This document shows, piece by piece, positions 1 through 64,000 of a stretch of DNA of 64,000 nt. The notes beneath the pieces are model-generated. The model saw only the letters and a program-made list of their open reading frames with translations, was not told the origin of the DNA and did not search any database. Both the position numbers and the translations under genes were made by a program. Origin of the DNA: Escherichia phage phT4A. The DNA lies in the sequence record NC_055712.1; one strand, 5' to 3'. Each line of letters begins with the position of its first letter. Within the stretch, counting starts at the first letter, position 1.

Positions 1-203
1 ACAAGTTTGTTGTTTCCTGGGTACATCTTGACTAATAACAGATGCGCAATATAATGTTGACGCGCTGTAAGATTAACCAAATTATCATCAGAATCTGTTC
101 CACCTATGCACTTAGGTATGATATGGTGTGATTCTGTATATCCATCATACTGCGTTTGTTTAGCATGTTCTATGATAGAGTTATAAATTTTGTTATAGTT
201 CAT
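1..203 (-). CDS. HNH homing endonuclease (Mob-like), N-terminal part; gene continues past window start
   Basis: Reverse ATG at 203; translation MNYNKIYNSIIEHAKQTQYDGYTESHHIIPKCIGGTDSDDNLVNLTARQHYIAHL carries an HNH core; open to position 1. Confidence 0.6.
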   Translation of the reverse strand, partial: MNYNKIYNSIIEHAKQTQYDGYTESHHIIPKCIGGTDSDDNLVNLTARQHYIAHLLLVKMYPGNNKL

Positions 204-259
204 AAACATATCTCTTGTTTGATGGGCCGTTAGATACCCCTATTTAAGAGGATGAAATT

Positions 260-454
260 ATGTTATTAGAAAAATCTTTTGAATTAGAAACCGCTCCGGA
301 AATAGAGCGGTTTTATCTCCACAACAATTTTCTTGAAGAAAAACATATAGTTACTATGAAAGATGTTGAAGAAGCATTCAAAGATAACCCTATAGAGTTG
401 ACGCGAATCAAGAACAACAAAAGTTCTGTTTGGTTCCTCGAAAAAATCTATTGA
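260..454 (+). CDS. hypothetical protein
   Basis: ORF only; SD-like GAGGATG upstream. Confidence 0.3.
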   Translation: MLLEKSFELETAPEIERFYLHNNFLEEKHIVTMKDVEEAFKDNPIELTRIKNNKSSVWFLEKIY

Positions 455-480
455 CCGAAATCCATAAATACAGTAAAGTA

Positions 481-515
481 GCCCATGTAACGAAACGTGG
501 GCTTTGTTTTTATTT
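481..515 (+). terminator. rho-independent terminator
   Basis: Hairpin GCCCATGT-aacgaa-ACGTGGGC followed by TTTGTTTTTATTT. Confidence 0.6.
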
Positions 516-527
516 GAGGAACAATAA

Positions 528-2237
528 ATGATCACCGAATCCAAAATGACTTATCAGGAAGCACTGAAAGTTTTGGGCGCAACTGGTAGCGAAACCAGCG
601 CTGAAATGTCCAGACTCTTCAAACGTGCATCCTTACGCAATCACCCCGACCGTGGTGGTAGCAATGAATTAATGCAGAAAATCAACCAGGCTTACGATGT
701 CGTTACAAAAACTGGGCCTAGTGGCGCACGTTCTGAGACTGCTGGTGATGTTCGAGCACGTTATGCCCGTCAAAAGAAAGAATGGGAAGAAAAAGTTGAT
801 GCTTACTTTGTAGTGGCGAAAAACTATTTCAGCACCAAATTTAACGCACAGGAATTTGCGGATTACTTCACCAAATACACTGGATTGCCTACCACTTTCA
901 AACAGGAAGTAACAAAAGGTAGTCACGGTGTTTATGCTTCGTTCCGTTTCACTTCTGGTGATGCTTACTTTGATTTCGGTTTCAACTGCACCCCTCCGAA
1001 TGGACAAGGGTTAGCCGCTCCGGATTCATCTGCACTGGGTAGCGTTTCTGTTAGTACCTTTGTACTGGTTGGAACTAAAAAACACAAAATGGCAAGCCGT
1101 GATTATCAATGGGGCAAAAACCCGGATAAGATCACTCCGGAAAGCCTGTTCCCGTCTAAAAAACTGGAAAGCATTTTCAGCCCTGTACAGAAAAATATCA
1201 AATACAAACGTGCTGACTACCTGGCATCATTCCGTAAGCTGTTAGGCGCTGACGTTAGCGGAAACGATATCTTTGTTGAAGTTGGTACACTGAAAGTTCG
1301 TTTCTATCGTCACGTATTCATGCGCAAAGGTGCTTATGTGTTTAGCGCGGTGTATGATCCTGCTGTATCGAAGTATCGTCCGGCTGCACAACTTCGCGGA
1401 ACCATGTTCGAAGACGAGGACGGCGCTTGCCTGGATATGATCGTTGATACGTTCAAAGAGTTGCAGAAACTGAAACCGAGTGTTCAAGGCGTTGTGAACG
1501 CGATCGATAAGATGAACGCAGAGTTTGCGGCGGGGCATCGTTCAGCATCTTTTGTTAAACGTGTAGCTGCTCAGGAAGCCGCACCGAAGCCAGAAGAGAA
1601 GCCAAAACGCACTGTTAATCGTATCGGTAAAGAGGAATATTTCGCAGCACTAAAAGATATTGGTGCTCGTGTAATGCCTACCAGCGGTTATGTTGAATTT
1701 GATAACGGCGCTGGTGTTACTATCAACTTCAAGCGTATTGTTGTAAACCGTAAAGCATACTACTCATTCAGTAGCTTTGATTTCACGTACTCTGGTCAGA
1801 AACACATTGAGTGGTTGAAAGGAATCGATATCGCAGAAGATACCAAAGGCGCAAGCATTAGCCTACTCACTGATACTCTGAAATCTTTACGTGGGATCTC
1901 TGACTGGAACACTGTTAAGAGCGCTTTAGATCAAATGAATTCTAACTTCAAGGCGGGTAAATTCTCCGCACCTCATGTGAAGAAGGAAGCAGAGCAAAAA
2001 GCACCGAAACAGAAAGACGAAATCGGCGCACAGCCTACCAAACCACAGGCGGCTAAGAAAGATACACCAGAAGTGGAAAAATCACAGGCTGTTCATGCAG
2101 CACGTGAGAAAGCGAATATGAACAACACTATTCGTAAAATGATGACTATGTTAGTCAAAGCACAGCGCAAAGACACTCCGGAAGATATCAAGAAGGAAGT
2201 TGATGCAGCAATTCAATTGTGGCGCTTGACTTATTAA
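528..2237 (+). CDS. J-domain (DnaJ-like) protein with two internal repeats and Lys-rich C-terminus
   Basis: N-terminal YQEALKVLG...LRNHPDRGG has the HPD J-domain signature; internal repeat LQKLKPSVQGVVNAIDKMNAEFAAGHRSASFVKR vs LKSLRGISDWNTVKSALDQMNSNFKAGKFSAPHVKK; GAGGA SD before ATG. Confidence 0.75.
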   Translation: MITESKMTYQEALKVLGATGSETSAEMSRLFKRASLRNHPDRGGSNELMQKINQAYDVVTKTGPSGARSETAGDVRARYARQKKEWEEKVDAYFVVAKNYFSTKFNAQEFADYFTKYTGLPTTFKQEVTKGSHGVYASFRFTSGDAYFDFGFNCTPPNGQGLAAPDSSALGSVSVSTFVLVGTKKHKMASRDYQWGKNPDKITPESLFPSKKLESIFSPVQKNIKYKRADYLASFRKLLGADVSGNDIFVEVGTLKVRFYRHVFMRKGAYVFSAVYDPAVSKYRPAAQLRGTMFEDEDGACLDMIVDTFKELQKLKPSVQGVVNAIDKMNAEFAAGHRSASFVKRVAAQEAAPKPEEKPKRTVNRIGKEEYFAALKDIGARVMPTSGYVEFDNGAGVTINFKRIVVNRKAYYSFSSFDFTYSGQKHIEWLKGIDIAEDTKGASISLLTDTLKSLRGISDWNTVKSALDQMNSNFKAGKFSAPHVKKEAEQKAPKQKDEIGAQPTKPQAAKKDTPEVEKSQAVHAAREKANMNNTIRKMMTMLVKAQRKDTPEDIKKEVDAAIQLWRLTY

Positions 2238-2253
2238 TCAAATGAACTATAAT

Positions 2254-2284
2254 GGGAACTGTTAACGCAGTTCCCTTTTTATTT
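2254..2284 (+). terminator. rho-independent terminator
   Basis: Hairpin GGGAACTG-ttaacg-CAGTTCCC followed by TTTTTATTT. Confidence 0.5.
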
Positions 2285-2296
2285 GAGGAAAATATT

Positions 2297-2587
2297 ATGA
2301 GTTGTCCAACATGGTTACGTTTGGAAAATCTGAAAGAAGGTACACAAAAACGGATTTATATTAATCTTGGTTGGGTTCCTCCTACCGATTTTCAAATGGC
2401 TGAGATTTTAATCAATGCTGTTAAAGAAGTAAGCGACACTTACGAATGGGAAAGGCTCTATTTTCCTTTGATTGGTTTGTATATGACGCGAAATAAATTT
2501 GAAGAAATGAAACTTGCTGTTATTCGCGCTACGATTATTAATTCCCAACAAAGATTTACTTTGAAAAATGCATGGAGTTCTGAATGA
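2297..2587 (+). CDS. hypothetical protein
   Basis: ORF; start moved to ATG after the terminator, AGGAA SD upstream. Confidence 0.35.
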   Translation: MSCPTWLRLENLKEGTQKRIYINLGWVPPTDFQMAEILINAVKEVSDTYEWERLYFPLIGLYMTRNKFEEMKLAVIRATIINSQQRFTLKNAWSSE

Positions 2588-2814
2588 TTATTCAAGTATC
2601 TGTACAGGGTGACACTCTGACTGTCACCGAATCCATCAATACCGCTCTTGCTGTATGTCGTGACCATATCTCACAAAATCCTCCAGTGACTGAGATCCTG
2701 GAAATTGATGTTTGGGATCAGATTGGGATGATCGACGCATCATATGGATTTACCCCGCGAGATGAAGAACTATCTCGTATCGAATCATGGCTGAATGAAC
2801 AGGAAACGGAATGA
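2584..2814 (+). CDS. hypothetical protein
   Basis: ORF with ATGA start/stop overlap with upstream gene. Confidence 0.35.
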   Translation: MIIQVSVQGDTLTVTESINTALAVCRDHISQNPPVTEILEIDVWDQIGMIDASYGFTPRDEELSRIESWLNEQETE

Positions 2815-3068
2815 AACTCCCTAAGAACACAACACTACTAACCCGCGAAAAACTTCACTCTGTTGATTGGTGTCCTCTGGATATCATGATTTTTGATATT
2901 GAATCTCGCGTGATCAATGCAAAATATCAGGGGTGTAGTATTTTCTCTGTTGAATTCGAGAAGATTCGCGGGTATGATGAGAAGTACAAAGAAAAACTGA
3001 AAGTTATGATTGAAGCATTGGGCTATATTGTAACTGTTGAAGACAATAAAATGTGGATCGCAATATGA
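2811..3068 (+). CDS. hypothetical protein
   Basis: ORF with ATGA overlap on both sides. Confidence 0.35.
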   Translation: MKLPKNTTLLTREKLHSVDWCPLDIMIFDIESRVINAKYQGCSIFSVEFEKIRGYDEKYKEKLKVMIEALGYIVTVEDNKMWIAI

Positions 3069-3643
3069 GCATAGTAAAAGCGGTGTTTGCATTGGGGCAC
3101 GATATCTACCACGATGATTTCGCTTTTGGATATCAGCAAGGCTTGCCGTGGGGCCACTGTAAAGAAGATTTACAGAACTTCAAAGAAGAAACCGCCGATA
3201 GCGTTCTGATTATGGGTGCAAATACGTTTACCTCTCTTCCGGGTAAATTGCCTGGTAGAATTCATTGCGTTCTGTCTGGTTCCGGTAGTTTTTTGAAAAC
3301 CAAAAAAGGCGAGGTTGCTGATTACGTGATCCACGGTGGCGGGTTGTCTGCTGCTATTGGTACAATGCAAGCAACACACCCAGATAAAAATGTGTGTGTC
3401 ATTGGTGGTAAGGGGTTGCTTTTAGATTCAATCAATAATAAAATGGTTGATGAAGTAGTTTTGACACACATTTACGGACATCATGTATATAATGCCCCCG
3501 CATTTAAACGCGATGTTTCGTTTACTGCTTCTGAATTGGGTGATGCATTGTTAAAATATGAATTTTCTGATTTCGAAACTCAGTACATCAAAGAACATGA
3601 ACGCATTGAAAAAATCATAGTCGATCGATATAAAAAGGTATAA
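3065..3643 (+). CDS. frd: dihydrofolate reductase
   Basis: Similar to recalled T4 Frd (GLPWG..KEDLQNFK, IMGANTF.SLP, VIGG); directly upstream of td as in T4. Confidence 0.85.
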   Translation: MSIVKAVFALGHDIYHDDFAFGYQQGLPWGHCKEDLQNFKEETADSVLIMGANTFTSLPGKLPGRIHCVLSGSGSFLKTKKGEVADYVIHGGGLSAAIGTMQATHPDKNVCVIGGKGLLLDSINNKMVDEVVLTHIYGHHVYNAPAFKRDVSFTASELGDALLKYEFSDFETQYIKEHERIEKIIVDRYKKV

Positions 3644-3644
3644 A

Positions 3645-4520
3645 ATGAAACAATATCTGGATATTATTAAACTTGTACTTGATAACGGTGTTGAATCAAC
3701 TGATCGCACTGGTGTAGGTACTATTCGTATTTTCGGCGCACAAGCCCGATGGGATCTAAACAGAGGTTTCCCAGCAACTACCTGTAAAAAACTATTCTTC
3801 AAACCGTGCAAGCATGAATTGCAATGGTTCCTGTCCGGTTCAACCAACGTTGAAGAACTTCGCCGGATGACCTGGGGTGAAAATAGCGATAAGCGCACAA
3901 TCTGGGATGATAACTATGAAAAACAAGCTATTGATTTAGGATATGATTCTGGTTATCTGGGGCCAATCTACGGTCATCAATGGCGTTCGTTTGGTTCTCT
4001 TTATGGGGATGATGATAGTTATTATGGCGGTTGTGGTGTTGATCAGATTGCAAAAGTCATCGAACAACTGAAATCAACTCCAGACGATCGCGGGATCATC
4101 GTTTCTGCCTGGAACCCTGTTGATCTTGATGATATGGCTCTGCGTCCGTGTCACTGTTTCTTCCAGTTCGTTGTAATCAACGGTAAACTGTCTCTACAGT
4201 GGTATCAGCGTTCAGTTGATGTCTTCTTAGGGTTGCCGTTCAATATCGCCTCCTATGCTCTCCTGACGCATATTATCGCTGATATTTGCGGGTACGAAGT
4301 GGGCGATCTGGTTTGGACTGGTGGTGATGTCCATATCTATAAAAATGCGGTTGAACAGGCAAAAGAACTTTTACAGCCTAACCGTTCACCAATGCCATTA
4401 CCGATTCTAAAAATGCCGAAGGTAAATAGCTTACTTGATTTAGATCAAGAATTCTTTGACTCGATAACCTTAGAAGGGTATCATAATCACGGCTCTCTAA
4501 AAGCTGAAATGGCAGTATGA
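3645..4520 (+). CDS. td: thymidylate synthase, uninterrupted
   Basis: 291-aa ORF collinear with recalled T4 Td (DRTGVGT, SAWNP, QWYQRSVDVFLGLPFNIASYA); no intron-like interruption. Confidence 0.9.
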   Translation: MKQYLDIIKLVLDNGVESTDRTGVGTIRIFGAQARWDLNRGFPATTCKKLFFKPCKHELQWFLSGSTNVEELRRMTWGENSDKRTIWDDNYEKQAIDLGYDSGYLGPIYGHQWRSFGSLYGDDDSYYGGCGVDQIAKVIEQLKSTPDDRGIIVSAWNPVDLDDMALRPCHCFFQFVVINGKLSLQWYQRSVDVFLGLPFNIASYALLTHIIADICGYEVGDLVWTGGDVHIYKNAVEQAKELLQPNRSPMPLPILKMPKVNSLLDLDQEFFDSITLEGYHNHGSLKAEMAV

Positions 4521-4525
4521 AAAAT

Positions 4526-4546
4526 GGGGCTTCGGCCCCTTTCTTA
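4526..4546 (+). terminator. stem-loop, possible weak terminator
   Basis: GGGGCTTCGGCCCC hairpin followed by TTTCTT between td and nrdA. Confidence 0.4.
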
Positions 4547-4559
4547 ACAAGGTAAGAGA

Positions 4560-6054
4560 ATGAATGACATTAAAGTAGTAGTAAAATCCTCTGGTGTACG
4601 CCAGCCGTTTGACAAAGAAAAAATATACAAAGTGCTCAAGTGGGCCTGTGATGGTCATAATATCGATGTTCGTGCATTCCTTGAAAATGTATTAGAACTG
4701 ATCCGCGATGGTATGACTACCAAACAAATTCAACGTATCGCTATCAAGTATGCAGCAGATCATATTTCTGTTAAAGAACCGGATTGGCAATACGTAGCAT
4801 CGAATCTTGAAATGTTTGCATTGCGTAAAGACGTTTACGGTCAGTTCGATCCTATCCCGTTCTACGATCACATCGTTAAAATGGTTGAAGCGGGGAAATA
4901 CGATAAAGAGATCCTGGAAAAATACAGCAAGCAAGATATTCAAGTTTTCGAACGTGCAATTGATCATGATAAGGATTTTGAATTTTCGTATGCTGGTTCC
5001 CAACAGTTAATCGGGAAATATCTGGTTCAGGATCGCGATACTGGCGAAATCTTTGAAACCCCTCAGTATGCGTTTATGCTTATTGCGATGTGTCTGCATC
5101 AGGAAGAAACTGGGTTAGCACAGGTTACGCATATCGTTGATTTTTATAACGCAATTTCCGATCGCAAACTGTCTCTACCGACTCCAATTATGGCGGGTGT
5201 ACGTACTCCTACGCGCCAGTTCTCCAGTTGTGTAGTAATTGAATCGGGTGATTCTCTTGGTTCTCTTAACGCTGTAACCTCTGCGATCGTGAAGTATATT
5301 TCACAACGTGCTGGTATTGGGGTTAACGCGGGACATATTCGCGCAATGGGTTCTAAAATCCGTGGTGGTGAAGCTGTTCATACTGGTGTGATTCCTTTCT
5401 GGAAACATATTCAAACCGCTGTTAAATCCTGTTCACAGGGTGGCGTTCGTGGTGGTGCTGCAACACTGTATTATCCTTTCTGGCATCTGGAAGTTGAAAA
5501 CCTTCTGGTGTTGAAGAACAACAAAGGCGTAGAAGAAAACCGCGTTCGTCATCTTGATTATGGTGTACAGCTTAACCAGTTGATGTATAAACGCTTAATG
5601 AATCGTGATTACATTACGCTGTTTAGTCCGGATGTTGCTAACGATCGTCTGTATGATCTGTTCTATGAAGCTGATCAGACTGCATTTGAAGAACTGTATG
5701 AAAGCCTGGAAAAAGATCCAACTGTTCGTAAGAAACGCATCAAAGCGGTTGACCTGTTCCAACTTTTAGCACAGGAACGCGCACAGACAGGACGCAAATA
5801 CATTTTCAACACTCATCACGTCAACCAACAGGGTAGTTTTACGGTTCCTGTCCGTATGTCTAACCTGTGTTGTGAGATTGCGATCCCAACGTCGCCGCTG
5901 GATGACGATGATAAAATGGCTGGTGAAATCGGATTGTGTACGCTAATGGCTATCGTTCTGGATAACGCTGATATCAGCGAATTCCCGAAACTCACGCGTA
6001 TTGCAGTACGTGCGCTTGTATAACCTGTTGGATTACCGTAACTACCCTGTAAAA
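4560..6054 (+). CDS. nrdA: ribonucleotide reductase alpha subunit, N-terminal two thirds; frameshifted near 6018 and truncated by assembly gap
   Basis: ATP-cone N-terminus; active-site SNLCCEIAIP; frame 0 stops at 6021-6023 after AVRALV, but the +1 frame continues LYNLLDYRNYPVK, matching class I NrdA (AVRALDALLDYQDYP). Confidence 0.85.
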
Positions 6055-6154
6055 NNNNNNNNNNNNNNNNNNNNNNNNNNNNNNNNNNNNNNNNNNNNNN
6101 NNNNNNNNNNNNNNNNNNNNNNNNNNNNNNNNNNNNNNNNNNNNNNNNNNNNNN
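6055..6154. other. assembly gap (100 N)
   Basis: Run of exactly 100 N. Confidence 0.95.
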
Positions 6155-6571
6155 GCATGTGGTTAATGTTTTGTGTGGTAAGAAAAGATCACTTGACTTT
6201 TTGGATATATAAATGTATGAAAATCTGAATTCAACTTAACCCTTGATAAATGTGGTCGCATCGATCGAAGTTTTTGTTTAAAGTGTGGGTGAACTTAGGC
6301 ATTGTGTTTATTTTTATTGCAAATTAAACGATGAAATAGTATATGTTGGTAAATGTCGGGGATATGTGGAAGCGTTTAGACACATATCGCAATGCAAAGT
6401 ATTGGAGAGAAGCCAACCCCAGCAACATCTTAAAAACGTGTCGATTGGAAATGGCTATCAAAAAACGAAAAACTGTGAAACTTATCGTGACTACTCACGA
6501 TGAAAATACATATCATGATTATGAAATCAACATGATACGAAAATACAACCCTGAATGGAATAAACAGCACT

Positions 6572-7729
6572 ATGACAAAGGCACAAACTAAAATTATCAA
6601 TACCCTTTACAAACAACTCATGCAGTTGTGTGGTGAATCCGAAACATTTTTCTTCGTTGATCAAGTAACCGTGATGGGTACACCTGTTCGAATCTTTAAC
6701 TATCGCATGGCCTCATATACAGACTGGCTAAAGCCTGGTGCTCTGGAATGTCGCGGTATCATGTTTGAAATGGATGGAGATACCCCCGTATCAATCATCA
6801 GCCGCCCTATGGAGAAGTTTTTTAACTATGCCGAGGTAAAGGCATGGGAAGCGCTTAACGAGTCTCCTATTGAATTAGGCGAAGTTTTAGACGTGATGAT
6901 TAAAGAAGATGGTTCCTTGATCTCAACTTTCCTTGACGGTGGATTTCTGGCGGTCAAGTCTAAAGGTTCGGTTAAATCAGAACAAGCTATGGATGCGCAC
7001 AGCGTGTTAATGGCAAATCGTGAATTGCTGACCCGCTTAACTGAGATCGCTAAAGAAAACTATACGGTGAACATGGAATACGTTTCCCCGAAAAACCGTA
7101 TTGTCGTTGGTTATGATTCTCCTGATCTGCGTATCCTGAACGTTCGTCACAACATCACGGGTGAATACATCCCTTATGATGAACTCTTTGCTGACGCGCT
7201 GTTACGTGCGTATCTGGTTAAGCGTGAGAATATCGAAGTACTGGATCTGGATGCATTCGCAAAAGAAGCATATCAGAATGAAGGATTCGAAGGCTATGTT
7301 GTTCTGACAACGAAAGGGTTTGTAAAAATCAAAACAAACTGGTATGTCAATCTGCATCGCACAAAAGATAGCATCACCAACAATAAGGATCTTTTCCTAA
7401 ATATTGTTGAGAATACGGTCGATGACCTGAAACAGCTATTCAGTTCGGATCTGGTCTCTCTGAAAAAGATTGACGATTTCGAAAAACTTTTCCTTGATAG
7501 TCTCAATCGTTTGAGTGCAAAAGCGTTCAAAGCTATTGAAGATAATAAAGGGAAATCGCGTAAAGATTTTGCTATCAGTCTAAGCGCGGATTTGTCAAAC
7601 GACGGTCGGATCATCTTCGGGCCTCTTATGAAGTACTTCGAAGAAACCGATCCACAAAAACTGGTCGATCGCATCATTGAAATGATGGTTAAAAATTACG
7701 ATCAGTTCATTCCTGGAGAGTACAAGTGA
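6572..7729 (+). CDS. rnlA: RNA ligase 1
   Basis: Collinear with recalled T4 Rnl1: ALECRGIMFEMDG, SRPMEKFFN, KEDGSL (lysine nucleotidyl motif), EGYVV, C-terminal FIPGEY. Confidence 0.85.
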   Translation: MTKAQTKIINTLYKQLMQLCGESETFFFVDQVTVMGTPVRIFNYRMASYTDWLKPGALECRGIMFEMDGDTPVSIISRPMEKFFNYAEVKAWEALNESPIELGEVLDVMIKEDGSLISTFLDGGFLAVKSKGSVKSEQAMDAHSVLMANRELLTRLTEIAKENYTVNMEYVSPKNRIVVGYDSPDLRILNVRHNITGEYIPYDELFADALLRAYLVKRENIEVLDLDAFAKEAYQNEGFEGYVVLTTKGFVKIKTNWYVNLHRTKDSITNNKDLFLNIVENTVDDLKQLFSSDLVSLKKIDDFEKLFLDSLNRLSAKAFKAIEDNKGKSRKDFAISLSADLSNDGRIIFGPLMKYFEETDPQKLVDRIIEMMVKNYDQFIPGEYK

Positions 7730-8262
7730 AATCATTTGGCGCATATAGCCGAACGATAGAACAAGAAAAAGCAGGGATTGATTCCCTGCTTTCTTTCGTT
7801 GATGTTTTCCCCGAAACTGGAAAAATTTACTGGAATGATAAAGCATATCATAAAAGTAAGAGAGGAAAAGAAGCGGGTTCTATTGTTTGTGAAGAATACC
7901 CTTATACGAAAATAAAGTATGCTGGGAAAAATTACATGAGGCATAGAATAATATTTTACTATGTTCATGGTTACTTACCAATCATAGTTGATCATAAAAA
8001 TGGTCTTGATTTTGGTGATTGTATTGATAATCTTCAAGAATCCGATCCCGTTCATAATATATTGAAGAAAAACAAAACCAGAAAATCTAAAACTACCACA
8101 TCAAAAGGGGTTGACTATCGTTCTTCTCGTGGAAAATATAGAGCACAAATACGGATTAATGGTAAAACGAAACATATAGGATATTATGATACAGAAGAAC
8201 AGGCGTCTATCGCATATGAGGAAACTTTGAATGAATATCAAAAGCATCTTGGGTATGATTAA
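7726..8262 (+). CDS. HNH-AP2 homing endonuclease (paralog 1 of 4)
   Basis: GTG start overlapping rnlA stop; HNH core IVDHKNG...DNLQ; C-terminal AP2-like GV..RSSRGKYRAQI..NGK..HIGYYDTEEQAS.AYEE. Confidence 0.8.
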   Translation: MKSFGAYSRTIEQEKAGIDSLLSFVDVFPETGKIYWNDKAYHKSKRGKEAGSIVCEEYPYTKIKYAGKNYMRHRIIFYYVHGYLPIIVDHKNGLDFGDCIDNLQESDPVHNILKKNKTRKSKTTTSKGVDYRSSRGKYRAQIRINGKTKHIGYYDTEEQASIAYEETLNEYQKHLGYD

Positions 8263-8566
8263 TATAAAATCGTGGATATGGCCTATTATTGTTGCTTGCT
8301 CCCTAATAGCCCTTTTTTACATTGCAGTCGATACCAAAATTGAAAATGCATCATTACGCAAGGATATAAAATCTTTGCAAGACGATGTGAAGAAAGTAAA
8401 AGAGACAAATACAAGCAATACTGTGATCTATGTCGAACAAAAAGGTAAGGATCAGCAGTTGGTCAAGGATGCCGGACGTAAAGATCTGCTGTTTAAAAAA
8501 CCAGGACTGATCGAAATCAAGATCAACAAATCCTTCGAAGAGTATATGGCGGAATACGACAAATGA
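8231..8566 (+). CDS. i-spanin-like inner-membrane protein (T4 PseT.3-like)
   Basis: N-terminal TM segment WIWPIIVACSLIALFYIAV then charged coiled-coil region; directly followed by a lipoprotein gene; alternative start at 8255. Confidence 0.5.
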   Translation: MNIKSILGMINIKSWIWPIIVACSLIALFYIAVDTKIENASLRKDIKSLQDDVKKVKETNTSNTVIYVEQKGKDQQLVKDAGRKDLLFKKPGLIEIKINKSFEEYMAEYDK

Positions 8567-8880
8567 AAATTGCAACGTTAGCCCTTGTTCTGGGCGTTCT
8601 GTTGGTCGGGTGTGCTGAGAAGCCCCCAGAAAAGATTTTGCCTACGCTCCCCGCTAAGGTGAATCCGGTGAATGTGAAATGGAAAGTGGTTGCAGAAGTC
8701 CGAGAGATTGACGGTAAAAAATACCTTGTAATGCCCTATGACGGAAATCCTTATGTTGCATTATCATATCCAGATTCATTGATTTTTCGTAGCTGGATGA
8801 ACGACGTTAAAAGACAAAAGGATCAGACCGATAATGTTCTGTGTACTTTGGGATACCCTGAGAAATGCAAATCAAAATAA
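8563..8880 (+). CDS. o-spanin-like outer-membrane lipoprotein (T4 PseT.2-like)
   Basis: Signal peptide with lipobox LLVGC; ATGA overlap with upstream gene. Confidence 0.55.
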   Translation: MKIATLALVLGVLLVGCAEKPPEKILPTLPAKVNPVNVKWKVVAEVREIDGKKYLVMPYDGNPYVALSYPDSLIFRSWMNDVKRQKDQTDNVLCTLGYPEKCKSK

Positions 8881-9034
8881 CCAAAACATTTTTTCGTGAC
8901 ATAACAGAAGGAAAAGTTTATACTGCGAAAAAGGATAAAGAAGGTCTATGGATAGAAAACGATTGGAATCGTGATATATGGCTCAATCTGACGAATGAGT
9001 ATAACAAAGAACTAATTGAATATGAGATAGTGAA

Positions 9035-9421
9035 ATGAATCTGTTTATGACTATTGGCGTTCCGGGTAGTGGAAAAACTACCTGGGCGCATGAGAAAGCC
9101 CGTGAATTGGGTAATACTGTTACGATCTCTCGCGATGATCTGCGTAGCTCTTTGTATAATGCNNNNNNNNNNNNNNNNNNNNNNNNNNNNNNNNNNNNNN
9201 NNNNNNNNNNNNNNNNNNNNNNNNNNNNNNNNNNNNNNNNNNNNNNNNNNNNNNNNNNNNNNGATACCAGGACAGATTTTGAAGTAAAAGAAGAAATTTT
9301 GTTTGACAAGATTTTAGATAAGTATTATCCTGTTATTGCAGTGGACGATAGAGACACTCCGGTCGGGATGTGGCGAGCAAACGGGATTCCGTGCTTACAA
9401 GTCGATTATGGTGATTTCTGA
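9035..9421 (+). CDS. pseT: polynucleotide 5'-kinase/3'-phosphatase, interior replaced by assembly gap
   Basis: N-terminal P-loop MTIGVPGSGKTTWA and C-terminal DTR.D..VKEEI...DDR...VGMWR..G..C.QV..GDF both match recalled T4 Pnk; 100-N gap at 9163-9262 replaces most of the gene. Confidence 0.8.
   Translation: MNLFMTIGVPGSGKTTWAHEKARELGNTVTISRDDLRSSLYNXXXXXXXXXXXXXXXXXXXXXXXXXXXXXXXXXXDTRTDFEVKEEILFDKILDKYYPVIAVDDRDTPVGMWRANGIPCLQVDYGDF
9163..9262. other. assembly gap (100 N) inside pnk
   Basis: Run of exactly 100 N. Confidence 0.95.
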
Positions 9422-9473
9422 TTGACATCTAATGTGGGTATGTTAAAGTACCCACACAAAAGAGGATTACATT

Positions 9474-9761
9474 ATGAACGTTATTCGTGAAGATAAAGGC
9501 ATCATGGTTGAACTTGGCGATCGCATTCGCGTAGAAAATTTGGGCGATTTTAATCAAAAAGTTCGTTTGTTGTGCCAAAAAATTGCTAACAAAATCCAGG
9601 AACAGAGAAAAGCACCAGGCGGGTTTGAAGTTAGCGCCACTCCGGTTTCTCAGTACTCGTACATTGTGTATATTCATGACGTGGATACTAACAGCACCCA
9701 ATCTTTCGGGCTGGTGTTAAATCCTATTACTGGCTACGTTACATGGGCGGTTGTATTATGA
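9474..9761 (+). CDS. hypothetical protein
   Basis: ORF with AGAGGA SD upstream. Confidence 0.45.
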   Translation: MNVIREDKGIMVELGDRIRVENLGDFNQKVRLLCQKIANKIQEQRKAPGGFEVSATPVSQYSYIVYIHDVDTNSTQSFGLVLNPITGYVTWAVVL

Positions 9762-10009
9762 ACGTAAAAATTATTGATAGAGCGATGATCACGGACGAAT
9801 CTGTATACCCGGATCCTCGTTATTATGGCGGCGTTTTCGGATACATCAAAGGAACTGATATTGATGTAGTAACAAGTCCGATCGCTGAATATGATATCAA
9901 CAAAAATCAAACAGAAGTTCGCGTTACTACAATCAACGGTTCAGAATATATCGTTGAAGCGACTCCTGATTTTATCAAACAGTTACTAAAGGTGATGAAA
10001 GATGCTTGA
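9743..10009 (+). CDS. hypothetical protein
   Basis: ORF in same-strand array. Confidence 0.35.
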   Translation: MGGCIMNVKIIDRAMITDESVYPDPRYYGGVFGYIKGTDIDVVTSPIAEYDINKNQTEVRVTTINGSEYIVEATPDFIKQLLKVMKDA

Positions 10010-10286
10010 TCATCCTGGCTCTATGAGCATGGTTCTCCTGGAAGCATTAAAGGCATATGATATCCCTTGTCATTTCGGTGAAGTAAATGTTAATACTATT
10101 GTTGACGAAATCGACAACCCAAATACTTTCATTGCTTGTCTTGTTCGAAAATTCACAAGTTGTTTTCGTCCGAGTCCAGAAAAAGTAGTGATTAGTTCTG
10201 TTTCTGCACATCATCGAGTGTTGGATGATAGAAAGATTCAAGTTTACTGGAAAGTTCTTTATCACGTGGTGTATCATGAAGATTGA
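10002..10286 (+). CDS. hypothetical protein
   Basis: ORF in same-strand array. Confidence 0.3.
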   Translation: MLDHPGSMSMVLLEALKAYDIPCHFGEVNVNTIVDEIDNPNTFIACLVRKFTSCFRPSPEKVVISSVSAHHRVLDDRKIQVYWKVLYHVVYHED

Positions 10287-10782
10287 TGATATTATGTTTA
10301 TGCTTAGAGCGGTAAGCGCTTCTAAGTTCTCTCAATGTGTCTCTGTTAATGTCGGTGCTGCGTTGAGAAATGGTAACGGGCGTGTGTTTGTAGGCGCAAA
10401 TAATACGGTTGATCCTAGTCATCGTTGTACAGATCAGTGCAATCACTTATTAGATGATAACGGGAAACTGAGTGAAGAAAAGCGCCCTGAACATTCACAA
10501 TGGTCAGATCGCAACGAAGTACACGCAGAAATGCGCGTTATTATGCTGGCGGCGTCTCATGAACAAATCAAAGACGCAACTTTGTATACAACTCATTCCC
10601 CTTGCTCACAATGTGCGAAAAATATCGAATTTTGTGTTGCAACAGGTATGATTAAGCGTGTAGTATATCTACATAAATACGATCGTGGTGGCATCGAGTG
10701 GATATGGCGTCTACAGCAATACGGTGCCGAAGTAGTACAACTTGACCCCGAAGAAATGAATAAACATTTCCGGATCAAATAA
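10276..10782 (+). CDS. cd: dCMP deaminase
   Basis: Zinc-binding deaminase motifs HAEMRVI and SPCSQCA; start set at MKIDDIMF by alignment to recalled T4 Cd. Confidence 0.85.
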   Translation: MKIDDIMFMLRAVSASKFSQCVSVNVGAALRNGNGRVFVGANNTVDPSHRCTDQCNHLLDDNGKLSEEKRPEHSQWSDRNEVHAEMRVIMLAASHEQIKDATLYTTHSPCSQCAKNIEFCVATGMIKRVVYLHKYDRGGIEWIWRLQQYGAEVVQLDPEEMNKHFRIK

Positions 10783-10785
10783 CAA

Positions 10786-11139
10786 ATGAGTAAATGTATG
10801 TCTGAACTGAGTGTAAAAGCATCCTTTGAATATGTTTTGATTGAAACCAACGCTAAAGCGGCTGGAACTGAAATTGTATCACCTTCTGGTATTGTGACTG
10901 GTGTTCGTCAACACGGCGAGGAACCGATCTACGGCACAGTGTTATCATGTGGGCCGGATGTACCGGAAGAATATAAAACCCTGCTTATGGGTAAGCGAGT
11001 ACCGCTTCCTCATGCACAAATGGCAAACGTGCCGGATCCTGAACTGATTGCAGGAAAGGCAACAAAAGAAGAAGCTCGCAAGTATCCGGTTAAATATGTA
11101 ACCGCACACTATAAAGCGATTCAAGCAATTTACGAATAA
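10786..11139 (+). CDS. 31: GroES-like co-chaperonin (gp31)
   Basis: Matches recalled T4 gp31 (EYVLI, SCGPDVPEE, C-terminal VTAHYKAIQAIYE); sits after cd as in T4. Confidence 0.8.
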   Translation: MSKCMSELSVKASFEYVLIETNAKAAGTEIVSPSGIVTGVRQHGEEPIYGTVLSCGPDVPEEYKTLLMGKRVPLPHAQMANVPDPELIAGKATKEEARKYPVKYVTAHYKAIQAIYE

Positions 11140-11149
11140 GAGATCCAAC

Positions 11150-11401
11150 ATGGCTAAACAAATTCAAGCAATCATCGCCGATACCGTCGCAAAATCCAAA
11201 AAACTTTTCGACAAAGGCGACATCCTCGAAGCACCGACCCGCATCGATGTAATGACTTCAATGATCATTGATGCTCACCAGGGAAAACTGAATTCCCGTG
11301 CTTCGGAAGTAATGGAATACATCGTACAGTTCGAGGATGTATGCAAATACGCCAAAGCTGTTGATCCGGCTGTTCGCGAAATCTACCGCAAACAGTTCTA
11401 A
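11150..11401 (+). CDS. small protein, possibly rIII (lysis-inhibition accessory) by size and position
   Basis: 83-aa ORF directly downstream of gene 31; assignment is positional only. Confidence 0.4.
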   Translation: MAKQIQAIIADTVAKSKKLFDKGDILEAPTRIDVMTSMIIDAHQGKLNSRASEVMEYIVQFEDVCKYAKAVDPAVREIYRKQF

Positions 11402-11407
11402 AAATAT

Positions 11408-11484
11408 TGGCCCCTTAGCTCAATAGGTAGAGCTAATCACTCATAATGGTTAGGTTCCCGGTTCAAGTCACGGGAGGGGCCACC
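11408..11484 (+). tRNA. tRNA-Met (CAU)-like gene with an apparent extra A in the T-stem
   Basis: Acceptor GGCCCCT/AGGGGCC + A + CCA; D-arm GCTC-AATAGGTA-GAGC; anticodon arm AATCA-CTCATAA-TGGTT; T-arm CCCGG-TTCAAGT-CACGGG pairs perfectly only if the A at 11469 is removed. Confidence 0.55.
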
Positions 11485-11489
11485 AAACA

Positions 11490-11567
11490 AGGCAAGGCAC
11501 TTAGAGAAGCGGGAGGAACAGAATCTGATTCTGTTGGTTGTAGGTGCAAATCCTACCCTTGCCACCA
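11490..11567 (+). ncRNA. tRNA-like element (possible pseudo-tRNA or small stable RNA)
   Basis: Perfect 7-bp acceptor GGCAAGG/CCTTGCC + A + CCA and T-arm-like GTAGG-TGCAAAT-CCTAC, but degenerate D-arm and irregular anticodon arm. Confidence 0.3.
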
Positions 11568-11716
11568 AATTTGGGTGCGTAGCGCAATGCCGTTAAATGG
11601 TTCGGAATATGCAACCTTATCCACAGGAAAGGCTCTGTTGGTATCCGGTAATAGGTTCCCCGGAATGCGGGGTGAAGTAAAGAAACTTCCAGCCCACTAA
11701 TTTTAATGAGGTTTAT

Positions 11717-11998
11717 ATGAAATTTCGTGAAACTGTGAAATACCATAACGCGGTCGAATATACGCAGATTTTTGTTGATATGTCTCCTGCAAAATTCAAA
11801 GAACGCTATGGCATGACATTTAATGAATGGAAAGATGGATTGTCCGATGGGGATTACCGAAAAAACTTCAAATTCAGTGAATGTTATGTGGATGATGACC
11901 CTTACGATCTGGATGTTTGTAGTAAAACAACACCTCTCATTGAGAATTCACCAGAACAGCTTTACGAATCTTGTATTGATTCTGCATACGAAATTTAA
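11717..11998 (+). CDS. hypothetical protein
   Basis: ORF only. Confidence 0.4.
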   Translation: MKFRETVKYHNAVEYTQIFVDMSPAKFKERYGMTFNEWKDGLSDGDYRKNFKFSECYVDDDPYDLDVCSKTTPLIENSPEQLYESCIDSAYEI

Positions 11999-12007
11999 AG
12001 AGATAAC

Positions 12008-12427
12008 ATGAAAAATTTACAAAAACTGTTTAAAATGTCTCCGGCAATTAGAAAAATCATCGGAGAAAGCAATCCAACGAATCGCAATAAAAAGTTGATG
12101 GAACTTTTTGTAAAAGAGTTCGATGATTTTGATTCTGAACTTCGTAAAGCGCTTGAGGCATATTCCAAACAAGGGTTCTTTGCATCGCCGCAAGTGAATA
12201 GTAAGAAAGAGTATAGCGAACGATTCTTTGATTGGGAGATTGTCAACCTCGTTCGTAGAACAAATATATCTCCGAGCAATCACCAATTGATTTCTCTTGA
12301 TACTTCGGTATTCTTCATCCAGTATCTTATTAGTGGTGGTTTCAAAAATCCTGAAATTCCGTTTACAAATGAAGCGGTTAGCAGTGAATTTGATGAATCA
12401 TTTGTATACATCAACACAAACAAATAA
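12008..12427 (+). CDS. hypothetical protein
   Basis: ORF only. Confidence 0.4.
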   Translation: MKNLQKLFKMSPAIRKIIGESNPTNRNKKLMELFVKEFDDFDSELRKALEAYSKQGFFASPQVNSKKEYSERFFDWEIVNLVRRTNISPSNHQLISLDTSVFFIQYLISGGFKNPEIPFTNEAVSSEFDESFVYINTNK

Positions 12428-12462
12428 TCAAATGGCTATCTTCGGATAGCCTTATTTTTGGG

Positions 12463-13035
12463 GTGTCTATGCGCTTTTTAAAGTATGCAAGTTGGATCGT
12501 ACTCGTCCCTCTTGACATTATTACTGGAGTATTAGCAATTCTGTTTGCCCCGTTTGTTGTACCATTCTACAACGAGAAAACAGGGCATCTTCCTAAAGGC
12601 TTCCGGTGGATGGAAACCTTCGATAACCCTATTGATGGTGATGGTGGACATATCCGCCGTTGGGCGTCCATACGCTATCATCTGGGGGATTTTGGGGTGT
12701 ACATGCAACGTGTTGGCTGGTTGTGGAGAAACAAGGCTTATAACTTCGCATATCACGTTTTAGGACGTGAAGCGACAAGCAAATTCAACTGGAAAGGCAA
12801 CCCAAAAACAGAAGGTGGGCCGAACCCTGTAAATCATGGGTATCTGCTCATGTGGAACGAATCAGCATGGGGTTTGTACGTTTACAAACCGTGGCTACGG
12901 ATCCACAAAGTGCAATTCTGTTTGCGCGTTTATGCTGGATGGAAACTGAAACAAGAAGTTAGCGACCCAGTTAACCTGGATCGTGCAATGCTGGCGTTTC
13001 ATTTCAACCCGTTCAGGTATTATGTAATCAAGTAA
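12463..13035 (+). CDS. hypothetical membrane protein
   Basis: N-terminal hydrophobic segment [25 protein letters not shown]; Trp-rich. Confidence 0.4.
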
Positions 13036-13045
13036 AGGTAATACA

Positions 13046-13408
13046 ATGAAAGCATTTCAAATTTTAGAAGGTTTGCATACTGGTACGATCTATCTGGAAG
13101 AAGGTAACGACGTTCGGATCGTAGTATCAAAAACATTAACTATGGATTCTGTGATCGGTAAAGCTCGCGTTACTCCGTTTGAAAAGCGAGAGATTGAGAT
13201 CGAATATCAACCAACTGTTAAGGTGGAAGGTGGACAGCATTTAAACGTAAACGTGTTGCGCCGCGAAACTCTCCTGGATGCGGTTGAACATCCTGAAAAA
13301 TATCCACAATTGACGATCCGTGTATCTGGTTATGCAGTGCGTTTTAACTCACTGACCCCTGAACAGCAACGCGACGTTATCGCCCGAACCTTTACAGAGA
13401 GTCTATAA
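13046..13408 (+). CDS. grcA: autonomous glycyl radical cofactor (GrcA/YfiD-like)
   Basis: C-terminal [59 protein letters not shown] is almost identical to recalled E. coli GrcA, including the RVSGY glycyl-radical motif; N-terminal half divergent. Confidence 0.8.
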
Positions 13409-13677
13409 TGGCAATTGATGATATCAAGGGTTATAAACCCCATACTGATAAAAAAGTAGAAACGGTAAACCGTATCAAAGATGCTGAAAATGCATTAGGT
13501 GCAATCCTGGAAGATATCGAACAGCGACTATCAAATTCAGATATTGATTCACTGATAGAGGAAGAATTAGATGAGGTGCTTGAACGTATCCATCAAATTC
13601 AACTAGCGAAAGACCGACTGAAAGAAGCCTCTATGTGGGCGTGTCGTGCGGTGTTTCAGCCTGACGAAAAATATTAA
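13408..13677 (+). CDS. hypothetical protein
   Basis: ORF with ATGG overlap with grcA-like stop. Confidence 0.4.
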   Translation: MAIDDIKGYKPHTDKKVETVNRIKDAENALGAILEDIEQRLSNSDIDSLIEEELDEVLERIHQIQLAKDRLKEASMWACRAVFQPDEKY

Positions 13678-13682
13678 AAATC

Positions 13683-13718
13683 AAGCCGTTGCCGAAAGGT
13701 AGCGGCTTTTTCTTTTTT
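13683..13718 (+). terminator. rho-independent terminator
   Basis: AAGCCG-ttgccgaaaggtag-CGGCTT hairpin followed by TTTTCTTTTTT. Confidence 0.6.
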
Positions 13719-13732
13719 GGTGTAAAAAGTTG

Positions 13733-13761
13733 TTGACTCCCTTCTCACATTCCCTTATAGT
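13733..13761 (+). promoter_or_regulatory. sigma70-type early promoter
   Basis: TTGACT, 17-nt spacer, TATAGT; ~40 nt upstream of the next ATG. Confidence 0.5.
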
Positions 13762-13802
13762 TAATCCCGTAGACAAGAAAACACTTTTATGAGGATGACA
13801 TT

Positions 13803-14096
13803 ATGAAACGCTCTTACAACATGAATGAACTGGTTTTCTTCAAAACTCGTCGTGAAGCACGTGCTTACGTTCTGGCGGCTGGTAAAAATACTTCTGCTGC
13901 TATCGATATGGGTACTGATAAAGCTGTTGGTGCTCGTTGGGCCGCTGTTATCGTTATCGCTGCTCCGGTTACTCCGGTTAAAACTCTGGTACTTGGTGCG
14001 CGTCACGCCGAAACTCTTAACACTGCTGCAAGCGGTAGGGGCCACGAAGTTAAAGTGTTCAAGAAGCGTTCTTATCTTTCATGTGCAAGGGGTTAA
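13803..14096 (+). CDS. hypothetical protein
   Basis: ORF downstream of promoter, GAGGATG SD. Confidence 0.4.
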   Translation: MKRSYNMNELVFFKTRREARAYVLAAGKNTSAAIDMGTDKAVGARWAAVIVIAAPVTPVKTLVLGARHAETLNTAASGRGHEVKVFKKRSYLSCARG

Positions 14097-14098
14097 CT

Positions 14099-14338
14099 AT
14101 GGCACGATTCATATATAAAGTGGAATACGAAAATACTGAGTTATCTGATACCTTTTTGAAGATGATTCGTGACCACGGGCAACGTCTGGAAAGAGTAACG
14201 ATTGATACTGCGTTTGATTGTCCTGTTGGGTTGGTTCTAACATTATCTTGCAGCCCTGCAAAAGAATCAGCCCGTGTTGAAATGTTACATAAACTAAATG
14301 CATTTTATGAAGGTGGTAGTGTATGGCGAGTATTGTAA
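14099..14338 (+). CDS. hypothetical protein
   Basis: ORF; start set at MARFIYK. Confidence 0.35.
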   Translation: MARFIYKVEYENTELSDTFLKMIRDHGQRLERVTIDTAFDCPVGLVLTLSCSPAKESARVEMLHKLNAFYEGGSVWRVL

Positions 14339-14737
14339 AATTTTTCACCGACTCAGTGAAAGAAATTAACAGCGCTCTGGAACAATGGAACACTCGCTGT
14401 GATGTATCCATTAAATCAGAGTACGAAACAACTTATGATCGTTATGATCAGGCCCGTGGTTTGCACAATAACCCCCATGAGGTGGAAGTGTGAAATACTA
14501 CGGATTCAAAACGAGTCATTTTGGTAAAGCGTATCGTACAGAAAACATCGATCGCAAACGTCCGTACTATGATTCTTTAGTACGCGCGGGACGCAAACGC
14601 GCTCGCCAGGAAGGGAAGAAGGAAGCAGAAAATGAACTTTGATCAACCCATTGCAATGATAATCGGTGCTGTCCTGGGAATGCTTCTTTTGTTTGGCGGA
14701 ATCCCATTAACTGCATATATCATGAGGTTATTCTAAA

Positions 14738-15178
14738 ATGGACATCGGATCAGGTAGTCAGTATCCCTCATGCGCTTTAAGCAACTTTGCCCCGCATCCG
14801 TTTACGTTCGACGGGGTAGAATGCGCATCGATGGAGGGGCTTTTACAAAGCCTGAAATTCAGCAATCCAGACATGCAAGCGCATGTATGTACGCTGGTTG
14901 GTAAAGCCGCCAAGTTCAAAGGCAAGAAAAAGAAATGGTATCGCGATCAGACCTTGTACTGGAAAGGTACACCGATCCATCGCGAATCCGAAGCGTACCA
15001 GATTCTTATTGAAAATGCGTACAATGCTCTTTTCCTGAATGACGGGTTCCGCCGTGCGCTGGCAGCAACCGGAAAAAGTACCTTGACACATTCAATGGGG
15101 AAATCTCGTATGAACGAAACTATTCTGACAGAACGAGAATTTATTAGAAATTTGAACAGGTTGAGAAATTTGTTATGA
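14738..15178 (+). CDS. NADAR (YbiA/DUF1768)-like protein
   Basis: LSNFAPHPFTFDGVECASMEGLLQSLKF resembles the NADAR N-terminal signature of E. coli YbiA (FSNF..P..DG......EH.FQA.KF). Confidence 0.6.
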   Translation: MDIGSGSQYPSCALSNFAPHPFTFDGVECASMEGLLQSLKFSNPDMQAHVCTLVGKAAKFKGKKKKWYRDQTLYWKGTPIHRESEAYQILIENAYNALFLNDGFRRALAATGKSTLTHSMGKSRMNETILTEREFIRNLNRLRNLL

Positions 15179-15693
15179 AAAGCGCTGATAACCTAAAAAA
15201 AGAAATTGAAGGAATCAAGAAATTATTGCATTATATCGATGTTGATATAGAGACTGGAATATGTACTTGGAAAAGACCCAGAAAATCTATAAATGTTGGT
15301 GATGTTGCTGGATGTAAGAAAGAAAAATATCATGTTATTTGTTTCGATTATAGGTTGTATAGACGACACAGGATTGTGTTCTATTTTGCTAAAGGTTACT
15401 TACCTCAAGTAGTAGACCACATTCATGGTGTTGAACATGGCGACGGTATTGATAATTTACAAGAGGCATCGCAAAGACAAAACGTTATTAAAAAGAAAGG
15501 ACAGAAAAACAACAAAAGTGGTTATCGAGGGGTGTGTTGGTCGTCTCGTGCTGAAAAGTATCGAGCAACTATAGGTATTGATGGAAAACAAATACATTTA
15601 GGATATTTCGATACTCCAGAAGAAGCAAGTAAAGCATATCATCAAAAAGCGAAAGAAACTTTTGGTGATTTTTATAATCCATTGGTTAAATGA
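15175..15693 (+). CDS. HNH-AP2 homing endonuclease (paralog 2 of 4)
   Basis: ATGA overlap with NADAR stop; VVDHIHG...DNLQ HNH core; AP2-like YRGVCWSSRAEKYRATIGIDGKQIHLGYFDTPEEASKAY. Confidence 0.8.
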   Translation: MKSADNLKKEIEGIKKLLHYIDVDIETGICTWKRPRKSINVGDVAGCKKEKYHVICFDYRLYRRHRIVFYFAKGYLPQVVDHIHGVEHGDGIDNLQEASQRQNVIKKKGQKNNKSGYRGVCWSSRAEKYRATIGIDGKQIHLGYFDTPEEASKAYHQKAKETFGDFYNPLVK

Positions 15694-15965
15694 GATCTGT
15701 TATGAGTGAAAAAGAAAGAGTAGAATGCGTGTTCCTGTTCAAAGGCGCGATTAATCCATTAGCGTTACTGTATGCGCAACATGCATTACGTTCAACGTTG
15801 ATTCAGAGTGTTATCTATAAAGCAGGTGTGTATTATGTTACCATCGGCGCAAATAACATGGTTGTTATTGAATCCTATGTTAAGGAATGTGCATCAAACG
15901 GCGTTGTCTTTGATAAAGTCGATTTTGATGCAGGGGTAGATGCTGTTTATATGTATAAGGGTTGA
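15690..15965 (+). CDS. hypothetical protein
   Basis: ORF only. Confidence 0.35.
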   Translation: MRSVMSEKERVECVFLFKGAINPLALLYAQHALRSTLIQSVIYKAGVYYVTIGANNMVVIESYVKECASNGVVFDKVDFDAGVDAVYMYKG

Positions 15966-15966
15966 T

Positions 15967-16188
15967 ATGAGTTACGTAGTTTATTTCGATTGTTCGGATC
16001 TCGATCCGTTCGTGCTTCAACAGGCAAAGAAATATCATCAAGATGTCGTTGGCATTGGTGTAACAAATGATGATATGTTGTGCATCGAATTTGAATATTA
16101 TCGGACATTTGAGCGTGAACAATTCCTGGGTGAATTGAATGCATTCAAAAGTACCCTTTTCTTTGATCGTTATGAGGTTATATCTTGA
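15967..16188 (+). CDS. hypothetical protein
   Basis: ORF; start set at MSYVVYF. Confidence 0.3.
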   Translation: MSYVVYFDCSDLDPFVLQQAKKYHQDVVGIGVTNDDMLCIEFEYYRTFEREQFLGELNAFKSTLFFDRYEVIS

Positions 16189-16799
16189 AACCTGTTATTC
16201 TTACCGATATTGACGGGATCGCCGTAAAATGGCAGTCGGGGTTGCCTTTCTTTTTGTCTAAGCACAACATGCCTACTGATATTGCATTGGAAATGGTTAC
16301 GGATGAAAAATTTCGTGATATGACCGAAATCTTCGGATGTGATCAGCAGTTGGCTAAAATCCTTATGGAAGAATACAATAACAGTTCTTTCATTCGTTAT
16401 CTGAATGCGTATGATGATGCATTGATTGTGATCAACCGTCTGAAAACGCAGTATGATTTCGTTGCCGTTACCGCTCTGGGAACAACACCAACGGCAAGCC
16501 TTAACCGAATTGCTAACCTGAATACTCTTTTCCCGTCTGCGTTTAAAGAGGTGATGGTCGTGGGCCACGGTGAAACAAAAACTCATCGTTACCTGGAAGC
16601 AAAAGCAAAGTATGGTAATCGTCTGGTTTGCTTTGTTGATGATCTCGCGATAAACTTAAACGAATGTCATAACGTCATTAGTCAGTTGCCGTTATTCCAT
16701 ATGTTACGTGGTGAACGTGAAGAAACAAATGCACCTCACCAGTTAGTAAAATCGTGGTTTGAAATTGAAGAGAAACTAAATGATCTTGTCAATCCTTAA
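16185..16799 (+). CDS. HAD-superfamily hydrolase, possibly 5'(3')-deoxyribonucleotidase-like
   Basis: N-terminal ILTDIDG matches HAD motif I (DxDG); overlaps ligase start. Confidence 0.45.
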   Translation: MKPVILTDIDGIAVKWQSGLPFFLSKHNMPTDIALEMVTDEKFRDMTEIFGCDQQLAKILMEEYNNSSFIRYLNAYDDALIVINRLKTQYDFVAVTALGTTPTASLNRIANLNTLFPSAFKEVMVVGHGETKTHRYLEAKAKYGNRLVCFVDDLAINLNECHNVISQLPLFHMLRGEREETNAPHQLVKSWFEIEEKLNDLVNP

Positions 16800-18309
16800 T
16801 GAACTTGCGTCTACTCTGAAAACCAAAGAGAAAGAAGCAATTTTAAAACGTAATGCCGATAATGAATTATTGAAAGAAGTTTTCCGCATTACGTATACAA
16901 AACAGATTATGTTTTATGTGCGTCAATTTCCTCTGGTAGAAGGGAAACCAGGCACAACACCGCTTTCCGATGCAATCAAAGCATTGCTGGAAGATTTAGC
17001 AAGCCGGAAATATACAGGCAATGCAGCGCGTGATCGTTTACTGGATATTGTATCATCAGTGAACATTAACGATCGTGAAGTGCTACGCCGTATCATTAAC
17101 CGCGATCTGGAATGTGGTGCTGGCACAACCTTACCAAACAGGGTATGGAAGAAACTCATTCCTGAACAGCCTCAATGCCTCGCTACGCCGTTTAGTGAAA
17201 AGGCTTTACGTCGCATCATTTTCCCTGCTTACTCGCAGCTTAAAGCCGATGGTGCGCGTTGTATGGCTGATTTGTTGGAAGCATTAAACCGTAAAGTATC
17301 GAGGGCGGGTAACGAGTACGAAGGGTTAACCCAACTTGATATCGATCTGAAAAAGATTCGCGATTATCTGGGATATGATGTAGTTCTGGATGGAGAATTG
17401 ATTTATGTTCCTTCCGGAACCGTACCAACATTACCTGAACCTGAAACAGACATGCCTTTTTCTTTATCTGCTTTCATGGACGATGATGATAACGACATTG
17501 CGTTATTTGCGGAAGAAGTTCGCAAAGTATCGACCCCAGAAGAAGAACAGGCCGAAGCAAAACGCGAAGAAGGGAACGGGATCGTAAACAAATCTCTGAA
17601 AGGGACGATCACCGAAGAAGAACAGCGAAACATTGTTTATGTTGTTTGGGATATTATTCCATATGAGGTGTATTACGGCGAAGCTGAAAGTGTTCAGACT
17701 TATGATGAACGGTTTAGCCTGTTGCGTGATATCCTCCTGGATCTTTCTCTGCCTTCTGTTCGTTTGATTCAGTCTAAGCTGGTTAATAACATTGCAGAAG
17801 CGAAACAGGACTATAACAATTACCGCAATGACGGTAAAGAAGGTTCTATTCTCAAAAACAGAAACTTCAAATGGAAAGATTCGCGAGTAGCCGATCAGGT
17901 TAAGCTGAAAAACAAAACCCCGATTGAACTACGGATCATTGATATCTACGCGCACACTAAAGAAGACCATAAGGTCGGCGGGTTTGTGGTGGAAGATTTA
18001 TCCGGAATGGCTCGAACGAATACCGGATCTGGGTTAACTGATACCGATTATCGTTACGATGATGATGGTATTACCCGTGTATACATTCCATTAGATGAAC
18101 GTGGTGAACTGGATCGCGAATACATCATGGCGCATAAAGATGAATACATTGGGGCCATTGTAGAAATGGAAGTTGACGGCCTCCAGAAGTCGAAAACGCG
18201 TAAGAAAGGGGAACCGGAATACAGTTTCTTCCTTCCTATTATCAAGAAGATAAGACGCGATAAGACCGAACCCGACGATATTCATGTTGTCTTTGCAGAT
18301 CTATTTTGA
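16780..18309 (+). CDS. 30: ATP-dependent DNA ligase
   Basis: N-terminus MILSILNELAS and adenylation motif KADGARC match recalled T4 DNA ligase; LIPEQPQ, SRAGNEY also conserved. Confidence 0.9.
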   Translation: MILSILNELASTLKTKEKEAILKRNADNELLKEVFRITYTKQIMFYVRQFPLVEGKPGTTPLSDAIKALLEDLASRKYTGNAARDRLLDIVSSVNINDREVLRRIINRDLECGAGTTLPNRVWKKLIPEQPQCLATPFSEKALRRIIFPAYSQLKADGARCMADLLEALNRKVSRAGNEYEGLTQLDIDLKKIRDYLGYDVVLDGELIYVPSGTVPTLPEPETDMPFSLSAFMDDDDNDIALFAEEVRKVSTPEEEQAEAKREEGNGIVNKSLKGTITEEEQRNIVYVVWDIIPYEVYYGEAESVQTYDERFSLLRDILLDLSLPSVRLIQSKLVNNIAEAKQDYNNYRNDGKEGSILKNRNFKWKDSRVADQVKLKNKTPIELRIIDIYAHTKEDHKVGGFVVEDLSGMARTNTGSGLTDTDYRYDDDGITRVYIPLDERGELDREYIMAHKDEYIGAIVEMEVDGLQKSKTRKKGEPEYSFFLPIIKKIRRDKTEPDDIHVVFADLF

Positions 18310-18310
18310 T

Positions 18311-18348
18311 AAAAAGCCCTTGACTCCGGTCGGGGGCTTTGTTATATT
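18311..18348 (+). promoter_or_regulatory. stem-loop + sigma70 promoter cassette (PeSL-like)
   Basis: Hairpin AGCCC..GGGGCT containing TTGACT at 18320-18325, 17-nt spacer, TATATT at 18343-18348. Confidence 0.55.
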
Positions 18349-18385
18349 GGGCCTATCGAAACGTAAATCACTAAGAGAATATATT

Positions 18386-18955
18386 ATGACTAGTAGTTAT
18401 CAGAAACACAAAACCCTTATGGCAAACCTGTCCGGTAAACATATCGACGAAGTAAAATCTCTGCTGACAGTAACCGAAGGTTCCCGTTTTGACACAAATC
18501 ACATTATCAAACCTTCTGTGAAGAAAGTACTGAAAGTGATTTACCGACATCCGGTGTATCAGTGCGTTCATATCATGAACAGCAACGCATTTATTTTCGT
18601 ATATAACGAATCCGATGATAAGTGTGTTGGTATTTTCCGAAAACCTAACTTTGAATGCATGAGCGAAGCGGCTGTTGCAACCCCGATCGTTGAAGAATAT
18701 CCGGATTATGTTCAACGCAACATGCGTTATGTGCAATCCCGACTTGATTATGCATACGATTTCAATTCTGACGCGGTAGAAGCGCTGGCGGATATCCTTT
18801 GCAAAAACCAGAAAGATCGTCAAATGACAAAATATCTGACTGACCCAACACCGTCAACAATCCGAATTTCTGTCGAAGTTCCGTTTGAAAATCATTTCAT
18901 GGCGGTTGAAGCACTTGCTAAACTTGGTTTAGAAGTGAAAACAGAAGCCGTTTAA
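18386..18955 (+). CDS. hypothetical protein
   Basis: ORF; start set at MTSSYQKH downstream of the promoter cassette. Confidence 0.4.
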   Translation: MTSSYQKHKTLMANLSGKHIDEVKSLLTVTEGSRFDTNHIIKPSVKKVLKVIYRHPVYQCVHIMNSNAFIFVYNESDDKCVGIFRKPNFECMSEAAVATPIVEEYPDYVQRNMRYVQSRLDYAYDFNSDAVEALADILCKNQKDRQMTKYLTDPTPSTIRISVEVPFENHFMAVEALAKLGLEVKTEAV

Positions 18956-18974
18956 TAGCACTTTTTGTTAAAGA

Positions 18975-19009
18975 AGCCTCTTGCAATGCAGGGGGCTTTT
19001 TTGTATAGT
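18975..19009 (+). promoter_or_regulatory. stem-loop + sigma70 promoter cassette (PeSL-like)
   Basis: TTGCAA at 18981-18986 inside a GCCTC..GGGGGC hairpin, 17-nt spacer, TATAGT at 19004-19009. Confidence 0.55.
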
Positions 19010-19046
19010 GTGTTCATCGAAACGAAACAGACAAAAGGAACATCAC

Positions 19047-19337
19047 ATGAACTTCATCGATATCAACAAAGATTTGGAAGGTAAAAACATCAAACTCGTT
19101 AACCGTGAAATGTTAGAGAGTCTTGGTAACGGTGGCGAAAAATTCAGTGAAGAATTCTATAACAATTTATCGTTGATGACGGTCAAGCGCGTTGATGTTC
19201 AGGGTGGTTCTGGTTGGGTTTCTGCAATTCCGGTTTCCCTTGTAGATCAAGCAACATATGACCCAGTTGCGGATTCATGGGATCTGGAAATGCCGTTGGT
19301 ATTCGAAGAAGTCATGAAGTGTTACGAAATCGCATAA
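19047..19337 (+). CDS. hypothetical protein
   Basis: ORF; start at MNFIDINKD with AAGGAA SD. Confidence 0.4.
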   Translation: MNFIDINKDLEGKNIKLVNREMLESLGNGGEKFSEEFYNNLSLMTVKRVDVQGGSGWVSAIPVSLVDQATYDPVADSWDLEMPLVFEEVMKCYEIA

Positions 19338-19347
19338 GGGTATTATT

Positions 19348-19659
19348 ATGAATAGCGGAAAATTACAAATGAAAGTTAGCGAAGAAGAAGTTAAAGAGCG
19401 GTTATCGGTAGCAAGAAGATTCCTTGAATCTATCGACCCTGATAAACTTGGAAAATGCCCTGATACGATTTGCCTTAATTGTGGGCGTTCTGTTCTTGTT
19501 GGTAAGTGTTGCGATAATCCAAATATAGTTGTGATGGAAAAGGAACAAGTATCCCCCGAAACATGGGATCAGATCCAGGAAATCATTAAAAACCCTCCAG
19601 CGCCAACTAAGAAATTACGTGAATTGATGACAAGGAAAATGAAATATGAGCAAATTTAA
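19348..19659 (+). CDS. hypothetical protein with Cys cluster
   Basis: ORF; CPDTICLNCG...CC motif. Confidence 0.35.
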   Translation: MNSGKLQMKVSEEEVKERLSVARRFLESIDPDKLGKCPDTICLNCGRSVLVGKCCDNPNIVVMEKEQVSPETWDQIQEIIKNPPAPTKKLRELMTRKMKYEQI

Positions 19660-20023
19660 ATTGAGTGCAACCGTTCGCCTTATTCGTTGGAATGGTGAAG
19701 AGATCCGTTATGATGACCCCGAATTCGCCCATGAAATTCTTTCGCATCGTTTGGGATTGAAAAACGCGTCATTGGTTCAAACTGTTAAAACATCAGCAGA
19801 GCCGGAAATTTGGCGTTGTGTTATTCTGGATCTCGATAACAACATTGATTATGATGATCCTAAGAACTATCCTCTTCTGGAAGCACAAGTTGAGAATGCT
19901 CCAGAAGACAGACAGTGTTTTTTGGTTGAGTTACCACGCGAACATTACGAAAACATCATAAAGGCCCGTAAAAAGGTCAATAACAATGTTTTCGATCTCC
20001 ACCTCGGATTGTTTGAGGATTAA
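19646..20023 (+). CDS. hypothetical protein
   Basis: ORF only. Confidence 0.35.
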   Translation: MSKFKLSATVRLIRWNGEEIRYDDPEFAHEILSHRLGLKNASLVQTVKTSAEPEIWRCVILDLDNNIDYDDPKNYPLLEAQVENAPEDRQCFLVELPREHYENIIKARKKVNNNVFDLHLGLFED

Positions 20024-21129
20024 GTACTGCTAGTTGTGTTCGTAGTAGCGGCGCTGGTAGGTTCCCCCACCTGTATACATTCAAGTGTTTGCAGGTGGAA
20101 ATCTTTTGATACGTCTCGAACACATTCAACGATCAGATATTTTCCTGCATACTCTTCCCCAAATACCTCAATGATTGCCCCTACCTTAACATCTAAACGA
20201 CCCTGCTTTATATCGAATCGGATCCGGCGTTCATAGCTGGATAACAATTGCATTTTAGACGCCTGGAAAGGTTTACCTTCTGAATCTGGGTTCTGAAAGT
20301 TGGTATCATAGATTGCATTACGGTTTGTGAAGATCCATGTATTTTCTGTGTCTGTATCAGCCAGTATGTCACCGTACATCTTTTTATCAGTCAATGACAG
20401 ACTAAAGAAACTGGCATCTTTAAACAGCGTTGTGTTATCCTTATGGGTAATATACTGGGCTTCTGTGAATATGACAGTATCACCAACAAACACGTTATCA
20501 ACGTTAAATTTGTATGCTGGGATCGGTGTCTGGGCCAGAATGTCAGTTGAACTTTTAAGGAAAATACCGGAACCATCTTCCCACAGATAACAGAAGTCAG
20601 AAGAAACTACACTTTGCCCGTTGTCCCTGATATAATCAAATATATCCTGATATGTACCATTTAGACATCCAGGAGGGATACGTATGTTACCGCCGTCAAC
20701 TTCGGGGGTAAGTAGTTTCATTTTGCTATACAGTGCCGTCATACACTCTGTAATCGTCTGTACGGCGTTGTTACTAAATGAACGGGCAAACTTACGTCTG
20801 AACGTTTTATGCAGCGGAGAGAGGTTCATACGCAGCACAGAACGGTTCTTATCGTCAGTATCTACGTTAGAGTAAAGCAATCCGTAATAATGTTGTTCCT
20901 GTGTACCGTTATACTGGAAAGATACCTGTATGATCGGCTGGATAAGTTGCTGATAGATTAACTGTGCGTCGTATATCTGCATCAGCGTTTCCGATGAGCC
21001 GTTAATCATCGTCTTTTCACTAAACGAGACAAGAGCGGGTAGCAATTCAGTATATGCGTTATCAATGTATTTTTCGTATGATGTATATAATTTAATCGAT
21101 GTGACTCGATTGACGATTTTTTCAGCCAT
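20020..21129 (-). CDS. baseplate hub protein, gp27-like (tentative)
   Basis: 369 aa; AGGAGGG SD; size and weak motif resemblance to recalled T4 gp27; adjacent to hub cluster. Confidence 0.4.
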   Translation of the reverse strand: MAEKIVNRVTSIKLYTSYEKYIDNAYTELLPALVSFSEKTMINGSSETLMQIYDAQLIYQQLIQPIIQVSFQYNGTQEQHYYGLLYSNVDTDDKNRSVLRMNLSPLHKTFRRKFARSFSNNAVQTITECMTALYSKMKLLTPEVDGGNIRIPPGCLNGTYQDIFDYIRDNGQSVVSSDFCYLWEDGSGIFLKSSTDILAQTPIPAYKFNVDNVFVGDTVIFTEAQYITHKDNTTLFKDASFFSLSLTDKKMYGDILADTDTENTWIFTNRNAIYDTNFQNPDSEGKPFQASKMQLLSSYERRIRFDIKQGRLDVKVGAIIEVFGEEYAGKYLIVECVRDVSKDFHLQTLECIQVGEPTSAATTNTTSST

Positions 21130-21171
21130 AAAAATCCCTCCTAATATATCCTATTTACTAAATAGTAAATA

Positions 21172-21774
21172 ATGACCCAGGTTCAATTTGAGGCAATAAT
21201 GAAAAATAAAACTCTTGATAAATTTATGACTACACGGCTTGAAATCAAGAAGACTAACGTTAAAACCGTTCATCTTCCGGATGGAACAGCCATTGAGATC
21301 CCTAAGATGTCGTATCGTCATTTTGTAAAGATTAAGACTCTGAAAGATGACCCAGTTGCGATCATGCGATTCATCATTGATGACATCAAACCGCGTGAAC
21401 TAACAGCAGCGGAAATTGAATTTGTGTTGATCCATATGTATGCACACAATAACGCTGATTATGCCAATACGCTTAAAGAAATTGGGCTAAATCTTGATGA
21501 CCTCAAAATCTCCGAACCTTGCTATGATTTTACGTTTGACAATGTGCGGTTAGTCTTTGACAAACCCAGCCTGTTAAATGCTCACCTTCCGTTCCTCATC
21601 AAAGAGGCATATGTTGACGGTAAGCCAGTAGAATTAACTGAGGATAAACGAGACGAATTAATTAATTGCCTGTACCGATTCGAATATGATCAGGTATCGC
21701 GTGGTGTCCTCCAGGAAGTATACATTATTCATGAGGGGAAAACCATCAAAGGGCTTAACATCATTGGTGAATGA
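21172..21774 (+). CDS. baseplate hub component, gp28-like by position (tentative)
   Basis: 200-aa ORF immediately upstream of the gp29-like gene. Confidence 0.3.
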   Translation: MTQVQFEAIMKNKTLDKFMTTRLEIKKTNVKTVHLPDGTAIEIPKMSYRHFVKIKTLKDDPVAIMRFIIDDIKPRELTAAEIEFVLIHMYAHNNADYANTLKEIGLNLDDLKISEPCYDFTFDNVRLVFDKPSLLNAHLPFLIKEAYVDGKPVELTEDKRDELINCLYRFEYDQVSRGVLQEVYIIHEGKTIKGLNIIGE

Positions 21775-21955
21775 TAATGGCTAACTCTTATTTCAACGAA
21801 GAACAAAAGAAAAAGTTCTGAACAGAAACAGCAACAAACAACCAGCGGTCACCAAAGTAACAGCCTCCCTTGATGCTGAAAGCGCCCGTGACCTAAAGGA
21901 AATCAACGATAACACCCTTGAAAGTGCAATCAATACTCTTGATATCAAAGAAGGG

Positions 21956-23551
21956 TTGAAATCGTTCGAAGAAAAATTCCGTGACAAATTCGCGGGGTTC
22001 AAAGAACAATACGAAGAGGATAAAAAGGAATCATTAGCCGAACAACTACCTGATTTCGTCGGCCCGATCCGTCCTATATCCTTAACCGATGATAACTCAA
22101 AAACTGTTGACAATACAGTAAACGTTAACCAAAATGGTCAGTTCGGTAAACTGGAAGAAAACACCGAATCTATTTTTCATGCTATTAACAAACTTGTTGA
22201 TTTATATGAAAATACTGATAAGCATAAGCCGCTTCCTGAACCAGTGGAAGAACCTGATCCGTATGTAGACACTAAGAAAAAACGCATCAATGATGATGAT
22301 GACAAAAGAAGCAAAACTCTGGATAGTATTGCTAAAAGTCTGGTTTCTATTAAAGGTTTTACATCGCAGATCCTTAGCCGTTTCATTGGTTACTCTCTGG
22401 AAGCAATGGCAAAGTTTGCTAAATGGACGCTCCTTATTGGTTCGTTAATCTTTACATTCGATGTGTTGCGCGTCACAATACGCAAATGGTTCGAAGATAT
22501 CCTGAAAGAAGGGGAATCCTCAAAGAAACTATTTGGTACATATCTGGGTAACGTAAAGGCTATCGTAACAAAGATCGAAGAAGGTTTGAACAACTTCAAT
22601 ATGAACAACTTAGGCGAATCACTTCGTGATTTGTTCGTTGAGCCTATGAAGTTGTTGGGGCAAACTGTACAAACGGCAATCACTGAGGGTATCGGTCGTC
22701 TTATTCAATCATTGGGTGAATCAACTGGCATAGACAGCATTACCAATGCCGGACGCGGAATGCAGATCACCGCTTTACGTGATAAACAGAAATTTGGTCT
22801 TGAATTGACTAAAGAAGATATTCTTATGATCAAGAAACAGGAACTAGAAGACCAAAAAGCGGCATTAGAAAAAGAAGATAAAGCTATTGCAGCACGTCAT
22901 GCATTAACAATAACTCCTTCTCAAATTCCTAATGGTTCTATCTATAAAGTTGCTCCTACTGATTATCAAGAAAGAAATCAGAAAACCGTAGATGCTGATA
23001 AAGAACGGCTTGATAATATGAAGAAAGCAACGGAAGAAATGCAGAAACAATACGATTTAGCTAAAAGCAGCGAAGAGGAAGCACAAAAATTAGCCGATGA
23101 GGAAAACAAACGCAACCGCGCACGTATAGAAGAAGCAAAAAGGTTAGAACAAGCGAGGAAGGAAGGAAAACAGCCGCCAGAAGGTGAAGAGAAAAAGGGT
23201 GATGATCTGTTGGGTAAAGCAACCAACTATGCTAACTCTGAAAATCTGGATGCAGCCGATATCAAATACATTAACGATGAACTGTTGGATCAGCTTGAAA
23301 AACGTCGTAATGAAGGCAATCTGGACGATGTACAGAAGGATAGAATCTCTGACCTTATCGAGAAATTGCAAAACAAGATTGCAGCCCGTACAGAATCCAG
23401 CGCCCCGATCGACGCACAGCCACCGTTAGCAGCAAATAAACCGGATGCTGATAAAGCAAGCAACATTCAGGTTAACAACAAAACTGTTAACAACAACGTA
23501 ACTCATTCAGTACAACGCACAGAGCATAAACCGCTCGTAGCGCTGGCATAA
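21956..23551 (+). CDS. baseplate hub / tail length determinator, gp29-like
   Basis: Long ORF with Lys/Glu-rich coiled-coil segments; no in-frame ATG near the 5' end, first candidate start is TTG at 21956. Confidence 0.45.
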   Translation: MKSFEEKFRDKFAGFKEQYEEDKKESLAEQLPDFVGPIRPISLTDDNSKTVDNTVNVNQNGQFGKLEENTESIFHAINKLVDLYENTDKHKPLPEPVEEPDPYVDTKKKRINDDDDKRSKTLDSIAKSLVSIKGFTSQILSRFIGYSLEAMAKFAKWTLLIGSLIFTFDVLRVTIRKWFEDILKEGESSKKLFGTYLGNVKAIVTKIEEGLNNFNMNNLGESLRDLFVEPMKLLGQTVQTAITEGIGRLIQSLGESTGIDSITNAGRGMQITALRDKQKFGLELTKEDILMIKKQELEDQKAALEKEDKAIAARHALTITPSQIPNGSIYKVAPTDYQERNQKTVDADKERLDNMKKATEEMQKQYDLAKSSEEEAQKLADEENKRNRARIEEAKRLEQARKEGKQPPEGEEKKGDDLLGKATNYANSENLDAADIKYINDELLDQLEKRRNEGNLDDVQKDRISDLIEKLQNKIAARTESSAPIDAQPPLAANKPDADKASNIQVNNKTVNNNVTHSVQRTEHKPLVALA

Positions 23552-23561
23552 GGAACATATA

Positions 23562-24635
23562 ATGAAGTTTTCTATTATTGATGACAGTATAAACACTCTC
23601 AAAAATATTAAAAATCGCGGTATCCCCTCTGGGGGTGCCGCAATCACAGAATCAGTATTAAAGCAAACTATCGTTACCGCCGAATTTCCGGCCCAACGTG
23701 CAGCAGGTATCGATAACGCTTATAATGCTTCGAGTCTGTATAATAACGGCCTTCTGTTCACTGCATATGATTTTAATGGTGTTGGTAGTAAAGACAACTA
23801 TCGTTCATTACGTCAGGCAGCACAGAACCCAAAACAAATACTATCATCTGCGACGGGTAATGTTAAGTACAAACAAGTGTTGAATAGTTCTATTGGTACT
23901 ATGGAACCTGTTTGCCAGATCCTGCTACCGCGAAGCCTGAACGATAACGAAGTAAACAGCCACCGCTATCAAGATGCAAACGATAGTTTCTTAACCAAAG
24001 GGTTGAGCCGTGTTGTTTCAAACATGGTATGGGGCGCTGTAGAATCCGTTTCAGGCGGTATTATGGCAGACCGAAGAGAAGCCCTTGATGTTGGTACTAA
24101 AGCCGCTTTCCAGGGTTCTGACAAGCGAACAAAGATGTATTACAATACATTCGTGATTGAAAGCCGTAATGATTTGCTGGAACTGATTAAAATCTACTAT
24201 CTGTTTACTGTTCTGGGATATGGCACAACTTCTGGCGGTACTGCTAAAGAGGTTGCTGCATTGGTTAAACAGTATTACGGTGTTCTGGGTGCTAAAACCG
24301 CTAACGCAATTAGCCCTTCCAGTAACCCAGTAACAGCGTCAGATTTTGATAATAGTCTGGGTAATGACGTGGTTGATTTCATTTCAAACGTAGAGGTTAT
24401 TAAATCGCCTCCTGTCTGGTTTATTCGTGATTTCCAGTCTGGGGATTCCTTGCGTTTACCTCATTCAACCTTTGGGCCAGCAGGTATTACCAGTGTTCGC
24501 TTTGGTCGTTCTATTGATAATATTGTAAATACATTAAGAGAATCACCAAATACCCCGATCTCACTTGAGGTCGAAATTCAATTTATGGAACTGATCGATA
24601 TGCGTCAGGATTCTATTTTTGATACAAATTACTAA
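23562..24635 (+). CDS. 48: baseplate tail-tube junction protein, gp48-like
   Basis: 357-aa ORF with AAGGAA SD, directly upstream of the gp54-like gene as in T4. Confidence 0.5.
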   Translation: MKFSIIDDSINTLKNIKNRGIPSGGAAITESVLKQTIVTAEFPAQRAAGIDNAYNASSLYNNGLLFTAYDFNGVGSKDNYRSLRQAAQNPKQILSSATGNVKYKQVLNSSIGTMEPVCQILLPRSLNDNEVNSHRYQDANDSFLTKGLSRVVSNMVWGAVESVSGGIMADRREALDVGTKAAFQGSDKRTKMYYNTFVIESRNDLLELIKIYYLFTVLGYGTTSGGTAKEVAALVKQYYGVLGAKTANAISPSSNPVTASDFDNSLGNDVVDFISNVEVIKSPPVWFIRDFQSGDSLRLPHSTFGPAGITSVRFGRSIDNIVNTLRESPNTPISLEVEIQFMELIDMRQDSIFDTNY

Positions 24636-24641
24636 GGAGAT

Positions 24642-25508
24642 ATGATGTTTTACAACGTAGATGAATTTTTATCAGGTATGGCTAATCGCGATTTTCAGCG
24701 TAGCAACCTGTTTAGCGTTGTATTTGCAACCAGCCCTGCATCACGTATCCTTGACAACACGATCGGTAGTATTCGAGATACTTTGATTGATGGATCTATT
24801 AGTTCTATCAACGCGAACAACCCGAACGAATTCATTAATGCTATCACTGGCGGTGTGAGTAAATTGTTTAGTTACACCGTTGATAAGGCGATTATGTCGC
24901 TGAACAAAACAGGATTTAGCAAAATCATCGGGGCAATTAGCCCCCGTTTGATTACTTCCCTGTTTGGTGATAGCATGTATGGACAACTGCTATCTGAATT
25001 CCGTGATGAAATGATGTATAATATGGGTTTAAGCATTATGGGAGTTAACCTCCCTGGTAAATCCATTGGGTACGAATACGTTTATAATGGTGGCGTACCT
25101 CAAATCAGATTCACTCGCCCTGAGAATGGGGAATTGTCATTGACGTTCCGCACCGATTCAGAAGCCCGTAACCTGAAAATCTTTAACGAATGGATTTCCG
25201 CTATTCGCGATGATGTAACAGGACAATACGCCTTCATTGATGAAGTGACAAGTACTATTCAGGTTAACTTACACGATCGTGATGGTTCACCGCATACAAC
25301 ATACGTATTTCAGAAGTGCTTGCCCGTCAAAATCAGTAACAGTGAATTGAGCTATGAGAACAACAACGAAATCTGGACATTTACTGTTGATTTTGCCTAT
25401 AAAACATCATGGGTTGTCGAGGCTGATAAAGAAGGCTGGGAAGGGTTCAAACAATCCGTAGAGGAAGGTTTAGCCATTGCAGCACGTACCGCAATTACAG
25501 GACAATAA
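24642..25508 (+). CDS. 54: baseplate tail-tube initiator, gp54-like
   Basis: N-terminal ANRDFQRSNLFSVVFATSP resembles the recalled gp54/gp48/gp19-family FQR.N.FS.VFAT motif; AAGGAG SD. Confidence 0.55.
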   Translation: MMFYNVDEFLSGMANRDFQRSNLFSVVFATSPASRILDNTIGSIRDTLIDGSISSINANNPNEFINAITGGVSKLFSYTVDKAIMSLNKTGFSKIIGAISPRLITSLFGDSMYGQLLSEFRDEMMYNMGLSIMGVNLPGKSIGYEYVYNGGVPQIRFTRPENGELSLTFRTDSEARNLKIFNEWISAIRDDVTGQYAFIDEVTSTIQVNLHDRDGSPHTTYVFQKCLPVKISNSELSYENNNEIWTFTVDFAYKTSWVVEADKEGWEGFKQSVEEGLAIAARTAITGQ

Positions 25509-25536
25509 AGGGGCTACGGCCCCTTTTGAGGATCTT

Positions 25537-26280
25537 ATGTTTGATATTATTCGAGTAACATTACCATCAGGGATCAAACGATTCCCTATGTTTACAGTTA
25601 AAGACCAGTTTAAATTAATGCTGACCCGTATTGATATGGAAGGTCGGCCCCTTAAAGAGCAACAGGAAATACTGGATGAAGTGTTGGATCTGCTTTACCC
25701 TGGGTATTCCAAAACAGAACAGGAATACATTTTCAGCCGGGTGTATTGTGGTTCGTTCGGTAAAAACGTTATCAAGGTTGTGATAGGTGGTAAAGGTGGG
25801 GGCCACTCCGAAGCCTTCATGGTGATTAATGATATTCAACTGGAAAATGAATACAAGCTGAATGATGAAATCACATTAGGGTTTAACTTCCCCCGTACAC
25901 GCAATACAAGCGAAGAGTTGTTTCTTGAATGTATTAGTTATGTAATATACAACGAACAGCGCTATGAATGGACATCACTAACCGAAGAAACGAAAGAAAA
26001 TATTCTTGATATCGTCGAACTTGATGATGTCGAAAAAATCGTTACTATGCTAACGAAATCGGTTGATGTGTCTATGCGCGGTAAATCATTTAGTGGTATG
26101 TTAACCCTGTTCAAGATCCTGTTTAGTCGTGGGGATCTGGATGAATTTGTGAAGACCAACTATCTGCTAAATAAAAACGGCCTGAACCTGGAACCTATCA
26201 TGAATAGTAGCCCGATGGAAAGGCAAATTTATACTGCATTGCTTGCAGAAGACTTGAAAAAACAAGGTGCTGTTAAATGA
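25537..26280 (+). CDS. baseplate hub assembly protein, gp51-like by position (tentative)
   Basis: ORF; start set at MFDIIRV after a GGGGCTACGGCCCC hairpin and GAGGA SD. Confidence 0.3.
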   Translation: MFDIIRVTLPSGIKRFPMFTVKDQFKLMLTRIDMEGRPLKEQQEILDEVLDLLYPGYSKTEQEYIFSRVYCGSFGKNVIKVVIGGKGGGHSEAFMVINDIQLENEYKLNDEITLGFNFPRTRNTSEELFLECISYVIYNEQRYEWTSLTEETKENILDIVELDDVEKIVTMLTKSVDVSMRGKSFSGMLTLFKILFSRGDLDEFVKTNYLLNKNGLNLEPIMNSSPMERQIYTALLAEDLKKQGAVK

Positions 26281-26831
26281 GAAAGCATGAATATAAACAC
26301 GTTGAGAAATATAATGTTGATTATCGTCCTCTGACACATACAGAGTTTACCCCCGACGCAGATTTTATCAAAGGGGATGTTTACCTGTATCAAAGAGAAT
26401 ATCTTTTCATTCTGGCACTTCTGGAAAGTAAAAATATTGATACCCGTCAACTGTTCATCAACTGTGAAGAATGTCAGGAAAGAATTGAATTCCAGCTTAA
26501 ACGCAATCAAATAATGGTTGAAGATTTCGACGATAAGCTATACGGCAATGACGGGATCGCGTTATCTGTTCACCCTCGTAAGACTGGTGATGAAGAAATC
26601 CCCGATCTTATCGATTACGTAATGATAGACGGCGAACAGATCATGTGGAGTGATTGCAGCGACAAAGATAAAGAAATGGTGTTGGATGCAATCGACTATG
26701 CAACCTATAAATCGATTTCTACCGCCCTGGATAAGCCAGCAGTGGTCGCAAACATTCCGGTAAGGTGTTCGTGTGGACATAGCCATATCGTCTCTCTGAG
26801 AGGCTTACAGCAATTTTTAAAGGTGGTCTAA
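26277..26831 (+). CDS. baseplate hub subunit, gp26-like by position (tentative)
   Basis: 184-aa ORF with ATGA overlap, directly upstream of gp25. Confidence 0.3.
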   Translation: MRKHEYKHVEKYNVDYRPLTHTEFTPDADFIKGDVYLYQREYLFILALLESKNIDTRQLFINCEECQERIEFQLKRNQIMVEDFDDKLYGNDGIALSVHPRKTGDEEIPDLIDYVMIDGEQIMWSDCSDKDKEMVLDAIDYATYKSISTALDKPAVVANIPVRCSCGHSHIVSLRGLQQFLKVV

Positions 26832-27224
26832 ATGGGTGTAAATCTGAGGTTGCTATATAGCGATATAGAACCTAACATGCAACGAGATTGGAATAATGAC
26901 GTAGCGGCCTCAAAAGGGGCCGCAGCAGTAAGAAATAGTTTGATTGGTATCGTAACCACGATCAAGGGTACACGTCCATTTGATAGTAACTTTGGTTGTG
27001 CAATTAGTGATATGCTGTTTGAGAACATGAACCCTCTGACAGCGGAATCAATTAGAACTTCTATCGTATCTGCGATCCGGACATATGAGCCTAGAGTATA
27101 TAATCTTTCTGTTGAAGTCATTCCACAGTATGATGATAACTCAGTAACAGTAACTATCTATTACAGCATCATTGATGACCCGGATGACGTAGAGCAAATC
27201 AAACTACAGCTTTCCGCATCATAA
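26832..27224 (+). CDS. 25: baseplate wedge subunit gp25
   Basis: Strong match to recalled T4 gp25: LYSDIEP, DWN.DV, GTRPFD..FGC..SD.LFENM.PLTA, YEPR, IPQYDDN, DDPDDVEQIKLQL. Confidence 0.85.
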   Translation: MGVNLRLLYSDIEPNMQRDWNNDVAASKGAAAVRNSLIGIVTTIKGTRPFDSNFGCAISDMLFENMNPLTAESIRTSIVSAIRTYEPRVYNLSVEVIPQYDDNSVTVTIYYSIIDDPDDVEQIKLQLSAS

Positions 27225-27225
27225 C

Positions 27226-27260
27226 AAAAAGCCCCTTCCTTTCGGTTGGGGCTTTCTTTT
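27226..27260. terminator. bidirectional rho-independent terminator
   Basis: GCCCC-ttcctttcggtt-GGGGC hairpin flanked by A-run and T-run, between convergent genes. Confidence 0.6.
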
Positions 27261-27714
27261 AGAATTCAATGAATCCCATTAGTGTTTGATATCGCAATTC
27301 AAACGGGGAGATATAACTTTGCATCTGGTTTTGATCGGATACGATGTAATAATACACCTCATCATTATCATCGTATAGTGCTTCTTTGATGATGCAATAT
27401 CGATCGGTTTCCACGTTCACATAAAGAGTATCCATGTACTTTGTAACTTTGGAACCCTGTGAACTGATTTCACGAATAGCGTTATCTATGAAAAGCGACA
27501 ATGCTTGCATGAAGTTATCAAACTCACCATATTCACAGCCCATAATAGAAATTGCAGTGTATTGGTGCCAGCCTTTGATTGTGTCTCCACGGCGGATCCA
27601 TCCAATTTGTCTACCCCCGATAGATACACACCACACTTTACCAACGGGACTATAGAACCGCACAACTTCTTTTAATAACAGGGACATGATCCCACATTTT
27701 GTATAAGGATTCAT
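27259..27714 (-). CDS. hypothetical protein
   Basis: ORF only. Confidence 0.4.
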   Translation of the reverse strand: MNPYTKCGIMSLLLKEVVRFYSPVGKVWCVSIGGRQIGWIRRGDTIKGWHQYTAISIMGCEYGEFDNFMQALSLFIDNAIREISSQGSKVTKYMDTLYVNVETDRYCIIKEALYDDNDEVYYYIVSDQNQMQSYISPFELRYQTLMGFIEF

Positions 27715-27721
27715 TTCAACC

Positions 27722-27973
27722 TCATTTCATATCAAGTAGCCAGGAAGGGCTAGTTTCAAGCGAAATTGCAGTATATTCGTATTTTACAGTATAACCTTTG
27801 AAACCGAAAGGAATGACTGCATTTTCATTGAGATATTTTACTTTATGCTTTGCTTCTTCTTCATTCAGAGCAGCACAGACTGTTGTTTGTTCAACGTTAC
27901 CAGCAGGAGAAGTAAATTTTTCAATGATAATGTATACGCAGTTCATCCTATTGCCCTCTTTCCATTTTTTCAA
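27722..27973 (-). CDS. hypothetical protein
   Basis: ORF only. Confidence 0.35.
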   Translation of the reverse strand: MKKWKEGNRMNCVYIIIEKFTSPAGNVEQTTVCAALNEEEAKHKVKYLNENAVIPFGFKGYTVKYEYTAISLETSPSWLLDMK

Positions 27974-28232
27974 GTTTCAGTGTATCCACTTGTAGTTGAA
28001 GTTTAAGAATACAACCTTTCGATATGTTATACAAGTAGTCACTAACGATTTTTGACTTTACCTGATCGTAATCAGAAGATAACGTAATCCAATCATACAT
28101 CGTTTGGTATGATGGAAGATACGTACATTGTTCTTCTTTTGATAACGCTTTAAATGATTGGTAATCGGTTGGAGGTTCCGAAGCAATTGCGGTTGTGGTC
28201 ATAAGACTAAGTGCAAGTAGTAGATATTTCAT
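27948..28232 (-). CDS. hypothetical secreted protein
   Basis: Start set at MKYLLLALSLMTTTAIA (signal-peptide-like); GAGGAA SD. Confidence 0.4.
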   Translation of the reverse strand: MKYLLLALSLMTTTAIASEPPTDYQSFKALSKEEQCTYLPSYQTMYDWITLSSDYDQVKSKIVSDYLYNISKGCILKLQLQVDTLKLEKMERGQ

Positions 28233-28262
28233 AATGTATTCCTCATTGTTTTCGATAGAACC

Positions 28263-28300
28263 AATATAGCAAAAAGCCCCGACCGAAGTCAAGGGCTTTT
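28263..28300 (-). promoter_or_regulatory. stem-loop + sigma70 promoter cassette (PeSL-like)
   Basis: On minus strand: hairpin GCCC..GGGGC containing TTGACT, ~18-nt spacer, TATATT. Confidence 0.5.
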
Positions 28301-28303
28301 TCA

Positions 28304-28588
28304 TCAATGCAAGAAAGATTTCACGTACTGTTCGATCTTTTCACGACATGTATCAACTGAGGTGCTTTCCGCAATTACGGCATGACATAACGCCTCGCCT
28401 CCGACCCAGAAACTCATCATGTACTGAATATCACGACCTTCCATTTCTTTTTGATGCGCTTTGATTCGATCGAAAGCGTTTTCGATTGTTTCAGTAGCAG
28501 TAAGCATTTCGGATTCCCCGTCAACCTCCGCCAGTTCCCCATCGATCATTTCGCTTTCGACTTCTTCCCAGTATACTATCGTTATCAT
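28304..28588 (-). CDS. hypothetical acidic protein
   Basis: ORF only. Confidence 0.35.
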   Translation of the reverse strand: MITIVYWEEVESEMIDGELAEVDGESEMLTATETIENAFDRIKAHQKEMEGRDIQYMMSFWVGGEALCHAVIAESTSVDTCREKIEQYVKSFLH

Positions 28589-28603
28589 GCATTACCCCAG
28601 TGG

Positions 28604-29074
28604 TTAACCGTCGTAATCCCCGCCACAATTCACATCGCCTTCAATGAACAGTTCGCGGTTATCACGTAATAAATTATACTTTCTTTCGAGTTCAGGCCCG
28701 AACGCGTCGGCGTCTTCATACCAGCTATAATTGTATCTTCCGCATTCATCATCATATTCTGGTTCATCACCGCGCTCGTTGAAGTGAACAATTTTAATAT
28801 CGTCCATCCCCAGTTCTTTCAGCTTATCCCAGATATACGAAATCTCAACGCTATGGGAACCGAACGCTTCCAGTGAGATCGTACCGTCGCTATCGACTTG
28901 AGGAACACCCCACTTCGAACGAGTATCATCGGTGATCATATCTATTAATGACTCAATATTATTCTCACCGTAGATATCAGCAACTTCCTTTTCTTTACCA
29001 GGGCGAACAAGTCCGATCCCGATAATAAAGCTACTGCTTGAGCTATTGCTCACAAACCCAGAACGAATTTTCAT
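28604..29074 (-). CDS. hypothetical protein, MKIRSGFVSNSSSSSF-family paralog A
   Basis: N-terminal 17 aa identical to ORF 32457-32972; about 50 nt at the 5' end about 88% identical at nucleotide level. Confidence 0.5.
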   Translation of the reverse strand: MKIRSGFVSNSSSSSFIIGIGLVRPGKEKEVADIYGENNIESLIDMITDDTRSKWGVPQVDSDGTISLEAFGSHSVEISYIWDKLKELGMDDIKIVHFNERGDEPEYDDECGRYNYSWYEDADAFGPELERKYNLLRDNRELFIEGDVNCGGDYDG

Positions 29075-29231
29075 CGCATCACCATATTACCAATCATGAA
29101 TAGAGGGATTAGCGCGAAGACGATACCCCATAGAATGACCTTATCTTCACGACGGTCACACCCATAATAGATAACACCTCCAGCGAAAATCAATACAACA
29201 ACTGAAACGAACGCGAATAAATAAATCATTT
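29075..29231 (-). CDS. small hydrophobic protein (52 aa)
   Basis: Short ORF MIYLFAFVSVVVLIFAGG...WGIVFALIPLFMIG with two predicted TM segments; below the ORF-track cutoff. Confidence 0.3.
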
Positions 29232-29876
29232 GCAGGTATCCATTCTCATAGAAACTTCTTTCAGGATCTTATTCAGATCGTGAAGCGCATCTTTTACGTT
29301 ACCTTCGTTATAGGTAAGCATATCCTGGTACAGCCCTTTCAAGCAACGATTGATTACATATGCTTTTTCAGAAGGTAACATTGTACCAGAGCGATTATAA
29401 TCTCTGAAAATGTCCATCATCGTGCCGTTGTTACCAGGTAATGACGGGTTGAAGTTAACCATACCGGACATCAAACTATCAACATACACAACTGTTGTGT
29501 TATCAGAACGATACGCGCCACCAACTTTAAACCAGTTGCTGAACACATACGGAGATTCCCGCACTTCGCTCAAATCGGTTCCGATTTCATCGATGTTTAC
29601 ACGAATGTTGTTAAAATACACCGATTCATCAATAGAACCATGACGCCATAAGATAGCACCATTGTTATTTTTGAATCCGACTACATCAACCTGCCAGCCG
29701 TTATCTGTTAACCGGACATCATCAACGACAATGAAATCAGGTAGCTGTGAATGAAAGCCGATGTTTTCAGGACGGGAATTACGAAACCCATCACGATTGG
29801 AGAAATAAAGGATGTCGCCTTGATTCAGTTCGCATATATTCATAAGATTTTTAAAGTCCAATTCAAGTAATTCCAC
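29226..29876 (-). CDS. hypothetical protein
   Basis: 216-aa ORF immediately downstream of the vWA gene. Confidence 0.4.
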   Translation of the reverse strand: MELLELDFKNLMNICELNQGDILYFSNRDGFRNSRPENIGFHSQLPDFIVVDDVRLTDNGWQVDVVGFKNNNGAILWRHGSIDESVYFNNIRVNIDEIGTDLSEVRESPYVFSNWFKVGGAYRSDNTTVVYVDSLMSGMVNFNPSLPGNNGTMMDIFRDYNRSGTMLPSEKAYVINRCLKGLYQDMLTYNEGNVKDALHDLNKILKEVSMRMDTCK

Positions 29877-29912
29877 AAGTCACCTCAAAGCCCCCTTTCG
29901 GGGGCAAATTCA

Positions 29913-32129
29913 TTAGAGTTTGACTTCTTTTTCTTCCAGAACGATTGTGCAATCAAATTTCACATCTTTCCAGAATTCCGCTGCAACGATATCTGTTGCG
30001 GTAACGCTTACGCTGGTTTCTTCGAAATCCAGATCCGCAAACCATGCGTGTCCGACGACAATACCGTACATTACACGACTCAGGCGATTATTAAGGGCGC
30101 GAACCTCTTTAATAGTTTCCTTTGTCTGTTTATCAAGATACTCGATCAGGTCATTCTTGTCAAGCGCTTCGATCTCTTTAGATACGGTATCGTAAGCCCA
30201 CAGAATGATCAGGTCACCATTGTTGAGTTTCTTCTTACCTTCGGCGCGTTTTGCAACGGTAGCCGCAACAGCCGGAAGTGATGAAACGCCTTTGATTTTC
30301 ACGTTCAGTTCTTTCGACATGTAAACATCAGTCGATTCTGTGCGCTCAACCTTCGGAGAGAAGCCGTAATCACGGATCCCTTGCTCAGACAACCATTCAC
30401 CAGCCGCCTCGCCAAAACGCTGTTTAAGCCCTTCTGCGTTGCGTAAACCAATCGCGTTATCACGGAAGAACTTCATTACCTTCTGACGGCCTTTCAGGAT
30501 TTCCAGACGGACGTTATCAGCAACAAATTCCTTACCAGAAATACCGCGAGTCATCGAACGGTTAACCAGAGGCAGAGAGGTAAAGTCAACCAGTACAGAC
30601 ATACGGTCTTCACCAATTTTAGCCAGCGGTTTGATAGTCAGACCAGAAGCACGTAAGTTTTTCAGAGTCGGAATATCGGTTTCCAGCGGAAGTACCTTAA
30701 CGTTCACGATACCATCTTTAACAATGGTAAAGTTACGCACTTGTTTGGTTTCTACTTTTTCCGGTAATCCAAACTCTTTTTGTTTGCTTTCCGGAATGGT
30801 TACATAACCTTGCAGATCCGTATTGATGGAAATGTTCGGACGGGAACTGTTACCCACCAGGTGTTTCACTGCAACTTTCGTTGTGGTTTGGGTAAATTCC
30901 GGTTTCCATACTTCATGCGCTACCAGTTGCGCCGCCAGTGCTTTACGTTCTTCCGGAGTAGAAGCGTTTGCAATCTGTTCTGACAGTTTATCCAGAGTAT
31001 CATCATCTTTCTGGACAGTCTGACGGCCTGTACGATTGTACGCCCAGTGTTCAGAAGACAGGTCGATCACTGTGTCGGTTTCTGCCAGCAGTTCGAGAGC
31101 ATCAACCAGAGTAAACGCGTTTTCATCAGGAACCATGTTGTAATCAACACCATCCATCAGACGTTTAGCCGGATCAACAACCGCTTCGGAGATCATATCT
31201 TTAGCGTTGGAATAATCCTGTTTGGTAAAGCAGTTATCGTATGCTTTAATCAGACGCACATCACCCAGCTTTTTCAGAACTTTCCATGCCAGATCTGGAT
31301 TCATGGTATGAAGCGCATGATACAGAACCACATACAGAACCTGTTCACCTTCTGCTGTTGCCGGATCGAAGCCGTCAACGTCATTGATCGCGTTTTCACC
31401 CAGCGCCCAAATGTTTTTGATATGTTCCGGAACCAGAACAACACCATTTGCAGCATTCAGGACATACACACGGCCTTCATCCAGGTAGATCGCATGGGTT
31501 GCATCGCCAACTTTGACTTCAACACGTGCGGAGGTTTGCGCGGTAATGATTTCATCAAATGCAGGTACATACGCATCAAACCCTTCAACGAATTTGTGTA
31601 ATGCGTTGGTTGCTTCCGCCATTTTTTCCAGCAGAGGACGGTTTACATAATAACCATATTCCAGGAAAGCAATGTTGTTAAACGTCAACGGCAGAGTAGA
31701 ACACGCTTTCAGGATATCATCAGTACGCCAGCAGTTATCATAACCATCAGTCAGGAAGATCAGACTGTTCAGATTGCCATTATCCGCTTGCAGATCGGTA
31801 GCGACTTCAACCGCCAGTTGCAGAGGTTCAACGAAGCCAGTACATCCGGTCGGACGCAGATAACGATCGATAGCATCATTGATTTTGCTCAGGTCGGATA
31901 CAGAGCTAACCTTTTCGCCAACGAATACAGAACCGAACTGACCACGGCTGGAGAAATACAGAATAGATACGGTATCATCCTGTTTAACCAGCGTTGCCAG
32001 GTTGTTTTTCAGGTGCTGACGAATGCGCGGGAGTTCGTTATACATCGATCCGGATACGTCACAAACAAAAACGTGGTTAGTCGGGGTTGGTTTGGCTACG
32101 GCGTTTTTGAATTCAATGTTAGTGATCAT
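29913..32129 (-). CDS. von Willebrand factor A (vWA) domain protein, 738 aa
   Basis: N-terminal VFVCDVSGSM matches the MIDAS DxSxS motif, with conserved T and D further into the fold (FLTDGYD). Confidence 0.65.
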   Translation of the reverse strand: MITNIEFKNAVAKPTPTNHVFVCDVSGSMYNELPRIRQHLKNNLATLVKQDDTVSILYFSSRGQFGSVFVGEKVSSVSDLSKINDAIDRYLRPTGCTGFVEPLQLAVEVATDLQADNGNLNSLIFLTDGYDNCWRTDDILKACSTLPLTFNNIAFLEYGYYVNRPLLEKMAEATNALHKFVEGFDAYVPAFDEIITAQTSARVEVKVGDATHAIYLDEGRVYVLNAANGVVLVPEHIKNIWALGENAINDVDGFDPATAEGEQVLYVVLYHALHTMNPDLAWKVLKKLGDVRLIKAYDNCFTKQDYSNAKDMISEAVVDPAKRLMDGVDYNMVPDENAFTLVDALELLAETDTVIDLSSEHWAYNRTGRQTVQKDDDTLDKLSEQIANASTPEERKALAAQLVAHEVWKPEFTQTTTKVAVKHLVGNSSRPNISINTDLQGYVTIPESKQKEFGLPEKVETKQVRNFTIVKDGIVNVKVLPLETDIPTLKNLRASGLTIKPLAKIGEDRMSVLVDFTSLPLVNRSMTRGISGKEFVADNVRLEILKGRQKVMKFFRDNAIGLRNAEGLKQRFGEAAGEWLSEQGIRDYGFSPKVERTESTDVYMSKELNVKIKGVSSLPAVAATVAKRAEGKKKLNNGDLIILWAYDTVSKEIEALDKNDLIEYLDKQTKETIKEVRALNNRLSRVMYGIVVGHAWFADLDFEETSVSVTATDIVAAEFWKDVKFDCTIVLEEKEVKL

Positions 32130-32136
32130 AATTTTC

Positions 32137-32457
32137 TCATTTATAGGTAAATTTGATTAAAATTTCGTTTACTTTTTTGCTAATTATATCTAATGCATCA
32201 TCGCATCCAAACTTACTACTCAACAATGAAACAAAATCATCCATCGTTGTTGTTTGAGACTCGCCAACGTCAAAAGACAGAGCGTAGGCAACAGGATTTT
32301 TAATCCTTACGATTTGAATAGTATACTCATTCAGGTCAAACCGTTCAAGATATTTTCGCAAAGAAAATAAATCAATCGGTACTGGTAGAGTTTGACTAAA
32401 CGTTATTTCTTCCCCCAGTTGATAGGGGGGCATTTTTACACAGATTTCGTATTCCAT
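32137..32457 (-). CDS. hypothetical protein
   Basis: ORF immediately upstream of the vWA gene. Confidence 0.4.
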   Translation of the reverse strand: MEYEICVKMPPYQLGEEITFSQTLPVPIDLFSLRKYLERFDLNEYTIQIVRIKNPVAYALSFDVGESQTTTMDDFVSLLSSKFGCDDALDIISKKVNEILIKFTYK

Positions 32458-32972
32458 CAGTGATGACTCTTCATAGTGTGTTCCAGATTACGGAAAATTT
32501 GCCCGTGTTCAAGCTGGGATTGGAATTCTCCGCATTCATCAGAGTAAGTAAATTCATAAATGAATACACCGTCCTGATTGCCAAATTTAGAGTTGTACTC
32601 TTCATACAACCACATCTTGATCAGAGCGTCTTTCTCTTCTGTTTCCAGATCATACCAGTCACGCCCATCATAAGCAAGCGCAATTTGAGGATTAGACCGA
32701 TATCGAGTTTCGGCGCTATCTTCGGTTTCCCATTCATAACGCTTATCATCATAGTATGATTCGAAGCTATTTCCCATATGACCGCCCAGGTCGCGGTGTA
32801 CCTGCTGTACAACTTCTTCCGCTGTCGGGCAAGTCATCCAGCTATAACCACAGTTAGGAACACAGTCACCCATCATTTCGCGGAGATTGTTGATATCAGT
32901 CGGATCCTTCGGGAACCGTACAATAAAGCTACTTGATGAACTATTGCTCACAAAACCAGAACGGATTTTCAT
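32457..32972 (-). CDS. hypothetical protein, MKIRSGFVSNSSSSSF-family paralog B
   Basis: Start set at MKIRSGF; N-terminus identical to paralog A; Cys/His-containing acidic remainder. Confidence 0.5.
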   Translation of the reverse strand: MKIRSGFVSNSSSSSFIVRFPKDPTDINNLREMMGDCVPNCGYSWMTCPTAEEVVQQVHRDLGGHMGNSFESYYDDKRYEWETEDSAETRYRSNPQIALAYDGRDWYDLETEEKDALIKMWLYEEYNSKFGNQDGVFIYEFTYSDECGEFQSQLEHGQIFRNLEHTMKSHH

Positions 32973-33211
32973 TATAATTTCTCCCACTCAAACGTTGTGA
33001 AATGTTTTCTTTCGTCATACCCAACAGTACAACAATGTGTTGGCTTTCCTGTGAATCCATCAAACACAGTTATACAATAGTAATGCAAAGATGGAAGCGG
33101 TGTATGCTTAATGTAGTTGATCGCGACGTTCAGGTCAACAGTAGAACATACACAATCAGACGTTTGATCAAAACGGCCATCAAAAATCAACTCAATGCTA
33201 TAGATGTTCAT
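32972..33211 (-). CDS. hypothetical protein
   Basis: ORF only. Confidence 0.3.
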   Translation of the reverse strand: MNIYSIELIFDGRFDQTSDCVCSTVDLNVAINYIKHTPLPSLHYYCITVFDGFTGKPTHCCTVGYDERKHFTTFEWEKL

Positions 33212-33500
33212 CTTTCACTTCCTTCATATTTTTCATAACTTCTTCAAAAGTTATAGGGTAAGGAGAAAACGTTATTTGATTAATATTTCTCGATTCCCAC
33301 CGAGTTCTATCTAGTTCTGAGTAGGATATTAACTTACTATTATCCCATACGCTAAAACGAATATTATCTATAGAACCAAGATATGAAAAACAATCATGGT
33401 TGTTTACTGCATCAATACAAACCTGTAGAGATTCAGATACACATATAATTTCGCCCGGTTCATAATCAAGCAATCTTTCTCCGACAAAAATCATAACCAC
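33198..33500 (-). CDS. hypothetical protein
   Basis: ORF only. Confidence 0.35.
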   Translation of the reverse strand: MVMIFVGERLLDYEPGEIICVSESLQVCIDAVNNHDCFSYLGSIDNIRFSVWDNSKLISYSELDRTRWESRNINQITFSPYPITFEEVMKNMKEVKDEHL

Positions 33501-33700
33501 CCCCTAACAATGCTAACCAGCAGTAAACCCAGGATCCAGAACACGGCAACCGCACAAATACGGGCCATTACTACATTTCCGCGACTAGTCCACTCCGCAC
33601 TAAGAAACAAGAGGACAAACGTTAACGCGTATAAAACCATTTCAATAACTTCGGTAATCATATAAACCCCACGAAAAAGCCCCTTTCGGGGCTTGATTAA

Positions 33701-33979
33701 TCAATGTCCGAACACACCACGAATAGACTCTGCGAATGCATACAGTTCAGGATTTTTAGCTTTCACTGTTTCGATTTGTTCCAGAATGTAATCTGGCTTG
33801 TATTTCGCACCGAACCAGCAGTAAGAGAAAGAGCGATCCCACATGAACACGTTATAGTATTCACCGTTGCGAACTTCAACCATCACATAACCAGGATTAG
33901 AACCCAGCGGATAATCTTTCAGAAGATTGAATTTCGCGCCAGCACCAGTACATCCGTTAAACAGGTCATTAAAAGTCAT
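33701..33979 (-). CDS. hypothetical protein
   Basis: ORF preceded by a GCCCC-TTTCG-GGGGC hairpin. Confidence 0.4.
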   Translation of the reverse strand: MTFNDLFNGCTGAGAKFNLLKDYPLGSNPGYVMVEVRNGEYYNVFMWDRSFSYCWFGAKYKPDYILEQIETVKAKNPELYAFAESIRGVFGH

Positions 33980-34037
33980 GGTATGTTCCTTTTGTCAGTT
34001 TCGTTTCAACAAGGTCACTATACTATTCTTCGTTAGC

Positions 34038-34571
34038 CTATGCAAGATTTAATTTAGCAAATTCTCCAAAATGTTTTATCGCTTCCTGGTCGTATGCTTT
34101 TGCAGCCTCTAACTCATCACTATAAGAACCGATATGCTTAACCTTACCATCAACCATTATCTGTGCAATGTAACGTATTCCGGTTGGTTGATTGCGTACA
34201 CATACACCCTTGAATATGCTGGTTCCTTCCTTTCGCCGTTTCCTGTTCTGAGAGTTGCGGGATTGGTTCGCTTCGCGCAAGTTATCAATCCCGTCACCAG
34301 CCTCAACACCATTTTTGTGATCAATCACATCAGGTAGTTTTCCGGTCGCAACGTAGTAGATGATTCGATGGCGTAGATACCCTTTGCTTTTGAAATAAAC
34401 GCGTGTATATCCTCCTTTGATCTTCGAACCAACTTCCTTTCCGATCAAGTCGGAACGTTTATGCGATGTTCGTATAATCTTTCCTGTGTGGACATCAACA
34501 GAAACAGTTTTGAGGAATTCATCAATTCCTCTCTGTTCTTCTTCAACTGTTCTTAATCCATTATGTGACAT
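34038..34571 (-). CDS. HNH-AP2 homing endonuclease (paralog 3 of 4)
   Basis: VIDHKNG...DNLREANQ HNH core; AP2-like FKGVCVRNQPTGIRYIAQIMVDGKVKHIGSYSDELEAAKAYD; start overlaps the 3' end of the methyltransferase gene by 19 nt. Confidence 0.8.
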   Translation of the reverse strand: MSHNGLRTVEEEQRGIDEFLKTVSVDVHTGKIIRTSHKRSDLIGKEVGSKIKGGYTRVYFKSKGYLRHRIIYYVATGKLPDVIDHKNGVEAGDGIDNLREANQSRNSQNRKRRKEGTSIFKGVCVRNQPTGIRYIAQIMVDGKVKHIGSYSDELEAAKAYDQEAIKHFGEFAKLNLA

Positions 34572-35476
34572 AACGCCTTCTTAATTTGTTTTGCTATGGC
34601 TTCAATCACTGGGATGGAAACTGAATTCCCAGCCTGTTTGTAAGCCTGTATTTTGCTTTCAGGGATGATAAACGAATCCGGAAACCCTTGTAACCTAAAA
34701 CATTCTCGCGGGCTTAATCTTCTAGGGTTCTTACCTTCCTGTAATACCAGACATTGAACACCGTCCTTTCCATATTGGGCTGTTATCGTCCCAGTACACA
34801 CAGAATCCACCATAACGGCCTGATAACCAAACCCCTTGCCGTTTGCCTTGTTTCGTTCTTTACGCTCTCTAAAGCCCTTCCAGGCACGATCTGATATGGT
34901 GTATTGATCATTATCCGGTTCGAGAATGTCACCGACCCTTGTTGGGGTACGTGGAGGAACAGGAAAACTAAAGAACACTGGATCGCGAAAGCAGACAATA
35001 AACACACGCTCTCTTCGTTGAGGCAATCCAAAATCTTTTGTATTCATTACCTGATAATGGATATCGTATCCTTCGTCCTGTAACAGCCTGTAGATGGTTT
35101 TAAACGTGTTTCCCTTGTCATGGGTTAATAGCTGGGGAACATTCTCAAAGAACAGCACAGAGGGCTTTTTAGCCCGTATAATGCGGAGTATTTCAAAGAT
35201 GATAGTACCGCGAGGATCTAACATGCCCTGTTTTAAACCTGCTTTACTGAACGCCTGACAAGGAAACCCAGCTAACAGGATATCATGATCAGGCACATCA
35301 TTTTCATCAATGGCGAATATATCACCCTGAATATTTTCATCGCCCCAGTTATCAGCATATGTTTGTTGTGCATGTTTATCGATTTCAGACGTTAAAAGGC
35401 ATTCGACCCCGCCGAATGCCTTATCGAAACCGAGCCTCACGCCACCAACACCAGCGCAAAGGTCAATTATTTTCAT
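34553..35476 (-). CDS. DNA (cytosine-5)-methyltransferase
   Basis: C5-MTase motifs: I DLCAGVGG, IV GFPCQAFS, VI ENV, QxRxR-like QRRER. Confidence 0.85.
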   Translation of the reverse strand: MKIIDLCAGVGGVRLGFDKAFGGVECLLTSEIDKHAQQTYADNWGDENIQGDIFAIDENDVPDHDILLAGFPCQAFSKAGLKQGMLDPRGTIIFEILRIIRAKKPSVLFFENVPQLLTHDKGNTFKTIYRLLQDEGYDIHYQVMNTKDFGLPQRRERVFIVCFRDPVFFSFPVPPRTPTRVGDILEPDNDQYTISDRAWKGFRERKERNKANGKGFGYQAVMVDSVCTGTITAQYGKDGVQCLVLQEGKNPRRLSPRECFRLQGFPDSFIIPESKIQAYKQAGNSVSIPVIEAIAKQIKKALCHIMD

Positions 35477-35739
35477 ACGTCGAAATCAACCTCATCGATT
35501 TTGTATGATTCTTCGCCAATATCAGCCCATAGCTGAATATTCACGCTTTTCGCATCACGATAAAGAGATTGACCACAAAGCCCACCTGTATAACAAGTTT
35601 CTGTAATCTCGTTAACTTCCAGGCGGAGGCTATTGCGCATAATTTTAACAACAGCCTTTTCCATTGCAGAATCCAGGGTTTTAGTATCACCCAATACTAC
35701 ATCTTTAACGTTCAAAATAACATCACTCATTATCGCCAC
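35473..35739 (-). CDS. hypothetical protein
   Basis: ORF only. Confidence 0.35.
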   Translation of the reverse strand: MAIMSDVILNVKDVVLGDTKTLDSAMEKAVVKIMRNSLRLEVNEITETCYTGGLCGQSLYRDAKSVNIQLWADIGEESYKIDEVDFDV

Positions 35740-35975
35740 TCCGTTTCAATTCCGTGTTTGTATGCGTCAACGCCCAGAGGGGTGATCACTAAACACATAT
35801 CAGTATTTTTCGTTGGTGAACTAAACGCCATAGATGCATAACCTTTTTGAATCAGGGCATCACGCCCCGATTTACTGGGAACATCGTTGAAATCTAAATC
35901 CAACATTTTTGACGAGTATCTGTAAAGTTTACACAGAACATCAATTTCAGCGCCGGATAATTTCGGGTATGTCAT
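35730..35975 (-). CDS. hypothetical protein
   Basis: ORF only. Confidence 0.35.
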   Translation of the reverse strand: MTYPKLSGAEIDVLCKLYRYSSKMLDLDFNDVPSKSGRDALIQKGYASMAFSSPTKNTDMCLVITPLGVDAYKHGIETEWR

Positions 35976-36940
35976 TTGTAGTACCTCACAACATGTTCAG
36001 AATACACACGTTCAATGAAATCATTCCAGAAATCGCGATCAACTTCTTTCGGATAACCAGATACAGCCGCCAGCTTTTCAACTTCACACATCGTTGATTC
36101 TAGCGCCTCTTGTACGGTTGCGAAAGGAACACCGCCAGCTTTAACCATTTTCAAAAATGCGCTATCCGGAAGAGGATACACAATATCACCTTCTTTGAAA
36201 ATCTGGATCAATTGCATACCACCGCGCAACGCATGAGAAAGAGCTTTCCAGTCGATCCCGTTGTTGGCTTCTGCTTGCCGTGCGCGTTCCCCGTATTCAT
36301 CCCAGAGTTTATACACGGATTTCTTCATTTCCGCTACAGTGATCGTAGACTGGAATTTACGCCCCAGAACTTCATAAAATTCCTGACAACCTGATTTCAG
36401 TGTTTTGTCTGTAACGAATCGACAAAACTCATTGGTCGGGAATCGGTTAGAAATCTCACCAACTTTGATGCGCTTGCCGTAATTAGATTCATCCACGTTA
36501 CCCAGCAATGATGTACCATACCAGTAATCGGGAATCATTTGTAACACATCAACAACTTCACGCAGTGCCGCCAGGCGAGAACCTTTAACACCATACTTCG
36601 CCGCTTGCTTACGAACATAACCAAACAGGCCAGTTAATTCCGTAGTGTAGAAGCGCGAACGGTTAGCGCGGAGATATTGCCAGATATCAGAGTTAGCGAT
36701 CAGCTTGCTATCATCTGCATGAAGCATATCAATCGCCACGGTATCACCATCACATGCGAGGCTAATAAACTTTTGCAGACTGTAAATCTGACGATCTACG
36801 TCATTAACATCGTTCTTTGAGTTTTTATCACCAGTTGATGTATCGATAGACTTCTTCGCAGTGCCTAACAGGATTTCGCGAGGATGAGGGAGATAGATCC
36901 CTTTGTAGTCTTTATCGCTTGTTGGTGTTTCCAGTCCGTA
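35972..36940 (-). CDS. nucleotidyltransferase-fold protein, 5' end lost in assembly gap
   Basis: Reading frame is open from the gap edge: YGLETPTSDKDYKGIYLP... is a Pol-beta-type NTase signature (SDxD after a Gly-rich strand). Confidence 0.4.
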   Translation of the reverse strand, partial: YGLETPTSDKDYKGIYLPHPREILLGTAKKSIDTSTGDKNSKNDVNDVDRQIYSLQKFISLACDGDTVAIDMLHADDSKLIANSDIWQYLRANRSRFYTTELTGLFGYVRKQAAKYGVKGSRLAALREVVDVLQMIPDYWYGTSLLGNVDESNYGKRIKVGEISNRFPTNEFCRFVTDKTLKSGCQEFYEVLGRKFQSTITVAEMKKSVYKLWDEYGERARQAEANNGIDWKALSHALRGGMQLIQIFKEGDIVYPLPDSAFLKMVKAGGVPFATVQEALESTMCEVEKLAAVSGYPKEVDRDFWNDFIERVYSEHVVRYYK

Positions 36941-37040
36941 NNNNNNNNNNNNNNNNNNNNNNNNNNNNNNNNNNNNNNNNNNNNNNNNNNNNNNNNNNNN
37001 NNNNNNNNNNNNNNNNNNNNNNNNNNNNNNNNNNNNNNNN
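36941..37040. other. assembly gap (100 N)
   Basis: Run of exactly 100 N. Confidence 0.95.
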
Positions 37041-37410
37041 CTACATGGGTAACAATACCATCAACAGCAGAACGAGAATTAACATAAATTTTGCTAATCT
37101 CCGCCATGAAAACACTATCTCTCAGATATCGAGCAGTCACTTTATCTAAACACTGAGAAGATACTTTATCTCCGCCAGGATATACTGAGATAATCATTAC
37201 ATGACCCTGAACACGAGCGGTTCCTACTTTATGCAGAATGTAAACCATCGAACCATCAGAATCTTTAGATACAAGGATCACACTGAAAGATTCTTTGTGT
37301 TGCTTCCGAGTTTCTCCACAAGTAAAAGATACTTCCAGAAAATCACCAACTTTAACACCACGGGGTTTTGCTACTTGTTCACGAACACTAATAACAGGGA
37401 TCATAATCAT
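37041..37410 (-). CDS. hypothetical protein, 3' end lost in gap (may be the N-terminal part of the NTase-fold gene)
   Basis: ORF from ATG at 37410 is open into the gap. Confidence 0.3.
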
Positions 37411-37679
37411 TTCCTCACAGTTTCAAATTCTTCATCAGATTTCCAATATACGTTAAAATTACGACAATCGTGTTCGGATGTCAACGTGTATTTTTCATTT
37501 GTTTTTTCGTCAGTGATAACCATAGTTTCATTCTCGATCGAGTTAACACCGTAAACGAAAACATTCTCACCACGTTTGTTTAAAAACGCATCACCCTTTT
37601 CAATCAACTGCCAACAGGTAACAGGCAAACCACCCGGACTAACCGGGCGGGTAACAAGACAATAGGGATGTTTAATCAT
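37407..37679 (-). CDS. hypothetical protein
   Basis: ORF with ATGA-type overlap. Confidence 0.35.
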   Translation of the reverse strand: MIKHPYCLVTRPVSPGGLPVTCWQLIEKGDAFLNKRGENVFVYGVNSIENETMVITDEKTNEKYTLTSEHDCRNFNVYWKSDEEFETVRK

Positions 37680-37870
37680 TTAAATTCTTCCATTGCATAG
37701 GAAGTAAGATCTTTGAAATACCTTGCGGTGTTGCCTTCTGGGTTGTTTGTAATCTCCATCAGGATAACAGCACTATCAACTCCTGCTTTCTTAGCCATGA
37801 ATGAAAGGGCTTCGGTAGCAATAATCGTTGCTTTCATAACATCAGCTTTAGAAACGTTGATTGTATTCAT
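37676..37870 (-). CDS. hypothetical protein
   Basis: ORF downstream of a promoter cassette. Confidence 0.35.
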   Translation of the reverse strand: MNTINVSKADVMKATIIATEALSFMAKKAGVDSAVILMEITNNPEGNTARYFKDLTSYAMEEFK

Positions 37871-37906
37871 TTTTCTTCCTTTTCATTAATCACTTGGTAT
37901 GTGTGT

Positions 37907-37950
37907 ATAATACAAAAGCCCTCACGAGAACGCAAGGGCTTTTTATTAAA
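37907..37950 (-). promoter_or_regulatory. stem-loop + sigma70 promoter cassette (PeSL-like)
   Basis: Minus strand: hairpin GCCCTTGCGTTCTCGTGAGGGC carrying TTGCGT, 17-nt spacer, TATTAT. Confidence 0.5.
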
Positions 37951-38043
37951 TTTCGTATAAATCTGGATTCACAATAACCGCACATAAAAGATCATCTATA
38001 TGTGCGGCTTCTTGTTCTAAGGTTTGCTTAGATGAATGTGCTT

Positions 38044-38622
38044 TCAAGCAACCCCCGTAAAGGCGTTTACTATCTGGAAATGATCATCGAAGAATTCCCC
38101 TTGTCGTTGCACGACCTCATGCATAGGTAGCCAGAACGCGTCTGCTGCATCATCAGCACCGCCCATGATACGAGGCAATGAACCATCGTTATTAGGTTCG
38201 AGCTTGATATACTGTGCTACAGTCGGTTTTGAGAAGTACACCGAACGTTTCGGATGATCGAACAGCATCGAATTACGGATAGAACCACGAATAACCTTTT
38301 CAGGTACTTTAATTCGTACTTCTTCCAGTAATTCACGGATCGCACAATCAAGGAACGTTTCGTTACCGTTTTTGTGTCCACCCGGAAGCGCTAACGCATC
38401 TTTACCAGGCGCAAACTTACGACGGATTACTAACACGTGGTTATTACATACGACCACTGAATCAGCCGTGCAACAGTTCAGAGAATCCGGATACGGATAT
38501 TTTTTGAACTTGTCAATCTCTCGTTGCCAGTGCGCATCTTCATGGGACAAACGCTGGAATTCTTTTGTTTGTGTCCATTCATCGATAAAGGAAACCGTAG
38601 TGCTAGGCGCATATTTTAACAA
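38044..38622 (-). CDS. Nudix hydrolase
   Basis: Nudix box GGHKNGNETFLDCAIRELLEEV; overlaps the upstream NMNAT gene by 7 nt. Confidence 0.75.
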   Translation of the reverse strand: MLKYAPSTTVSFIDEWTQTKEFQRLSHEDAHWQREIDKFKKYPYPDSLNCCTADSVVVCNNHVLVIRRKFAPGKDALALPGGHKNGNETFLDCAIRELLEEVRIKVPEKVIRGSIRNSMLFDHPKRSVYFSKPTVAQYIKLEPNNDGSLPRIMGGADDAADAFWLPMHEVVQRQGEFFDDHFQIVNAFTGVA

Positions 38623-39116
38623 ATCTTCGTCCCAGCTTCATGGTGTTCCCAGATAATTTTGCGTAAATTGGTCGAGGACAGATCCTGGTCTCCAACCTTC
38701 ACAGATTCAACCGGAATATGATTCCATCCGAATGCTTTAAGCCAGTAAGAATCTTTGTCTTTTTCGTACCCGACGATCGCAATTCGGTCATTTCGAGTTT
38801 CATCGATTGCCATACGAACACGGGATTTCCATTTTTCCTCGTTATAGAGATAATCCGGAATGTGAGCGAATTTGATTCTGGCTGCATCTTCAACATCAAG
38901 TTTGCAGATAGACCAGCGAGTGATCATTGCTTGACGCTGTTTAGCGGTCAATGGGTTTAATGTGTTCGGATATGCATAAGCAGAACCGATCAGAATGTAA
39001 ACCGTATCAGCAACAGCAAGGGCTTCCCTTACCATTTTCTCATGACCATAGTGAAAAGGTTGAAAACGTCCAATTACTACAGCTTTATCATATTTGTGTT
39101 TCATAACGTGCTCCAC
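38616..39116 (-). CDS. nicotinamide-nucleotide adenylyltransferase (NadM-type)
   Basis: GRFQPFHYGH nucleotidyltransferase signature near N-terminus; about 166 aa. Confidence 0.75.
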   Translation of the reverse strand: MEHVMKHKYDKAVVIGRFQPFHYGHEKMVREALAVADTVYILIGSAYAYPNTLNPLTAKQRQAMITRWSICKLDVEDAARIKFAHIPDYLYNEEKWKSRVRMAIDETRNDRIAIVGYEKDKDSYWLKAFGWNHIPVESVKVGDQDLSSTNLRKIIWEHHEAGTKIC

Positions 39117-39280
39117 GTTTAAAGGTTAATCATAAAACAGACGCAATTATTAAAACACCAAACAATCCACCAATGAAACCAAAGAATAGTGAAATGAGTA
39201 TTGTCAATACGATCTGTTTTATGTTCATTATAGTATTCTCGTTTTAGATGTCAAGCCCCCAAAGAGGGGGCTTTAAAACA

Positions 39281-40207
39281 TTATTTACGAGAATCGAAAA
39301 TCACTTTACCCGCATAATCCGAACCCATTACAGTTTGAGGTACGCCACCTTTATAGCGGGTAGAGTAGTTCATCTGTACATCCAGTTCTTTCCAGCGGAT
39401 CATTTCCGGTGTAATGGTGCGTTGCAGGGCGGCGTTGGCTTCTGCTTCTTTCTTCGCTGCATACAGACGGGCATCAGCATCACGTTCGTTAGCGATTGCA
39501 GCGTTTTCACGCGCCTGGCGATCGGCTTCCGCTTGTTTTACTGCTTGTAATGAAGTCTGTTCTACTTTTTGCAGTTCAGCTTTAGCAGCGTTAACCTGTT
39601 CTTCGCGGATCTTCGTGTTAGTTACCTGTTCCATGATAACTTCCGGCAGGGTGATATCCTGCAAGAATACCTGTTTCACAGTGTAACCGTAAGGCCGTGC
39701 ATAATCTTCTACTTCCTGCTGAATTGCGATTTGCAGTTGGTTTTGGATCTTCGCATCAAACAGGTCTTGCGCTTTTGGTACGGATTTACCAAATTCGCGA
39801 ACAGTGGAAAGCAGTTTTTCAGTTACATACTTATCCAGTGCCTGATCCTGATTACCCGCGTTGATACGGTTGATCGGTGCTTTGCTACCGTCGAATTGCA
39901 GCATTACGGTCATATCCACAGTGGATTTAAATTTATCCTGGGACGGAACCTGTAATTTGTCGAACTTCATCGCGATGTCTTTGGTGCTGAACGTATCAAA
40001 CGTTGCCAGCGGGTTTACAATGTGGAAACCAGGCAGTACGGGTTTCGGTGATACTTTACCCATGAAGGTTTCAGTTTTAACCGTACCGTCTTGCACAATG
40101 GTATACATGTTAGGCACTAACCACAGTGCTGCGACTACGCCCAGAGCGATCAGAGAGGTTTTCTTCGGGTTGTTCACGATAGTGTTTAAGTTCATCATAA
40201 TTTCCAT
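39281..40207 (-). CDS. SPFH/band-7 (prohibitin/HflC-like) membrane protein
   Basis: N-terminal TM segment then a long Ala/Glu/Gln-rich coiled-coil typical of SPFH proteins. Confidence 0.6.
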   Translation of the reverse strand: MEIMMNLNTIVNNPKKTSLIALGVVAALWLVPNMYTIVQDGTVKTETFMGKVSPKPVLPGFHIVNPLATFDTFSTKDIAMKFDKLQVPSQDKFKSTVDMTVMLQFDGSKAPINRINAGNQDQALDKYVTEKLLSTVREFGKSVPKAQDLFDAKIQNQLQIAIQQEVEDYARPYGYTVKQVFLQDITLPEVIMEQVTNTKIREEQVNAAKAELQKVEQTSLQAVKQAEADRQARENAAIANERDADARLYAAKKEAEANAALQRTITPEMIRWKELDVQMNYSTRYKGGVPQTVMGSDYAGKVIFDSRK

Positions 40208-40266
40208 AAGTTGTTGTTCAATTCGATAGTTATTCTATCATCACATTTCACGCTGTCAAACTATTT

Positions 40267-40650
40267 TTAAGAAAGTTTTGTCAGCTTGTAGATTGTTTGA
40301 TAGCACAAGCCCTTAATCTCGTCCAGGATGTTCTTCAAAGAACTATCTACTGATTCGTAGATCTCGTTTGCTTCGTTGGCTATTTTACGGAGATACGCCA
40401 CCGTGTCAAGCACATTTTCGGTTTTTAGCACAGGTTTGTATCTTCCCGTGATTCCTATGTGGATTTCGGTGAATTTATCAACCAAATCCTGCATATCTTC
40501 GTAAAAACCCTCATATGCTTTATGTTGTGAGTATGAACCTGTTGCAAAATGTGCGCTATGCATATAGGTAACGGACATAAGGCACATGCCAATAAAGGCA
40601 TCTATCTTGCTTGAGTTCTCAGATTCTGTAATTTGTTTAAATGATTGCAT
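40267..40650 (-). CDS. hypothetical protein
   Basis: ORF; start set at MQSFKQI with AAGGGA SD. Confidence 0.35.
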   Translation of the reverse strand: MQSFKQITESENSSKIDAFIGMCLMSVTYMHSAHFATGSYSQHKAYEGFYEDMQDLVDKFTEIHIGITGRYKPVLKTENVLDTVAYLRKIANEANEIYESVDSSLKNILDEIKGLCYQTIYKLTKLS

Positions 40651-40660
40651 GATGATCCCT

Positions 40661-40942
40661 TTATGAACGATGGATACTTGCAAACTCATACGCGACCCTG
40701 ATTCCTAGCTTTGCGCATTCGGATTCAGATCGGCATTGTTTTTGGTGCCATTTTCGTTCCATGTAGTTGTAGAATAGTTCGCTTGTATTTACGCTGGGAG
40801 GGATCGTTGTGATGTATACTTGAAGGGCCGCATTAATATAATCGTCAAATTCTTTCTGAACCGGACGGTCGGCGGCGTGTGTTGTGGGTGTCATCATCAA
40901 CAATCCGAACAGCACAGCCATTGATATGCGTTTAATGTTCAT
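40661..40942 (-). CDS. hypothetical secreted protein
   Basis: Start set at MNIKRISMAVLFGLLMMTPTTHA (signal-peptide-like). Confidence 0.4.
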   Translation of the reverse strand: MNIKRISMAVLFGLLMMTPTTHAADRPVQKEFDDYINAALQVYITTIPPSVNTSELFYNYMERKWHQKQCRSESECAKLGIRVAYEFASIHRS

Positions 40943-40991
40943 AACAATTACTCTTTTACTCATAGACCCACTATAGGTCTACTCCTGTATA

Positions 40992-40999
40992 TATTTATA
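40992..40999 (-). promoter_or_regulatory. T4-type late promoter motif
   Basis: Exact TATAAATA on minus strand about 50 nt upstream of the 40942 start. Confidence 0.4.
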
Positions 41000-41047
41000 G
41001 CAAAAACGAGGCCAAGCCTCGTTATAATATTTTTGCTGTAAAGTCAA

Positions 41048-41440
41048 TCAAGTAATGTCATACCAACACAAACTTCTTTCGAAAGCGCGTATTTTGTTCA
41101 CGTTTTCTACGTTTTCGTCCCAACCGATCACACCAGCTTTCATACGTTTCAGTTCCTGACGTAAACGGGTACGTACTTTTGAATCAATTTTCTTTACTGC
41201 AATAGAAAGCATTGCATTCAGATCGCCATGAGCTTTGTTACCGTCGCGACACAGATTATTATCAAATCGAATGTATGCACATCCTGATTTGTGTTTCCAG
41301 TTGGTTGAGTACCAACGCAACCCATCCGGATCAATACCATGTTGAGCATAATAACGAGAATACTCTTTTACTTCTTCGATCTTTTCGTTAGATGAACGGT
41401 CACGAAGAGGATTGTATTTCTTACGGTAAGTGCGACTCAT
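41048..41440 (-). CDS. hypothetical protein
   Basis: ORF immediately downstream of tk. Confidence 0.4.
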   Translation of the reverse strand: MSRTYRKKYNPLRDRSSNEKIEEVKEYSRYYAQHGIDPDGLRWYSTNWKHKSGCAYIRFDNNLCRDGNKAHGDLNAMLSIAVKKIDSKVRTRLRQELKRMKAGVIGWDENVENVNKIRAFERSLCWYDIT

Positions 41441-41456
41441 AATGATCTCCTTTTGT

Positions 41457-42065
41457 TTATTCTTCCACTGTATCAGGGTTGTTCTTTAGTTGCAAGTAAT
41501 GTTTTCGACAAAGTGAAACATATTTGTCTTCGGCCCCGATCTCAATCTGGTCGCCATTAGCAACAAATTTGCCATTTGCATCAATACGGGCAACGGTAGT
41601 TGCTTTCTTTCCACAATGACAAACCCCCCGCAACTCCCTGATCTCATCAGCAAGTGCCAGCAACATATAAGAACCTTCAAACAGGTTCAACTGAAAATCG
41701 GTTCTTAGTCCATATGTCATTACGGGTATATCTAATTCGTCAACAACCCGACACAGATCCATGACATTTTTCCTGGAAAGGAATTGTGCTTCGTCCACAA
41801 ACACACAAGAAACTAGTTTCTGGCTGTCGCTATAAAAATGATTGTTGTGAACATCATAATATAAGTCCATATCAGGTGTGATCATGGTACATGTTGCTTC
41901 CAACCCAATACGCGAAGAGATACTCTGTTTACCTTCTCGCGTATCAATTGCTGGTTTGTACATCAGGATCCGCATACCGCGTTCCTGGTAGTTGTATGCA
42001 TCGGTGAGTAAACGAGCACTCTTGCCAGCATTCATTGATGCATAATGAAAATATAGTTTAGCCAT
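41457..42065 (-). CDS. tk: thymidine kinase
   Basis: P-loop YASMNAGKSARL, VDEAQF, and C-terminal zinc ribbon CHCG...C. Confidence 0.85.
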   Translation of the reverse strand: MAKLYFHYASMNAGKSARLLTDAYNYQERGMRILMYKPAIDTREGKQSISSRIGLEATCTMITPDMDLYYDVHNNHFYSDSQKLVSCVFVDEAQFLSRKNVMDLCRVVDELDIPVMTYGLRTDFQLNLFEGSYMLLALADEIRELRGVCHCGKKATTVARIDANGKFVANGDQIEIGAEDKYVSLCRKHYLQLKNNPDTVEE

Positions 42066-42288
42066 TTATCCTCTCAACAAAATCTGGGGTATTTTGGAAT
42101 TTCCCTTCCCCTTCATGGTTTTTGCATGTTTTATTTGAACAGTAGATCCACCAATCCCACTCATCATAAGGGGGTTTGGTAATGTTCATTACGCAAATTA
42201 AAGGGAAATGACAATCCCGACAACGAACTTTTTCTATAATGTGTGCGTTAGCCAATTGAAAACCATCCTTTACCCATGAGTTTTTCAT
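42058..42288 (-). CDS. hypothetical Cys-rich protein (start uncertain)
   Basis: ORF overlapping neighbours; start set at an internal Met. Confidence 0.25.
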   Translation of the reverse strand: MKNSWVKDGFQLANAHIIEKVRCRDCHFPLICVMNITKPPYDEWDWWIYCSNKTCKNHEGEGKFQNTPDFVERING

Positions 42289-42475
42289 TATGTCGCGCAA
42301 GATACTCTTTGATTTCTGGCATCCGGATCGCAGTGTCATACTCTTCTTTCGTCATGGTATGATTTGCGCAACCCATACACCCGCACACCTGCGCGTTACA
42401 CCAACGGAGTGTTCCATATGTCGCAATCACCTTCATTGCTTTAGCTTTGATTTTGTCAGTCATGATTATAACCAC
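42248..42475 (-). CDS. hypothetical Cys-rich protein
   Basis: ORF with CNAQVCGCMGCANH cluster. Confidence 0.3.
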   Translation of the reverse strand: MVIIMTDKIKAKAMKVIATYGTLRWCNAQVCGCMGCANHTMTKEEYDTAIRMPEIKEYLARHNEKLMGKGWFSIG

Positions 42476-42743
42476 TCATTTCGTTATCTTGTGCTTGATG
42501 TATATCAAGATACCACATATTGATTTTGCTTTTCAGTTCGTCCATTTCCTTACTCAGACAATTGTCAACGATACATAGAACATTAACAGTTTCTTTACGC
42601 TGCATAATGTTGATGTTATTCGCTTTCATCGCTTGCGCCAATGCATTATAGGTTTTAACCAGTGCGGCGCGTTGTCCTTTGATTACGGCGATCCGCTTGT
42701 TTGCTTTCTTAATCTCCCGACCTGCTTTGATAGGATCCATCAT
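42456..42743 (-). CDS. hypothetical protein
   Basis: ORF only. Confidence 0.35.
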   Translation of the reverse strand: MMDPIKAGREIKKANKRIAVIKGQRAALVKTYNALAQAMKANNINIMQRKETVNVLCIVDNCLSKEMDELKSKINMWYLDIHQAQDNEMSGYNHD

Positions 42744-42745
42744 GA

Positions 42746-43219
42746 TTAATTCGCCTTACGAGGATCGAAATGAACGACAATGATCGGGTAATCACCAGTC
42801 ACCTCATTAATAATGCGCTTAATGAGTTCCCAGTCGCCCCCAGCGAGGCCAGCACCGATTAAAGGTGTGATGATAGGCTTTCCAGTCTTAACGGCGTCAG
42901 CAAGCCCTACAGCCTGTTTAAAAGCATTGCCGATTGCGTCATAATCGACACGCGGCCCAGGTGTCCAGAAATCATATTGAGTATATGCATTGAAAACAAT
43001 GTTGCCTTTTTCGCCAATGTAAACAGAACAAGTTCCGAGCTTATCACGGGAACCTTTTAACGTATTGGCATCAACTTGAAATGCACCAGGAATACGATCG
43101 CGGATTTCGCGAGCAATACCAGCGCCCATATTGCAATAGCAGTTGCATCCGTGGATCAAATGGCCTTCACCGTTCAGATACATATTGACAGCATTACCTT
43201 TCACTTCTTTAATGATCAT
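42746..43219 (-). CDS. macro-domain protein (ADP-ribose binding/processing)
   Basis: HGCNCYCNMGAGIAREI and PLIGAGLAGG resemble the macro-domain Gly-rich loops (NAAN...GGGV..AI, P.ISTG..G); start set at MIIKEVKG. Confidence 0.6.
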   Translation of the reverse strand: MIIKEVKGNAVNMYLNGEGHLIHGCNCYCNMGAGIAREIRDRIPGAFQVDANTLKGSRDKLGTCSVYIGEKGNIVFNAYTQYDFWTPGPRVDYDAIGNAFKQAVGLADAVKTGKPIITPLIGAGLAGGDWELIKRIINEVTGDYPIIVVHFDPRKAN

Positions 43220-43303
43220 TTTTATTTTTCCGATATAGTAGGGCCACAACAAGGCCCATCAAAATCACAAGGATCCACAATACAGTGAATTGAACCCCTA
43301 CGC

Positions 43304-43492
43304 TCATTTTCTCGCTTTCCGTTCACGGCGGCGATCTTCTTGATGACACATATATAAAACACCACCAAAAATTATAAAACCGATAACAACGCCTATAAAG
43401 TATCCAGCACTAAACATAGTCATCATCCCCGCAATAGTAACAAGGCCCAGTGCTCTCATGCTTACCAGCATTGTACGCCAAGAACACCACAA
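43304..43492 (-). CDS. small membrane protein
   Basis: Two hydrophobic segments, basic C-terminus. Confidence 0.35.
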   Translation of the reverse strand: MWCSWRTMLVSMRALGLVTIAGMMTMFSAGYFIGVVIGFIIFGGVLYMCHQEDRRRERKARK

Positions 43493-43525
43493 CCGCCGCC
43501 ATAATAATAAAAATCCAGATAGCCA

Positions 43526-43849
43526 TTAGTAAAGTCCTATGCCAGCATTGAATTCGTCAACCAAATAAGTACGGAACTTTTCGCACCGTTCCTTATTTGG
43601 CGCTTGTTTGCATAGATTCATCATTGGTTCAGACTGCAAAAACTCTTTTTGTTTCAGCAACTTACCGCGTTTATACAGGTGAGCATTTTCCTCTCCCCAC
43701 ATATAAGCAACATCTAACTGTTCTGCGATCACTTGCTTACATACTGCGACATCTTTGATATCACGATTGTTGCATAACTCATCCAGGCGAGCATCACCCG
43801 CGTGAGCAAATCCAGCAACCAGAGTTAAAAGCAGTGCTAACTTTTTCAT
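43526..43849 (-). CDS. hypothetical secreted protein
   Basis: N-terminal MKKLALLLTLVAGFAHA signal peptide; paired Cys. Confidence 0.45.
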   Translation of the reverse strand: MKKLALLLTLVAGFAHAGDARLDELCNNRDIKDVAVCKQVIAEQLDVAYMWGEENAHLYKRGKLLKQKEFLQSEPMMNLCKQAPNKERCEKFRTYLVDEFNAGIGLY

Positions 43850-43858
43850 GATGATTCC

Positions 43859-44458
43859 TTATTCATCCTCTTCGATAGGAGTATAATAATGCGCATTACA
43901 GATATACGCAAGAACTTTTTTCAGAGACATATCCGAGAATGTCGGATCCTGGTTTCGTCTCATCCCACTACCAGTTTCAACAGCCCAACGTTTGTTAGCT
44001 GGATTGTATGTCAGCCAGTAACAATCCCATTCAGACAGAGTATGTTCGAACAGATCGAAACGCTTACGCCCATTTGCTTGCGGCCTGACAAAAGGTTCAA
44101 CCATTTCTAAAGCGGTTAAAACTCGATTAAGGTTTGAACCGTCTTCATCCATCGCGATCCGCAAACAGTATTGGTTAATGTCCGGATCCATACCATCGAT
44201 ACCCAGACCGATAGATTCGAAAAATTTTGTTGCCGCGTGATAAGACACACTGGAAGAACGATATTCCAACATCACGGGGATCTTTTCCCCGTCCTTGACG
44301 TTGTTAATGATATCCTGATCGATGAGTTCAATCAGGTCTCTTTTCTCTTTAATCAACGTGGAAATTTCTTCTTGCAGTGGGGCTATCTGTGCATGAAGTT
44401 CTTTTATCCGTTGATCAATTACGGTCACTTCGAAAGCTAAATTTCTCATTGTACCCAT
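43859..44458 (-). CDS. hypothetical protein
   Basis: ORF only. Confidence 0.4.
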   Translation of the reverse strand: MGTMRNLAFEVTVIDQRIKELHAQIAPLQEEISTLIKEKRDLIELIDQDIINNVKDGEKIPVMLEYRSSSVSYHAATKFFESIGLGIDGMDPDINQYCLRIAMDEDGSNLNRVLTALEMVEPFVRPQANGRKRFDLFEHTLSEWDCYWLTYNPANKRWAVETGSGMRRNQDPTFSDMSLKKVLAYICNAHYYTPIEEDE

Positions 44459-44620
44459 TCCCCGTTTTTGTCAATATACATGATCCAATCAGCAACCGAC
44501 CAATGGGAAGTATTGCCTTTCGGAGTCGCTACGATGTAGGAACCAGCTTTAAACAGTACGCGTTTAGTTTCGTTCAGGATCAGGTCGCTCATAATGTATT
44601 CCTCTCAATTAGATGCATCC

Positions 44621-44660
44621 ATAATAAAAAAGCCCCCGACCGAAGTCAAGGGCTTTTTGT
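44621..44660 (-). promoter_or_regulatory. stem-loop + sigma70 promoter cassette (PeSL-like)
   Basis: Minus strand: hairpin GCCCTTGACTTCGGTCGGGGGC carrying TTGACT, 17-nt spacer, TATTAT. Confidence 0.5.
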
Positions 44661-45301
44661 CAAATGATTTGTTTTTCTTCTAACAGCTTCGCGGTTGTAT
44701 TAACCATACGAGCATAATCACGGGCTTCTTTCTTTGTATACTTGAAACCAGCGTTATAGCTCGCCAGCGCCTTTTTCAAGTCGCCTTTGTGGTAATCAAG
44801 CCAATACTCCAGTTCATAGATCGCATACTTCGATCCACCTTGAAGAGTTTCGAGCTTTTTGATTACTACGCGTTTAGGATATGACTTATCCATTCGTGCG
44901 CTGGCGCTCCTTGCGGTAACTTGCCAGCATCCATAAGCGTGATGGCCTTTTTTACCTTTACCGACATTCTCACATGCGCGAGACTCGATCCAGGCAATAG
45001 CCGCTAAATGATAGCCTAAACGTTTAGCCTTATCTTTTTCTACAGGTTTTGCAGTCTTCAAATCATAGTTGTGTCCAACTCGATAAGCATACTCCAAAAC
45101 CTCTTTCTGCTTCGGTGTAATGTTATCCAAATCCTTGATGTAGGATGGAGAATTTTTGTTTGCCGGAGGCTTCACAGTAGCCTTTTGTAAAGGCAATTGA
45201 TGAGTAGGCAAATCCGCAATGAAATCCCCTAGCGGATCCGTCGCAGCGTTGCCAGAAAAAGAGCACAAGAAAATGCTGGCAGCAATAATAATTTTCTTCA
45301 T
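44660..45301 (-). CDS. secreted lytic transglycosylase-like protein (SLT domain)
   Basis: Signal peptide MKKIIIAASIFLCSFSGNA; SLT-like IAWIESR, GCWQV, SYNAG motifs. Confidence 0.5.
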   Translation of the reverse strand: MKKIIIAASIFLCSFSGNAATDPLGDFIADLPTHQLPLQKATVKPPANKNSPSYIKDLDNITPKQKEVLEYAYRVGHNYDLKTAKPVEKDKAKRLGYHLAAIAWIESRACENVGKGKKGHHAYGCWQVTARSASARMDKSYPKRVVIKKLETLQGGSKYAIYELEYWLDYHKGDLKKALASYNAGFKYTKKEARDYARMVNTTAKLLEEKQII

Positions 45302-45365
45302 TTTAATACCTATGTTGCAAAAAGAGGGGCAATAATACACCCCACTTTATATTTATGCAACTATT

Positions 45366-45920
45366 TTAGATAGTTTTCGCGTCACGTAGTTTATCGGCGA
45401 TAAACTCAGCAATGTTATAATTTGAAATAGCCTTGTTAGGATCGTATAGCGCAATGATTTCATCTAACGATACCATAACGGCATGTTTAAAGTAGACGCT
45501 CCAGCTAGTAGTAAGGATCTCACTGTTGTCAAATCCACAATCAGGGCTGAACAATGCGCGGTATTTGTACCCACTGTATTTCGTCAGACGATTTGTGCTG
45601 TGCGCATCACTGGTGATCAGAAAAGTCCCCTGGTGAGTTTCAACAACGAAAAAGTATCCGAGGCGTTCTTTGTTGTCCAGCATCTTTTCAAACTTGCGAT
45701 CGGTTTCTTCGCGAACAATACGAGAAGTCAGCATTTCCAACACTTTATCGTATTCAGGCCAATCATTCTCGATCACGATTGCATCAAATGGTTTCTTACC
45801 ATTAATCCCGCGCCCGATTTCGATTTTCGTGCAAATTTCGTTGAACGTTTTCAAATCTTCTGGCGTCAGTTCTTTAAGATCGCTCAACTTTGCTACATAA
45901 TAACGTTTTTCTAGTTTCAT
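45366..45920 (-). CDS. hypothetical protein
   Basis: ORF; start set at MKLEKRYY. Confidence 0.35.
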   Translation of the reverse strand: MKLEKRYYVAKLSDLKELTPEDLKTFNEICTKIEIGRGINGKKPFDAIVIENDWPEYDKVLEMLTSRIVREETDRKFEKMLDNKERLGYFFVVETHQGTFLITSDAHSTNRLTKYSGYKYRALFSPDCGFDNSEILTTSWSVYFKHAVMVSLDEIIALYDPNKAISNYNIAEFIADKLRDAKTI

Positions 45921-45921
45921 T

Positions 45922-46116
45922 TTACAATTCAACCTCGTTTTTACAGTATATACATTCAATAAAATCAACTTTTCGCATGTTGAAGAAATATGAACCCTCA
46001 GAAGATTTTTCCTTGTGTTTTACATCTTCCGCGTCATATTTCATAGTAGTATCACAACAATTGCACGTAACAATACGAGATTTTGCATTTATGATCTCAA
46101 TCATGATACACCTCAA
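45922..46116 (-). CDS. small zinc-ribbon protein (tandem paralog 1)
   Basis: CxCC ... CxxC arrangement; similar layout to the adjacent ORF. Confidence 0.4.
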   Translation of the reverse strand: MRCIMIEIINAKSRIVTCNCCDTTMKYDAEDVKHKEKSSEGSYFFNMRKVDFIECIYCKNEVEL

Positions 46117-46316
46117 TTCAAAAATAATTTCACAGAGTTACCACATTTAGGGCATGTGATAAATTTTTTCACGACATAATCAGCAGCAGAGAAAAATCCA
46201 TTGTAAATCGATTCTCTCTTTTGCTGTATATCAGATAGTTCGTATTCTAACCCACTTTTACAGCAACTGCAAACAGTAATTAGTTTTTGGCTATGGATGA
46301 CAGTAATCATATACAC
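46113..46316 (-). CDS. small zinc-ribbon protein (tandem paralog 2)
   Basis: ITVCSCCKS ... ITCPKCGN. Confidence 0.4.
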   Translation of the reverse strand: MYMITVIHSQKLITVCSCCKSGLEYELSDIQQKRESIYNGFFSAADYVVKKFITCPKCGNSVKLFLN

Positions 46317-46346
46317 CTCACAAAAAGGGGGCTTTCGCCCCCATCA

Positions 46347-47693
46347 TTAGAAATTGTCTTCGACAAACGCCGCGAGACGGGAACGATACACTGTATCAAG
46401 AATGATATGGCTTGAGTGTTCGTATTCTTTCAGCTTTTCAACAGCCCATACAAACCCGTTGTTTACGGCAGTGTTTCGAGGGTTGTCGATCTGCTTAATG
46501 TTCCCGCATAGTATCAGAAGTGTGTTCTCTCCGCAACGAGAAATGATAGATTTAATTTCGTGGTTGCTAAGGTTTTGACATTCATCAACAATTAGCACAG
46601 AACCTTTGCCCGGATCCGGATGTCCGATACTGCGACCACGGAAGTAATACAGGCTAGGGAATTGCACCACCCCTTTTTCAATCAAACCTTCAATGTATTT
46701 TTCAGATTCCGGATTATCCTTAAACAGAATATTCAGGCTAGTAATACAAGGTTCAATAGAAGGCCGGAGTTTTTCGCCCAATGTACCAGGAAGGAAGCCG
46801 ATTTCACTTGATAACGGGCTATCTGACTTCACATACATCAAGTTAGCGTAATGTCCACTATTAACCAGGTGCATAGCACCGGAAACAGCAAGCATTGTTT
46901 TACCAGAACCAGCGCCGCCCATAATGGTAGCAACATCGATTTCATTGCTCATAATGGATTCAACGAAAGCCGCTTGCAGAGAATCACGGGGCTGGATAGC
47001 TTTCATGAGTTTGCGTTTCATCGCCTGTTCATGCTTAACAGGTAAGACATTCAAGCAAATCTCATCAGCAGTCACTACACGCCCGACTAACTCACCATTA
47101 GAGGTAATGTACTGGTTAGGATAAAAATCTTCGTCAGGAAGCGAACTGTAAGTGATTTGGGCTACATTATCCGTATATCCCAACACTTCCACGGTATCCC
47201 AGAAATCAGGGATCTCTACGTAACCGGAATACAACACATCGCTATCTTTTAACGTATCGTCGCCAGTATACTGTTCTACCTTACACCCACGGGACATTGC
47301 GATCAGCAACATCATAATATCGCGAGTAACTAAGGTTGCATCCTGCTGCATACAAGTTTCAATGATTCGTTCGTCTTGCTTGTCAAGAGCAAACGTTTTG
47401 TTTCCGACATAATCAACCACTTTAAGGGTGATAGTGTCAGACAGTGCTGGGTTTGTCAGGTTTAAAGGAATACCTGATTTCGTAATCGCATCATATGACT
47501 GACCGAAAATAACTTTTGACAGAAGCCGGATCGCCAATCGTGCTTCGTGCGCTGTTCGTTCTTTCGTTTTCAGGTGATCTAATTCACCCATAGTAGCAGA
47601 GGTAATAATGATTTCTGTACCAGGTTGAGTGAATGAATAGATTGAATAGGGGTTACTAATCAAAACATTGGTGTCTAATACGTATTTTGACAT
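46347..47693 (-). CDS. phoH: PhoH-like ATPase with N-terminal PIN domain
   Basis: N-terminal PIN-like YVLDTNVLI; Walker A GGAGSGKT; Walker B LIVDECQN. Confidence 0.8.
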   Translation of the reverse strand: MSKYVLDTNVLISNPYSIYSFTQPGTEIIITSATMGELDHLKTKERTAHEARLAIRLLSKVIFGQSYDAITKSGIPLNLTNPALSDTITLKVVDYVGNKTFALDKQDERIIETCMQQDATLVTRDIMMLLIAMSRGCKVEQYTGDDTLKDSDVLYSGYVEIPDFWDTVEVLGYTDNVAQITYSSLPDEDFYPNQYITSNGELVGRVVTADEICLNVLPVKHEQAMKRKLMKAIQPRDSLQAAFVESIMSNEIDVATIMGGAGSGKTMLAVSGAMHLVNSGHYANLMYVKSDSPLSSEIGFLPGTLGEKLRPSIEPCITSLNILFKDNPESEKYIEGLIEKGVVQFPSLYYFRGRSIGHPDPGKGSVLIVDECQNLSNHEIKSIISRCGENTLLILCGNIKQIDNPRNTAVNNGFVWAVEKLKEYEHSSHIILDTVYRSRLAAFVEDNF

Positions 47694-47702
47694 ACATTAA
47701 CC

Positions 47703-48227
47703 TTATGTGGTTTCGTTAAAAAATGCACCGAAAACCTCTTTTGCTTTCCGGTTATAAACGGATTTTGCTTCTTCTGGAGTGTTATAGTACCCCAAAAATT
47801 TTCTTTTTCCATCTATGTTTATCTGCGCTTTGTACTTCCCATTGGCTTTATGATAAGAAACACCTTTCAACCCTGTACTACTGTTTGAGTTACATTTCTT
47901 TTTCATCGCATTTTGCTGGTTCGTCGCTTTCTGTAAATTTCTTGCTGTATCTCCATTCTCAACACCATATACATGATCTACGATAGGAGGAAGATAACCA
48001 TTCTCAACGTAAAACACTATTCGGTGTCGCAAATACATAGAACCTTTAAAATGAATTTGGGAATACTCGTTTTTGCTTCCGGCTTCACTTCCAGGAAACA
48101 TAGGGCCGCGCTGAACTTTCCAATACACTTTACCTGTAGATGTATCAACATCTACAAAATTCAGAAGAGATTCGATCCCTTGAATCTCTTCATGTATGGT
48201 TCTTGATGAATAGCCATGACTTTTCAT
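47703..48227 (-). CDS. HNH-AP2 homing endonuclease (paralog 4 of 4)
   Basis: IVDHVYG...NLQKATNQ HNH core; AP2-like LKGVSYHKANGKYKAQINIDGKRKFLGYYNTPEEAKSVY; start overlaps upstream stop. Confidence 0.75.
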   Translation of the reverse strand: MKSHGYSSRTIHEEIQGIESLLNFVDVDTSTGKVYWKVQRGPMFPGSEAGSKNEYSQIHFKGSMYLRHRIVFYVENGYLPPIVDHVYGVENGDTARNLQKATNQQNAMKKKCNSNSSTGLKGVSYHKANGKYKAQINIDGKRKFLGYYNTPEEAKSVYNRKAKEVFGAFFNETT

Positions 48228-48685
48228 TACATACCCAGCGAAATTACGTGAATATATGCTAATGGATGTTTCTTTTGTACACAATGCATGAGTGTATTAT
48301 ACACAATGTCCATGCGTTCATTGCGCGTAAGATCACACTCATCAAAAATAAGGTTTATTGCCTGGTGCTCTATTCGACGTCCACGGAAATGATTAAGAAT
48401 TGCCCCTTTACTGGTCAATACATCACATCCGGTAGCACCATTTAGCTGTTTGGCGTCTTGTGCTGCATTTAACGTATGCGCTACGTAAATGTTAAGGGAA
48501 CTATGGGAACGTTTCATAAAATCAAACGCGCCTTTAGTCTTTTGCGTTTCTCTGCCCAGATCCAGCCTGGTTTCGAATACCATAAAATCGTTAGGGCCGT
48601 AATTATGCGTTGGTTCTTCCAACTCTCGCATAAGATGCATCTTACGACATTCTTCAATTGTCTTTACATAAAATTCACTATTCAT
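48227..48685 (-). CDS. hypothetical protein
   Basis: ORF only. Confidence 0.4.
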   Translation of the reverse strand: MNSEFYVKTIEECRKMHLMRELEEPTHNYGPNDFMVFETRLDLGRETQKTKGAFDFMKRSHSSLNIYVAHTLNAAQDAKQLNGATGCDVLTSKGAILNHFRGRRIEHQAINLIFDECDLTRNERMDIVYNTLMHCVQKKHPLAYIHVISLGM

Positions 48686-48716
48686 GTTTTACCTTTAAGG
48701 GGCCAAAGCCCCTTTG

Positions 48717-49112
48717 TTACGCTAATTCCACATGCGGGGCATCAATGAATTTTGTTTCGATCGGAAGGTTCGGATCATTTTTCCAGTTGATACCAAAACG
48801 CAGTTTAACACCCAGTTCATCACCTGCTTGTTTAACAGCATTCAGGACAGGCAACCACACTTTAGGGTTTGTTTGCCAGCCTTGAGGCAACACGCTAGGA
48901 TACAGATCCACCGCATCACCCGTGATGTGTTTTGAGTTCATTGTTTGAGATACACCCTTACGGACATTCTCGCGCTGTTGTTCTACAGTACGCAGACCTT
49001 CACGTACACCAAAATCAACAGGAGACAGTTGCAGAGCACGTTCTACGACTTTCACCAGTTGAGGTTTAACGCCTTTAAGGTTGTTAAGGCTTTTTTGACT
49101 GAATTTAAACAT
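48717..49112 (-). CDS. peptidase M15-family protein, candidate endolysin
   Basis: SKHITGDAVDL matches the M15 zinc-ligand motif SxHxxGxAxD. Confidence 0.55.
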   Translation of the reverse strand: MFKFSQKSLNNLKGVKPQLVKVVERALQLSPVDFGVREGLRTVEQQRENVRKGVSQTMNSKHITGDAVDLYPSVLPQGWQTNPKVWLPVLNAVKQAGDELGVKLRFGINWKNDPNLPIETKFIDAPHVELA

Positions 49113-49179
49113 AAATCACCTCTTGTAAAAATACCCTGTTTGGGTACACAGGGTATTTATGGTTTAAGAGGTTCGATAC

Positions 49180-49590
49180 TTAATAATCGTAAAGATCACC
49201 GAAACATTCGTCATACTCGCGTTTACGTTCAATTTGCTCGTTTCTACGATCTTCCATATATGGAGGAAGACGGTTTTCATTGACTTCATCAATGTAAGCC
49301 TGTGCATCCTCTTTTGTTAGAAAGAATGCATGGAAATTGTACCCGTTGTACCCGTTGTACCCGTTCATACTACGATCTTCAAGAGAGAATTCTGTGTGAC
49401 AGTCCCAGTCTTTGTACAGGGTGATACATTTAGCAAACAGCCCAATACCGCGATGAATGTATGGGAATCCAGTAACAATCATCTTGCTACCCATTTCCGC
49501 ATTTTCTCCGTTCACACAGAATACTTCATACATGATCGCGCCTGGTTTAACATCTTTCTTAACAGCACGTTTTTCAAAAGCACTTTTCAT
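49180..49590 (-). CDS. hypothetical protein with YNG tandem repeat
   Basis: ORF containing the 3 x 9-bp repeat. Confidence 0.4.
   Translation of the reverse strand: MKSAFEKRAVKKDVKPGAIMYEVFCVNGENAEMGSKMIVTGFPYIHRGIGLFAKCITLYKDWDCHTEFSLEDRSMNGYNGYNGYNFHAFFLTKEDAQAYIDEVNENRLPPYMEDRRNEQIERKREYDECFGDLYDY
49338..49364. repeat. perfect tandem repeat, 3 x TGTACCCGT
   Basis: Three exact 9-bp copies at 49338-49364 inside the CDS, in frame. Confidence 0.9.
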
Positions 49591-49644
49591 AATATATTCC
49601 TCTCAATTGGTGTAACTACAGATTACTAGTTTAGTTTCTGAATG

Positions 49645-49968
49645 TCAACAAGGTTTATCGTTTTTTGACGGAAAAGTTAGAGTGAACAAACGATCATGAA
49701 GGTTGTCGATCCGTTCACAAGCCTGTTTCAGTATGGTTTTATCACCATCATTTGTTGTTTCAATGCATCCAAGTTCATCGGCGTCAATGTTCACTACATC
49801 GCTCATCAATGAAGCAAACACGTTAACATCAGGATGTAACAGTTCTTCGATTTCGGCCTTCATGCCGTCGTGTTCAGAAAGGATATCAATAATATCACGG
49901 GTTAAATCTCCCTGGTACGGGAACCCTGTTTCTAAATGATTGATGATCCTTTGTGCTTTCGTAATCAT
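49645..49968 (-). CDS. hypothetical protein
   Basis: ORF only. Confidence 0.35.
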   Translation of the reverse strand: MITKAQRIINHLETGFPYQGDLTRDIIDILSEHDGMKAEIEELLHPDVNVFASLMSDVVNIDADELGCIETTNDGDKTILKQACERIDNLHDRLFTLTFPSKNDKPC

Positions 49969-50007
49969 AATTTTACCTACAAAAAAGCCCCTTTCGGGGC
50001 TAGTTAA

Positions 50008-50271
50008 TTAAAGTTCACAGCAACGGCACACACCGTATTTTGTAAATGGAGCATCACCGCTAACGTAGGCCCAGAAATCACATGCTTCTTCGGCAGTATC
50101 GAAGATTGCGGCATCATAGAACCCGTGGGCTTCGTTACCGTTCTCATCGATGAAAACCGGAGTCCAGATATTAGGATTGAAGCAATCGTCAACAACAACC
50201 CAACCTTCTTTATCTTTCATTGCTTCTTTGTTGGCTTCGATGTGAGCTAAGATTTCGTTCATGATGTCCAT
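50008..50271 (-). CDS. hypothetical protein
   Basis: ORF only. Confidence 0.35.
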   Translation of the reverse strand: MDIMNEILAHIEANKEAMKDKEGWVVVDDCFNPNIWTPVFIDENGNEAHGFYDAAIFDTAEEACDFWAYVSGDAPFTKYGVCRCCEL

Positions 50272-50340
50272 TTTTCTCTCCTAAAGTGTGTTTCGTTTCT
50301 ACAGGGCTATAGTCTCATAACCCCGTATCTACGTCAACAC

Positions 50341-50601
50341 TTATTTGAAGCGAATTGTGCTATTTTTGAAAAATAGTCCAGAGCACACAGCACCTTCAAT
50401 TTTCACCCCTGTAGGGCTTTTAGCAACGAACCCTGTTGCGTAGGTGTCTTTCTCATCACATGCGAACCAGGCGTGGCCTGTGTACGTGATATCGCTAAAC
50501 CCGTTAGCAGTCAGAATACGTTCGGCTTCTTTCTCATCGGTGCATCCGGATTGTGCTAAAACGACAATAACGACTAACACCAAAGCAATAATATATTTCA
50601 T
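50341..50601 (-). CDS. putative lipoprotein
   Basis: Signal peptide with lipobox LAQSGC. Confidence 0.45.
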   Translation of the reverse strand: MKYIIALVLVVIVVLAQSGCTDEKEAERILTANGFSDITYTGHAWFACDEKDTYATGFVAKSPTGVKIEGAVCSGLFFKNSTIRFK

Positions 50602-50602
50602 G

Positions 50603-51034
50603 TTAAACTCTTTTTAAGTTGGTTTTACTGGCTTCAATCCAGTACACGGGATCAGAATAGTTACCGCACATACCCAGTAACACAGTTGTACATCCTAAAT
50701 GATCGGAAGGTCTCAATCCATCAGGATGAAAAGGCAATTCGTTAACACCGATACTGGTAGCAAAAAGAGCACCTCCAGTACTGTAAAATGTTTTGATATG
50801 ATCGTATGCATCATCAGGCCACTGAAAACGATAAGTTTTATTGTCAATGGTTACTGTATACATATCATATTCCGTAAACAACGGATCTTTTCCTTGTGTT
50901 GCCCCATACAGAGCGCCGCGCCATTCAACCAGATTTGCTTCAATGTCGCTTACACAAATTTCGTTACCCATACGCAAATCATGAAGGATCCCTTCAATGG
51001 TACGAATAGCCCCACTAAGTTCATTAGTTAACAT
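50603..51034 (-). CDS. hypothetical protein
   Basis: ORF only. Confidence 0.35.
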   Translation of the reverse strand: MLTNELSGAIRTIEGILHDLRMGNEICVSDIEANLVEWRGALYGATQGKDPLFTEYDMYTVTIDNKTYRFQWPDDAYDHIKTFYSTGGALFATSIGVNELPFHPDGLRPSDHLGCTTVLLGMCGNYSDPVYWIEASKTNLKRV

Positions 51035-51214
51035 AGAGTTTCCTTTAAATCGGTTTAATGGTTTTCAGGTGTAGTTTAGCATAAGAAGAACCAAATGAGT
51101 TACCATTATGATCAAACTTATGTTCTTCACTCTTCCAGTATTTCCCCGATTTCATCAAGGGTATACGCTTCTTACCTGCTGTTATCGTTTCAACCATTCC
51201 GGTATGAGTGAATG

Positions 51215-51562
51215 TCATGATATACCCTCTTCTTTCAGCACTTCCCAGATCAGTTTATCAAGGTGCATCAGGTTCCACATAACCGAATCATAAGAACCCA
51301 GTGAGCGGGAGTAAATCACTCCCCATGAACGATAACTTTTCTGGAATGCTTCTGCACTATCTACATCATACGGCATATCATCACCGGATGCAATCAAAAG
51401 TTTAAGGATCATCAGACTGTTCAGAAGTTTTGAACTAGCGTCTTGTGCTTGTACTTTTGCACAATAATTTTCAATAATCGCTTTTGCCTTTGGTTCGGTG
51501 ATGCGTCCATTTTTGCATCGCTCTTTGTACACATACATAAGTTCATCGATTATTTCTTGCAT
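51215..51562 (-). CDS. hypothetical protein
   Basis: ORF only. Confidence 0.35.
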   Translation of the reverse strand: MQEIIDELMYVYKERCKNGRITEPKAKAIIENYCAKVQAQDASSKLLNSLMILKLLIASGDDMPYDVDSAEAFQKSYRSWGVIYSRSLGSYDSVMWNLMHLDKLIWEVLKEEGIS

Positions 51563-51896
51563 ACATTCTTTCCTTCTGTTCTGTGCTCATGCCATACAAC
51601 TGAGAGCGTATACGGTCTTGTATACGACGCGTTTCGTTTTGCATCAGTTGGTTTGAAAGAATCAAATCGACCACCGCGCCGCGAACTTTCCATAGATAAT
51701 CAATCATCGCCATATCTTCATCAGTATGGAAACCCTTCGCATCACATTCATAGATAATGCTTTGCCTTTCCGCCATTGCCATTTCTGCTGTCGCCGGAGT
51801 AGCCAGAGAATATTCATACTTCTCGATCAATGATTCCAGTGTACGTGGTTTTACGGGAATGTCAACAGTTATTGGACGAATCATATACAGCCCCAC
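51543..51896 (-). CDS. hypothetical protein
   Basis: ORF only. Confidence 0.35.
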   Translation of the reverse strand: MGLYMIRPITVDIPVKPRTLESLIEKYEYSLATPATAEMAMAERQSIIYECDAKGFHTDEDMAMIDYLWKVRGAVVDLILSNQLMQNETRRIQDRIRSQLYGMSTEQKERMYARNNR

Positions 51897-52177
51897 TTAT
51901 CACCATCTGCTTTAATCTGTAAATTAGCCAGGAATGAAAACATAATATCACAGTTGCTTTCGATTAGATAGCGATATTTTAATACGGTACTTACCTCTTC
52001 CGGTTCTACCGTAGTGACCTTAATGTCTTTAGCACAAAGATCATAATCGTTACAGTACCCGTCAATATCCATAAGCGTTTTGTTTTCATCTGGATATAAT
52101 TCCAGCAAATACGCATCTTCATCAGTTACCAGCGCAACTATCCGGTTGCGCCTTGTGTTATAGGTTAAGATCTTCAT
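51881..52177 (-). CDS. hypothetical protein
   Basis: ORF only. Confidence 0.35.
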   Translation of the reverse strand: MKILTYNTRRNRIVALVTDEDAYLLELYPDENKTLMDIDGYCNDYDLCAKDIKVTTVEPEEVSTVLKYRYLIESNCDIMFSFLANLQIKADGDKWGCI

Positions 52178-53328
52178 TTCAATTCCACCGCGTATACATC
52201 CAATTCAGGGGCTTTGTGTACGCGCATATCTTTACCACATACAGCATAAGCCGGACAGTTACGGCAACCATTATGATCCTTATTACCGATCAATTCCTGA
52301 CGGAATTTCTTAGTTTTCGGATGTTCCCAGATATCTTTGATAAAGTCACTGGCTTCCAGTACGTTAAGCCCTTCTGACCATCCACCCTCGACCCAACGTT
52401 CAGTAAAGGAACAAGGGAAGAATTCACCCTTCTCGTTGATGTACGAGCTAAACATAGTTGCTTCGCAATCTTCCGCGTACTGTTTGTATTGTTCAAAATT
52501 TTCATGCCCTTCCATAGCCTCTACAAAGGCCGGAGCGGAACAGGAATCAAAACCGAACCCTACACCGGATTCAAGGCAATAATCTACCAGCGCTTTATAC
52601 TGCTCGCGTGTAACGGTATCCCAGTTCTTCCCACGACCTTTTTGTTTCAGACCCAGGAATACGATCGCGTTAACTTGTTTCAAGCGCGGATCATTCTTTA
52701 CAGCATCAACCACGTTAAACGCGTCATCATAGGTTTTAGAGCTAACCATGAAATGAAGGTTGATTTGCTGTTGTCCGGCTTCTGCAAGATTAGCCACTGA
52801 ATTAAACGCTACATCGAATCCAGCATGTTTGTATACTGATACCGCAACAGCCCCAGCAACAGCCGCTAAACGCGCTGCAACGTCTTTTGATACATCAGCA
52901 ATGGTAAGGTTCGGCACAATGCCTTTAGAACGCGCATAGGCCATCATATCAAACATATCAGGGTTTGTTTGTCCCTGTGCATCAGCACCGAGGGCGCATT
53001 GAGTCAGCCAGGGCATTTTGTCGATGATTTTGGTGAAGGTGGCAAGATCCATGTTGAACCCGTTCGGGTTATTGGACTTGTAGCAGAACCCGCAGAGTTT
53101 ACCCGCTGGCCCGTTGCATTTGGTAGTGATCTCGATATCGAGGATAAAAGGAAAATGACTATAAATAGGATCGTCAGCAGGAGTTTTTCCCCAAGTCATC
53201 ATATGACCTGTTTTCATATCAAAATTAAAATTAACCTCTTCGGAACGATAGATTTTCTTTCCTTTCGCTTCCAGTAGAAGTCCAACAGGCGTTTTGATAT
53301 GTTTGGCGTTTACTTTAACGTGTCTCAT
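52174..53328 (-). CDS. cysteine-rich putative Fe-S protein (radical SAM/SPASM-like, non-canonical spacing)
   Basis: Cys triad C-x7-C-x2-C (TKCNGPAGKLCGFCY) and C-terminal CRNCPAYAVC (CxxCx5C); start set at MRHVKV. Confidence 0.35.
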   Translation of the reverse strand: MRHVKVNAKHIKTPVGLLLEAKGKKIYRSEEVNFNFDMKTGHMMTWGKTPADDPIYSHFPFILDIEITTKCNGPAGKLCGFCYKSNNPNGFNMDLATFTKIIDKMPWLTQCALGADAQGQTNPDMFDMMAYARSKGIVPNLTIADVSKDVAARLAAVAGAVAVSVYKHAGFDVAFNSVANLAEAGQQQINLHFMVSSKTYDDAFNVVDAVKNDPRLKQVNAIVFLGLKQKGRGKNWDTVTREQYKALVDYCLESGVGFGFDSCSAPAFVEAMEGHENFEQYKQYAEDCEATMFSSYINEKGEFFPCSFTERWVEGGWSEGLNVLEASDFIKDIWEHPKTKKFRQELIGNKDHNGCRNCPAYAVCGKDMRVHKAPELDVYAVELK

Positions 53329-53340
53329 AGGAACCTCATA

Positions 53341-54069
53341 ATGTATTACGTTTACAGAATCACGAATGTTATAGAGAACAAGCACTATTATGGATCAAGA
53401 AAACCTAAAAAGTCAATGCTTGCTTCCGACGATTTAGGGAAACACTATTTCAGTAGTTCCCGTGATAGTCATTTCATCCAGGATCAGAAGGAAAATCCAG
53501 GACACTACAAATATAAAATAATCGTATCTGGGTTGTCAAGGGAAAAAGCGATGAAACTTGAGAAAAGGTTACACGAAATCTACAAGGTGGACAAGAACCC
53601 ACATTTTTATAACAAACACATACACAACAGCATTGATTTTTCATGTACGCCAGAAACAGGAAAGAAGATTTCTCAAACACATCAGAAATACGCAGCAAAG
53701 AAAATCTCAGAATCCCATAAAAGGCGATTCAAGGAAGGTATTGCATCACACAAAGGAGAGAACAACCCACGATACAACGACCATCGGTCTTATGAAGAGA
53801 TACACGGAGAGGAAAGAGCGGAAGCTATACGTAAAGCGCAATCTGAATCAAGAAGTGGAAAAGGCAATTCCCGCGCGGTTATGTGGAGATTTACTTCCCC
53901 TACTGGAGAAGAATTTTTAGTTGAAGGAGAATGTAAAAAGTTTTGCAAAGACAGAAATATTTCCATGCGCAAACTGAAAACATATTTTGGTGAAGTCATC
54001 ACAACATGTGATAAACCCTACGATATCTCTAAGAATACCGTAGGATGGAAATTAGAAAAGATTATTTGA
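53341..54069 (+). CDS. GIY-YIG homing endonuclease (Seg-like)
   Basis: N-terminal YYVYRITNVIENKHYYGSRK is a GIY-YIG motif; NUMOD-like segments (ETGKKISQTHQ, GENNPRYN); sole plus-strand gene within a minus-strand array. Confidence 0.8.
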   Translation: MYYVYRITNVIENKHYYGSRKPKKSMLASDDLGKHYFSSSRDSHFIQDQKENPGHYKYKIIVSGLSREKAMKLEKRLHEIYKVDKNPHFYNKHIHNSIDFSCTPETGKKISQTHQKYAAKKISESHKRRFKEGIASHKGENNPRYNDHRSYEEIHGEERAEAIRKAQSESRSGKGNSRAVMWRFTSPTGEEFLVEGECKKFCKDRNISMRKLKTYFGEVITTCDKPYDISKNTVGWKLEKII

Positions 54070-54316
54070 ATCTTCTTTTACGTTCGTCAGCCAGTTCTTT
54101 TTTGTACGTTTTGATGTACTTCCCGTTAAGGATGCGAAGCTGTTGGAAAACCTTGTTGCACAAAGCACGTTTCGCTTTGTATTCAGGCGTATTGCGGATT
54201 GATTCGATCGTCATCCCCATTTCATTTTTAGGGTACGCGCTCAACTCCCTGCCGATCTCTCTGTGCCAGTTGCTTAACTGATCACGCTGTGCTTTGTACT
54301 CTTCAAAAGTTAACAT
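54062..54316 (-). CDS. hypothetical protein
   Basis: ORF only. Confidence 0.35.
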   Translation of the reverse strand: MLTFEEYKAQRDQLSNWHREIGRELSAYPKNEMGMTIESIRNTPEYKAKRALCNKVFQQLRILNGKYIKTYKKELADERKRRFK

Positions 54317-54382
54317 AACAATCTCCGGTTTCGTTTCTATGTGTGTAAGGTATCATTACCCTACACACAACGCAAGCGATTT

Positions 54383-54583
54383 TTATTTTCCGTAAAGAAC
54401 ACAACATTTTTTATATTTTTCACGGGCTTTTTCTTCATTACTAAAGGAAACTCCCATTCCAAAATCAGAACCTTCGTAAGTAACATCCCACGATTCATAC
54501 CCATCTTCCGAATAATAGGAAAGTGTTATTTTACGATCTTCAAGAACAAGTTGTTCAACAACAATATCAATTTCAGTAGTCAT
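54383..54583 (-). CDS. hypothetical protein
   Basis: ORF only. Confidence 0.3.
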   Translation of the reverse strand: MTTEIDIVVEQLVLEDRKITLSYYSEDGYESWDVTYEGSDFGMGVSFSNEEKAREKYKKCCVLYGK

Positions 54584-54722
54584 AGTTCATTTCCATAATC
54601 TTTTGCTGCATCTTCGGGGGTTGCGTCCAGTCGATAAAGCTCAACGGCTAACGGACTGGGTTTGATTTCGCGGTTCAGGATCTCACTGATACCGCGAAGG
54701 AATTCGATATAAGGACGGAATC

Positions 54723-54974
54723 TCATTTGATACGTACCGCGTTAAAAGCCTGGTTGCGCAGTTCATAAGCCTGTTCAAGCTGTTCAGTAGTGAACAGAGG
54801 ACTATCAGTGTTAGTGGTGAAACTGCAAATGGTTTTGTTGTCGGCGTTGACTTCTTCGACAACGATTTCATAACCCCAGATCCCGCTGTACTCACATTTC
54901 ACGTTCCGGTACTTGATGTAAACTGCTGCAACATCTTCTTTTTTGTAGTTCCGGCTTTTGTAGATGATTTCCAT
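54723..54974 (-). CDS. hypothetical protein
   Basis: ORF only. Confidence 0.35.
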   Translation of the reverse strand: MEIIYKSRNYKKEDVAAVYIKYRNVKCEYSGIWGYEIVVEEVNADNKTICSFTTNTDSPLFTTEQLEQAYELRNQAFNAVRIK

Positions 54975-55045
54975 GATTTCCTCCTTCGTTTCGATGTGTG
55001 TACAATAACAGATCAGGGTTATCGAGTTTTAGCAATTTGTGCTAA

Positions 55046-55324
55046 TTATGCCATTTTCTTAGCGATTTTCCAGGAGGCTTTGAACGCCGGAACGTCTTCA
55101 ATATCAATCCAGAAACCAGATCCGAAACCATCACTATAGCAAGGGCAACCGTCGCAGTAGTTTTCCCAGGTCATCACTTCACCACCAACAGAAGCACCAG
55201 TTTCCATAGCACGTAATGCATCTTCAACTTTTTCCAGTTTTTCGGCGTTGTCGTCGTAAATGACAAAGTACCATTTACCGTTGTATTCGTTACCAAGTTT
55301 GATAGCTTCGCGAACAAGTTTCAT
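55046..55324 (-). CDS. hypothetical protein
   Basis: Start set at MKLVREAIK, downstream of a promoter cassette with AAGGAAA SD. Confidence 0.4.
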   Translation of the reverse strand: MKLVREAIKLGNEYNGKWYFVIYDDNAEKLEKVEDALRAMETGASVGGEVMTWENYCDGCPCYSDGFGSGFWIDIEDVPAFKASWKIAKKMA

Positions 55325-55362
55325 GATGATTTCCTTTTTGTCTGTTTCGTTTCTATGTGTGT

Positions 55363-55400
55363 AATATAACAAAACCCCTCACCATTGGCAAGGGGTTTTT
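55363..55400 (-). promoter_or_regulatory. stem-loop + sigma70 promoter cassette (PeSL-like)
   Basis: Minus strand: hairpin CCCCTTGCCAATGGTGAGGGG carrying TTGCCA, 17-nt spacer, TATATT, then conserved leader ACACACATAGAAACGAAACAG. Confidence 0.55.
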
Positions 55401-55407
55401 GCAAAAA

Positions 55408-55668
55408 TTATCGTTTGATTGGGGTATTATCTATAACCCGTTGAATTTCCGAACGCATCGTAGAATACTGGCACAATTCGGTAAGCGCCCGATCCAGGTG
55501 CATCATAGCGTAAGAAAACTCTTTTCCGCATTTGTCGCATCGAGCGTATAAATGTAAATGGATGCGCCCGATCCCATCTACCTGACTATATTTCTTGAAT
55601 ATGTAAGGTTTTGCACCTCGATAGCCAGTAGCTTCATGCTTACACTCTCGTTTTTTGAACCATGACAT
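55408..55668 (-). CDS. hypothetical protein
   Basis: ORF only. Confidence 0.35.
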   Translation of the reverse strand: MSWFKKRECKHEATGYRGAKPYIFKKYSQVDGIGRIHLHLYARCDKCGKEFSYAMMHLDRALTELCQYSTMRSEIQRVIDNTPIKR

Positions 55669-56243
55669 TAATAATATCCTTGTACGTTGAAGCGGTCACA
55701 CAACAATCTACGTGTTTGGTTAGTATCGCTTTGGATAGAATGCAACATAGCGCTGAACATGTTTAGGTTATTTTGCATCATTTCCGCGCTCATGAGAACT
55801 TCCATACGCGCACGTAAGCGTTTATTTTCTTCTTCCAACTCAACCATACGGTCATATGCTTTGATGCGCTCTAAGGGCATATCAGGACGCTCTTTGAGTA
55901 CGCGAGCACGTTCAACCTCACAAGCATGATTTGCTTTCCAGTGGTTCGATTCCGCTTCAAATTTATTAAGGCGGCGGATCTCTTCAACCATCTTTTTGAT
56001 CATGTGTGGATCCATCATGTCGATGAATTTCATCAGGCAATTGGATTTTGTTTTGTTGTCAGCACCAGACCAAGACGAATTATACGTAACGGTAAACGTG
56101 CGGCCCATTTCATCAACAACCCCGATCTTGTTATCATCGGTGATTGTAGCCGCCCATTTATCCCGCATGGCTGTACAGGTTCCGCTGGCGACACTATGCA
56201 ACTTGTTTAATGTTGCATCATCAAATACAATTTCATCACTCAT
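55668..56243 (-). CDS. hypothetical protein
   Basis: ORF only. Confidence 0.4.
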   Translation of the reverse strand: MSDEIVFDDATLNKLHSVASGTCTAMRDKWAATITDDNKIGVVDEMGRTFTVTYNSSWSGADNKTKSNCLMKFIDMMDPHMIKKMVEEIRRLNKFEAESNHWKANHACEVERARVLKERPDMPLERIKAYDRMVELEEENKRLRARMEVLMSAEMMQNNLNMFSAMLHSIQSDTNQTRRLLCDRFNVQGYY

Positions 56244-56250
56244 ATATGCC

Positions 56251-56649
56251 TCACATAGATTTCAAAATACGCAGAAGTGCGTTAGTAAAGATATCAGGAA
56301 CACAACCACCAAACAACTTATGATTCATCAGCGCTAATTTCATGCTGTGATTTTCAGTATATCGCCCGTTATGGATCCCCCAGGCAACGACATTACCAGG
56401 TTCATGAATAACTAAGTTAGTGAGAGTAACGGTCATGCGCTCTTTATCATTGATAGAGAATGAATAGCAGTAACCGGATCCGATGTCGCCGTAAAGGTTA
56501 AGGTCTTTCAATTTCCCTTGCTCATGCAAGCGTTTCATATGAACTGCACATGCATGATTAATGGTCATTTCGTCATCCCTAGCCCAATCATCAATACCAG
56601 AGGTATAACGAATATTGAAATAGTTAGTCAGTTCATTTGATACGCTCAT
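56251..56649 (-). CDS. hypothetical protein
   Basis: Start set at MSVSNELT with GTGAGG SD. Confidence 0.35.
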   Translation of the reverse strand: MSVSNELTNYFNIRYTSGIDDWARDDEMTINHACAVHMKRLHEQGKLKDLNLYGDIGSGYCYSFSINDKERMTVTLTNLVIHEPGNVVAWGIHNGRYTENHSMKLALMNHKLFGGCVPDIFTNALLRILKSM

Positions 56650-56827
56650 TAGAAACCTCACTTTTATAAAATTCTTTACCAGTCCCATTACAGCTACTGC
56701 ATTTGGGGGAACGGTTGCTATCATACCGCCCCGATCCGTTACATGCAACACATTTCCTTAATTTCCAGCCATACACGAACCTCATATAATAATCAGTTCG
56801 TGCGGCCTTGCGTTCGTGGAAATTCAT
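56633..56827 (-). CDS. small zinc-finger protein (DnaJ-type CxxCxGxG repeats)
   Basis: CVACNGSG and CSSCNGTG. Confidence 0.4.
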   Translation of the reverse strand: MNFHERKAARTDYYMRFVYGWKLRKCVACNGSGRYDSNRSPKCSSCNGTGKEFYKSEVSNERIK

Positions 56828-56967
56828 TCGATTTCTACCGAGTAACCTTCTTTACGTTTTTGGTCAGCGAAATTTCTTGCGCCTCCCCAATCGTAACAGG
56901 TTCTACGACCAACTTCTGAATCATTATGAAACCAAATCACGGTATATCGCTTTCCCATAATAACCTC

Positions 56968-57171
56968 TTAAACTTTGTTGTAAACCTGAACCAACCACAT
57001 TTCGATGTTAGGCGCGTAAGTAACGTTTACCTTATGCATTGTGCGGTATTTGTAAGCGGCTTTGTATGCATCGAGTTCAGTCGGAACACAGAAAGAGAAA
57101 CCGTTGTCATAGCGTTCTGCGTTAGAAACTTCACAACCAACTACAGCGGCAATATTTTTGTTCATGTTCAT
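56968..57171 (-). CDS. hypothetical protein
   Basis: Start set at MNMNKNIAAV downstream of a promoter cassette. Confidence 0.35.
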   Translation of the reverse strand: MNMNKNIAAVVGCEVSNAERYDNGFSFCVPTELDAYKAAYKYRTMHKVNVTYAPNIEMWLVQVYNKV

Positions 57172-57207
57172 GATGTTTTCCTTTCTCTGTTTCGTTTCGA
57201 TGTGTGT

Positions 57208-57245
57208 AATATAACAAAGCCCCTGCACTAATGCAAGGGCTTTTT
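57208..57245 (-). promoter_or_regulatory. stem-loop + sigma70 promoter cassette (PeSL-like)
   Basis: Minus strand: hairpin GCCCTTGCATTAGTGCAGGGGC carrying TTGCAT, 17-nt spacer, TATATT, then leader ACACACATCGAAACGAAACAG. Confidence 0.55.
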
Positions 57246-57247
57246 GA

Positions 57248-58162
57248 TTATTTTGGTAATTTTTCGATTGTTGCTTTCAACTCATTGATTTTATTAAAGA
57301 GTTCATCGCTATATTTCATCAACTCACTACGGCGTTTTTCGGCCCACTTGATCAGGAATTCAGGAGAATCTACACCATACGTGTAACCTTCTGCACTCAG
57401 TTGAATACGAGCACGGGAACCATAATCAACAGAACTTTGTTCAATGAGAAACTTAACCGCATCAAGCAGGGCTAAATCTTCATGACTTACCATGATTCCT
57501 TCTGCCTTTGGAAGATCCACAACTTCATCCTGAATGAGTTCACGGCGGGTTGTTTCTTCCAGTGTTTCATGATTCTGGATCATCGTTTCGACCGGATCCT
57601 TTGCCACGGCTGGTTTGTTTTCACCTACTTCTTCCAAAAACATCAAAATCCATCCAGGAATTTTAGTCCGGAAAGAACTTTGTACTTCACTGGTGCATGA
57701 ATTTCCCAGAATGTGGATCGCGTTACCATGCATATCAGCTTTATTGATATAGATAACGTTCTGCTGTTCCTGTCGGTTGCTACCATAAGAAAGGAAGCGG
57801 CGTAACGATGTGTTATGACCATACTTCCCTAAATCGATTTCAGCCAGGCAATCAATGATCCCACGGTTAGAAACCTTGTAACGCTTACCCTGTTTGAAAA
57901 ATAACGATTCTTCCAGGTGAGTAGGGGTAAACTCTTCATAAAGAACATAGAATTCTTTAGGAATTTTGCGCTGAACCAGACTCAGTTTACAATTATTAGA
58001 AGGAACAATAACAGAGTGAATGTTTCCTTCGGTATCACACATAGCTTGCATTACTTGCGGATAGTAAAGATGGTCTTTCTTGCAAGTATAGCTATGGATA
58101 CGACTCTGACGTTTTTTGAAGTACCATTTACCAGTTTCAAAAGGCGCTGTTGTAAAATTCAT
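57248..58162 (-). CDS. hypothetical protein
   Basis: 304-aa ORF. Confidence 0.4.
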   Translation of the reverse strand: MNFTTAPFETGKWYFKKRQSRIHSYTCKKDHLYYPQVMQAMCDTEGNIHSVIVPSNNCKLSLVQRKIPKEFYVLYEEFTPTHLEESLFFKQGKRYKVSNRGIIDCLAEIDLGKYGHNTSLRRFLSYGSNRQEQQNVIYINKADMHGNAIHILGNSCTSEVQSSFRTKIPGWILMFLEEVGENKPAVAKDPVETMIQNHETLEETTRRELIQDEVVDLPKAEGIMVSHEDLALLDAVKFLIEQSSVDYGSRARIQLSAEGYTYGVDSPEFLIKWAEKRRSELMKYSDELFNKINELKATIEKLPK

Positions 58163-58686
58163 TTTGCATTCTCATACATAGTTAAAATTGCTTGCATATG
58201 TTCCGGTGATTGTGGAACCCCTGCAAAGTTCACTTTCAAAAAGAAATTCAACCGATCTTTTATGTTGCACTCATCGAGTCCAAGCGCTGGCAATGAAATG
58301 TTTTCAAAAGCACGTTGTTCATGTCTTTCCATTTCACCCCAAAACAAACGGGAACCGTTAGGCATCGGTATTCCAATTTCATTGTTCCAGAATTTCATGA
58401 TAGTTGTCAAGCGTTGTTTTCCATCAATGACTTCTACCCATCGAGATTCGTTGAATTCACTATCAACCGCGATCGCAATGATACCGCAAGGAAACCCAGT
58501 AATCAAAGTCTTCATGAAAGCATCTTGCTCTTTCTGCTTCCACACGTAGGGCCGCTGATAGGACGGATTCAGATCCAGATCGTTGTTCTTGAACCAATGA
58601 ATGTAACTACCAACCATGATCGCATGATCGCGACTTTGGAAAGTTTTTAACTCACGAATACGGTTTCTTACAATTTCGTCTGTCAT
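58159..58686 (-). CDS. DUF262 (ParB/Srx-like, GmrSD N-terminal-type) domain protein
   Basis: YQRPYVW and IDGKQR match the DUF262 core; no C-terminal DUF1524/HNH part; start set at MTDEIV. Confidence 0.55.
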   Translation of the reverse strand: MTDEIVRNRIRELKTFQSRDHAIMVGSYIHWFKNNDLDLNPSYQRPYVWKQKEQDAFMKTLITGFPCGIIAIAVDSEFNESRWVEVIDGKQRLTTIMKFWNNEIGIPMPNGSRLFWGEMERHEQRAFENISLPALGLDECNIKDRLNFFLKVNFAGVPQSPEHMQAILTMYENAK

Positions 58687-59009
58687 TATAAAATCACCAT
58701 CCAGTATATAATCGTAATCATAACCGCTACAGTGAAACACATTGCAGCATACACACGCGCATTATGAACCTGTGTTTTCAATTCTGCGATCTCTTGATCC
58801 TTTTCGCTTTCAAACTCTTCGCGAGTACCATAATACCCAGGATCGTTAGCAGTTGCCAATCTAACCGCATCTTTTTCAACCAGCGTTGCGTAACCGCTTT
58901 TTATTTGTGTCGCCCCGTACCATCCACCCCGATCGTTGTTAATGATCAGATGATCGCCTTTTTCGTTATGCTTTGATTCGCCAACAACAATAACCCGCTT
59001 ACCATTCAT
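58686..59009 (-). CDS. hypothetical protein with C-terminal TM segment
   Basis: C-terminal hydrophobic AAMCFTVAVMITIIYWMVIL. Confidence 0.35.
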   Translation of the reverse strand: MNGKRVIVVGESKHNEKGDHLIINNDRGGWYGATQIKSGYATLVEKDAVRLATANDPGYYGTREEFESEKDQEIAELKTQVHNARVYAAMCFTVAVMITIIYWMVIL

Positions 59010-59037
59010 AATATGATCCTCAAAGGGGCCGAAGCCC

Positions 59038-59295
59038 CTATTTCGCGTTCTTCTGTAGATAATCTAACAGATTTCCGCTTTGATGTAAATCCAAAACTTT
59101 AGAAAACTTCTCTGCGTTTCTTTCGTTTGTGAGTTCGTCGAAATGCCATACACCATCATCAGCTATTAACGCGCCAGGTGATGAACCTGTTTCTACATCA
59201 CGGGAAAGCGCAAGCCCCAGAGGGTGTAAGATTTCGCGGTTAATGCGCCAAACAAGGCCCATTTCAGATAGAGTAGTAAAATCGACGTATTTCAT
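59038..59295 (-). CDS. hypothetical protein
   Basis: ORF only. Confidence 0.35.
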   Translation of the reverse strand: MKYVDFTTLSEMGLVWRINREILHPLGLALSRDVETGSSPGALIADDGVWHFDELTNERNAEKFSKVLDLHQSGNLLDYLQKNAK

Positions 59296-59296
59296 A

Positions 59297-59680
59297 TTAT
59301 GCCTTTGGTTTCACACCGTAGGCCAACATACCAAAACGATGATCATTATCTGCATCTTTAAACAGAACTTCGTTACCATCAATGCAGAGAACCTTTGCTT
59401 CCGGATCGATGTATGGAAGCAACCACAAAGGGATCAGGCGTAGGCCGCTATGTTCATCCCAGCGACTGAAATTAAGTTCTTCCAGTTCATCAAGGGAAAA
59501 CTCATTAGGATCGATATAACGGAACCATTTGGTATTTTTGAGGCGGTCAGGGAAGTTTACAATTTCTTCATAGCCGAATTCAGCACTCCATGAAGAGTAA
59601 ACAGTGACTTCGGATGCTTTGGTTAAAACAGCATCGCGAATTGATTTGCAGATATCGATTAAAGTCAGTTGATTTTCCAT
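59297..59680 (-). CDS. hypothetical protein
   Basis: ORF only. Confidence 0.35.
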   Translation of the reverse strand: MENQLTLIDICKSIRDAVLTKASEVTVYSSWSAEFGYEEIVNFPDRLKNTKWFRYIDPNEFSLDELEELNFSRWDEHSGLRLIPLWLLPYIDPEAKVLCIDGNEVLFKDADNDHRFGMLAYGVKPKA

Positions 59681-59690
59681 GATATATTTC

Positions 59691-60098
59691 TCATCTTGCT
59701 AAAATTTTAGGCAGTAGTTGCCCCATCGTTTTACGTGCATGTGACGGAATCTGTGATACTGGGACATATTTGAAATCATCCATTTCACGTATAGTCCGTC
59801 CGTTCTTAACGAAAGTGGATGCACAATAGCATTCTTCCGCTACTGGGTAATCTTGCCCTACATAGAGAAATAAAGCAAGGTTTTTTGTTTTCGTGTAATC
59901 GAGAACACCCAGGCTAACCAATTCCTCCGCGAACACTTCAAATCCTGTTTCTTCAAAGCATTCACGGATCGCCGCGTCAATATGAGTTTCGCCCTTTTCA
60001 ACATGCCCCTTCGGAATATCCCAATGGGGCGTTTCAGTGGCATGGCCCATCAACACGGCACCATCTTTAATAAAGATAATACCCGCTGATAGTTCCAT
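59691..60098 (-). CDS. Nudix hydrolase (second copy)
   Basis: Nudix box GHVEKGETHIDAAIRECFEETG. Confidence 0.7.
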   Translation of the reverse strand: MELSAGIIFIKDGAVLMGHATETPHWDIPKGHVEKGETHIDAAIRECFEETGFEVFAEELVSLGVLDYTKTKNLALFLYVGQDYPVAEECYCASTFVKNGRTIREMDDFKYVPVSQIPSHARKTMGQLLPKILAR

Positions 60099-60344
60099 TT
60101 ATTCACCTTCAAAAGCGTTATCAAATGCTTCAAGTGCTTTGTTAGCGCGAGCACTGGCTTTTGTCACACCAGCAGAAAGGTTTTCGAAGAAAGTATGTTT
60201 CCACACTTCGCGGCGACTGGATTCATGTTCCAGACTGTTTTTGTGATCACCGCGAATCTGTTCTTCCATGTCATAACGGTACAGATCGAGTTCTGCGTTT
60301 AATTTCTGTTCTAATGCCTGTGCAAATACATGTTCAATATTCAT
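60099..60344 (-). CDS. hypothetical protein
   Basis: ORF only. Confidence 0.35.
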   Translation of the reverse strand: MNIEHVFAQALEQKLNAELDLYRYDMEEQIRGDHKNSLEHESSRREVWKHTFFENLSAGVTKASARANKALEAFDNAFEGE

Positions 60345-60592
60345 TTTGTATAGCCTATTTCAGATTTAAGGTTTTCGAGGGTGGAGTGATAAACAACATT
60401 CCCTTCGTGTCGAGTATACCATACTTTTCCGTTCTGGTTACACTCATTCATTACATTTTCATCTAAACCAGGGATCGGCTTCATGCTGGGAGAAAACGCG
60501 ATAGACATCATTTGTTCCGCACTATCAGCAAACCCACAAGGGAAAACAGATCCAGTTGGTTTATCAAGATACATCAACTCTACTTTAGCCAT
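60341..60592 (-). CDS. hypothetical protein
   Basis: Start set at MAKVELMY. Confidence 0.3.
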   Translation of the reverse strand: MAKVELMYLDKPTGSVFPCGFADSAEQMMSIAFSPSMKPIPGLDENVMNECNQNGKVWYTRHEGNVVYHSTLENLKSEIGYTK

Positions 60593-60878
60593 AGATTTCT
60601 TCGAAATCCTCACAATCAGGCAAATACGTTTCACAGAAGGTGCAAAGCGTAAAGAATGCAGGTTGACGAATACCAGGATTATCCGGTAGATACATCCAGA
60701 AGGTGTTAGCAAACACGATGAATGTTTTCAGGTTTTCGGTGGTAATTTCGCTAACACCATCATACCCGGATTGATTGATCGCGCGTTGCAGTGGCACCTC
60801 GTACTGTTCGCAATAGTCGGCATAATGATCGCTTGTTACAAGGCCATTAGCCATTTTAATCAAATCGACGATTTTCAT
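60585..60878 (-). CDS. hypothetical protein
   Basis: ORF only. Confidence 0.35.
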   Translation of the reverse strand: MKIVDLIKMANGLVTSDHYADYCEQYEVPLQRAINQSGYDGVSEITTENLKTFIVFANTFWMYLPDNPGIRQPAFFTLCTFCETYLPDCEDFEEIYG

Positions 60879-61267
60879 GATTTTACATATTCCACTTTAA
60901 CAGGTTTTGCAACAAATTTATCTTTGGTGCGCCCATGACCATTACACAGGTCACATTCTTTGTTGAAATCTTTCATATCTTCGACCCATCCAGAATCTGG
61001 CAACCCAGACGGATATGCGTTATAACGAATGGTTTCATAACCTTTTCCGTTGCATTTCGGGCAAACATGAGGACGTTCTTTTTTAGCAGACTCTGCCAGT
61101 TCGCGAAGGGTGGTAGAACTACCATAAGCCCGACACATGTTTTCAAAGTCTTTTAAAGTCATTCTATAAACATCAATGACGTTATATTTTTTGCCGGATG
61201 GTTTAGCCATAATATATTTCTCACTTAAAGAATTTTTTGATGAAAGAGATAGCAAGGCCGATACCAA
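60875..61267 (-). CDS. zinc-finger protein (DnaJ-type CxxCxGxG repeats)
   Basis: CPKCNGKG and CDLCNGHG. Confidence 0.4.
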   Translation of the reverse strand: MVSALLSLSSKNSLSEKYIMAKPSGKKYNVIDVYRMTLKDFENMCRAYGSSTTLRELAESAKKERPHVCPKCNGKGYETIRYNAYPSGLPDSGWVEDMKDFNKECDLCNGHGRTKDKFVAKPVKVEYVKS

Positions 61268-61450
61268 AGAAAATTAAGTAACCTTTTCCGTCACCGTGCG
61301 CCAAAACATAGAGTGAGCTGCCGTATGCGATGAGTTCTGCGATGTTCATTAAGTTTCTCATGATATCCTCCTTTTTCTATATTAAGTATCTTACCATAAT
61401 ATAAACCAAAGTCAACAACAAAGTTTTATCAACCCACTTATCACCAGTCA

Positions 61451-61591
61451 TTAGTAATCCCCTACAGGTTGAGACGCCGCAACACTCAGGATCTTGAAAG
61501 TGCAATTGTTCCATTCACAATAAGTTTTTGCGCAATGAACACTTCCTTTCATAACAAACCCGTTTGAGAAAATTAACCAGTAAAGTTTCAT
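61451..61591 (-). CDS. small hypothetical protein
   Basis: Start set at MKLYWLIF with GGAGG SD, downstream of a promoter cassette. Confidence 0.3.
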   Translation of the reverse strand: MKLYWLIFSNGFVMKGSVHCAKTYCEWNNCTFKILSVAASQPVGDY

Positions 61592-61618
61592 GATAGCCTC
61601 CTTTGTTTCGACAAGGCC

Positions 61619-61650
61619 AATATAACAAAGCCCCTGCACGAATGCAAGGG
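61619..61650 (-). promoter_or_regulatory. stem-loop + sigma70 promoter cassette (PeSL-like)
   Basis: Minus strand: hairpin GCCCTTGCATTCGTGCAGGGGC carrying TTGCAT, 17-nt spacer, TATATT. Confidence 0.55.
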
Positions 61651-61656
61651 CTTTTT

Positions 61657-62196
61657 TCAGTTTTTCAACATCCAAAGTTGCGGAGGACAATCTTTAGAAG
61701 CGATTAGACGATCCAGGCGGGACATAACCCGACGATAACCGTCGTATTCAAAATTAATTTTTGGTGGAACGTAGTTGACCTGGATTGTTTTTCTGTTAGC
61801 TAAAGAAACATACTCAGGGATCACCGTTCGCAACCGTATAGCGATCACTGGCTTCTCTTCGCCTTCGTTAAAGAACATTTGAACAGTTATAGGACAAGCA
61901 AAGATTTTACCATTTACCCGACGATAAACAATAACTTCCTGTGTCCCTTCTGTTTTGGCCTTCACCGCGTAGGTTAGAACATAACACGAATAATGATTTG
62001 CTAGACTCATCATGATATCGCGATAAGTTTCAATATCTTTTTTAATCGATACTGAACGGTCTTTAAAGCGATCTGCAATGTGGTCAGCAGTAGCCGCTAC
62101 CTTGATTGTATACCAGTCACCTAACGCGCTAGTAAACGCCTCGCTAACTTCTTTTCGTACACTGTTAACAAGATACATTAAACGTGTTCTGTTCAT
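61657..62196 (-). CDS. hypothetical protein
   Basis: Start set at MNRTRLMYLV with GTGAGGA SD. Confidence 0.35.
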   Translation of the reverse strand: MNRTRLMYLVNSVRKEVSEAFTSALGDWYTIKVAATADHIADRFKDRSVSIKKDIETYRDIMMSLANHYSCYVLTYAVKAKTEGTQEVIVYRRVNGKIFACPITVQMFFNEGEEKPVIAIRLRTVIPEYVSLANRKTIQVNYVPPKINFEYDGYRRVMSRLDRLIASKDCPPQLWMLKN

Positions 62197-62203
62197 ATAA
62201 TCC

Positions 62204-62827
62204 TCACTGATTTTTGAAGTATTCGATCTGACGCAAACGCTTTTCAGCGGCGGCTTTCGAATCGTATTCACCAAGTTCTTTTGTGTGATCGTGATTCAAA
62301 ACAACCCACTTATCGCCACGCTGTTCAATGTGTTCTGTAATATCTTTTAACGACTTATCCAGATCCAGTGATTCAGCCTCTTCACAGATAATAGTCAAAT
62401 CCACGGGCAGTGTCAACAACCTTTTTACTCCGCTGATATCATCAAGCATCGAATCGTATGCAAGGGTTACGTGCGGTTTGTAATCCGGATAATCGTATGT
62501 TGCGCCAGCATCAATAGAATCTTTGAAACGGCTATGCAGGTATTCAGATTCCAGGATCCCTACGATAGTGCTACCGTATTTTGTGTCCCACTTTTCAACA
62601 TCAACCAGTTTAGCAGGTTCTGTGATGTCCTGTTGCGGGAACAAATCAACCGTTTTCCGGCTGTATACGATCGTTGTATGCATCTTTTCGGCTGAAACAG
62701 CATTCTTTGTGATACCTAATGTCTTTTGAACATTTTTCAAAGCCTCACATGAAGCCTGATCGAATTTAGCACACATGTAGATACCAGGATCTACAACAGG
62801 TTTTGTGATTTCAAGAAATGATTTCAT
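62204..62827 (-). CDS. 2H phosphoesterase-superfamily protein (LigT/cyclic phosphodiesterase-like)
   Basis: Two H-x-T-x motifs, HTTIVY and HVTLAY, about 75 aa apart. Confidence 0.55.
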   Translation of the reverse strand: MKSFLEITKPVVDPGIYMCAKFDQASCEALKNVQKTLGITKNAVSAEKMHTTIVYSRKTVDLFPQQDITEPAKLVDVEKWDTKYGSTIVGILESEYLHSRFKDSIDAGATYDYPDYKPHVTLAYDSMLDDISGVKRLLTLPVDLTIICEEAESLDLDKSLKDITEHIEQRGDKWVVLNHDHTKELGEYDSKAAAEKRLRQIEYFKNQ

Positions 62828-62878
62828 AAAACACCCCAATAAAAAAGGGGCCGAAGCCCCTTTGTAATAAATTTGTTT

Positions 62879-63151
62879 TTACGCTTCTTCGCCAAAGTCG
62901 GCTTCATCTTCCGCGCCTTTTTCGACTTCAACGGAAGGGATCAGAGCGGATACCGCGCCAATCACTGCTTCTGGGGTTACTGGCTGGCTTGCGTCAATAC
63001 CCAGTACCGAACACAGGTCGGACAGAAGTTGACGATGAACAGAGAGTTCACTTTCTTTTTGCGCGATTACTTCGTTCAGATCGAATGCGCGGCCTTTCAG
63101 TACCAGTACTTCATTTTGCAGTTTTTGAATATCAGACATTTTATTACCCAT
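62879..63151 (-). CDS. hypothetical acidic coiled-coil protein
   Basis: ORF only. Confidence 0.35.
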   Translation of the reverse strand: MGNKMSDIQKLQNEVLVLKGRAFDLNEVIAQKESELSVHRQLLSDLCSVLGIDASQPVTPEAVIGAVSALIPSVEVEKGAEDEADFGEEA

Positions 63152-63153
63152 TG

Positions 63154-63849
63154 TTAAAATTTAAAAGTATCGAGCACTTTGCTCTTTAGTTGTTTCAAAG
63201 TACCTTCGTTAGTGATGATACTATCTCCCGGTTGAGGTGTCAAACCTTTTTCCGTGGAATGTTCATCAACAATTCCGGTATCTTTTACAATAAACACAAA
63301 CTTAGCACCCAAGCGTTTCAGGTATTTATATTCGTGTTCCTGACGACAGTCAGTTACCAGAAGATGATTGTATTCGTCACCAGCATATTTATTGACGAAT
63401 CTTTCCAGTGTGTAACGAACCCAAACCGTGTTATCATACTTGCATACGATATCAGTTCCAAACACTTGCATCAAGCGTCTGATACTCCAGGGAGTATCGT
63501 TACTCATAATCAGATTATCAATATCATCAGGACTATAAACAATATTGTATCCACGTTCTTTGAGGATTTCAAGCCCGATTTTGAAAATATTTAGAACATC
63601 TTCATTAGACATCACAAGAGGTTTCTCTCGATCACCTTCGTAAAAAATAGCATCCGGATCAGAATATTTTCCTTCAACCAGACTACGAATGTATGGTTTA
63701 GCGTAACCATATCGCTGCATTGCTACTCTTAGCGTTCTTTTGATACCAAATGCCAGTGCTTCACACTGAACATCATTGTACGCCTCTTGAATAAATTTAG
63801 CAACCGTATCTTTACCAGTTCGCTTTTTTCCACTAATCACATAAATCAT
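63154..63849 (-). CDS. 1: deoxynucleoside monophosphate kinase
   Basis: N-terminal P-loop SGKKRTGKDT and overall collinearity with recalled T4 gp1 (WSIRRLMQ.FGTD, VTDCRQEHE, ITNEGTL). Confidence 0.8.
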   Translation of the reverse strand: MIYVISGKKRTGKDTVAKFIQEAYNDVQCEALAFGIKRTLRVAMQRYGYAKPYIRSLVEGKYSDPDAIFYEGDREKPLVMSNEDVLNIFKIGLEILKERGYNIVYSPDDIDNLIMSNDTPWSIRRLMQVFGTDIVCKYDNTVWVRYTLERFVNKYAGDEYNHLLVTDCRQEHEYKYLKRLGAKFVFIVKDTGIVDEHSTEKGLTPQPGDSIITNEGTLKQLKSKVLDTFKF

Positions 63850-64000
63850 TAGCTCATTCTCTTTTGAGAAGTGACTACTTTTCCGTCAATTTCAACTTCC
63901 ATATGAAGGAAGCCAAAAGTTGCCATACACGTAACCGCTTCATCACTATCGTTAGTATAACCCAATTCAACCTCACCCAAGTTTGTTGGGAAGGCACCAT
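63849..64000 (-). CDS. hypothetical protein, C-terminal part; gene runs off window end
   Basis: Minus-strand frame open from the window edge to a TAA overlapping the gp1 start (TAATG). Confidence 0.3.
   Translation of the reverse strand, partial: GAFPTNLGEVELGYTNDSDEAVTCMATFGFLHMEVEIDGKVVTSQKRMS

Follow-up and report, generated by a model that had tools for sequence, protein, structure and literature searches.

The recognition of gp30.3 proteins as phage NADARs dates from 2012. The T4 member was shown in 2024 to hydrolyse guanine-ADP-ribose (G-ADPr), and not thymidine-ADPr, in vitro (Suskiewicz group; Toxins 2024, PMC11125620; PMC12945103), and in 2025 the DarTG1 resistance of T-even phages was mapped to gene 30.3, which was renamed adfN for 'anti-DarT factor NADAR' (Johannesman et al., Nat Commun 2025, PMC11825919). 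In the latter study, adfN was necessary for T4 and sufficient to rescue RB69 against DarTG1, purified AdfN-T4 stripped ADP-ribose from DarT1-modified DNA, and E36A, K43A and an RB69-type C-terminal truncation each weakened the protein (PMC11825919). The T4 NADAR gives uninfected cells no protection from DarT1 (PMC11125620, PMC12945103) and AdfN-T4 is fully effective only during T-even infection, being poor for non-T-even phages (PMC11825919); it does not fully rescue T5 or Bas25. Some phage cofactor or context is therefore required. None of the phage NADARs tested counters DarTG2.

Several other NADAR lineages are described. AdfN-Bas32 and AdfN-Bas60, from T5-like phages and Vequintavirinae, counter DarTG1 and are G-ADPr-specific. 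They were acquired independently, fall on other NADAR branches and, unlike the gp30.3 clade, neutralise DarT1 in the absence of infection. DarG1 is the DarT1-associated NADAR (BC4488 family, including those of E. coli C7 and G. lovleyi; PDB 8BAT) and is encoded beside DarT1; the T4 homologue cannot replace it in uninfected cells. YbiA of E. coli (PDB 2B3W) lies in a LexA-controlled host operon and gives no in vivo protection against DarT1. A last-strand residue tells these groups apart: the YbiA family has Glu, NADARs linked to DarT1 have Asp, and the phage (gp30.3) subfamily has His (PMC11543638, PMC11125620).

The window analysed here is a 64,000-nucleotide stretch of Escherichia phage phT4A (NC_055712.1), in which the first-pass annotation had placed a NADAR-domain protein at 14738-15178. 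These boundaries were exact, corresponding to an ATG-to-TGA ORF on the + strand that encodes 146 aa plus stop, and the peptide originally quoted, LSNFAPHPFTFDGVECASMEGLLQSLKF, represents residues 14-41 of this ORF. The window derives from a T4-like Klebsiella myovirus of Miro/Slopekvirus type. Klebsiella phage vB_KpnM_Prick1_ER44 matches it at 99.7% identity across positions 14000-16000 and has the same CDS called, labelled 'hypothetical protein' there as in nearly all other homologue records. The orthologue in Klebsiella phage phi1_146010 (PP889464.1) is labelled 'virion RNA polymerase' and looks mis-annotated. The gene and its surroundings are arranged as follows.

13046..13408, + strand, glycyl-radical domain protein of 120 aa with the domain at its C-terminal end (PF01228, 66.5 bits)
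13408..13677, + strand, Acb2/Tad1 hairpin protein of 89 aa (PF24729, 62.8 bits, E 3e-17)
13683-13708, terminator-like hairpin 5' of the promoter-like site
13733..13761, + strand, sigma-70-like promoter match TTGACT-17-TATAGT (10/12), the best in a consensus scan and suggestive only
13803..14736, five small ORFs
14724..14727, + strand, GAGG, a putative Shine-Dalgarno sequence read from the sequence 10 nt 5' of the NADAR ATG
14738..15178, + strand, gp30.3/AdfN orthologue, phage-type NADAR domain protein, complete CDS
15175..15693, + strand, HNH_3 plus AP2 homing endonuclease in the position of T2 gene 30.2

The small ORF 5' of the NADAR gene stops at 14736, two bases ahead of the ATG, and the HNH gene begins within the NADAR stop codon (ATGA, 15175-15178). 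The NADAR gene is therefore a member of a tightly packed + strand operon. The promoter-like site at 13733..13761 is a possible start of a unit comprising the five small ORFs, the NADAR and HNH genes, and genes further downstream. However, promoter-like sites found by the consensus scan were fewer in this region than in shuffled controls (13 vs 20.5), such that the 'early region' label given by the first-pass annotation is based on synteny with early and middle genes of T4. Probably, the gene is expressed early, from this packed operon. Domain matches of the neighbouring ORFs identified small unknowns and HNH-AP2, DUF7338, glycyl-radical and Acb2-like proteins, none of which was a DarT. By sequence, the 13046..13408 protein resembles a stand-alone YfiD/GrcA-type 'spare part' for glycyl-radical enzymes. 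A second HNH_3 ORF is present elsewhere in the window (34038..34571, - strand).

We determined the family of the window protein by profile and sequence comparison. It matched Pfam PF08010, 'Bacteriophage protein GP30.3', with 185.2 bits (cutoff 36, E 6.2e-55) over profile positions 2-137 of 138. PHROG 652 was also matched (E 4e-52). Using BLASTP, residues 1-146 aligned with residues 4-152 of the 152-aa T2 gp30.3 (44% identity, E 3e-36), an end-to-end match reaching the last residue of both proteins; according to the literature, T2 gp30.3 is 98% identical to the T4 protein. Gene order was also conserved, with cd (dCMP deaminase), 31, small ORFs/30.x, 30.3 and lig (DNA ligase) common to the window and T2. 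Family membership is thus established and, from sequence and synteny, the window gene is identified as the positional orthologue of T4 gene 30.3.

This family is large. Homologues were found by tblastn in 1,508 phage records, most commonly in phages of Escherichia, Klebsiella, Shigella, Aeromonas, Acinetobacter and Vibrio; the matches listed also included Tenacibaculum and Rhizobium phages. A profile search of 1.84 billion representatives retrieved 1,460 clusters at 50% identity. Some representatives (P0125, P0149, P0151, P0174, P0206) are 290-560 aa long and show two or three matches to the profile, or a match at one end only, which indicates that tandem NADAR repeats and domain fusions exist in the gp30.3 family. 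The PHROG 652 profile, which has 296 positions and is matched by the window protein at positions 129-272, also hints at such architectures.

The relationship to other NADARs was more distant. The canonical NADAR Pfam, PF08719, was under threshold (13.8 bits vs cutoff 35.1), the gp30.3 clade being too divergent for it and having its own Pfam family. TIGR02464, the riboflavin-glycosidase (YbiA) model, was likewise under threshold (16.2 vs cutoff 73.7 bits), and the NCBIfam NADAR-type models gave sub-threshold matches only; neither these nor the PF08719 match were used as membership evidence. Searching the PDB by sequence, starting either from the window protein by itself or from a profile of 50 family sequences, returned no NADAR structure and only chance matches to Ino80 and plant defensins, and a fold comparison was therefore required. 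The predicted fold was that of a NADAR protein, and its three top PDB matches were the same as those reported by the AdfN-T4 authors. In addition, the family profile aligned with E. coli YbiA (hhalign E 6.6e-5, probability 64%), and the conserved Glu and Lys seven residues apart that typify NADARs (PnNADAR E43/K50, EcC7 E88/K95) are present as E33/K40. NADAR superfamily membership is thus supported by the predicted fold together with profile-profile alignment. Published work likewise counts the gp30.3 clade as a NADAR subfamily, on the basis of its fold and motifs (PMC11543638, PMC11125620).

The putative catalytic and structural features of the window protein were located by alignment and on the predicted model, and their conservation was scored in 150 representatives sharing pairwise <=50% identity.

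14780..14788, + strand, codons of S15-N16-F17, the N-terminal 'SNF' motif (hhalign vs YbiA, SNF at YbiA 30-32)
14834..14836, + strand, codon GAG of E33, catalytic glutamate (BLASTP to T2 gp30.3; hhalign to YbiA)
14855..14857, + strand, codon AAA of K40, phosphate-coordinating lysine (BLASTP to T2 gp30.3; hhalign to YbiA)
15089..15091, + strand, codon CAT of H118, last-strand residue (aligns with T2 gp30.3 H123 by BLASTP)
15131..15172, + strand, C-terminal alpha-helix, residues 132-145 (DSSP on the predicted model)

In these alignments, E33 corresponded to T4 AdfN E36, YbiA E48, PnNADAR E43 and E88 of the EcC7 NADAR, and K40 to T4 AdfN K43, YbiA K55, PnNADAR K50 and EcC7 K95. The functional role of the glutamate is taken from PMC11825919 and PMC11543638, and the phosphate-coordinating role of the lysine from PMC11543638. 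E33 was invariant in family alignment A1 and Glu in 143/150 representatives; Lys occupied the K40 position in 146/150, with further support from A1. The SNF motif was also well conserved (S 138/150, N 139/150, F 121/150). The first-pass annotation had described the usual Glu-His dyad as replaced by Met-Glu, but this was a one-residue register error. In the hhalign alignment the glutamate is retained (E33 = YbiA E48) and it is the following His that is exchanged, G34 lying opposite YbiA H49. Gly occupied this position in 131/150 family representatives, and a His after the catalytic Glu is not universal, since PnNADAR has Gln there.

For the third position, the hhalign block against YbiA stops at T117/V124, and H118 lies one residue beyond, opposite YbiA E125. 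From this sequence register, as distinct from superposed coordinates, we infer that H118 is equivalent to YbiA E125. Combining the YbiA-PnNADAR alignment with the numbering of PMC11543638, the catalytic positions of the window protein equate to PnNADAR E43, K50 and E125. H118 was invariant in A1 and His in 139/150 representatives, identifying it, at the level of sequence, as the histidine that marks phage NADARs. S15, N16, R82, W75, G121, T131, E134 and F135 were conserved to a similar degree to E33, K40 and H118 across the 150 representatives. This near-invariance of E, K and H across such diverse sequences speaks for an enzyme that is active and under purifying selection. The predicted C-terminal helix, the counterpart of that missing from the defective RB69 allele, is intact in the window protein, with T131, E134 and F135 near-invariant around it in both A1 and the 150 representatives; the need for this helix is taken from PMC11825919.

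Compared with the described systems, the closest counterpart is T4/T2 gp30.3 (AdfN), which shares PF08010, the E/K/H residues, an intact C-terminal helix, a similar length (window 146 vs 152 aa), the predicted fold and the location between gene 31 and DNA ligase. Nevertheless, 56% of residues differ, the host of the window phage is taken as Klebsiella and not E. coli, and the HNH-AP2 homing endonuclease stands where T2 has 30.2 directly downstream. DarT1-associated NADARs are longer (about 219 aa vs 146) and carry the last-strand Asp where the window protein has His, and, whilst DarG1 has DarT1 as its neighbour, the window protein is an orphan without an adjacent DarT gene. By analogy, the window protein would work like DarG1, yet it does not group with the DarG1/BC4488 family. 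YbiA has Glu on the last strand and His after the catalytic Glu, positions at which the window protein has His and Gly, respectively, and YbiA lacks the beta-hairpin and Lys-rich insertion found at residues 56-84 of the phage protein. Judged by the last-strand His and the sub-cutoff TIGR02464 match, the window protein is not a YbiA-family member. AdfN-Bas32 and AdfN-Bas60 share with the window protein the status of phage-borne orphan NADARs.

Based on orthology, fold and the conserved active site, the window protein is very probably a Slopekvirus-type gp30.3 (AdfN) orthologue acting as a DNA guanine-N2-ADP-ribosyl glycohydrolase, that is, an orphan antitoxin against DarT1. Under this scenario, infection would trigger DarTG1 and the host toxin DarT1 would attach ADP-ribose to guanine N2 of phage DNA. 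The window NADAR would bind this ADP-ribose, with E33 contacting the distal ribose, K40 contacting the diphosphate and H118 at the last-strand catalytic position, and would cleave the N-glycosidic bond, leaving unmodified DNA on which replication could continue. The protein, a free-standing NADAR of the His-type subfamily, would in effect be a phage-borne orphan antitoxin. Only for the T4 orthologue has it been shown that the protein hydrolyses G-ADPr in vitro, that it is necessary and sufficient against DarTG1 during T-even infection, and that it is inactive on DarT2 T-ADPr, and it is from this orthologue that we infer the same activity and the same physiological target for the 44%-identical window protein. 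The counter-defence role suggested in the first-pass annotation, aimed at DarT-type systems in general, is thus supported through T4 AdfN and narrowed to DarT1 guanine-ADPr, with DarT2 thymidine-ADPr removed from its scope.

The same annotation had described the region as unusually rich in ADPr/NAD-handling enzymes. Macro, Nudix (two) and NMNAT domains were indeed detected in the window, encoded by the following ORFs.

38044..38622, - strand, first NUDIX ORF (domain match)
38616..39116, - strand, cytidylyltransferase-like (NMNAT-like) ORF abutting the first NUDIX ORF
42746..43252, - strand, stand-alone Macro domain protein (PF01661, 29.8 bits)
59691..60098, - strand, second NUDIX hydrolase (PF00293, 54.8 bits)

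However, 23-45 kb separate these genes from the NADAR gene. A cluster or operon uniting the NADAR gene with the macro, Nudix and NMNAT genes was rejected, given this distance, the opposite strand and their location beyond the baseplate genes. In phage PP738780, the NMNAT-like and first NUDIX ORFs make up one 352-aa gene. Its product is similar to bifunctional NMN adenylyltransferase/Nudix proteins (NCBIfam E 1e-78, 265 bits, under the equivalog cutoff of 397). In the window, a one-base G deletion near 38637 causes a frameshift that splits this gene. The deletion could be a sequencing artefact within a G run, or the gene could be a genuine pseudogene. Near the second NUDIX gene, an ORF at 58159-58740 (- strand) matched the GmrSD-type restriction endonuclease N-terminal domain (PF03235, 68.7 bits), which is unusual for a phage. 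The window also contains three runs of exactly 100 N (6055-6154, 9163-9262 and 36941-37040). At these places the near-identical PP738780 has about 2.2 kb (ribonucleotide reductase subunits), 0.6 kb and 0.9 kb, respectively. The N runs are assembly gaps or masked stretches, and adjoining genes appear truncated for that reason only.

The Acb2/Tad1 family comprises phage sponges for CBASS and Thoeris signalling nucleotides. Its member in the window lies 1 kb 5' of the NADAR gene, with the hairpin, the promoter-like site and the five small ORFs between, and the Acb2-like gene, these ORFs and the NADAR gene may constitute a small counter-defence neighbourhood. Such a signal sponge, alongside the Macro, two Nudix and NMNAT domains, would also fit a NADAR whose main substrates are soluble low-molecular-weight ADPr derivatives rather than DNA, for example immune signals or toxic products of TIR, sirtuin or ART defence systems, handled together with the macro, Nudix and NMNAT proteins. 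Soluble ADPr derivatives were proposed by Iyer et al. 2022 as the substrates of most phage NADARs, as well as Macro and Nudix domains, and the same authors documented the co-occurrence of all three in large myoviruses and large DNA viruses (PMC9503650); YbiA-type NADARs, moreover, act on small-molecule N-glycosides. We consider this alternative very unlikely for the window protein. Later work demonstrated activity of the T4 orthologue on DNA G-ADPr, and T4 lacking it becomes specifically sensitive to DarTG1; no gp30.3 protein is known to have a soluble substrate, and the distant NAD/ADPr genes on the other strand are not co-transcribed with the NADAR gene.

Activity on nucleic acid may also be directed, in Klebsiella, at something other than DarT1-modified DNA, such as G-ADPr on RNA or marks left by pierisin/ScARP-like or YarT-like ARTs. 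RNA G-ADPr is likewise removed by all NADAR families tested, T4's included (PMC12945103), and further ART-NADAR toxin-antitoxin pairs, YarT-YbiA among them, continue to be discovered (PMC11125620). The family also occurs in phages of hosts as different as Aeromonas, Vibrio, Acinetobacter, Tenacibaculum and Rhizobium, which suggests that its target is widespread. Still, we regard a target of this kind as unlikely, since countering DarTG1 is the sole in vivo phenotype known for the family and, among the possible marks, C-ADPr is reversed by NADAR and YbiA-type enzymes in a summary table from which phage NADARs are absent (PMC12945103). A protein with no part in defence evasion, whether it cleaves riboflavin-pathway intermediates as a YbiA-like N-glycosidase or is an inactive structural remnant, is extremely improbable. 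The YbiA-defining last-strand Glu is His here, control of riboflavin damage is of no obvious use to a lytic phage, the near-invariance of the active-site residues across the 150 representatives speaks against a remnant, and DNA-ADPr is a substrate of the T4 enzyme.

A DNA G-ADPr glycohydrolase directed against DarT1 thus remains our preferred reading, and the other genes of the window allow a broader version of it. The sole NCBIfam match of the macro protein (42746..43252, - strand) was the DarG antitoxin, far under cutoff (22.5 bits, E 6e-5), and its PDB sequence matches included BT1257, SCO6735 (5E3B) and the DarG macrodomain (5M31, E 0.019). As a lead only, this protein could be an orphan DarG2-like enzyme that complements the NADAR. 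The two would then form an anti-DarT kit, with the NADAR reversing DarT1 guanine-ADPr and the macro protein DarT2 thymidine-ADPr; in addition, the five small ORFs between the Acb2-like gene and the NADAR gene might be a counter-defence islet, and the Slopekvirus NADAR might differ from AdfN-T4 in its host-factor dependence or in the DarT1 alleles it counters. Taken as a whole, this extended proposal is speculative and rather unlikely.

The kind of function described here is already published, and the window gene is an uncharacterised orthologue of a published counter-defence enzyme. At 44% identity, it would be a useful comparator for explaining the dependence of AdfN-T4 on T-even infection. 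Among the results of a literature search on DarTG in Klebsiella, no study focused on this combination was listed; if Klebsiella strains carry DarTG1, the window gene predicts phage resistance to it. Finally, transferring the AdfN/NADAR annotation to this family would improve the prediction of defence and counter-defence for therapeutic Klebsiella phages of the Slopekvirus group.

Follow-up and report, generated by a model that had tools for sequence, protein, structure and literature searches.

Promoter-early stem-loop (PeSL) cassettes have been described in the T4-like phages RB49/phi1, PST/T4 and nt-1/KVP40 (Arbiol 2010, PMC2839356; Comeau 2014, PMC4122927). Five subclasses are recognized, in one of which the stem-loop overlaps the -35 box (PMC2839356; PMC4122927). 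For the RB43 lineage, the reported early-promoter consensus has a G at position -33 and either G or C at -36, and is A-rich from -40 to -44 (Nolan et al. 2006, PMC1524935). For one RB43 promoter, rki (TTGACA, TAAAGT), northern blotting showed that its transcript is made early (Perrody et al. 2012, PMC3486835). Promoters and terminators were described apart in both RB43 papers, with no hairpin overlap reported (PMC1524935, PMC3486835). In phages KP15 and KP27, 'putative host promoters' and rho-independent terminators were predicted (Maciejewska et al. 2017, PMC5219037, Supplementary Tables S2/S3; RefSeq NC_020080). That paper gives the two as separate lists, with no mention of stem-loops, PeSLs, a shared leader or cassette-bounded indels (PMC5219037). 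A search of the literature found no transcript mapping for any Slopekvirus, the phage investigated here included.

The 64,000-nt stretch of Escherichia phage phT4A that we analyzed (NC_055712.1; the window) groups with the KP15-like Klebsiella phages (Slopekvirus, KP15/KP27/Miro group, ~99% identity), of the T4-like, RB43-like lineage. Eight of its gene spacers contain a common ~80-base cassette in which a predicted stop hairpin and a predicted host-type start signal occupy the same bases. These are most probably composite intrinsic-terminator/sigma-70 early-promoter cassettes of the PeSL type, belonging to the subclass with the stem-loop over the -35 box. The kind of cassette is already described, and its parts are already in the KP15/KP27 supplementary tables, where identical sequences from homologous sites are entered among the promoters and also among the terminators, for example AAAAAGCCCTTGACTCCGGTCGGGGGCTTTGTTATATT as promoter and GCCCTTGACTCCGGTCGGGGGC as terminator (PMC5219037). 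In the KP27 record (NC_020080) promoter and terminator features overlap, as at the site homologous to cassette 4, and some copies are labelled 'middle promoter'.

Each cassette fills its whole spacer. The upstream stop codon, 0-20 nt ahead of the stem, is followed by an A-run, a 12-13 bp hairpin, a T-run and the -10 hexamer. Beyond these come the leader, which is conserved and A/C-rich, then a ribosome site, and finally the start codon (ATG) of a gene that is small and of unknown function in all eight cases. Folding gave hairpin stabilities of -17 to -21 kcal/mol with z-scores of -4 to -7; for the 12-13 bp hairpin a range of -16 to -20 kcal/mol was also obtained. The sequence-only reading had proposed one architecture for at least eight spacers, these among them, with 17-18 nt between the promoter boxes; all eight cassettes were found where it had placed them, and box mapping gave a 17-nt spacing in every copy except the one at 28292, which has 18 nt. 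It had put the -35 box in the loop or 3' arm, of which the loop stands, but the arm involved is the 5' one on the transcribed strand. Its shared leader was recovered by alignment, its GTGTGTAATATAACAAA being the reverse complement of TTTGTTATATTACACAC. An A-tract at -40 to -45 was present in all copies and a TGn extended -10 in 5/8.

On the plus strand, cassette 1 (18308..18388) separates the DNA ligase stop codon (18307-18309) from a 189-aa gene of unknown function. An A-run precedes its hairpin AAAGCCCTTGAC-TCCG-GTCGGGGGCTTT; the -35 TTGACT (18320-18325) and TGn plus -10 TATATT (18343-18348) place a predicted +1 near 18355, ahead of the ATG at 18386. Cassette 2 (18956..19049, plus) has hairpin AAGCCTCTTGCA..TGCAGGGGGCTT, -35 TTGCAA (18981-18986), -10 TATAGT (19004-19009), leader GTGTTCATCGAAACGAAACAGACAAAAGGAACATCAC and ATG 19047. 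The others lie on the minus strand. Cassette 3 (28230..28306) has a hairpin with a one-base bulge and UUCG loop, with TTGACT (28292-28287), the 18-nt spacer and TGn plus TATATT (28268-28263) ahead of a 94-aa gene (ATG 28232). Cassette 4 (37868..37952; hairpin GCCCTTGCG-TTCT-CGTGAGGGC) combines TTGCGT (37935-37930) with TATTAT (37912-37907) before a 64-aa gene (ATG 37870), and the UUCG-loop hairpin of cassette 5 (44587..44664) is accompanied by TTGACT (44649-44644) and TATTAT (44626-44621) before a 48-aa DUF5484 gene (ATG 44592). Cassette 6 (55322..55407) comprises hairpin CCCCTTGCC-AAT-GGTGAGGGG, TTGCCA (55391-55386), TGn plus TATATT (55368-55363) and leader ACACACATAGAAACGAAACAGACAAAAAGGAAATC, and precedes a 92-aa DUF5417 gene (ATG 55324). 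The hairpins GCCCTTGCA-TTAG-TGCAGGGGC of cassette 7 (57169..57250) and GCCCTTGCA-TTCG-TGCAGGGGC of cassette 8 (61589..61660) differ in the loop. Cassette 7, with TTGCAT (57236-57231), TGn plus TATATT (57213-57208) and leader ACACACATCGAAACGAAACAGAGAAAGGAAAACATC, leads to a 67-aa gene (ATG 57171), and cassette 8, with TTGCAT (61647-61642) and TGn plus TATATT (61624-61619), to a 46-aa gene (ATG 61591).

Further composite elements were found in the window. One at 39227..39274 (minus), absent from the sequence-only reading, has hairpin AAAGCCCCC-TCTT-TGGGGGCTT, whose 3' arm runs into a -35 TTGACA (39254-39249) followed after 16 nt by a -10 TATAAT (39232-39227); the KP27 annotation has a consensus promoter at the corresponding position. 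In three others the hairpin lies across the -10 box. At 45326..45360 (minus), TTGCAT (45360-45355), a 17-nt spacer and TATTAT (45337-45332) are combined with a GGGG..CCCC hairpin and T-run, corresponding to the PeSL subclass 'stem-loop over -10'. The element at 54347..54375 (minus; TTGCGT, 17-nt spacer, TACCTT; hairpin TGTGTGTAGG..CCTTACACACA) has a ACACACATAGAAACGAAAC leader in common with the cassettes. That at 9422..9455 (plus; TTGACA 9422-9427, 16-nt spacer, TAAAGT 9444-9449; hairpin GTGGGTA..TACCCAC) has boxes identical to those of the RB43 rki early promoter (PMC3486835). Two degraded 'half' cassettes on the minus strand are without the hairpin: 54975..55045 keeps a -10-like TATTGT and leader ACACACATCGAAACGAAGGAGG, and 33980..34037 keeps TATAGT and leader GAAACGAAACTGACAAAAGGAACAT. 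The latter adjoins a homing-endonuclease indel (34046-34574).

The hexamers alone prove little, since the region has no excess of generic matches to the sigma-70 consensus (49 against 46.2 expected). Scanning for TTGNNN, 16-18 nt and TANNNT, and requiring the TTG to pair within a hairpin at least as stable as -12 kcal/mol, returned the eight listed sites and one weak match within a gene at 63474 (minus; -13.9 kcal/mol). In 40 dinucleotide shuffles the same scan averaged 0.5 matches and never exceeded 3. A covariance model built from six copies recovered the seventh (28300) at E=5e-7, and the eighth (18975) weakly (16.6 bits) because of one extra base in its stem. The top three calls of an independent terminator scan were cassettes.

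Alternatively, the cassettes could be rho-independent terminators only, with downstream genes read by leak-through from upstream promoters and the TTG and TAnnnT arising as by-products of a GCCCTTG..GGGC stem with a T/A-rich tail. The Miro annotators marked the cassettes solely as terminators; to this may be added the chance-level promoter matches and three weak -35 boxes (TTGCAT in two copies, TTGCGT in one), which agree with the consensus at 3/6 positions. We nevertheless consider this explanation unlikely. The window contains ~15 plain terminators (GGGGC-TTCG/GAAA-GCCCC plus T-run) that lack both boxes and directly abut a ribosome site. An internal control, the bidirectional terminator between convergent genes at 27223..27266, has the cassette-like A-run, GCCCC..GGGGC stem and T-run, without TTG or -10 box. 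Cassettes, in contrast, show the fixed 17-18 nt spacing, TGn in five copies and the A-tract in all, a layout that fits the RB43 early consensus. Their conserved leader of 30-40 nt after the -10 box would be superfluous for a pure terminator, and both it and the -10 box persist in the hairpin-less copies.

A role as MotA-type middle promoters, active only once phage early proteins appear, is suggested by the KP27 RefSeq label 'putative middle promoter; discovered using MEME' on homologues of the 37950, 57245 and 61650 cassettes, and 5/8 boxes open with TTGC, loosely resembling TGCTT. This is very improbable, as the RB43 lineage has neither a motA orthologue nor a middle-promoter consensus (PMC1524935; PMC3486835), and the same sequences are 'putative host promoters' in the published supplement (PMC5219037). 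The box itself is TTGAC or TTGCn with 17-nt sigma-70 spacing, rather than (a/t)3TGCTTtA and a further 11-13 nt. In the cassettes, as in RB43 early promoters, position -33 is G and position -36 is either G or C, the stretch from -40 to -44 is A-rich and UP-like, the -10 has the form TAnnnT, and novel ORFs lie downstream.

Covariation of the hairpin was examined in 46 distinct variants, a mixture of orthologues, paralogues and unrelated phages. The search pattern fixed the outer stem, TTG and TANNNT, so the inner pairs alone provide an unbiased test; the four stem pairs outside the pattern were canonical in 89-98%. Overall, 97.4% of cells were paired compared to 89.0% in shuffles (0/500 reached 97.4%). 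Double-change cells numbered 38 against 10.4 in shuffles, and sliding the pairing partner gave at most 66% pairing. U-G wobbles occurred at three stem positions in 23/46, 16/46 and 17/46 sequences; because of such pairs the sense strand folds 3-10 kcal/mol more stably than the antisense. The strand-specific G-U pairs and compensatory changes favour what would be an RNA terminator hairpin. The palindrome might instead work at the DNA level and regulate the promoter, either by forming a cruciform or by binding a protein as an operator: it overlaps the -35 box and spacer, where an operator would act, and with its A-run and T-run the element is close to symmetric. We give this very little credence given the wobbles (which would not pair in a DNA cruciform or in the antisense strand), the sense-strand advantage, the freely variable and often UNCG-type loop, the U-tract that always trails the stem and the stop codon just upstream.

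The likeness to T4-type PeSL cassettes that had been proposed proved apt, the composite architecture fitting the published definition feature by feature (PMC2839356, PMC4122927). Both are intergenic repeats of ~80-100 nt in which sigma-70-like boxes, spaced by 17 nt, are preceded by AT-rich sequence and accompanied by a stable G/C stem-loop able to overlap the -35; their 3' end carries a ribosome site and an ATG. Both are located in variable regions, where small genes of unknown function follow them, and in both there are degraded 'half' copies and some sister-phage indels bounded by two copies. The present cassettes are in another lineage (Slopekvirus, RB43-like), and their C-rich then G-rich arms are lengthened by the A-run and T-run into full canonical terminator geometry. 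The RB49/phi1 stem-loop lies mostly between the boxes or over the -10, whereas here it is over the -35. The -35 boxes here are weaker (TTGCAT, TTGCGT), the T-run supplies a TGn extended -10, and most copies have the A/C-rich leader in common. Mini-circles, as well as activity both as promoter and as terminator, have been demonstrated for RB49/phi1; for the present cassettes these two activities are predicted from sequence. Lambdoid 'morons' are ORFs flanked by their own promoter and terminator. Cassette genes are similarly small accessory ORFs, each with promoter and terminator signals of its own, and come and go as modules; here, however, one unit's terminator is fused with the next unit's promoter in a single repeat, and the ORFs match the rest of the genome in base composition.

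Every Slopekvirus locus examined had its cassette at the orthologous site, as did Enterobacter phage BHU20 (~80% identical), which keeps the block from A-run to ATG beside a diverged upstream flank. At the 44660 site, the -35 TTGACT becomes TTGCAA and the 3' arm shifts in step, retaining most of the stem. Among sister phages, three indels are bounded by cassette repeats. In phage Miro, three extra ORFs are flanked by two cassettes, of which cassette 2 is a chimera (junction homology 18996-19029). The 19-nt block GAGGAATACATTATGAGCG (44586-44604) in cassette 5 forms the repeat at the junction of a one-ORF indel of 387 bp in four relatives, and homology at 55341-55376 in cassette 6 bounds a 361-bp, one-ORF indel relative to phage KLB10. 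These bear out one side of the suggestion that cassettes act as recombination hotspots. The comparison with gene-content breakpoints proposed alongside it went the other way: the eight cassettes accounted for 3/29 rearrangement events, no more than ordinary gene junctions (P=0.67), in which they differ from the published PeSLs, and a hotspot role is therefore only weakly supported. Being ~80 nt long, 70-91% identical and co-oriented, the cassettes may be occasional substrates for homologous recombination, through which the ORFs between them would be gained or lost.

We infer the following course of termination, initiation and early timing from the cassette layout. The upstream transcript would fold into the 12-13 bp hairpin, made up of A-run, GCCC, TTGnn, loop (UNCG-like in most copies), complementary arm and GGGGC, and its end, after a U-rich tract, would fall within the DNA promoter spacer. 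The U-tract is broken up (UUUGUUAUAUU), so termination may be partial. In the DNA, the A-run would act as an UP-like tract, TTGnnn of the 5' arm and loop as the -35 box, and the 3' arm and T-run as the 17-nt spacer; the G breaking the T-run would provide the TGn, next to a -10 of TATATT or TATTAT. Host RNA polymerase would restart ~7 nt downstream of the -10 box, giving a new mRNA that is free of the hairpin and opens with the A/C-rich leader, ribosome site and ATG of the small gene. With the upstream transcript stopped and a new mRNA started at one element, successive early transcription units would thus be insulated from each other by the cassette between them.

All eight recurrent spacer elements claimed in the sequence-only reading were found, on the plus strand at 18311-18348 and 18975-19009 and on the minus strand at 28263-28300, 37907-37950, 44621-44660, 55363-55400, 57208-57245 and 61619-61650 (the latter named below by their higher coordinate). 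Each of these cassettes occupies an entire spacer and runs, along the transcribed strand, from stop codon through A-run, hairpin, T-run, -10 box, leader and ribosome site to ATG. The stop codon of the upstream gene lies 0-20 nt 5' of the A-run (A4-6), which precedes the hairpin and provides an A-tract at -40 to -45. The 5' arm consists of G/CCCC followed by TTGnnn, the loop is UNCG-like in five cassettes (TCCG, TTCG three times, and TTCT), and the 3' side comprises the complementary arm, GGGGC and TTT(T/G)T(T) ahead of the -10 box. The -35 hexamer, previously placed in the loop or 3' arm, is actually formed by the 5' arm and loop, and reads TTG followed by ACT, CAT, CAA, CGT or CCA. Its predicted spacing of 17-18 nt from the -10 box (TATATT, TATTAT or TATAGT) held: seven copies have 17 nt and the remaining one 18 nt. 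A leader of 30-45 nt and a GGAG/AGGA-type ribosome site follow, with the ATG 35-45 nt past the -10 box.

Bases within the cassette are heavily reused: the A-run serves as UP element and stem, the TTG as -35 box and stem, and the T-run as U-tract, promoter spacer and TGn. An extended -10 (TGn directly before the -10 box) is present in five of the eight, and its G is the base that breaks the terminator T-run. Folding energies of the hairpins run from -17 to -21 kcal/mol, at z-scores of -4 to -7 relative to shuffles, and the TTG is paired within the 5' arm. The -35 boxes TTGCAT (twice) and TTGCGT agree with the TTGACA consensus at just three of six positions, and a generic sigma-70 consensus scan of this region was at chance (49 matches against 46.2 expected). 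The case for a promoter therefore rests on fixed register, conservation and context, and not on hexamer quality.

An objective scan was carried out for TTGNNN and TANNNT separated by 16-18 nt, with the TTG paired as 5' arm; the stretch between -12 and the -10 box had to fold at ≤ -12 kcal/mol in RNAfold. Across the window this returned the eight cassettes and one weak in-gene match (63474, -13.9 kcal/mol), whereas 40 dinucleotide shuffles averaged 0.5 matches and never exceeded 3. It was used in place of an earlier perfect-stem scan, which had found three of the eight copies plus noise at a rate barely over random. A covariance model built from six copies recovered the seventh at E=5e-7 and matched the eighth (18975) weakly because of an extra base in its stem. 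Rfam contained no family for the cassette, its sole match in the window being a tRNA-Met.

In megablast against GenBank phages the window was 98-99% identical to Klebsiella myoviruses belonging to Slopekvirus (a genus of the family Straboviridae), among them vB_KpnM-VAC66, Miro, KP27, KP15 and many others. A second band at ~80-82% identity comprised RB43/RB16-like phages of Enterobacter, Citrobacter, Cronobacter and Escherichia. T4-like phages of the Slopekvirus/RB43-like branch are much used as candidates for Klebsiella therapy. With the covariance model, every Slopekvirus locus that was fetched showed the cassettes at orthologous positions, and five were matched in the ~80%-identical Enterobacter phage BHU20. 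Pairwise alignment with BHU20 showed that the block from A-run to ATG is kept while the end of the upstream gene diverges immediately. In the 44660 copy, TTGCAA replaces the window's -35 box TTGACT in BHU20, and a matching shift in the 3' arm retains most of the stem.

Protein-anchored retrieval from IMG/VR gave two loci only, and annotated GenBank phage records took its place. IMG/VR was also scanned with an exact pattern (AARCCCTTG, 10 free bases, RGGGYTTT, 2 free bases, TANNNT), which returned 88 stretches. About half lay in RB43-like genomes of 140-180 kb (KP15 with eight, RB16 five, Lw1 four, CfP1 three, RB43 one, plus metagenomic relatives) and the remainder in unrelated phages. In this set, where the pattern fixes the outer stem, TTG and -10 skeleton and where orthologues, paralogues and convergent copies are mixed, the four stem pairs free of the pattern were canonical in 89-98% of sequences (46 distinct 35-mers). 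On the named structure 97.4% of cells were paired, against 89.0% in shuffles, and 38 cells carried double-sided changes, against 10.4; none of 500 shuffles reached either value. Sliding the partner along reduced pairing to ≤66%. U-G pairs were frequent at three stem positions, and in the window cassettes the fold of the sense strand is more stable than that of the antisense by 3-10 kcal/mol, which together favour an RNA hairpin on the coding strand over a DNA palindrome. The cassette is a real, non-random and conserved element with a predicted regulatory role.

One group among these unrelated phages was identified as Enterococcus siphophages of ~41 kb of the PMBT2 type (MT627482, NC_042101). 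They carry the same fused design, AAAACCCTTGACTTATGTTAGGGGTTTTGTTATTAT with a strong ribosome site after it, for example at 7249-7283 of IMG/VR locus L015, and some 20 other IMG/VR loci are similar, which points to convergent use of a hairpin containing the -35 box. The sequence AAAACCCTTGACTTCGGTTGAGGGTTTTTGTATATT occurred in further IMG/VR contigs of 28-166 kb (L030, L023, L046, L054 and L056), for which no match was found in the GenBank phage collection.

The best-supported reading, judged from sequence, is that the cassette would function as a fused intrinsic terminator and host-type early promoter. Transcripts of the upstream gene would stop in the U-tract, whose DNA counterpart is the promoter spacer, and sigma-70 polymerase would bind the A-tract, TTGnnn, TGn and -10 box to start ~7 nt downstream. 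With the start past the hairpin, the new mRNA would not carry it. An intrinsic terminator is characterized by a G/C-rich hairpin with a U-rich tract immediately after it, past a stop codon and on the transcribed strand, and all of these were present; the U-tract is interrupted (UUUGUUAUAUU). ARNold lists the cassette sequences for KP15 and KP27. Early promoters of RB43 carry a G at -33, either G or C at -36, and an A-rich stretch at -40 to -44 (PMC1524935), and an RB43 promoter with TTGACA and TAAAGT boxes gave an early transcript on northern blots (PMC3486835). The boxes of the latter recur at 9422-9449 of the window. The published lineage pattern thus fits the promoter half of the cassette. 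No Slopekvirus transcript mapping or reporter data were found in the searchable literature.

Most cassettes also carry, after the -10 box, an A/C-rich leader, ACACACATCGAAACGAAACAG..AAGGAA (57201-57172, 55356-55325 and 19016-19046). It persists in hairpin-less copies, with half copies at 34010-33985, 55020-54990, 54345-54320 and 50300-50285, and that of the 57245 copy is 100% identical in BHU20, whose genes are ~80% identical. The ACACACATCGAAACGAAACAG leader could be a translation enhancer, or the target of an early post-transcriptional regulator of phage or host. With the predicted promoter exactly on the predicted termination site, terminating RNA polymerase could re-initiate in place without leaving the DNA; were this true, the same fused geometry in unrelated Enterococcus phages would reflect convergent selection for coupling. 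A cassette that goes beyond terminator plus promoter in all these respects, with the leader as a separate cis-acting RNA signal, re-initiation in place and Enterococcus convergence for coupling, we consider improbable.

Promoters of the T4 middle class, which depend on a phage motA gene, have around -30 the box (a/t)(a/t)(a/t)TGCTTtA, which ends 11-13 nt upstream of the -10. A MotA-dependent middle promoter is very unlikely for the cassettes, which contain no TGCTT box and carry TTGAC/TTGCn at sigma-70 spacing. In the KP27 RefSeq record (NC_020080), three cassette homologues (10907-10935, 28901-28929 and 33312-33340 of locus L004) are labelled 'putative middle promoter; discovered using MEME'. 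RB43 is reported to have neither a motA gene nor a middle-promoter consensus (PMC1524935, PMC3486835), which argues against this label, and it looks unfounded. A MITE- or REP-like mobile repeat was rejected on account of the orthologous sites across genera, the always filled spacer, the orientation with transcription and the lack of target duplications.

Genes in the window point rightward to ~20 kb and over 21.2-27.2 kb, and leftward from 27.3 to 64 kb. Six of the terminator-promoter cassettes lie in the leftward 27-64 kb block of small hypothetical genes, where sister-phage coverage is just 60-97%, and two come after DNA ligase. The genes downstream of all eight encode 46-189 aa of unknown function. 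The tRNA-Met lies at 11409-11485 on the plus strand (ARAGORN, Rfam); its homologue in the Miro record (L001, 11405-11481) is annotated on the opposite strand, probably an error in that record. The divergent spacer between gp27-like and gp28-like baseplate genes (21130-21198) contains T4-late-promoter-like motifs (CTAAATAGTAAATA) in an AT-rich background. Three N runs of exactly 100 each interrupt the window (6055-6154, 9163-9262 and 36941-37040). At the third, relatives have ~880 bp in place of 100, and this run may conceal real or differing sequence, possibly a homing-endonuclease-type insert.

An inventory of all window spacers of ≥25 nt showed the eight cassettes to be one tight subclass in a wider set of spacer elements. 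About 15 plain tetraloop terminators (e.g. GGGGC-TTCG-GCCCC plus T-run) sit directly on the next ribosome site without promoter boxes, among them a bidirectional one that separates convergent genes at 27223-27266. As internal controls, these indicate that a terminator in this genome need not bring TTG, 17 nt and TAnnnT with it. Promoter-hairpin composites in other registers were found at 39227-39274, 45326-45360, 54347-54375 and 9422-9455; from 13675 a terminator is followed by a separate promoter (TTGACT, 17-nt spacer, TATAGT); and hairpin-less half copies with -10 box and leader occupy 54975-55045 and 33980-34037. A second repeat family was also apparent, of near-identical terminators (GGGGC-T(T/A)CG-GCCCC or GCCCC-GAAA-GGGGC plus T-run) directly on a ribosome site, at 4527-4545, 25515-25532, 59015-59032, 62840-62858 and elsewhere.

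The cassettes had further been proposed as recombination hotspots. Set against nine close relatives, the window showed 29 rearrangement events apart from the N runs, three of them at the eight cassettes, with junction repeats of 19-36 nt. This exceeds expectation for uniform positions (P=0.029) but not for gene junctions in general (P=0.67). At the 18975 cassette, Miro and p4515 have ~590 extra bases with three small ORFs (Miro 96-98), flanked in Miro on the left by a copy identical to the window hairpin and -10 box and on the right by a hairpin-less TGGTATATT promoter with the window's leader. The window cassette is a chimera of these two flanks, with 34 nt of junction homology. At the 55400 cassette, KLB10 has one extra ORF of 333 bp, with a full cassette on one side and a promoter and leader lacking the hairpin on the other (junction homology 36 nt). 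At the 44660 cassette, four relatives have an extra 396-bp ORF just after the cassette, with a 19-nt flanking repeat GAGGAATACATTATGAGCG. A similar ORF start lies downstream of the orthologous BHU20 cassette and of cassettes of the same hairpin type in CfP1, Lw1 and RB16, by which the window state at 44660 is probably a deletion.

The topology of these indels is the same as in the PeSL (promoter-early stem-loop) shuffling model. Cassette-to-cassette identity is 70-91% across 64-83 nt, and uninterrupted exact matches extend for only 7-25 nt. A fourth clean indel (194 bp, 33654-33675) has a plain GCCCCGAAAGGGGC terminator, a member of the second repeat family, as its junction repeat, and most rearrangements involve homing endonucleases or cassette-free blocks. 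HSP ends at cassette edges in BHU20 (28299, 37944, 44587, 55400 and 57263) are suggestive, and at 77-82% identity too noisy to serve as evidence. Presence or absence of HNH/AP2-type homing-endonuclease ORFs (34046-34574, 47681-48717 and 7715-8306) accounts for several of the largest sister-phage differences, independently of cassettes. A minus-strand 44-aa ORF at 56826-56957 (~150 bp, 56828-56977) without a flanking cassette is missing from all five relatives covering the site. Earwig_ER32 has ~2 kb in place of the window's ~8.9 kb at 49171-58040, and in several other relatives the block 49171 to ~52120 is a diverged allele (non-megablast); the left breakpoint common to these differences, 49171, lies in a spacer with a plain terminator, ACCCTGTGTACCCAAACAGGGT.

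The suggested likeness to PeSLs extended to every sequence-level feature described by Arbiol 2010 and Comeau 2014 (PMC2839356, PMC4122927). PeSLs were defined in a T4-like myovirus as a repeated intergenic motif with sigma-70-like boxes ~17 nt apart, an AT-rich tract upstream and a stable G/C stem-loop with five possible placements with respect to the promoter, one of which overlaps the -35; an upstream stop codon marks the 5' end, and a Shine-Dalgarno and start codon the 3' end (PMC2839356, PMC4122927). They favour hyperplastic regions upstream of ORFans, are linked to indels and replacements in close relatives, and in RB49/phi1 showed promoter and terminator activity in lacZ reporters as well as mini-circles (PMC2839356, PMC4122927). 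On sequence grounds, the cassettes belong to the described PeSL subclass in which the stem-loop overlaps the -35 box. They differ from published PeSLs in lineage, in a C-then-G stem lengthened by A-run and T-run to a textbook terminator, in weaker -35 boxes offset by TGn, and in their common leader.

In the searchable literature the PeSL term occurred in three phage papers, none of which deals with Klebsiella phages. Maciejewska et al. 2017 listed the same KP15/KP27 sequences both under 'putative host promoters' and under rho-independent terminators (PMC5219037), and the KP27 RefSeq record has overlapping promoter and terminator features. To this the present analysis adds the reading of both parts as one composite, evidence from covariation, indels bounded by cassettes, a hotspot test with a negative outcome and the recurrence of the fused layout in unrelated phages. 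The hotspot idea gains weak support, with cassette repeats bounding some ORF gains and losses no oftener than other junctions do. The composite reading would correct public records that label such sites 'middle promoter' or 'terminator only', and the heavy reuse of bases makes the cassette a neat natural example for the design of insulated synthetic expression units. [quoted passage not shown]

Follow-up and report, generated by a model that had tools for sequence, protein, structure and literature searches.

The 64,000-nt stretch of Escherichia phage phT4A analysed here (NC_055712.1; hereafter the window) contains, between positions 38044 and 39116, two adjacent and overlapping open reading frames (ORFs), one with the features of an NMN adenylyltransferase (NMNAT) and the other with those of a Nudix hydrolase. 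The question raised by this locus is whether the two ORFs represent a real two-gene arrangement, i.e. a split NAD module, or whether a frameshift has divided one fused gene, both of which had been named as possibilities in the initial annotation.

Open reading frames and signals of the locus

The upstream NMNAT ORF is located on the minus strand at 38616..39116 and comprises 166 aa when counted from its GTG, and the downstream Nudix ORF (38044..38622, minus strand) comprises 192 aa when counted from its TTG. The two ORFs share 7 nt in different frames (38616-38622), exactly as first described. The listed GTG start at 39116 adjoins a Shine-Dalgarno sequence, GGAG (39111..39114, minus strand), which is situated 6 nt 5' of an ATG and is also annotated as the ribosome-binding site of CPT_Miro132 in phage Miro. 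Judged from the sequence, the true start of the gene, known as natV in related phages, is this ATG at 39104, in agreement with the annotation of phage Miro; the 166-aa ORF reported initially does exist from GTG, but the product counted from the real start has 162 aa.

Pfam assigned the NMNAT ORF to CTP_transf_like (E 1.5e-11) and the Nudix ORF to NUDIX (E 2.2e-13), in both cases over the gathering cut-off. Codons 1-156 of natV in the native frame (38637..39104, minus strand) make up the NMN adenylyltransferase part and contain both NMNAT motifs, namely GRFQPFHYGH (39042-39071, minus strand), in which the (H/T)xGH motif is present, and SSTNLR (38661-38678, minus strand), an SxTxxR motif that aligned with SSTAIR of Synechocystis slr0787 (PDB 2QJO). 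The Nudix box, GHKNGNETFLDCAIRELLEEVRI (38311-38379, minus strand), is part of a Nudix domain of the ADP-ribose pyrophosphatase type. The box had been described as canonical; it is present, but only near-canonical, with an R where the consensus GX5EX7REUXEEXGU has its last G, and the same substitution is found in slr0787.

A sigma-70-type promoter (TTGACA, 16 nt, TATAAT; 39227..39254, minus strand), which scored 12/12 matches in a consensus scan, is located ~120 nt upstream of the natV start and probably drives early transcription of the gene. Two hairpins 3' of the natV stop (37978-38007 and 37913-37945, minus strand) have counterparts annotated as terminators in phage Miro; both were read from the sequence in the interval 37913..38007, and a simple scan for such structures did not call either. 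Some pipelines annotate a hydrophobic ORF of 32 aa (39130-39228, minus strand) between natV and the gene upstream. The -10 hexamer of the natV promoter overlaps the ATG of this small ORF, so that a transcript from the promoter at 39227-39254 would begin 3' of that ATG and the small ORF may be no real gene. The gene directly upstream of natV (39281-40207, minus strand) encodes a 308-aa SPFH/Band_7 (HflK-like) membrane protein, and it adjoins natV in every related contig examined.

A single missing base in natV

In phages Miro, CP-p-KP-21068, KLB21 and R2_1 the gene is a single CDS for 353 aa that measures 1062 nt from ATG to stop, as against 1061 nt in the window. Relatives annotate it as one CDS, 'bifunctional NMN adenylyltransferase/NUDIX hydrolase', while automated pipelines use the term 'cytidyltransferase'. 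Alignment of the window with Miro, CP-p-KP-21068 and KLB21 showed a sole gap, CATGAAGGCTGGG of the relatives reading CATGAA-GCTGGG in the window, and located a 1-nt deletion at 38635..38637 (minus strand). Codon 157, GGC, is short of one G at 38636/38637 (CC to C at 38636 on the plus strand), and the codons CAT GAA GGC TGG GAC of the relatives accordingly appear as CAT GAA G-C TGG GAC. The inspection of reads proposed in the initial annotation had been directed at 38610-38625, an interval that does not include the lesion.

The frame ends after 156 native residues followed by AGTKIC and a TAA stop, an out-of-frame tail (38616..38636, minus strand) that is a product of the deletion. The native frame, closed by a TGA directly upstream of the deletion site, runs on over 196 codons until it reaches the normal stop. 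These codons (158-353 plus the stop; 38044..38634, minus strand) encode the last ~30 NMNAT residues, a linker and the Nudix domain, and no further damage was found in them. The picture of two ORFs is thus due to one deleted base.

The deletion is private to the window. A megablast search with the 1.4-kb region yielded 171 phage records, the best of which were 99-99.6% identical, and nearly all matches were to Klebsiella phages of Slopekvirus, a genus of the Straboviridae (KP15, KP27, Miro, Matisse, PMBT1 and others). The window belongs to this genus, in the KP15/Miro group; no copy of the window itself turned up in the collections searched, and the nearest relatives differed by ~1% over 7.5 kb. 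Identity to a 70-nt probe spanning the site was in the 95-99% band for each of the 111 phage records matched; no record reached 99%. Among the probe matches listed, 15 rows were 98.6% identical and each spanned 71 nt, showing that those records carry the extra base. All fetched loci covering natV (15/15) measured 1062 nt, one more than the window, and in a sample of 60 rows the full-length Slopekvirus matches were all exactly 1062 nt long, save that of CPRSB (1065 nt), whose natV annotation is in two pieces. Where the Band_7 neighbour was identical, an intact 353-aa CTP_transf_like+NUDIX gene was present in 10/10 contigs among the matches listed. Exact-pattern scans of IMG/VR, of the JGI metagenomes and of 185,579 GTDB species genomes did not find the deletion allele; the wild-type allele was present in IMG/VR. 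Likewise, a look-up of the exact products of the NMNAT ORF (162-aa and 166-aa versions) and of the Nudix ORF returned none among 153 billion called genes.

When the G was restored, the protein was identical (100%) to NatV of CP-p-KP-21068, of R2_1 and of one metagenome contig. At the DNA level, the window differed from each of these three relatives at 3-4 sites, all of them synonymous. By this comparison, the lesion is either very recent or an artefact.

Domain architecture and position of the break

The fused protein matched PHROG 395 (E 7e-100) along its entire length and could be aligned end to end with two bacterial NadM-Nudix proteins of solved structure, Synechocystis slr0787 (2QJO; residues 1-350 on 3-338, E 3e-53) and the Francisella tularensis enzyme (PDB 2QJT/2R5W; E 7e-44). 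Together with the Pfam assignments and the motifs, these alignments bore out the NadM-type NMNAT and Nudix domains proposed at the outset. HxGH, SSTxxR and a variant Nudix box with a terminal R are common to the phage protein and the bacterial proteins; the latter, however, are cellular enzymes, and the phage protein remains under their NCBIfam equivalog cut-offs. The best score with the bacterial PRK05379 models was 262.8 bits, under the equivalog cut-off of 397 (NF003786), these models being narrow bacterial subfamilies whose whole profile is still spanned by the match.

The repaired protein was 39% identical to NatV of Vibrio phage KVP40 (KVP40.0162, AAQ64231.1) over 348 aligned residues (E 8e-82), that is over the full length, and the earlier link to NatV and phage NAD salvage was thereby upheld. 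The two-domain architecture is common to both proteins. KVP40 differs in genus and host, and the copy in the window is frameshifted. Closer at hand are the Slopekvirus natV orthologues (Miro CPT_Miro132 / AKU44716.1, Matisse, KP15, KP27 and PMBT1), which show 98-99.6% nucleotide identity to the window and have neighbours like those in the window, with the Band_7/SPFH gene upstream and the terminators downstream; each orthologue is one ORF, whereas the window, without one G of codon 157, reads as two. Altogether, 466 phage records matched the fused protein, and 434 of them covered at least 80% of it. All relatives checked have both domains on one polypeptide, and so does the window with the base restored, but not the window as it reads, where the frame is broken at codon 157. 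With the fusion intact in the relatives and in the repaired window, the locus is to be regarded as a disrupted member of the NatV type and not as a different family.

The end of the NMNAT domain was set with the stand-alone models of NCBIfam, the envelope of Pfam CTP_transf_like being too short. On the fused protein, PRK13793 covered residues 4-187 and PRK01153 residues 7-191. As the upstream ORF stops at native residue 156, ~30 C-terminal NMNAT residues have been moved onto the Nudix ORF and, according to these profiles, the break lies inside the NMNAT domain and not at a domain boundary. Among the matches listed, the sole partial match ending near the break, from an Acinetobacter phage, covered residues 1-189.

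In the frame of the Nudix ORF the single full-length start is the TTG at 38620-38622. No AGGAGG-like sequence was found before this TTG, and the next in-frame start candidates fall within the Nudix fold. The TTG overlaps the TAA of the NMNAT ORF (TTGTTAA), and by re-initiation at this site some Nudix protein might be made.

Sequence quality of the window

The window is interrupted by three runs of exactly 100 N (6055-6154, 9163-9262 and 36941-37040), which stand for ~2205, 598 and 878 nt of the relative PV864763.1. Lost in these runs are parts of nrdA/nrdB; a polynucleotide kinase; and several small genes together with the start of an RlaP-type nucleotidyltransferase. The runs resemble scaffold gaps or masks, of indefinite length, and the window is therefore to be treated as unfinished sequence. 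A private 1-nt insertion was detected at 6019 (GCGCTTG-ATAAC in the relative, GCGCTTGTATAAC in the window) in the ORF at 4548-6023 (plus strand). It frameshifts nrdA, the gene for the large subunit of ribonucleotide reductase, after ~486 of 750 residues, and the first N run follows 36 nt further on. This insertion, which is probably a contig-end error, bears on the trust that can be placed in the natV deletion. A private 1-nt deletion was also found at 41013 in the loop of an intergenic hairpin, where the window reads AAACGAGGCC-AAGCCTCGTT and 11 related loci read ...GGCCGAAGCC.... Two of the private indels are thus coding (natV and nrdA) and several are intergenic, a pattern that does not separate error from mutation.

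Among ~170 ORFs taken from a relative, natV was the only one with a frameshift within a contig, and the deleted base is part of a 2-base run, not of a long homopolymer. Both observations argue against a generally error-prone assembly and make a genuine mutation quite possible. Otherwise, the only broken copies of natV among public records are those of CPRSA and CPRSB, in which the annotation is fragmented; this, like the gapped scaffold and the nrdA indel, speaks for an artefact. Weighing these points, we incline slightly towards an error in the consensus of a gapped draft assembly as the origin of the deletion, and give a genuine, very recent loss-of-function mutation almost an even chance.

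In OM971648.1 (Klebsiella phage CPRSA; fetched locus 1501-2559) and OM971649.1 (CPRSB), the annotation of natV is divided into two or three fragments. Genes beside natV are fragmented in CPRSA too, which points to indel-rich assemblies. Within the window itself, the ORF at 49180-49602 (minus strand) has a 9-nt in-frame insertion at ~49349-49360 compared with two relatives, in the form of a tandem GTACCCGTT repeat. At 6221-6588 (plus strand), directly behind the first N run, the counterpart of an endonuclease gene of the relative (121 aa) matches in two frames within sequence of only ~95% identity, which may reflect another frameshift or mere divergence.

NadV and the NAD+ salvage pathway

No Nampt/NadV was found within the 64-kb window by tblastn with Slopekvirus NadV (no match at E ≤ 10), as had been stated initially. 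In Slopekvirus genomes NadV is located ~73 kb from natV, beyond the stretch equivalent to the window (in KpF2, NadV at 16597-18030 and natV at 90533-91591), and the size of the window accounts for the negative result. If gene order is conserved, NadV would be expected ~48 kb past the window end. The phage homologues were located with a human NAMPT sequence, which served for this purpose only, and were confirmed by annotation and by a follow-up search. NadV was present at an identity of at least 95% in 111 records, a number equal to that for natV. In KVP40, too, natV and its partner NadV are encoded by one genome without being neighbours.

By homology, the N-terminal NadM-type domain of NatV would convert NMN and ATP to NAD+ and PPi, and the C-terminal Nudix domain would carry out hydrolysis of the ADP-ribose/NAD(H) pyrophosphatase type. 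Together with the phage Nampt (NadV), NatV would provide a route of salvage from nicotinamide to NAD+. This route, known as NARP2 and characterised with the genes of Vibrio phage KVP40, lets phages rebuild NAD+ depleted by defence systems such as Thoeris, DSR or SIR2. By analogy, both the NMNAT and Nudix activities and an anti-defence role are predicted for NatV of Slopekvirus. The Nudix substrates of KVP40 NatV reportedly include ADP-ribose and NAD(H), a result ascribed to Lee and colleagues (2017), and Huang and colleagues (2008) are said to have described NMNAT and ADP-ribose/NAD(H) pyrophosphatase activities in bacterial NadM-Nudix enzymes.

The natV gene, its fused architecture, its occurrence in Slopekvirus and the role with NadV in NARP2 have all been published. 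The bifunctional gene was already described for this phage group in the genome announcement of Matisse (PMC4591321), and NAD salvage has been noted for all Klebsiella Slopekvirus phages (PMC11845039). In the preprint whose authors defined the NARP2 pathway, the NMNAT/Nudix activity of KVP40 NatV is cited as known (bioRxiv 10.1101/2024.02.11.579819). The KVP40 NadV-NatV pair abolishes Thoeris and DSR2 defence, and the Nampt proteins of KP15, Miro and PMBT1 are given as 'Nmnat-associated', i.e. NARP2 (Table S2), in the same source (bioRxiv 10.1101/2024.02.11.579819), a listing that concerns the genus and not the isolate of the window.

Two other pathways, NARP1 (Adps + Namat) and NARP3 (PnuC + NadR), resemble NARP2 in rebuilding NAD+ during infection, but use other enzymes and other substrates (ADPR-PP, or imported nicotinamide riboside). 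In the region of the annotated relative that matches the window, none of Adps, PnuC and NadR was found. NARP3 was considered as a context for the locus and was rejected, its enzymes (PnuC + NadR) being unrelated.

Further genes of the window deserve mention in this connection. A Macro-domain protein is encoded at 42746-43219 (minus strand), ~3.6 kb upstream of natV, with a score of 30.1 bits against a cut-off of 22 for Pfam Macro. It shows weak similarity to the Macro domain of ThsA, is termed 'phosphatase' in some records and adds a further gene with a link to ADP-ribose. There is also a separate Nudix hydrolase with a single domain (135 aa; 59691-60098, minus strand; Pfam NUDIX, E 1.3e-14), which is probably the T4 NudE-like gene that was noted beside natV in the announcement of phage Matisse (PMC4591321).

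Discussion

The comparisons presented above leave little doubt that the locus is one frameshifted natV, which would encode the 353-aa bifunctional NMNAT/Nudix protein of Slopekvirus phages of the KP15/Miro group, and not an evolved two-gene arrangement. Of the two possibilities named at the outset, the frameshifted fused gene was substantiated by the private 1-nt deletion, and the split two-gene module was not, the break being inside the NMNAT domain. Separate working NMNAT and Nudix enzymes from overlapping, translationally coupled genes would find some support in the TTGTTAA stop/start overlap, the geometry of which can allow termination-reinitiation, in the position of both NMNAT motifs before the break and of the whole Nudix fold after it, and in the break itself, which falls in a stretch with a 3-residue gap relative to 2QJO and so may be a loop. 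Such an arrangement was, however, absent from all 111 related phage records and from every other collection searched; it is one base apart from the fused gene without accompanying adaptation, it cuts off ~30 NMNAT residues onto the Nudix ORF, and it depends on a TTG start with no good Shine-Dalgarno sequence, all of which makes it highly improbable. That both fragments are produced and come together again as a functional split enzyme is also improbable, if not to the same degree. A real deletion might moreover be compensated by programmed recoding, with full-length NatV restored by -1 ribosomal frameshifting or by transcriptional slippage, for a near-native protein would result from a -1 shift at any of the 7 codons that separate the TGA of the Nudix frame from the TAA of the NMNAT frame. 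We consider this hardly credible, since the 21-nt stretch concerned, GCTGGGACGAAGATTTGTTAA, has neither an X XXY YYZ slippery heptamer nor a homopolymer run of slippage length, and since the relatives are all in frame and none recodes here.

A different objection concerns the Nudix part, which might act on substrates unrelated to NAD or ADP-ribose (e.g. in dNTP sanitation) and be paired with the NMNAT by coincidence. The substrate of a Nudix enzyme is difficult to predict from its sequence, and weak matches to MutT, RppH and other Nudix models were indeed obtained (E 1e-3 to 1e-2). Against this, the region aligned over its full length, box flanks included, with the corresponding domain in the NadM-Nudix proteins of solved structure, the bifunctional PRK05379 models matched with E 3e-44 compared with E 1e-3 for MutT, the domain is fused to an NMNAT in 434/466 phage records, and the window has its own NudE-like Nudix gene at 59691-60098. 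There is accordingly very little chance that the pairing is coincidental.

The reading of the locus as one frameshifted natV has a practical value as a quality flag: a single frameshifted or pseudogenised natV should be annotated here, not two genes. If the deletion is genuine, the product would be an NMNAT with both nucleotide-binding motifs but minus its last ~30 residues, with little or no translation of the Nudix part. Together, these two defects would make natV null or severely weakened in that case. That the deletion is genuine and that the phage is a natural natV-null (NARP2-defective) Slopekvirus of very recent origin is a serious possibility, although not the one we favour. If the deletion is real, the phage would be a ready-made natural natV knockout for comparison, on Klebsiella hosts with SIR2-, Thoeris- or DSR-type defences, with its near-identical relatives. 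A natV-null phage, if true, would agree with a proposal according to which NARP2 is costly, owing to its use of PRPP, and dispensable on hosts without NAD+-depleting defences.

Follow-up and report, generated by a model that had tools for sequence, protein, structure and literature searches.

What can a DUF262 module do for a phage that carries it with no effector attached? DUF262 forms the sensing and NTPase head of GmrSD/BrxU, SspE, DndI, Menshen, Dazbog, and PD-T4-2, and to our knowledge the DUF262 modules of these systems have been studied only when joined to DNA-binding and effector parts. The question is raised by a short gene in a 64,000-nucleotide stretch of Escherichia phage phT4A (NC_055712.1; the whole stretch is hereafter the window), a member of Slopekvirus (KP15/KP27-like), a T4-like Klebsiella phage group:

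58159..58686, minus strand: gene for a stand-alone minimal ParB-DUF262 protein, 175 aa (stop codon included in the coordinates)

Strong selection maintains such a bare module in hundreds of phages whose families are unrelated. Our literature search returned no study of phage stand-alone DUF262 proteins and none on any member of the clade described here, and the labels given to the gene in GenBank and by automated annotation vary (hypothetical, partition protein, "DefenseFinder protein").

Identity and domain architecture

The preliminary description of this gene recognized a DUF262 (ParB/Srx-like) module, and the Pfam match, the motifs, and the fold model bear out that assignment. The protein matches Pfam GmrSD_N (PF03235) at 69.1 bits (E = 7.1e-19), passing the gathering threshold of 33.2, and a Pfam scan of the protein returned nothing besides this family; PHROG 1583 is matched at 1e-58. 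The three motifs that define DUF262 (QRxxxW, DGxQR, and FxxxN; PMC12065111) are all present:

58540..58560, minus strand: motif I (QRxxxW) as YQRPYVW, residues 43 to 49, from the translation and homolog alignment
58411..58428, minus strand: motif II (DGxQR) as IDGKQR, residues 87 to 92, the predicted nucleotide-phosphate-binding center
58198..58242, minus strand: motif III (FxxxN) with a clade-specific extension, FLKVNFAGVPQSPEH, residues 149 to 163

Across 23 homologs, Y43, Q44, R45, Y47, V48, and W49 of motif I are invariant, as are D88, G89, Q91, and R92 of motif II (K90 is nearly so) and F149, N153, F154, G156, Q159, S160, and H163 in the region of motif III, which itself reads FLKVN (residues 149 to 153). 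Motif II has been assigned a role in nucleotide phosphate binding (PMC12065111, PMC10952713). Judged from its sequence, the phage protein probably has a competent nucleotide pocket, and we infer that it could bind and hydrolyze an NTP and could dimerize; tandem double-DUF262 proteins among its relatives (P0093 and P0101) are in keeping with the idea of a dimer.

A structure model and a fold search place the protein in the ParB/Srx fold, with Srx, SerK, and SbnI among the matches too. After motif III, the model contains a single helix (residues 161 to 173), and the protein then ends. Because the chain stops directly after the domain, it has neither a ParBDB domain nor a nuclease or toxin, and its mildly acidic pI (about 6.1) gives no hint on DNA binding. 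It is close to certain that the protein is a minimal ParB-DUF262 module of the ParB/Srx fold. This bare module is a new architecture within a known domain family and not a new kind of system.

The profile matches are partial, spanning positions 4 to 78 of 199 in GmrSD_N and 3 to 178 of 417 in PHROG 1583, which would suit a decaying N-terminal fragment of a GmrSD- or NsnA-type gene, and some GenBank records call the product a "ParB-like partition protein" or "chromosome partitioning protein." Both readings are very improbable. A length of about 170 aa is kept in hundreds of phages of different families, the domain is completed by the third motif and the C-terminal helix, the PADLOC alignment to NsnA covers the whole domain (residues 17 to 165), and the gene is under strongly purifying selection (pN of 0.135 versus pS of 0.79); on length conservation, selection, and complete architecture, a decaying fragment or pseudogene was rejected. 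Partition was rejected for a protein of a single domain, with no helix-turn-helix (HTH) or dimerization domain and no ParA-like gene among the scanned neighbors, in a phage group that is lytic and T4-like.

Distribution of the phage clade

The module forms a short protein of its own, as originally described for this phage, and does so well beyond the window. Homologs of about 170 aa are found in 298 phage records, ranging over Slopekvirus, Pseudotevenvirus, Krischvirus, Henunavirus, ST64B, Vibrio phages, and Moraxella phages, and the protein is 100% identical in KP15. Every clade member with a checkable source lies on a phage or a prophage-like contig; the carriers include aquatic jumbo-phage contigs, in which the catalytic residues are kept.

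Clade members are either about 170 aa long or about 250 to 290 aa, the longer ones having a small N-terminal beta-barrel. Among the best 150 representatives from a library of 1.84 billion proteins, 49 measure 150 to 200 aa and 70 measure 240 to 300 aa. The domain is C-terminal in 65 representatives of the latter size, which were those chosen by having motif I past residue 110 and for which domain position was checked. A string of the type N..GVPQS..H occurs in 58 of the 150. The profile hits number 14,857.

Comparison with known defense and ParB-like systems

The gene had been described as of the GmrSD N-terminal type, which stands as the name of the Pfam family, but the defense profiles favor other systems. 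Menshen NsnA ranks first (3e-18), followed by PD-T4-2_A (1.7e-13), with GmrSD-like models (Orf5, HEC-05/06, and SspE) far behind at 1e-6 or worse, and the clade as a whole gives the same ranking.

The resemblance to NsnA extends over the whole domain, residues 17 to 165 aligning to profile positions 45 to 196 (PADLOC), with the QRxxxW, DGxQR, and FxxxN motifs in common (PMC12065111), and the nearest longer relatives of the phage protein in the library are NsnA-like from end to end. Unlike NsnA, the phage protein ends its match at position 196 of 385, so that the ParBDB half is missing, and it has no N-terminal DNA-binding module; its gene is carried by phages, not by defense islands. Neither the NsnB ABC-ATPase nor the NsnC effector was found among the neighbors scanned with Pfam, and the 304-aa open reading frame (ORF) downstream was also negative in PADLOC. 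PD-T4-2 protein A, the second-best defense profile, is likewise a DUF262 protein without a paired DUF1524 nuclease, but only residues 32 to 102 align to it (profile positions 47 to 114 of 363), and neither the remainder of that protein nor its partner gene is present here.

In contrast to GmrSD/BrxU enzymes and to the two-gene GmrS1 + GmrSD2 system of E. coli ECOR17, the phage gene has no DUF1524/HNH domain, fused or adjacent, and its product lacks the middle helical (ParBDB-type) DNA-binding domain; alignments to long relatives end where the ParB-DUF262 domain ends. The phage is reported to be without hmC genes (PMC5219037), and its own DNA chemistry therefore does not include glucosyl-hmC, on which GmrSD classically acts. 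SspE and DndI are phosphorothioate-sensing DUF262 nucleases, and the group that they form with DndB and DpdB is marked by lengths of 560 to 800 aa with DNA-binding and nuclease domains or by dnd/dpd operons, none of which applies to the phage protein. PadC, sulfiredoxin, and the N-terminal CTPase domain of ParB are minimal ParB/Srx proteins without the DUF262 motif set (ParB requires an HTH domain and parS, and the target of Srx is peroxiredoxin), and by sequence the phage protein sorts with DUF262 and not with these.

The downstream gene and its association with DUF262

The DUF262 gene overlaps the ORFs on both sides, by one base between its ATG and the upstream stop codon and by the four bases ATGA, which hold its own TGA and the downstream ATG:

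58686..59009, minus strand: upstream ORF, 107 aa, with a hydrophobic C-terminal segment (PHROG 7472)
57248..58162, minus strand: downstream translationally coupled ORF, 304 aa, a conserved neighbor of the DUF262 gene
57251..57520, minus strand: C-terminal module of the 304-aa protein, residues 215 to 304, ...EDLALLDAVKFLIEQ...GYTYG...LPK

The 107-aa ORF was rejected as a conserved partner. Its conservation beside DUF262 is limited to Slopekvirus and Pseudotevenvirus (73% identity to RB16p169), and the genes found upstream in Krischvirus, Henunavirus, POP12, and ST64B bear no relation to it.

The preliminary description raised the prospect of a cryptic DUF1524/HNH fold in the downstream ORF, and the search for one gave no signal; no other nuclease, toxin, or ATPase domain was detected in the 304-aa protein, nor any nuclease among the scanned neighbors of the DUF262 gene. 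The protein instead consists of a basic, beta-rich N-terminal region, an acidic linker, and a conserved helical C-terminal module. Its N terminus has two weakly similar units, each starting with F-x-x-G-K-W/R-Y; signals for an internal repeat within the ORF were all below significance. The C-terminal module is common to the 102-aa RB16p167 (blastp, 6e-10) and also forms the C termini of homologs in JC221, Phynn, and metagenomic sequences (HMM matches); in a profile search, its family (PHROG 15764) was restricted to T4-like phages of about 177 to 180 kb.

The description of the DUF262 module as occurring alone holds with a qualification: the 304-aa ORF is a conserved neighbor in several T4-like lineages. 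This family lies beside the DUF262 gene in at least seven such lineages, in most of which a membrane protein of about 150 aa, missing from the window, is encoded between the two. JC221, Phynn, and three metagenomic T4-like lineages encode full-length homologs downstream of DUF262; RB16 has only the C-terminal module at this place. Krischvirus, the Vequintavirinae-like phages, and ST64B do not have the 304-aa partner. Since only related T4-like phages that share synteny show the link, common descent may account for it in place of function; we put the chance that the two proteins are partners slightly short of even.

One ortholog of the 304-aa protein is labeled "goF" (PP889503). The similarity of the family HMM to T4 GoF is weak (hmmsearch E of 0.003 among a few thousand ORFs) and comes from two short collinear segments, an N-terminal F-E-x-N/G-K-W-Y motif and an acidic FLEEV-like stretch; hhalign gave a probability of at most 6%, which is not significant, and GoF (141 aa) is without the conserved C-terminal module. 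A relationship between the 304-aa ORF and the beta-barrel extension of the 250- to 290-aa DUF262 relatives was also rejected, hhalign giving no match.

DNA modification in phages that carry the module

DUF262 systems sense modified DNA (PMC10952713; see also PMC13390438), and a review reports 5mC DNA as a substrate of BrxU-type enzymes (PMC10952713). The window encodes an enzyme that would produce this base:

34553..35476, minus strand: canonical C5-cytosine DNA methyltransferase, 307 aa, with a PCQAFS motif (Pfam DNA_methylase, 3e-94)

Both Dcm and Dam have been reported for Slopekvirus, a genus reported not to make glucosyl-hmC and in which known hmC/glycosylation genes are missing (PMC5219037), as they are in Krischvirus (PMC13390438). 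Two modifications in these genera are unexplained: that of the DNA of Slopekvirus KP27 (PMC5219037) and, in Krischvirus SAP, a "glucosylated methyl-dC" that is absent in the 99.96%-identical TB34 (PMC13390438).

Some ParB-like proteins serve DNA modification. DpdB supports DpdA, and DndB regulates phosphorothioation, both belonging to the ParB-like group. The phage protein could similarly be an accessory NTPase or supply a kinase-like step, perhaps for the unexplained cytosine modification of pseudo-T-even phages, a reading that we consider improbable. The KP27 modification and the difference between SAP and TB34 speak for it, as do an overlapping operon in Krischvirus, in which the DUF262 gene comes third after genes for a C5-methylase-like protein and a zinc-ribbon protein, and, in Erwinia phage pEp_SNUABM_01, a methyltransferase encoded four genes upstream of DUF262. 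However, these two methylases show no homology to one another, the C5 methylase gene of the window is 23 kb from the DUF262 gene, and ST64B and other carriers have no modification genes close by, so methyltransferase linkage was set aside as weak. Moreover, the Krischvirus-type methylase family is present in 1,577 phage records versus 298 for DUF262, indicating no specific codistribution of the two; KP15, with DNA that can reportedly be cut, has an identical DUF262 protein, and the stretches of DNA over the gene differ between SAP and TB34 only in a promoter duplication of 79 bp in SAP, at the 3' end of the gene.

Proposed mechanism and role

The explanation that we favor for the locus, tentatively and as a whole, is a switch gated by NTP that works through partners in a conflict over modified DNA, most plausibly as counter-defense. 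Motifs I to III would bind, and probably hydrolyze, an NTP, and the nucleotide state may gate self-association or partner binding, as in other ParB-family proteins. The DUF262 protein is without an effector of its own, so its output would have to pass through other proteins, the best candidate in the window phage being the translationally coupled 304-aa protein. The arena would be a conflict over modified DNA, with the host or with other phages, in which the DUF262 protein may compete with, or poison, ParB-DUF262 sensors of the host for which the phage's own C5-methylated DNA would be a target. Counter-defense as the role of the protein is speculative and rather unlikely when taken singly, and we rank it above exclusion; a role other than any of those named here is rated between the two. 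The preliminary description proposed a decoy or inhibitor of host GmrSD-like systems or a phage-borne exclusion function, either of which may apply. An inert decoy is disfavored because the residues of the nucleotide pocket are strictly conserved.

The main competitor is that the protein belongs to an exclusion or defense module carried by the phage, sensing foreign or modified DNA (e.g., the hmC DNA of rival T-even phages, or satellites) and signaling to downstream effectors, namely the membrane protein of about 150 aa in most lineages and the 304-aa protein, in the manner of a split, nuclease-less Menshen or PD-T4-2. Every characterized DUF262 relative is a defense sensor, automated pipelines call the gene a "DefenseFinder protein," and genes for DUF262, the membrane protein, and the 304-aa family form an overlapping cassette in at least five T4-like lineages, the last of the three combining a variable N-terminal part with a constant C-terminal module. 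Moreover, Slopekvirus and Krischvirus carry no known hmC/glycosylation genes (PMC5219037, PMC13390438), so that they would meet hmC DNA as non-self. On the other side, neither the 304-aa protein nor other neighbors have a detectable nuclease, toxin, or ATPase domain, the protein lacks the ParBDB DNA-binding domain found with the sensor in every known system, the window does not encode the membrane protein, and other phage families with the same DUF262 clade are without the cassette. Exclusion is, in our estimate, unlikely.

A stand-alone enzyme of the ParB/Srx superfamily acting on nucleotides, small molecules, or proteins is less probable still. Such an NTPase or phosphotransferase, resembling sulfiredoxin, the serine kinase SerK, or SbnI, would serve host takeover or remodeling of the nucleotide pool instead of DNA sensing. 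The return of Srx, SerK, and SbnI by the fold search agrees with this reading, as do the lack of a DNA-binding domain and the neighboring genes (in this genus, those for the NudE Nudix hydrolase, thymidine kinase, and a dNMP kinase; in Phynn, one for a pyrophosphatase). The catalytic-pocket residues, together with an extra invariant Q-S-x-x-H, are strictly kept across very diverse phages, and this conservation fits an enzyme that acts independently of the host at least as well as it fits a decoy directed at a single host system.

Extended to the clade, counter-defense would make the phage-borne minimal ParB-DUF262 proteins a new class, each a nucleotide-gated copy of the host's sensor module that acts, alone or with the 304-aa partner, on the immune proteins of BrxU/GmrSD, Dazbog, Menshen, and PD-T4-2. 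We regard this generalization as doubtful. If it were true, phages that methylate cytosine would have a means of evading type IV-like attack, and a virus would be turning a captured immune sensor on its source. We know of no earlier anti-defense protein with a ParB fold, and the text of the EVADES compendium describes no known anti-defense protein as ParB-like.

Slopekvirus phages are candidates for Klebsiella phage therapy, and a counter-defense or exclusion factor would bear on the prediction of their host range as well as provide a compact, 20-kDa model of the ParB-DUF262 nucleotide switch. As an enzyme or a modification accessory, the protein could bear on the unexplained modifications of KP27 and SAP.

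Transcriptional context of the locus

Two matching elements, both identified in a terminator scan, flank a minus-strand unit of about 4.4 kb that includes the DUF262 gene:

57191..57243, minus strand: G+C-rich hairpin followed by a T run, directly after the 304-aa ORF
61627..61654, minus strand: matching hairpin/promoter-like element, upstream

The unit comprises small ORFs, nudE, a 127-aa ORF, DUF7415, the 107-aa ORF, DUF262, and the 304-aa ORF. The 85-aa neighbor of the DUF262 gene, a possible anti-CBASS "Acb1" by label, was rejected as such, as it matches Pfam DUF7415 and not the Pfam Acb1 family; none of 40 sampled records (of 813) for its homologs says Acb1, and most say hypothetical. The label was left unused as evidence for an anti-defense island.

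The hairpin at 57191..57243 sits between a -35-like TTGCAT and a -10-like TATATT and has a conserved leader, ACACACATCGAAACGAAAC; the repeated motif of this hairpin/promoter-like element is present in three copies, with none expected. Since the element abuts the 304-aa ORF, it reads as the end of one unit and the start of the next. The region of the DUF262 gene corresponds to the stretch of T4 from gene 1 / 57A to e, which is variable and accessory, and its position and promoter-like context suggest that the DUF262 gene is expressed early.

A compact stand-alone ParB-DUF262 protein

The gene at 58159-58686 encodes a member of the DUF262/ParB-DUF262 domain family, as judged by Pfam threshold, motifs and predicted fold alike. 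It matches Pfam GmrSD_N (PF03235, formerly DUF262) at E=7.1e-19 and 69 bits, against a cut-off of 33. The motifs YQRPYVW and IDGKQR, on which the preliminary description based its DUF262 assignment, are both present, as is the third motif of the domain (definitions in PMC12065111).

58159-58686, minus: DUF262 gene, ATG at 58686, TGA at 58159-58161, 175 aa
Residues 43-49 of the protein: motif YQRPYVW
Residues 87-92: motif IDGKQR
Residues 149-153: third motif, FxxxN, as FLKVN

An AlphaFold2 model with 23 homologs as input is confident (pLDDT 89, pTM 0.83), and a family-profile search of PDB sequences returned DUF262 defense proteins only, so the assignment holds. That the Pfam alignment reaches only profile position 78 of 199 reflects a compact form of the domain, not a truncated protein; the PADLOC NsnA profile covers residues 17-165.

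That this is a separate, short phage protein is borne out by a search of 5.8 billion proteins, which yielded about 25 clusters of 167-177 aa with full query coverage and 39-99% identity, and by tblastn, which detected homologs in 298 phage records. Carriers include Slopekvirus and Pseudotevenvirus (RB16, Lw1, and Cronobacter, Citrobacter and Enterobacter phages; 77-80% identity), Krischvirus (RB49 group; ~35%), Pectobacterium phage POP12, Pantoea phage Phynn, Vequintavirinae-type phages (Erwinia pEp_SNUABM_01), temperate Salmonella phage ST64B (gene sb33), and Vibrio and Moraxella phages. Invariant across a 23-sequence alignment are Y43, Q44, R45, Y47, V48 and W49 in the first motif region, E85, V86, D88, G89, Q91, R92, T94 and T95 in the second, F149, N153, F154, G156, Q159, S160 and H163 in the third, and seven more residues, including M1, Q54, P66 and I104. 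Between the phT4A and RB16 genes, non-synonymous divergence is 0.135, as opposed to a saturated synonymous divergence of 0.79. The conserved length, wide distribution, invariant motifs and low non-synonymous divergence therefore exclude a decayed fragment.

Kinship with defense proteins

Among defense profiles, Menshen NsnA ranks best, followed by PD-T4-2_A and then a "REase_II" model, both for this protein and for other clade members and the nearest long relatives; GmrSD-like models (Orf5, HEC-05/06, SspE) lie far down the ranking. The earlier designation "GmrSD N-terminal type" is thus appropriate as the name of the Pfam family but not as a statement of closest kinship. The phage protein lacks both DUF1524 and the middle domain, so it is not a GmrSD-family restriction enzyme; nor is it a Menshen NsnA, since the ParBDB domain is missing and the neighbors scanned include neither NsnB nor NsnC. 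Identities as PD-T4-2 protein A and as a partition ParB were likewise rejected. The most fitting description is a new architectural variant within a known domain family, namely a minimal ParB-DUF262 protein carried by phages.

A profile search of a representative library of 1.84 billion proteins returned 14,857 matches at E<1e-3 and 32 at E<1e-30. Proteins of 150-200 aa account for 49 of the best 150 matches and those of 240-300 aa for 70. In the 65 longer relatives that were aligned, the DUF262 domain forms the C-terminal end and is preceded by ~100 residues with a small beta-barrel-like signature (F-x-VGD-x-V ... V-x-E-V-L-x-DGKIY). This extension occurs in library relatives P0026-P0032, P0084, P0089 and P0092 (about 250-290 aa), with no Pfam family match. 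The two longer relatives with inspectable contigs, one of 233 kb, are surrounded by many small unannotated ORFs. Tandem double DUF262 domains, a form much less frequent than the extended one, occur in P0093 (368 aa) and P0101 (357 aa) and, as an arrangement, would be consistent with a domain that acts as a dimer. None of the close relatives has a ParBDB domain or nuclease after the DUF262 domain, and viral structure predictions commonly include short and long DUF262 proteins, those of giant viruses among them.

Locus and transcription context

Klebsiella phages in the genus Slopekvirus (Straboviridae; KP15/KP27/Matisse-like) share 99% identity with the 4 kb around the gene; vB_KM5a1-KLB25 is the top match, and 106 records span 80% or more of these 4 kb. 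One related annotated genome has the gene on the minus strand, flanked by dNMP kinase, tail-fiber chaperone and RNA ligase genes on one side and by endolysin, PhoH and thymidine kinase genes on the other, a locus that we take to be the counterpart of the variable accessory region from T4 genes 1/57A to e/tk. Nearly all records annotate the gene as a hypothetical protein; a few label it "DUF262 domain-containing protein," "ParB-like partition protein" or "DefenseFinder protein."

One base of the ATG also belongs to the stop codon that ends the 107-aa ORF upstream, and the gene's own stop overlaps the ATG of the downstream 304-aa ORF as ATGA. The DUF262 gene and the 304-aa ORF end a ~4.4-kb minus-strand unit flanked by hairpin elements, each G+C-rich, followed by a T run, and set between TTGCAT-type and TATATT hexamers.

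61654-61627 and 57243-57216, minus: hairpin elements flanking the ~4.4-kb unit
57191-57243, 55346-55399 and 61627-61654, minus: repeated regulatory cassette
54985-55010, minus: leader only

The repeated cassette consists of a hairpin between a -35-like TTGCAT/TTGCCA and a -10-like TATATT, followed by the leader ACACACATCGAAACGAA and a ribosome-binding site. The element with this leader, a 26-nt motif, has three copies nearby, with none expected. The cassette appears to serve as terminator and promoter alike between early genes, and an analogous promoter with an internal hairpin lies 3' of the Krischvirus DUF262 homolog. From the promoter-like elements and genomic location, we infer that the gene is expressed early.

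A conserved cassette that includes the 304-aa ORF

The DUF1524/HNH fold sought in the downstream ORF (57248-58162, minus, 304 aa) found no support: searches of Pfam, PADLOC, NCBIfam and PDB profiles returned no match, and the structure model is poor (pLDDT 64). Nor was a nuclease domain detected in any other ORF within ~3 kb of the DUF262 gene. The C-terminal 90 residues of the 304-aa protein are homologous to RB16p167 (102 aa; blastp 6e-10), the gene for which overlaps the DUF262 gene of RB16 at its end. Full-length homologs (266-328 aa) lie just 3' of the DUF262 gene in Yersinia phage JC221, Pantoea phage Phynn and three metagenomic T4-like lineages, whose DUF262 proteins are only 44-73% identical to that of phT4A. 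The family HMM matches T4 GoF weakly (E 0.003) at an N-terminal F-E-x-N-K-W-Y and acidic stretch, in agreement with a "goF" label in one record; the profile-profile comparison was not significant.

These five lineages and POP12 also carry, between the two genes, a gene for a ~150-aa multi-pass membrane protein, of which the window has no copy. The protein combines an N-terminal WHYR-x-N-x-W ... LC-x-YFWF, hydrophobic segments and a C-terminal KAKK-x-K-x-CP-x-I-x-F-x-D, with no Pfam matches on record. It separates the short DUF262 gene from the 304-aa homolog in every one of the following related phage stretches.

L018:1304-1768: ~150-aa membrane protein
L023:3501-3956: ~150-aa membrane protein
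L024:3513-3968: ~150-aa membrane protein
L025:3525-3986: ~150-aa membrane protein
L027:3510-3980: ~150-aa membrane protein

In POP12 (MT560058.1; L006:3016-3501, plus), a single 162-aa open frame matches this family (HMM 8e-25). The record instead has an opposite-strand "leupaxin isoform X5" CDS and a 62-aa CDS there, an annotation that is probably wrong.

The DUF262 protein heads a small conserved cassette in T4-like phages, which is not found in Krischvirus, Vequintavirinae-like phages or ST64B. All carriers are related T4-like phages that share gene order, so common descent rather than function could account for the linkage, and we give a functional partnership of the DUF262 and 304-aa proteins slightly less than an even chance. 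That the DUF262 and downstream proteins together form a phage-borne exclusion module is unlikely.

Possible functions

The domain assignment itself is routine and already in some database records. Less routine are a sensor module that hundreds of phages keep on its own under strong selection, its closer kinship with Menshen and PD-T4-2 than with GmrSD, and conserved neighbors without a nuclease, which together make this a concrete and testable candidate gene in phage-host conflict. Our searches found no study of the stand-alone phage clade in the literature, and the EVADES anti-defense compendium mentions no ParB-like protein.

DUF262 domains bind and hydrolyze NTPs, sense modified DNA and switch on attached nucleases in GmrSD/BrxU and SspE, and they are needed in Menshen and Dazbog (PMC10952713, PMC12065111); one E. 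coli system needs a nuclease-less GmrS-like protein as partner (PMC12373910). The phage protein is strongly conserved and distributed phage-wide; its ParB-DUF262-type nucleotide pocket is intact, and it lacks any DNA-binding or effector domain. By analogy, it would be an NTP-gated switch whose output would have to pass through other proteins. The conserved pocket makes an inert decoy unlikely; a stand-alone enzyme acting on a nucleotide or small molecule seems quite improbable.

BrxU-type enzymes reportedly take 5mC DNA as substrate (review PMC10952713), and BrxU is broadly promiscuous for cytosine modifications (PMC13390438). Slopekvirus is reported to have Dcm and Dam and to lack hydroxymethylase and glycosyltransferase genes (PMC5219037), and the window encodes a canonical C5-cytosine methyltransferase.

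34553-35476, minus: C5-cytosine DNA methyltransferase, 307 aa, PCQAFS motif (Pfam 3e-94)

By making its own copy of the sensor module, the phage could compete with host sensors of the BrxU type or poison them; we regard such counter-defense as possible, and favor it tentatively over the other roles. The methyltransferase gene is overlapped and directly followed by a 177-aa HNH_3 endonuclease ORF (both within 34038-35476, minus), probably a homing endonuclease.

An accessory role in DNA modification would draw on the overlapping methylase-like, zinc-ribbon and DUF262 operon of Krischvirus and on the unexplained DNA modifications of KP27 and Krischvirus SAP; however, phages with the modification phenotype and phages without it carry an essentially identical gene, and its distribution does not track any one methylase family, leaving this role very unlikely. 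SAP DNA is reported as fully cytosine-modified and that of the 99.96%-identical TB34 as unmodified, with no lead from SNP analysis (PMC13390438). vB_Eco_SAP (OZ034687.1) carries a perfect 79-bp tandem duplication (L021:3504-3582) that starts in the last codons of the DUF262 homolog and includes the downstream promoter-like element with internal hairpin (TTGACA-N17-CATAAT). For vB_Eco_TB34 (L022, OX001802.1) and the other Krischvirus genomes listed, the match is shorter by ~79 bp, as would fit a single copy, the direct alignment being that of TB34 only. This indel comprises 79 of the 112 bp by which the SAP and TB34 genomes differ in length.

Annotation of neighboring genes

Recognizable genes within ~3 kb encode a NUDIX hydrolase (nudE), a DUF7415 protein and two small DnaJ-type zinc-finger proteins with CXXCXGXG repeats (60875-61210 and 56633-56827, both minus; Pfam 2e-5 and 3e-5, both under the gathering score); the early unit that contains the DUF262 gene holds one of the two, and the following unit holds the other. 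The 85-aa DUF7415 ORF (59038-59295, minus; Pfam 4e-12) is called "anti-CBASS protein acb1" in Roth phage records. It does not match the Pfam Acb1 family and aligns only with the C-terminal third of several PHROG profiles (134-157 positions); none of 40 sampled homolog records (813 in total) says Acb1, most giving hypothetical protein, and the label looks unsupported. In some related records (Roth22, Squirrel_ER27), 56743-57231 holds a pair of plus-strand CDSs. The minus-strand ORF at 56968-57228 matches PHROG 7982 (1e-47) and is the ortholog of RB16p166; it probably encodes 67 aa from an internal ATG near 57170, and the plus-strand calls are probably spurious.
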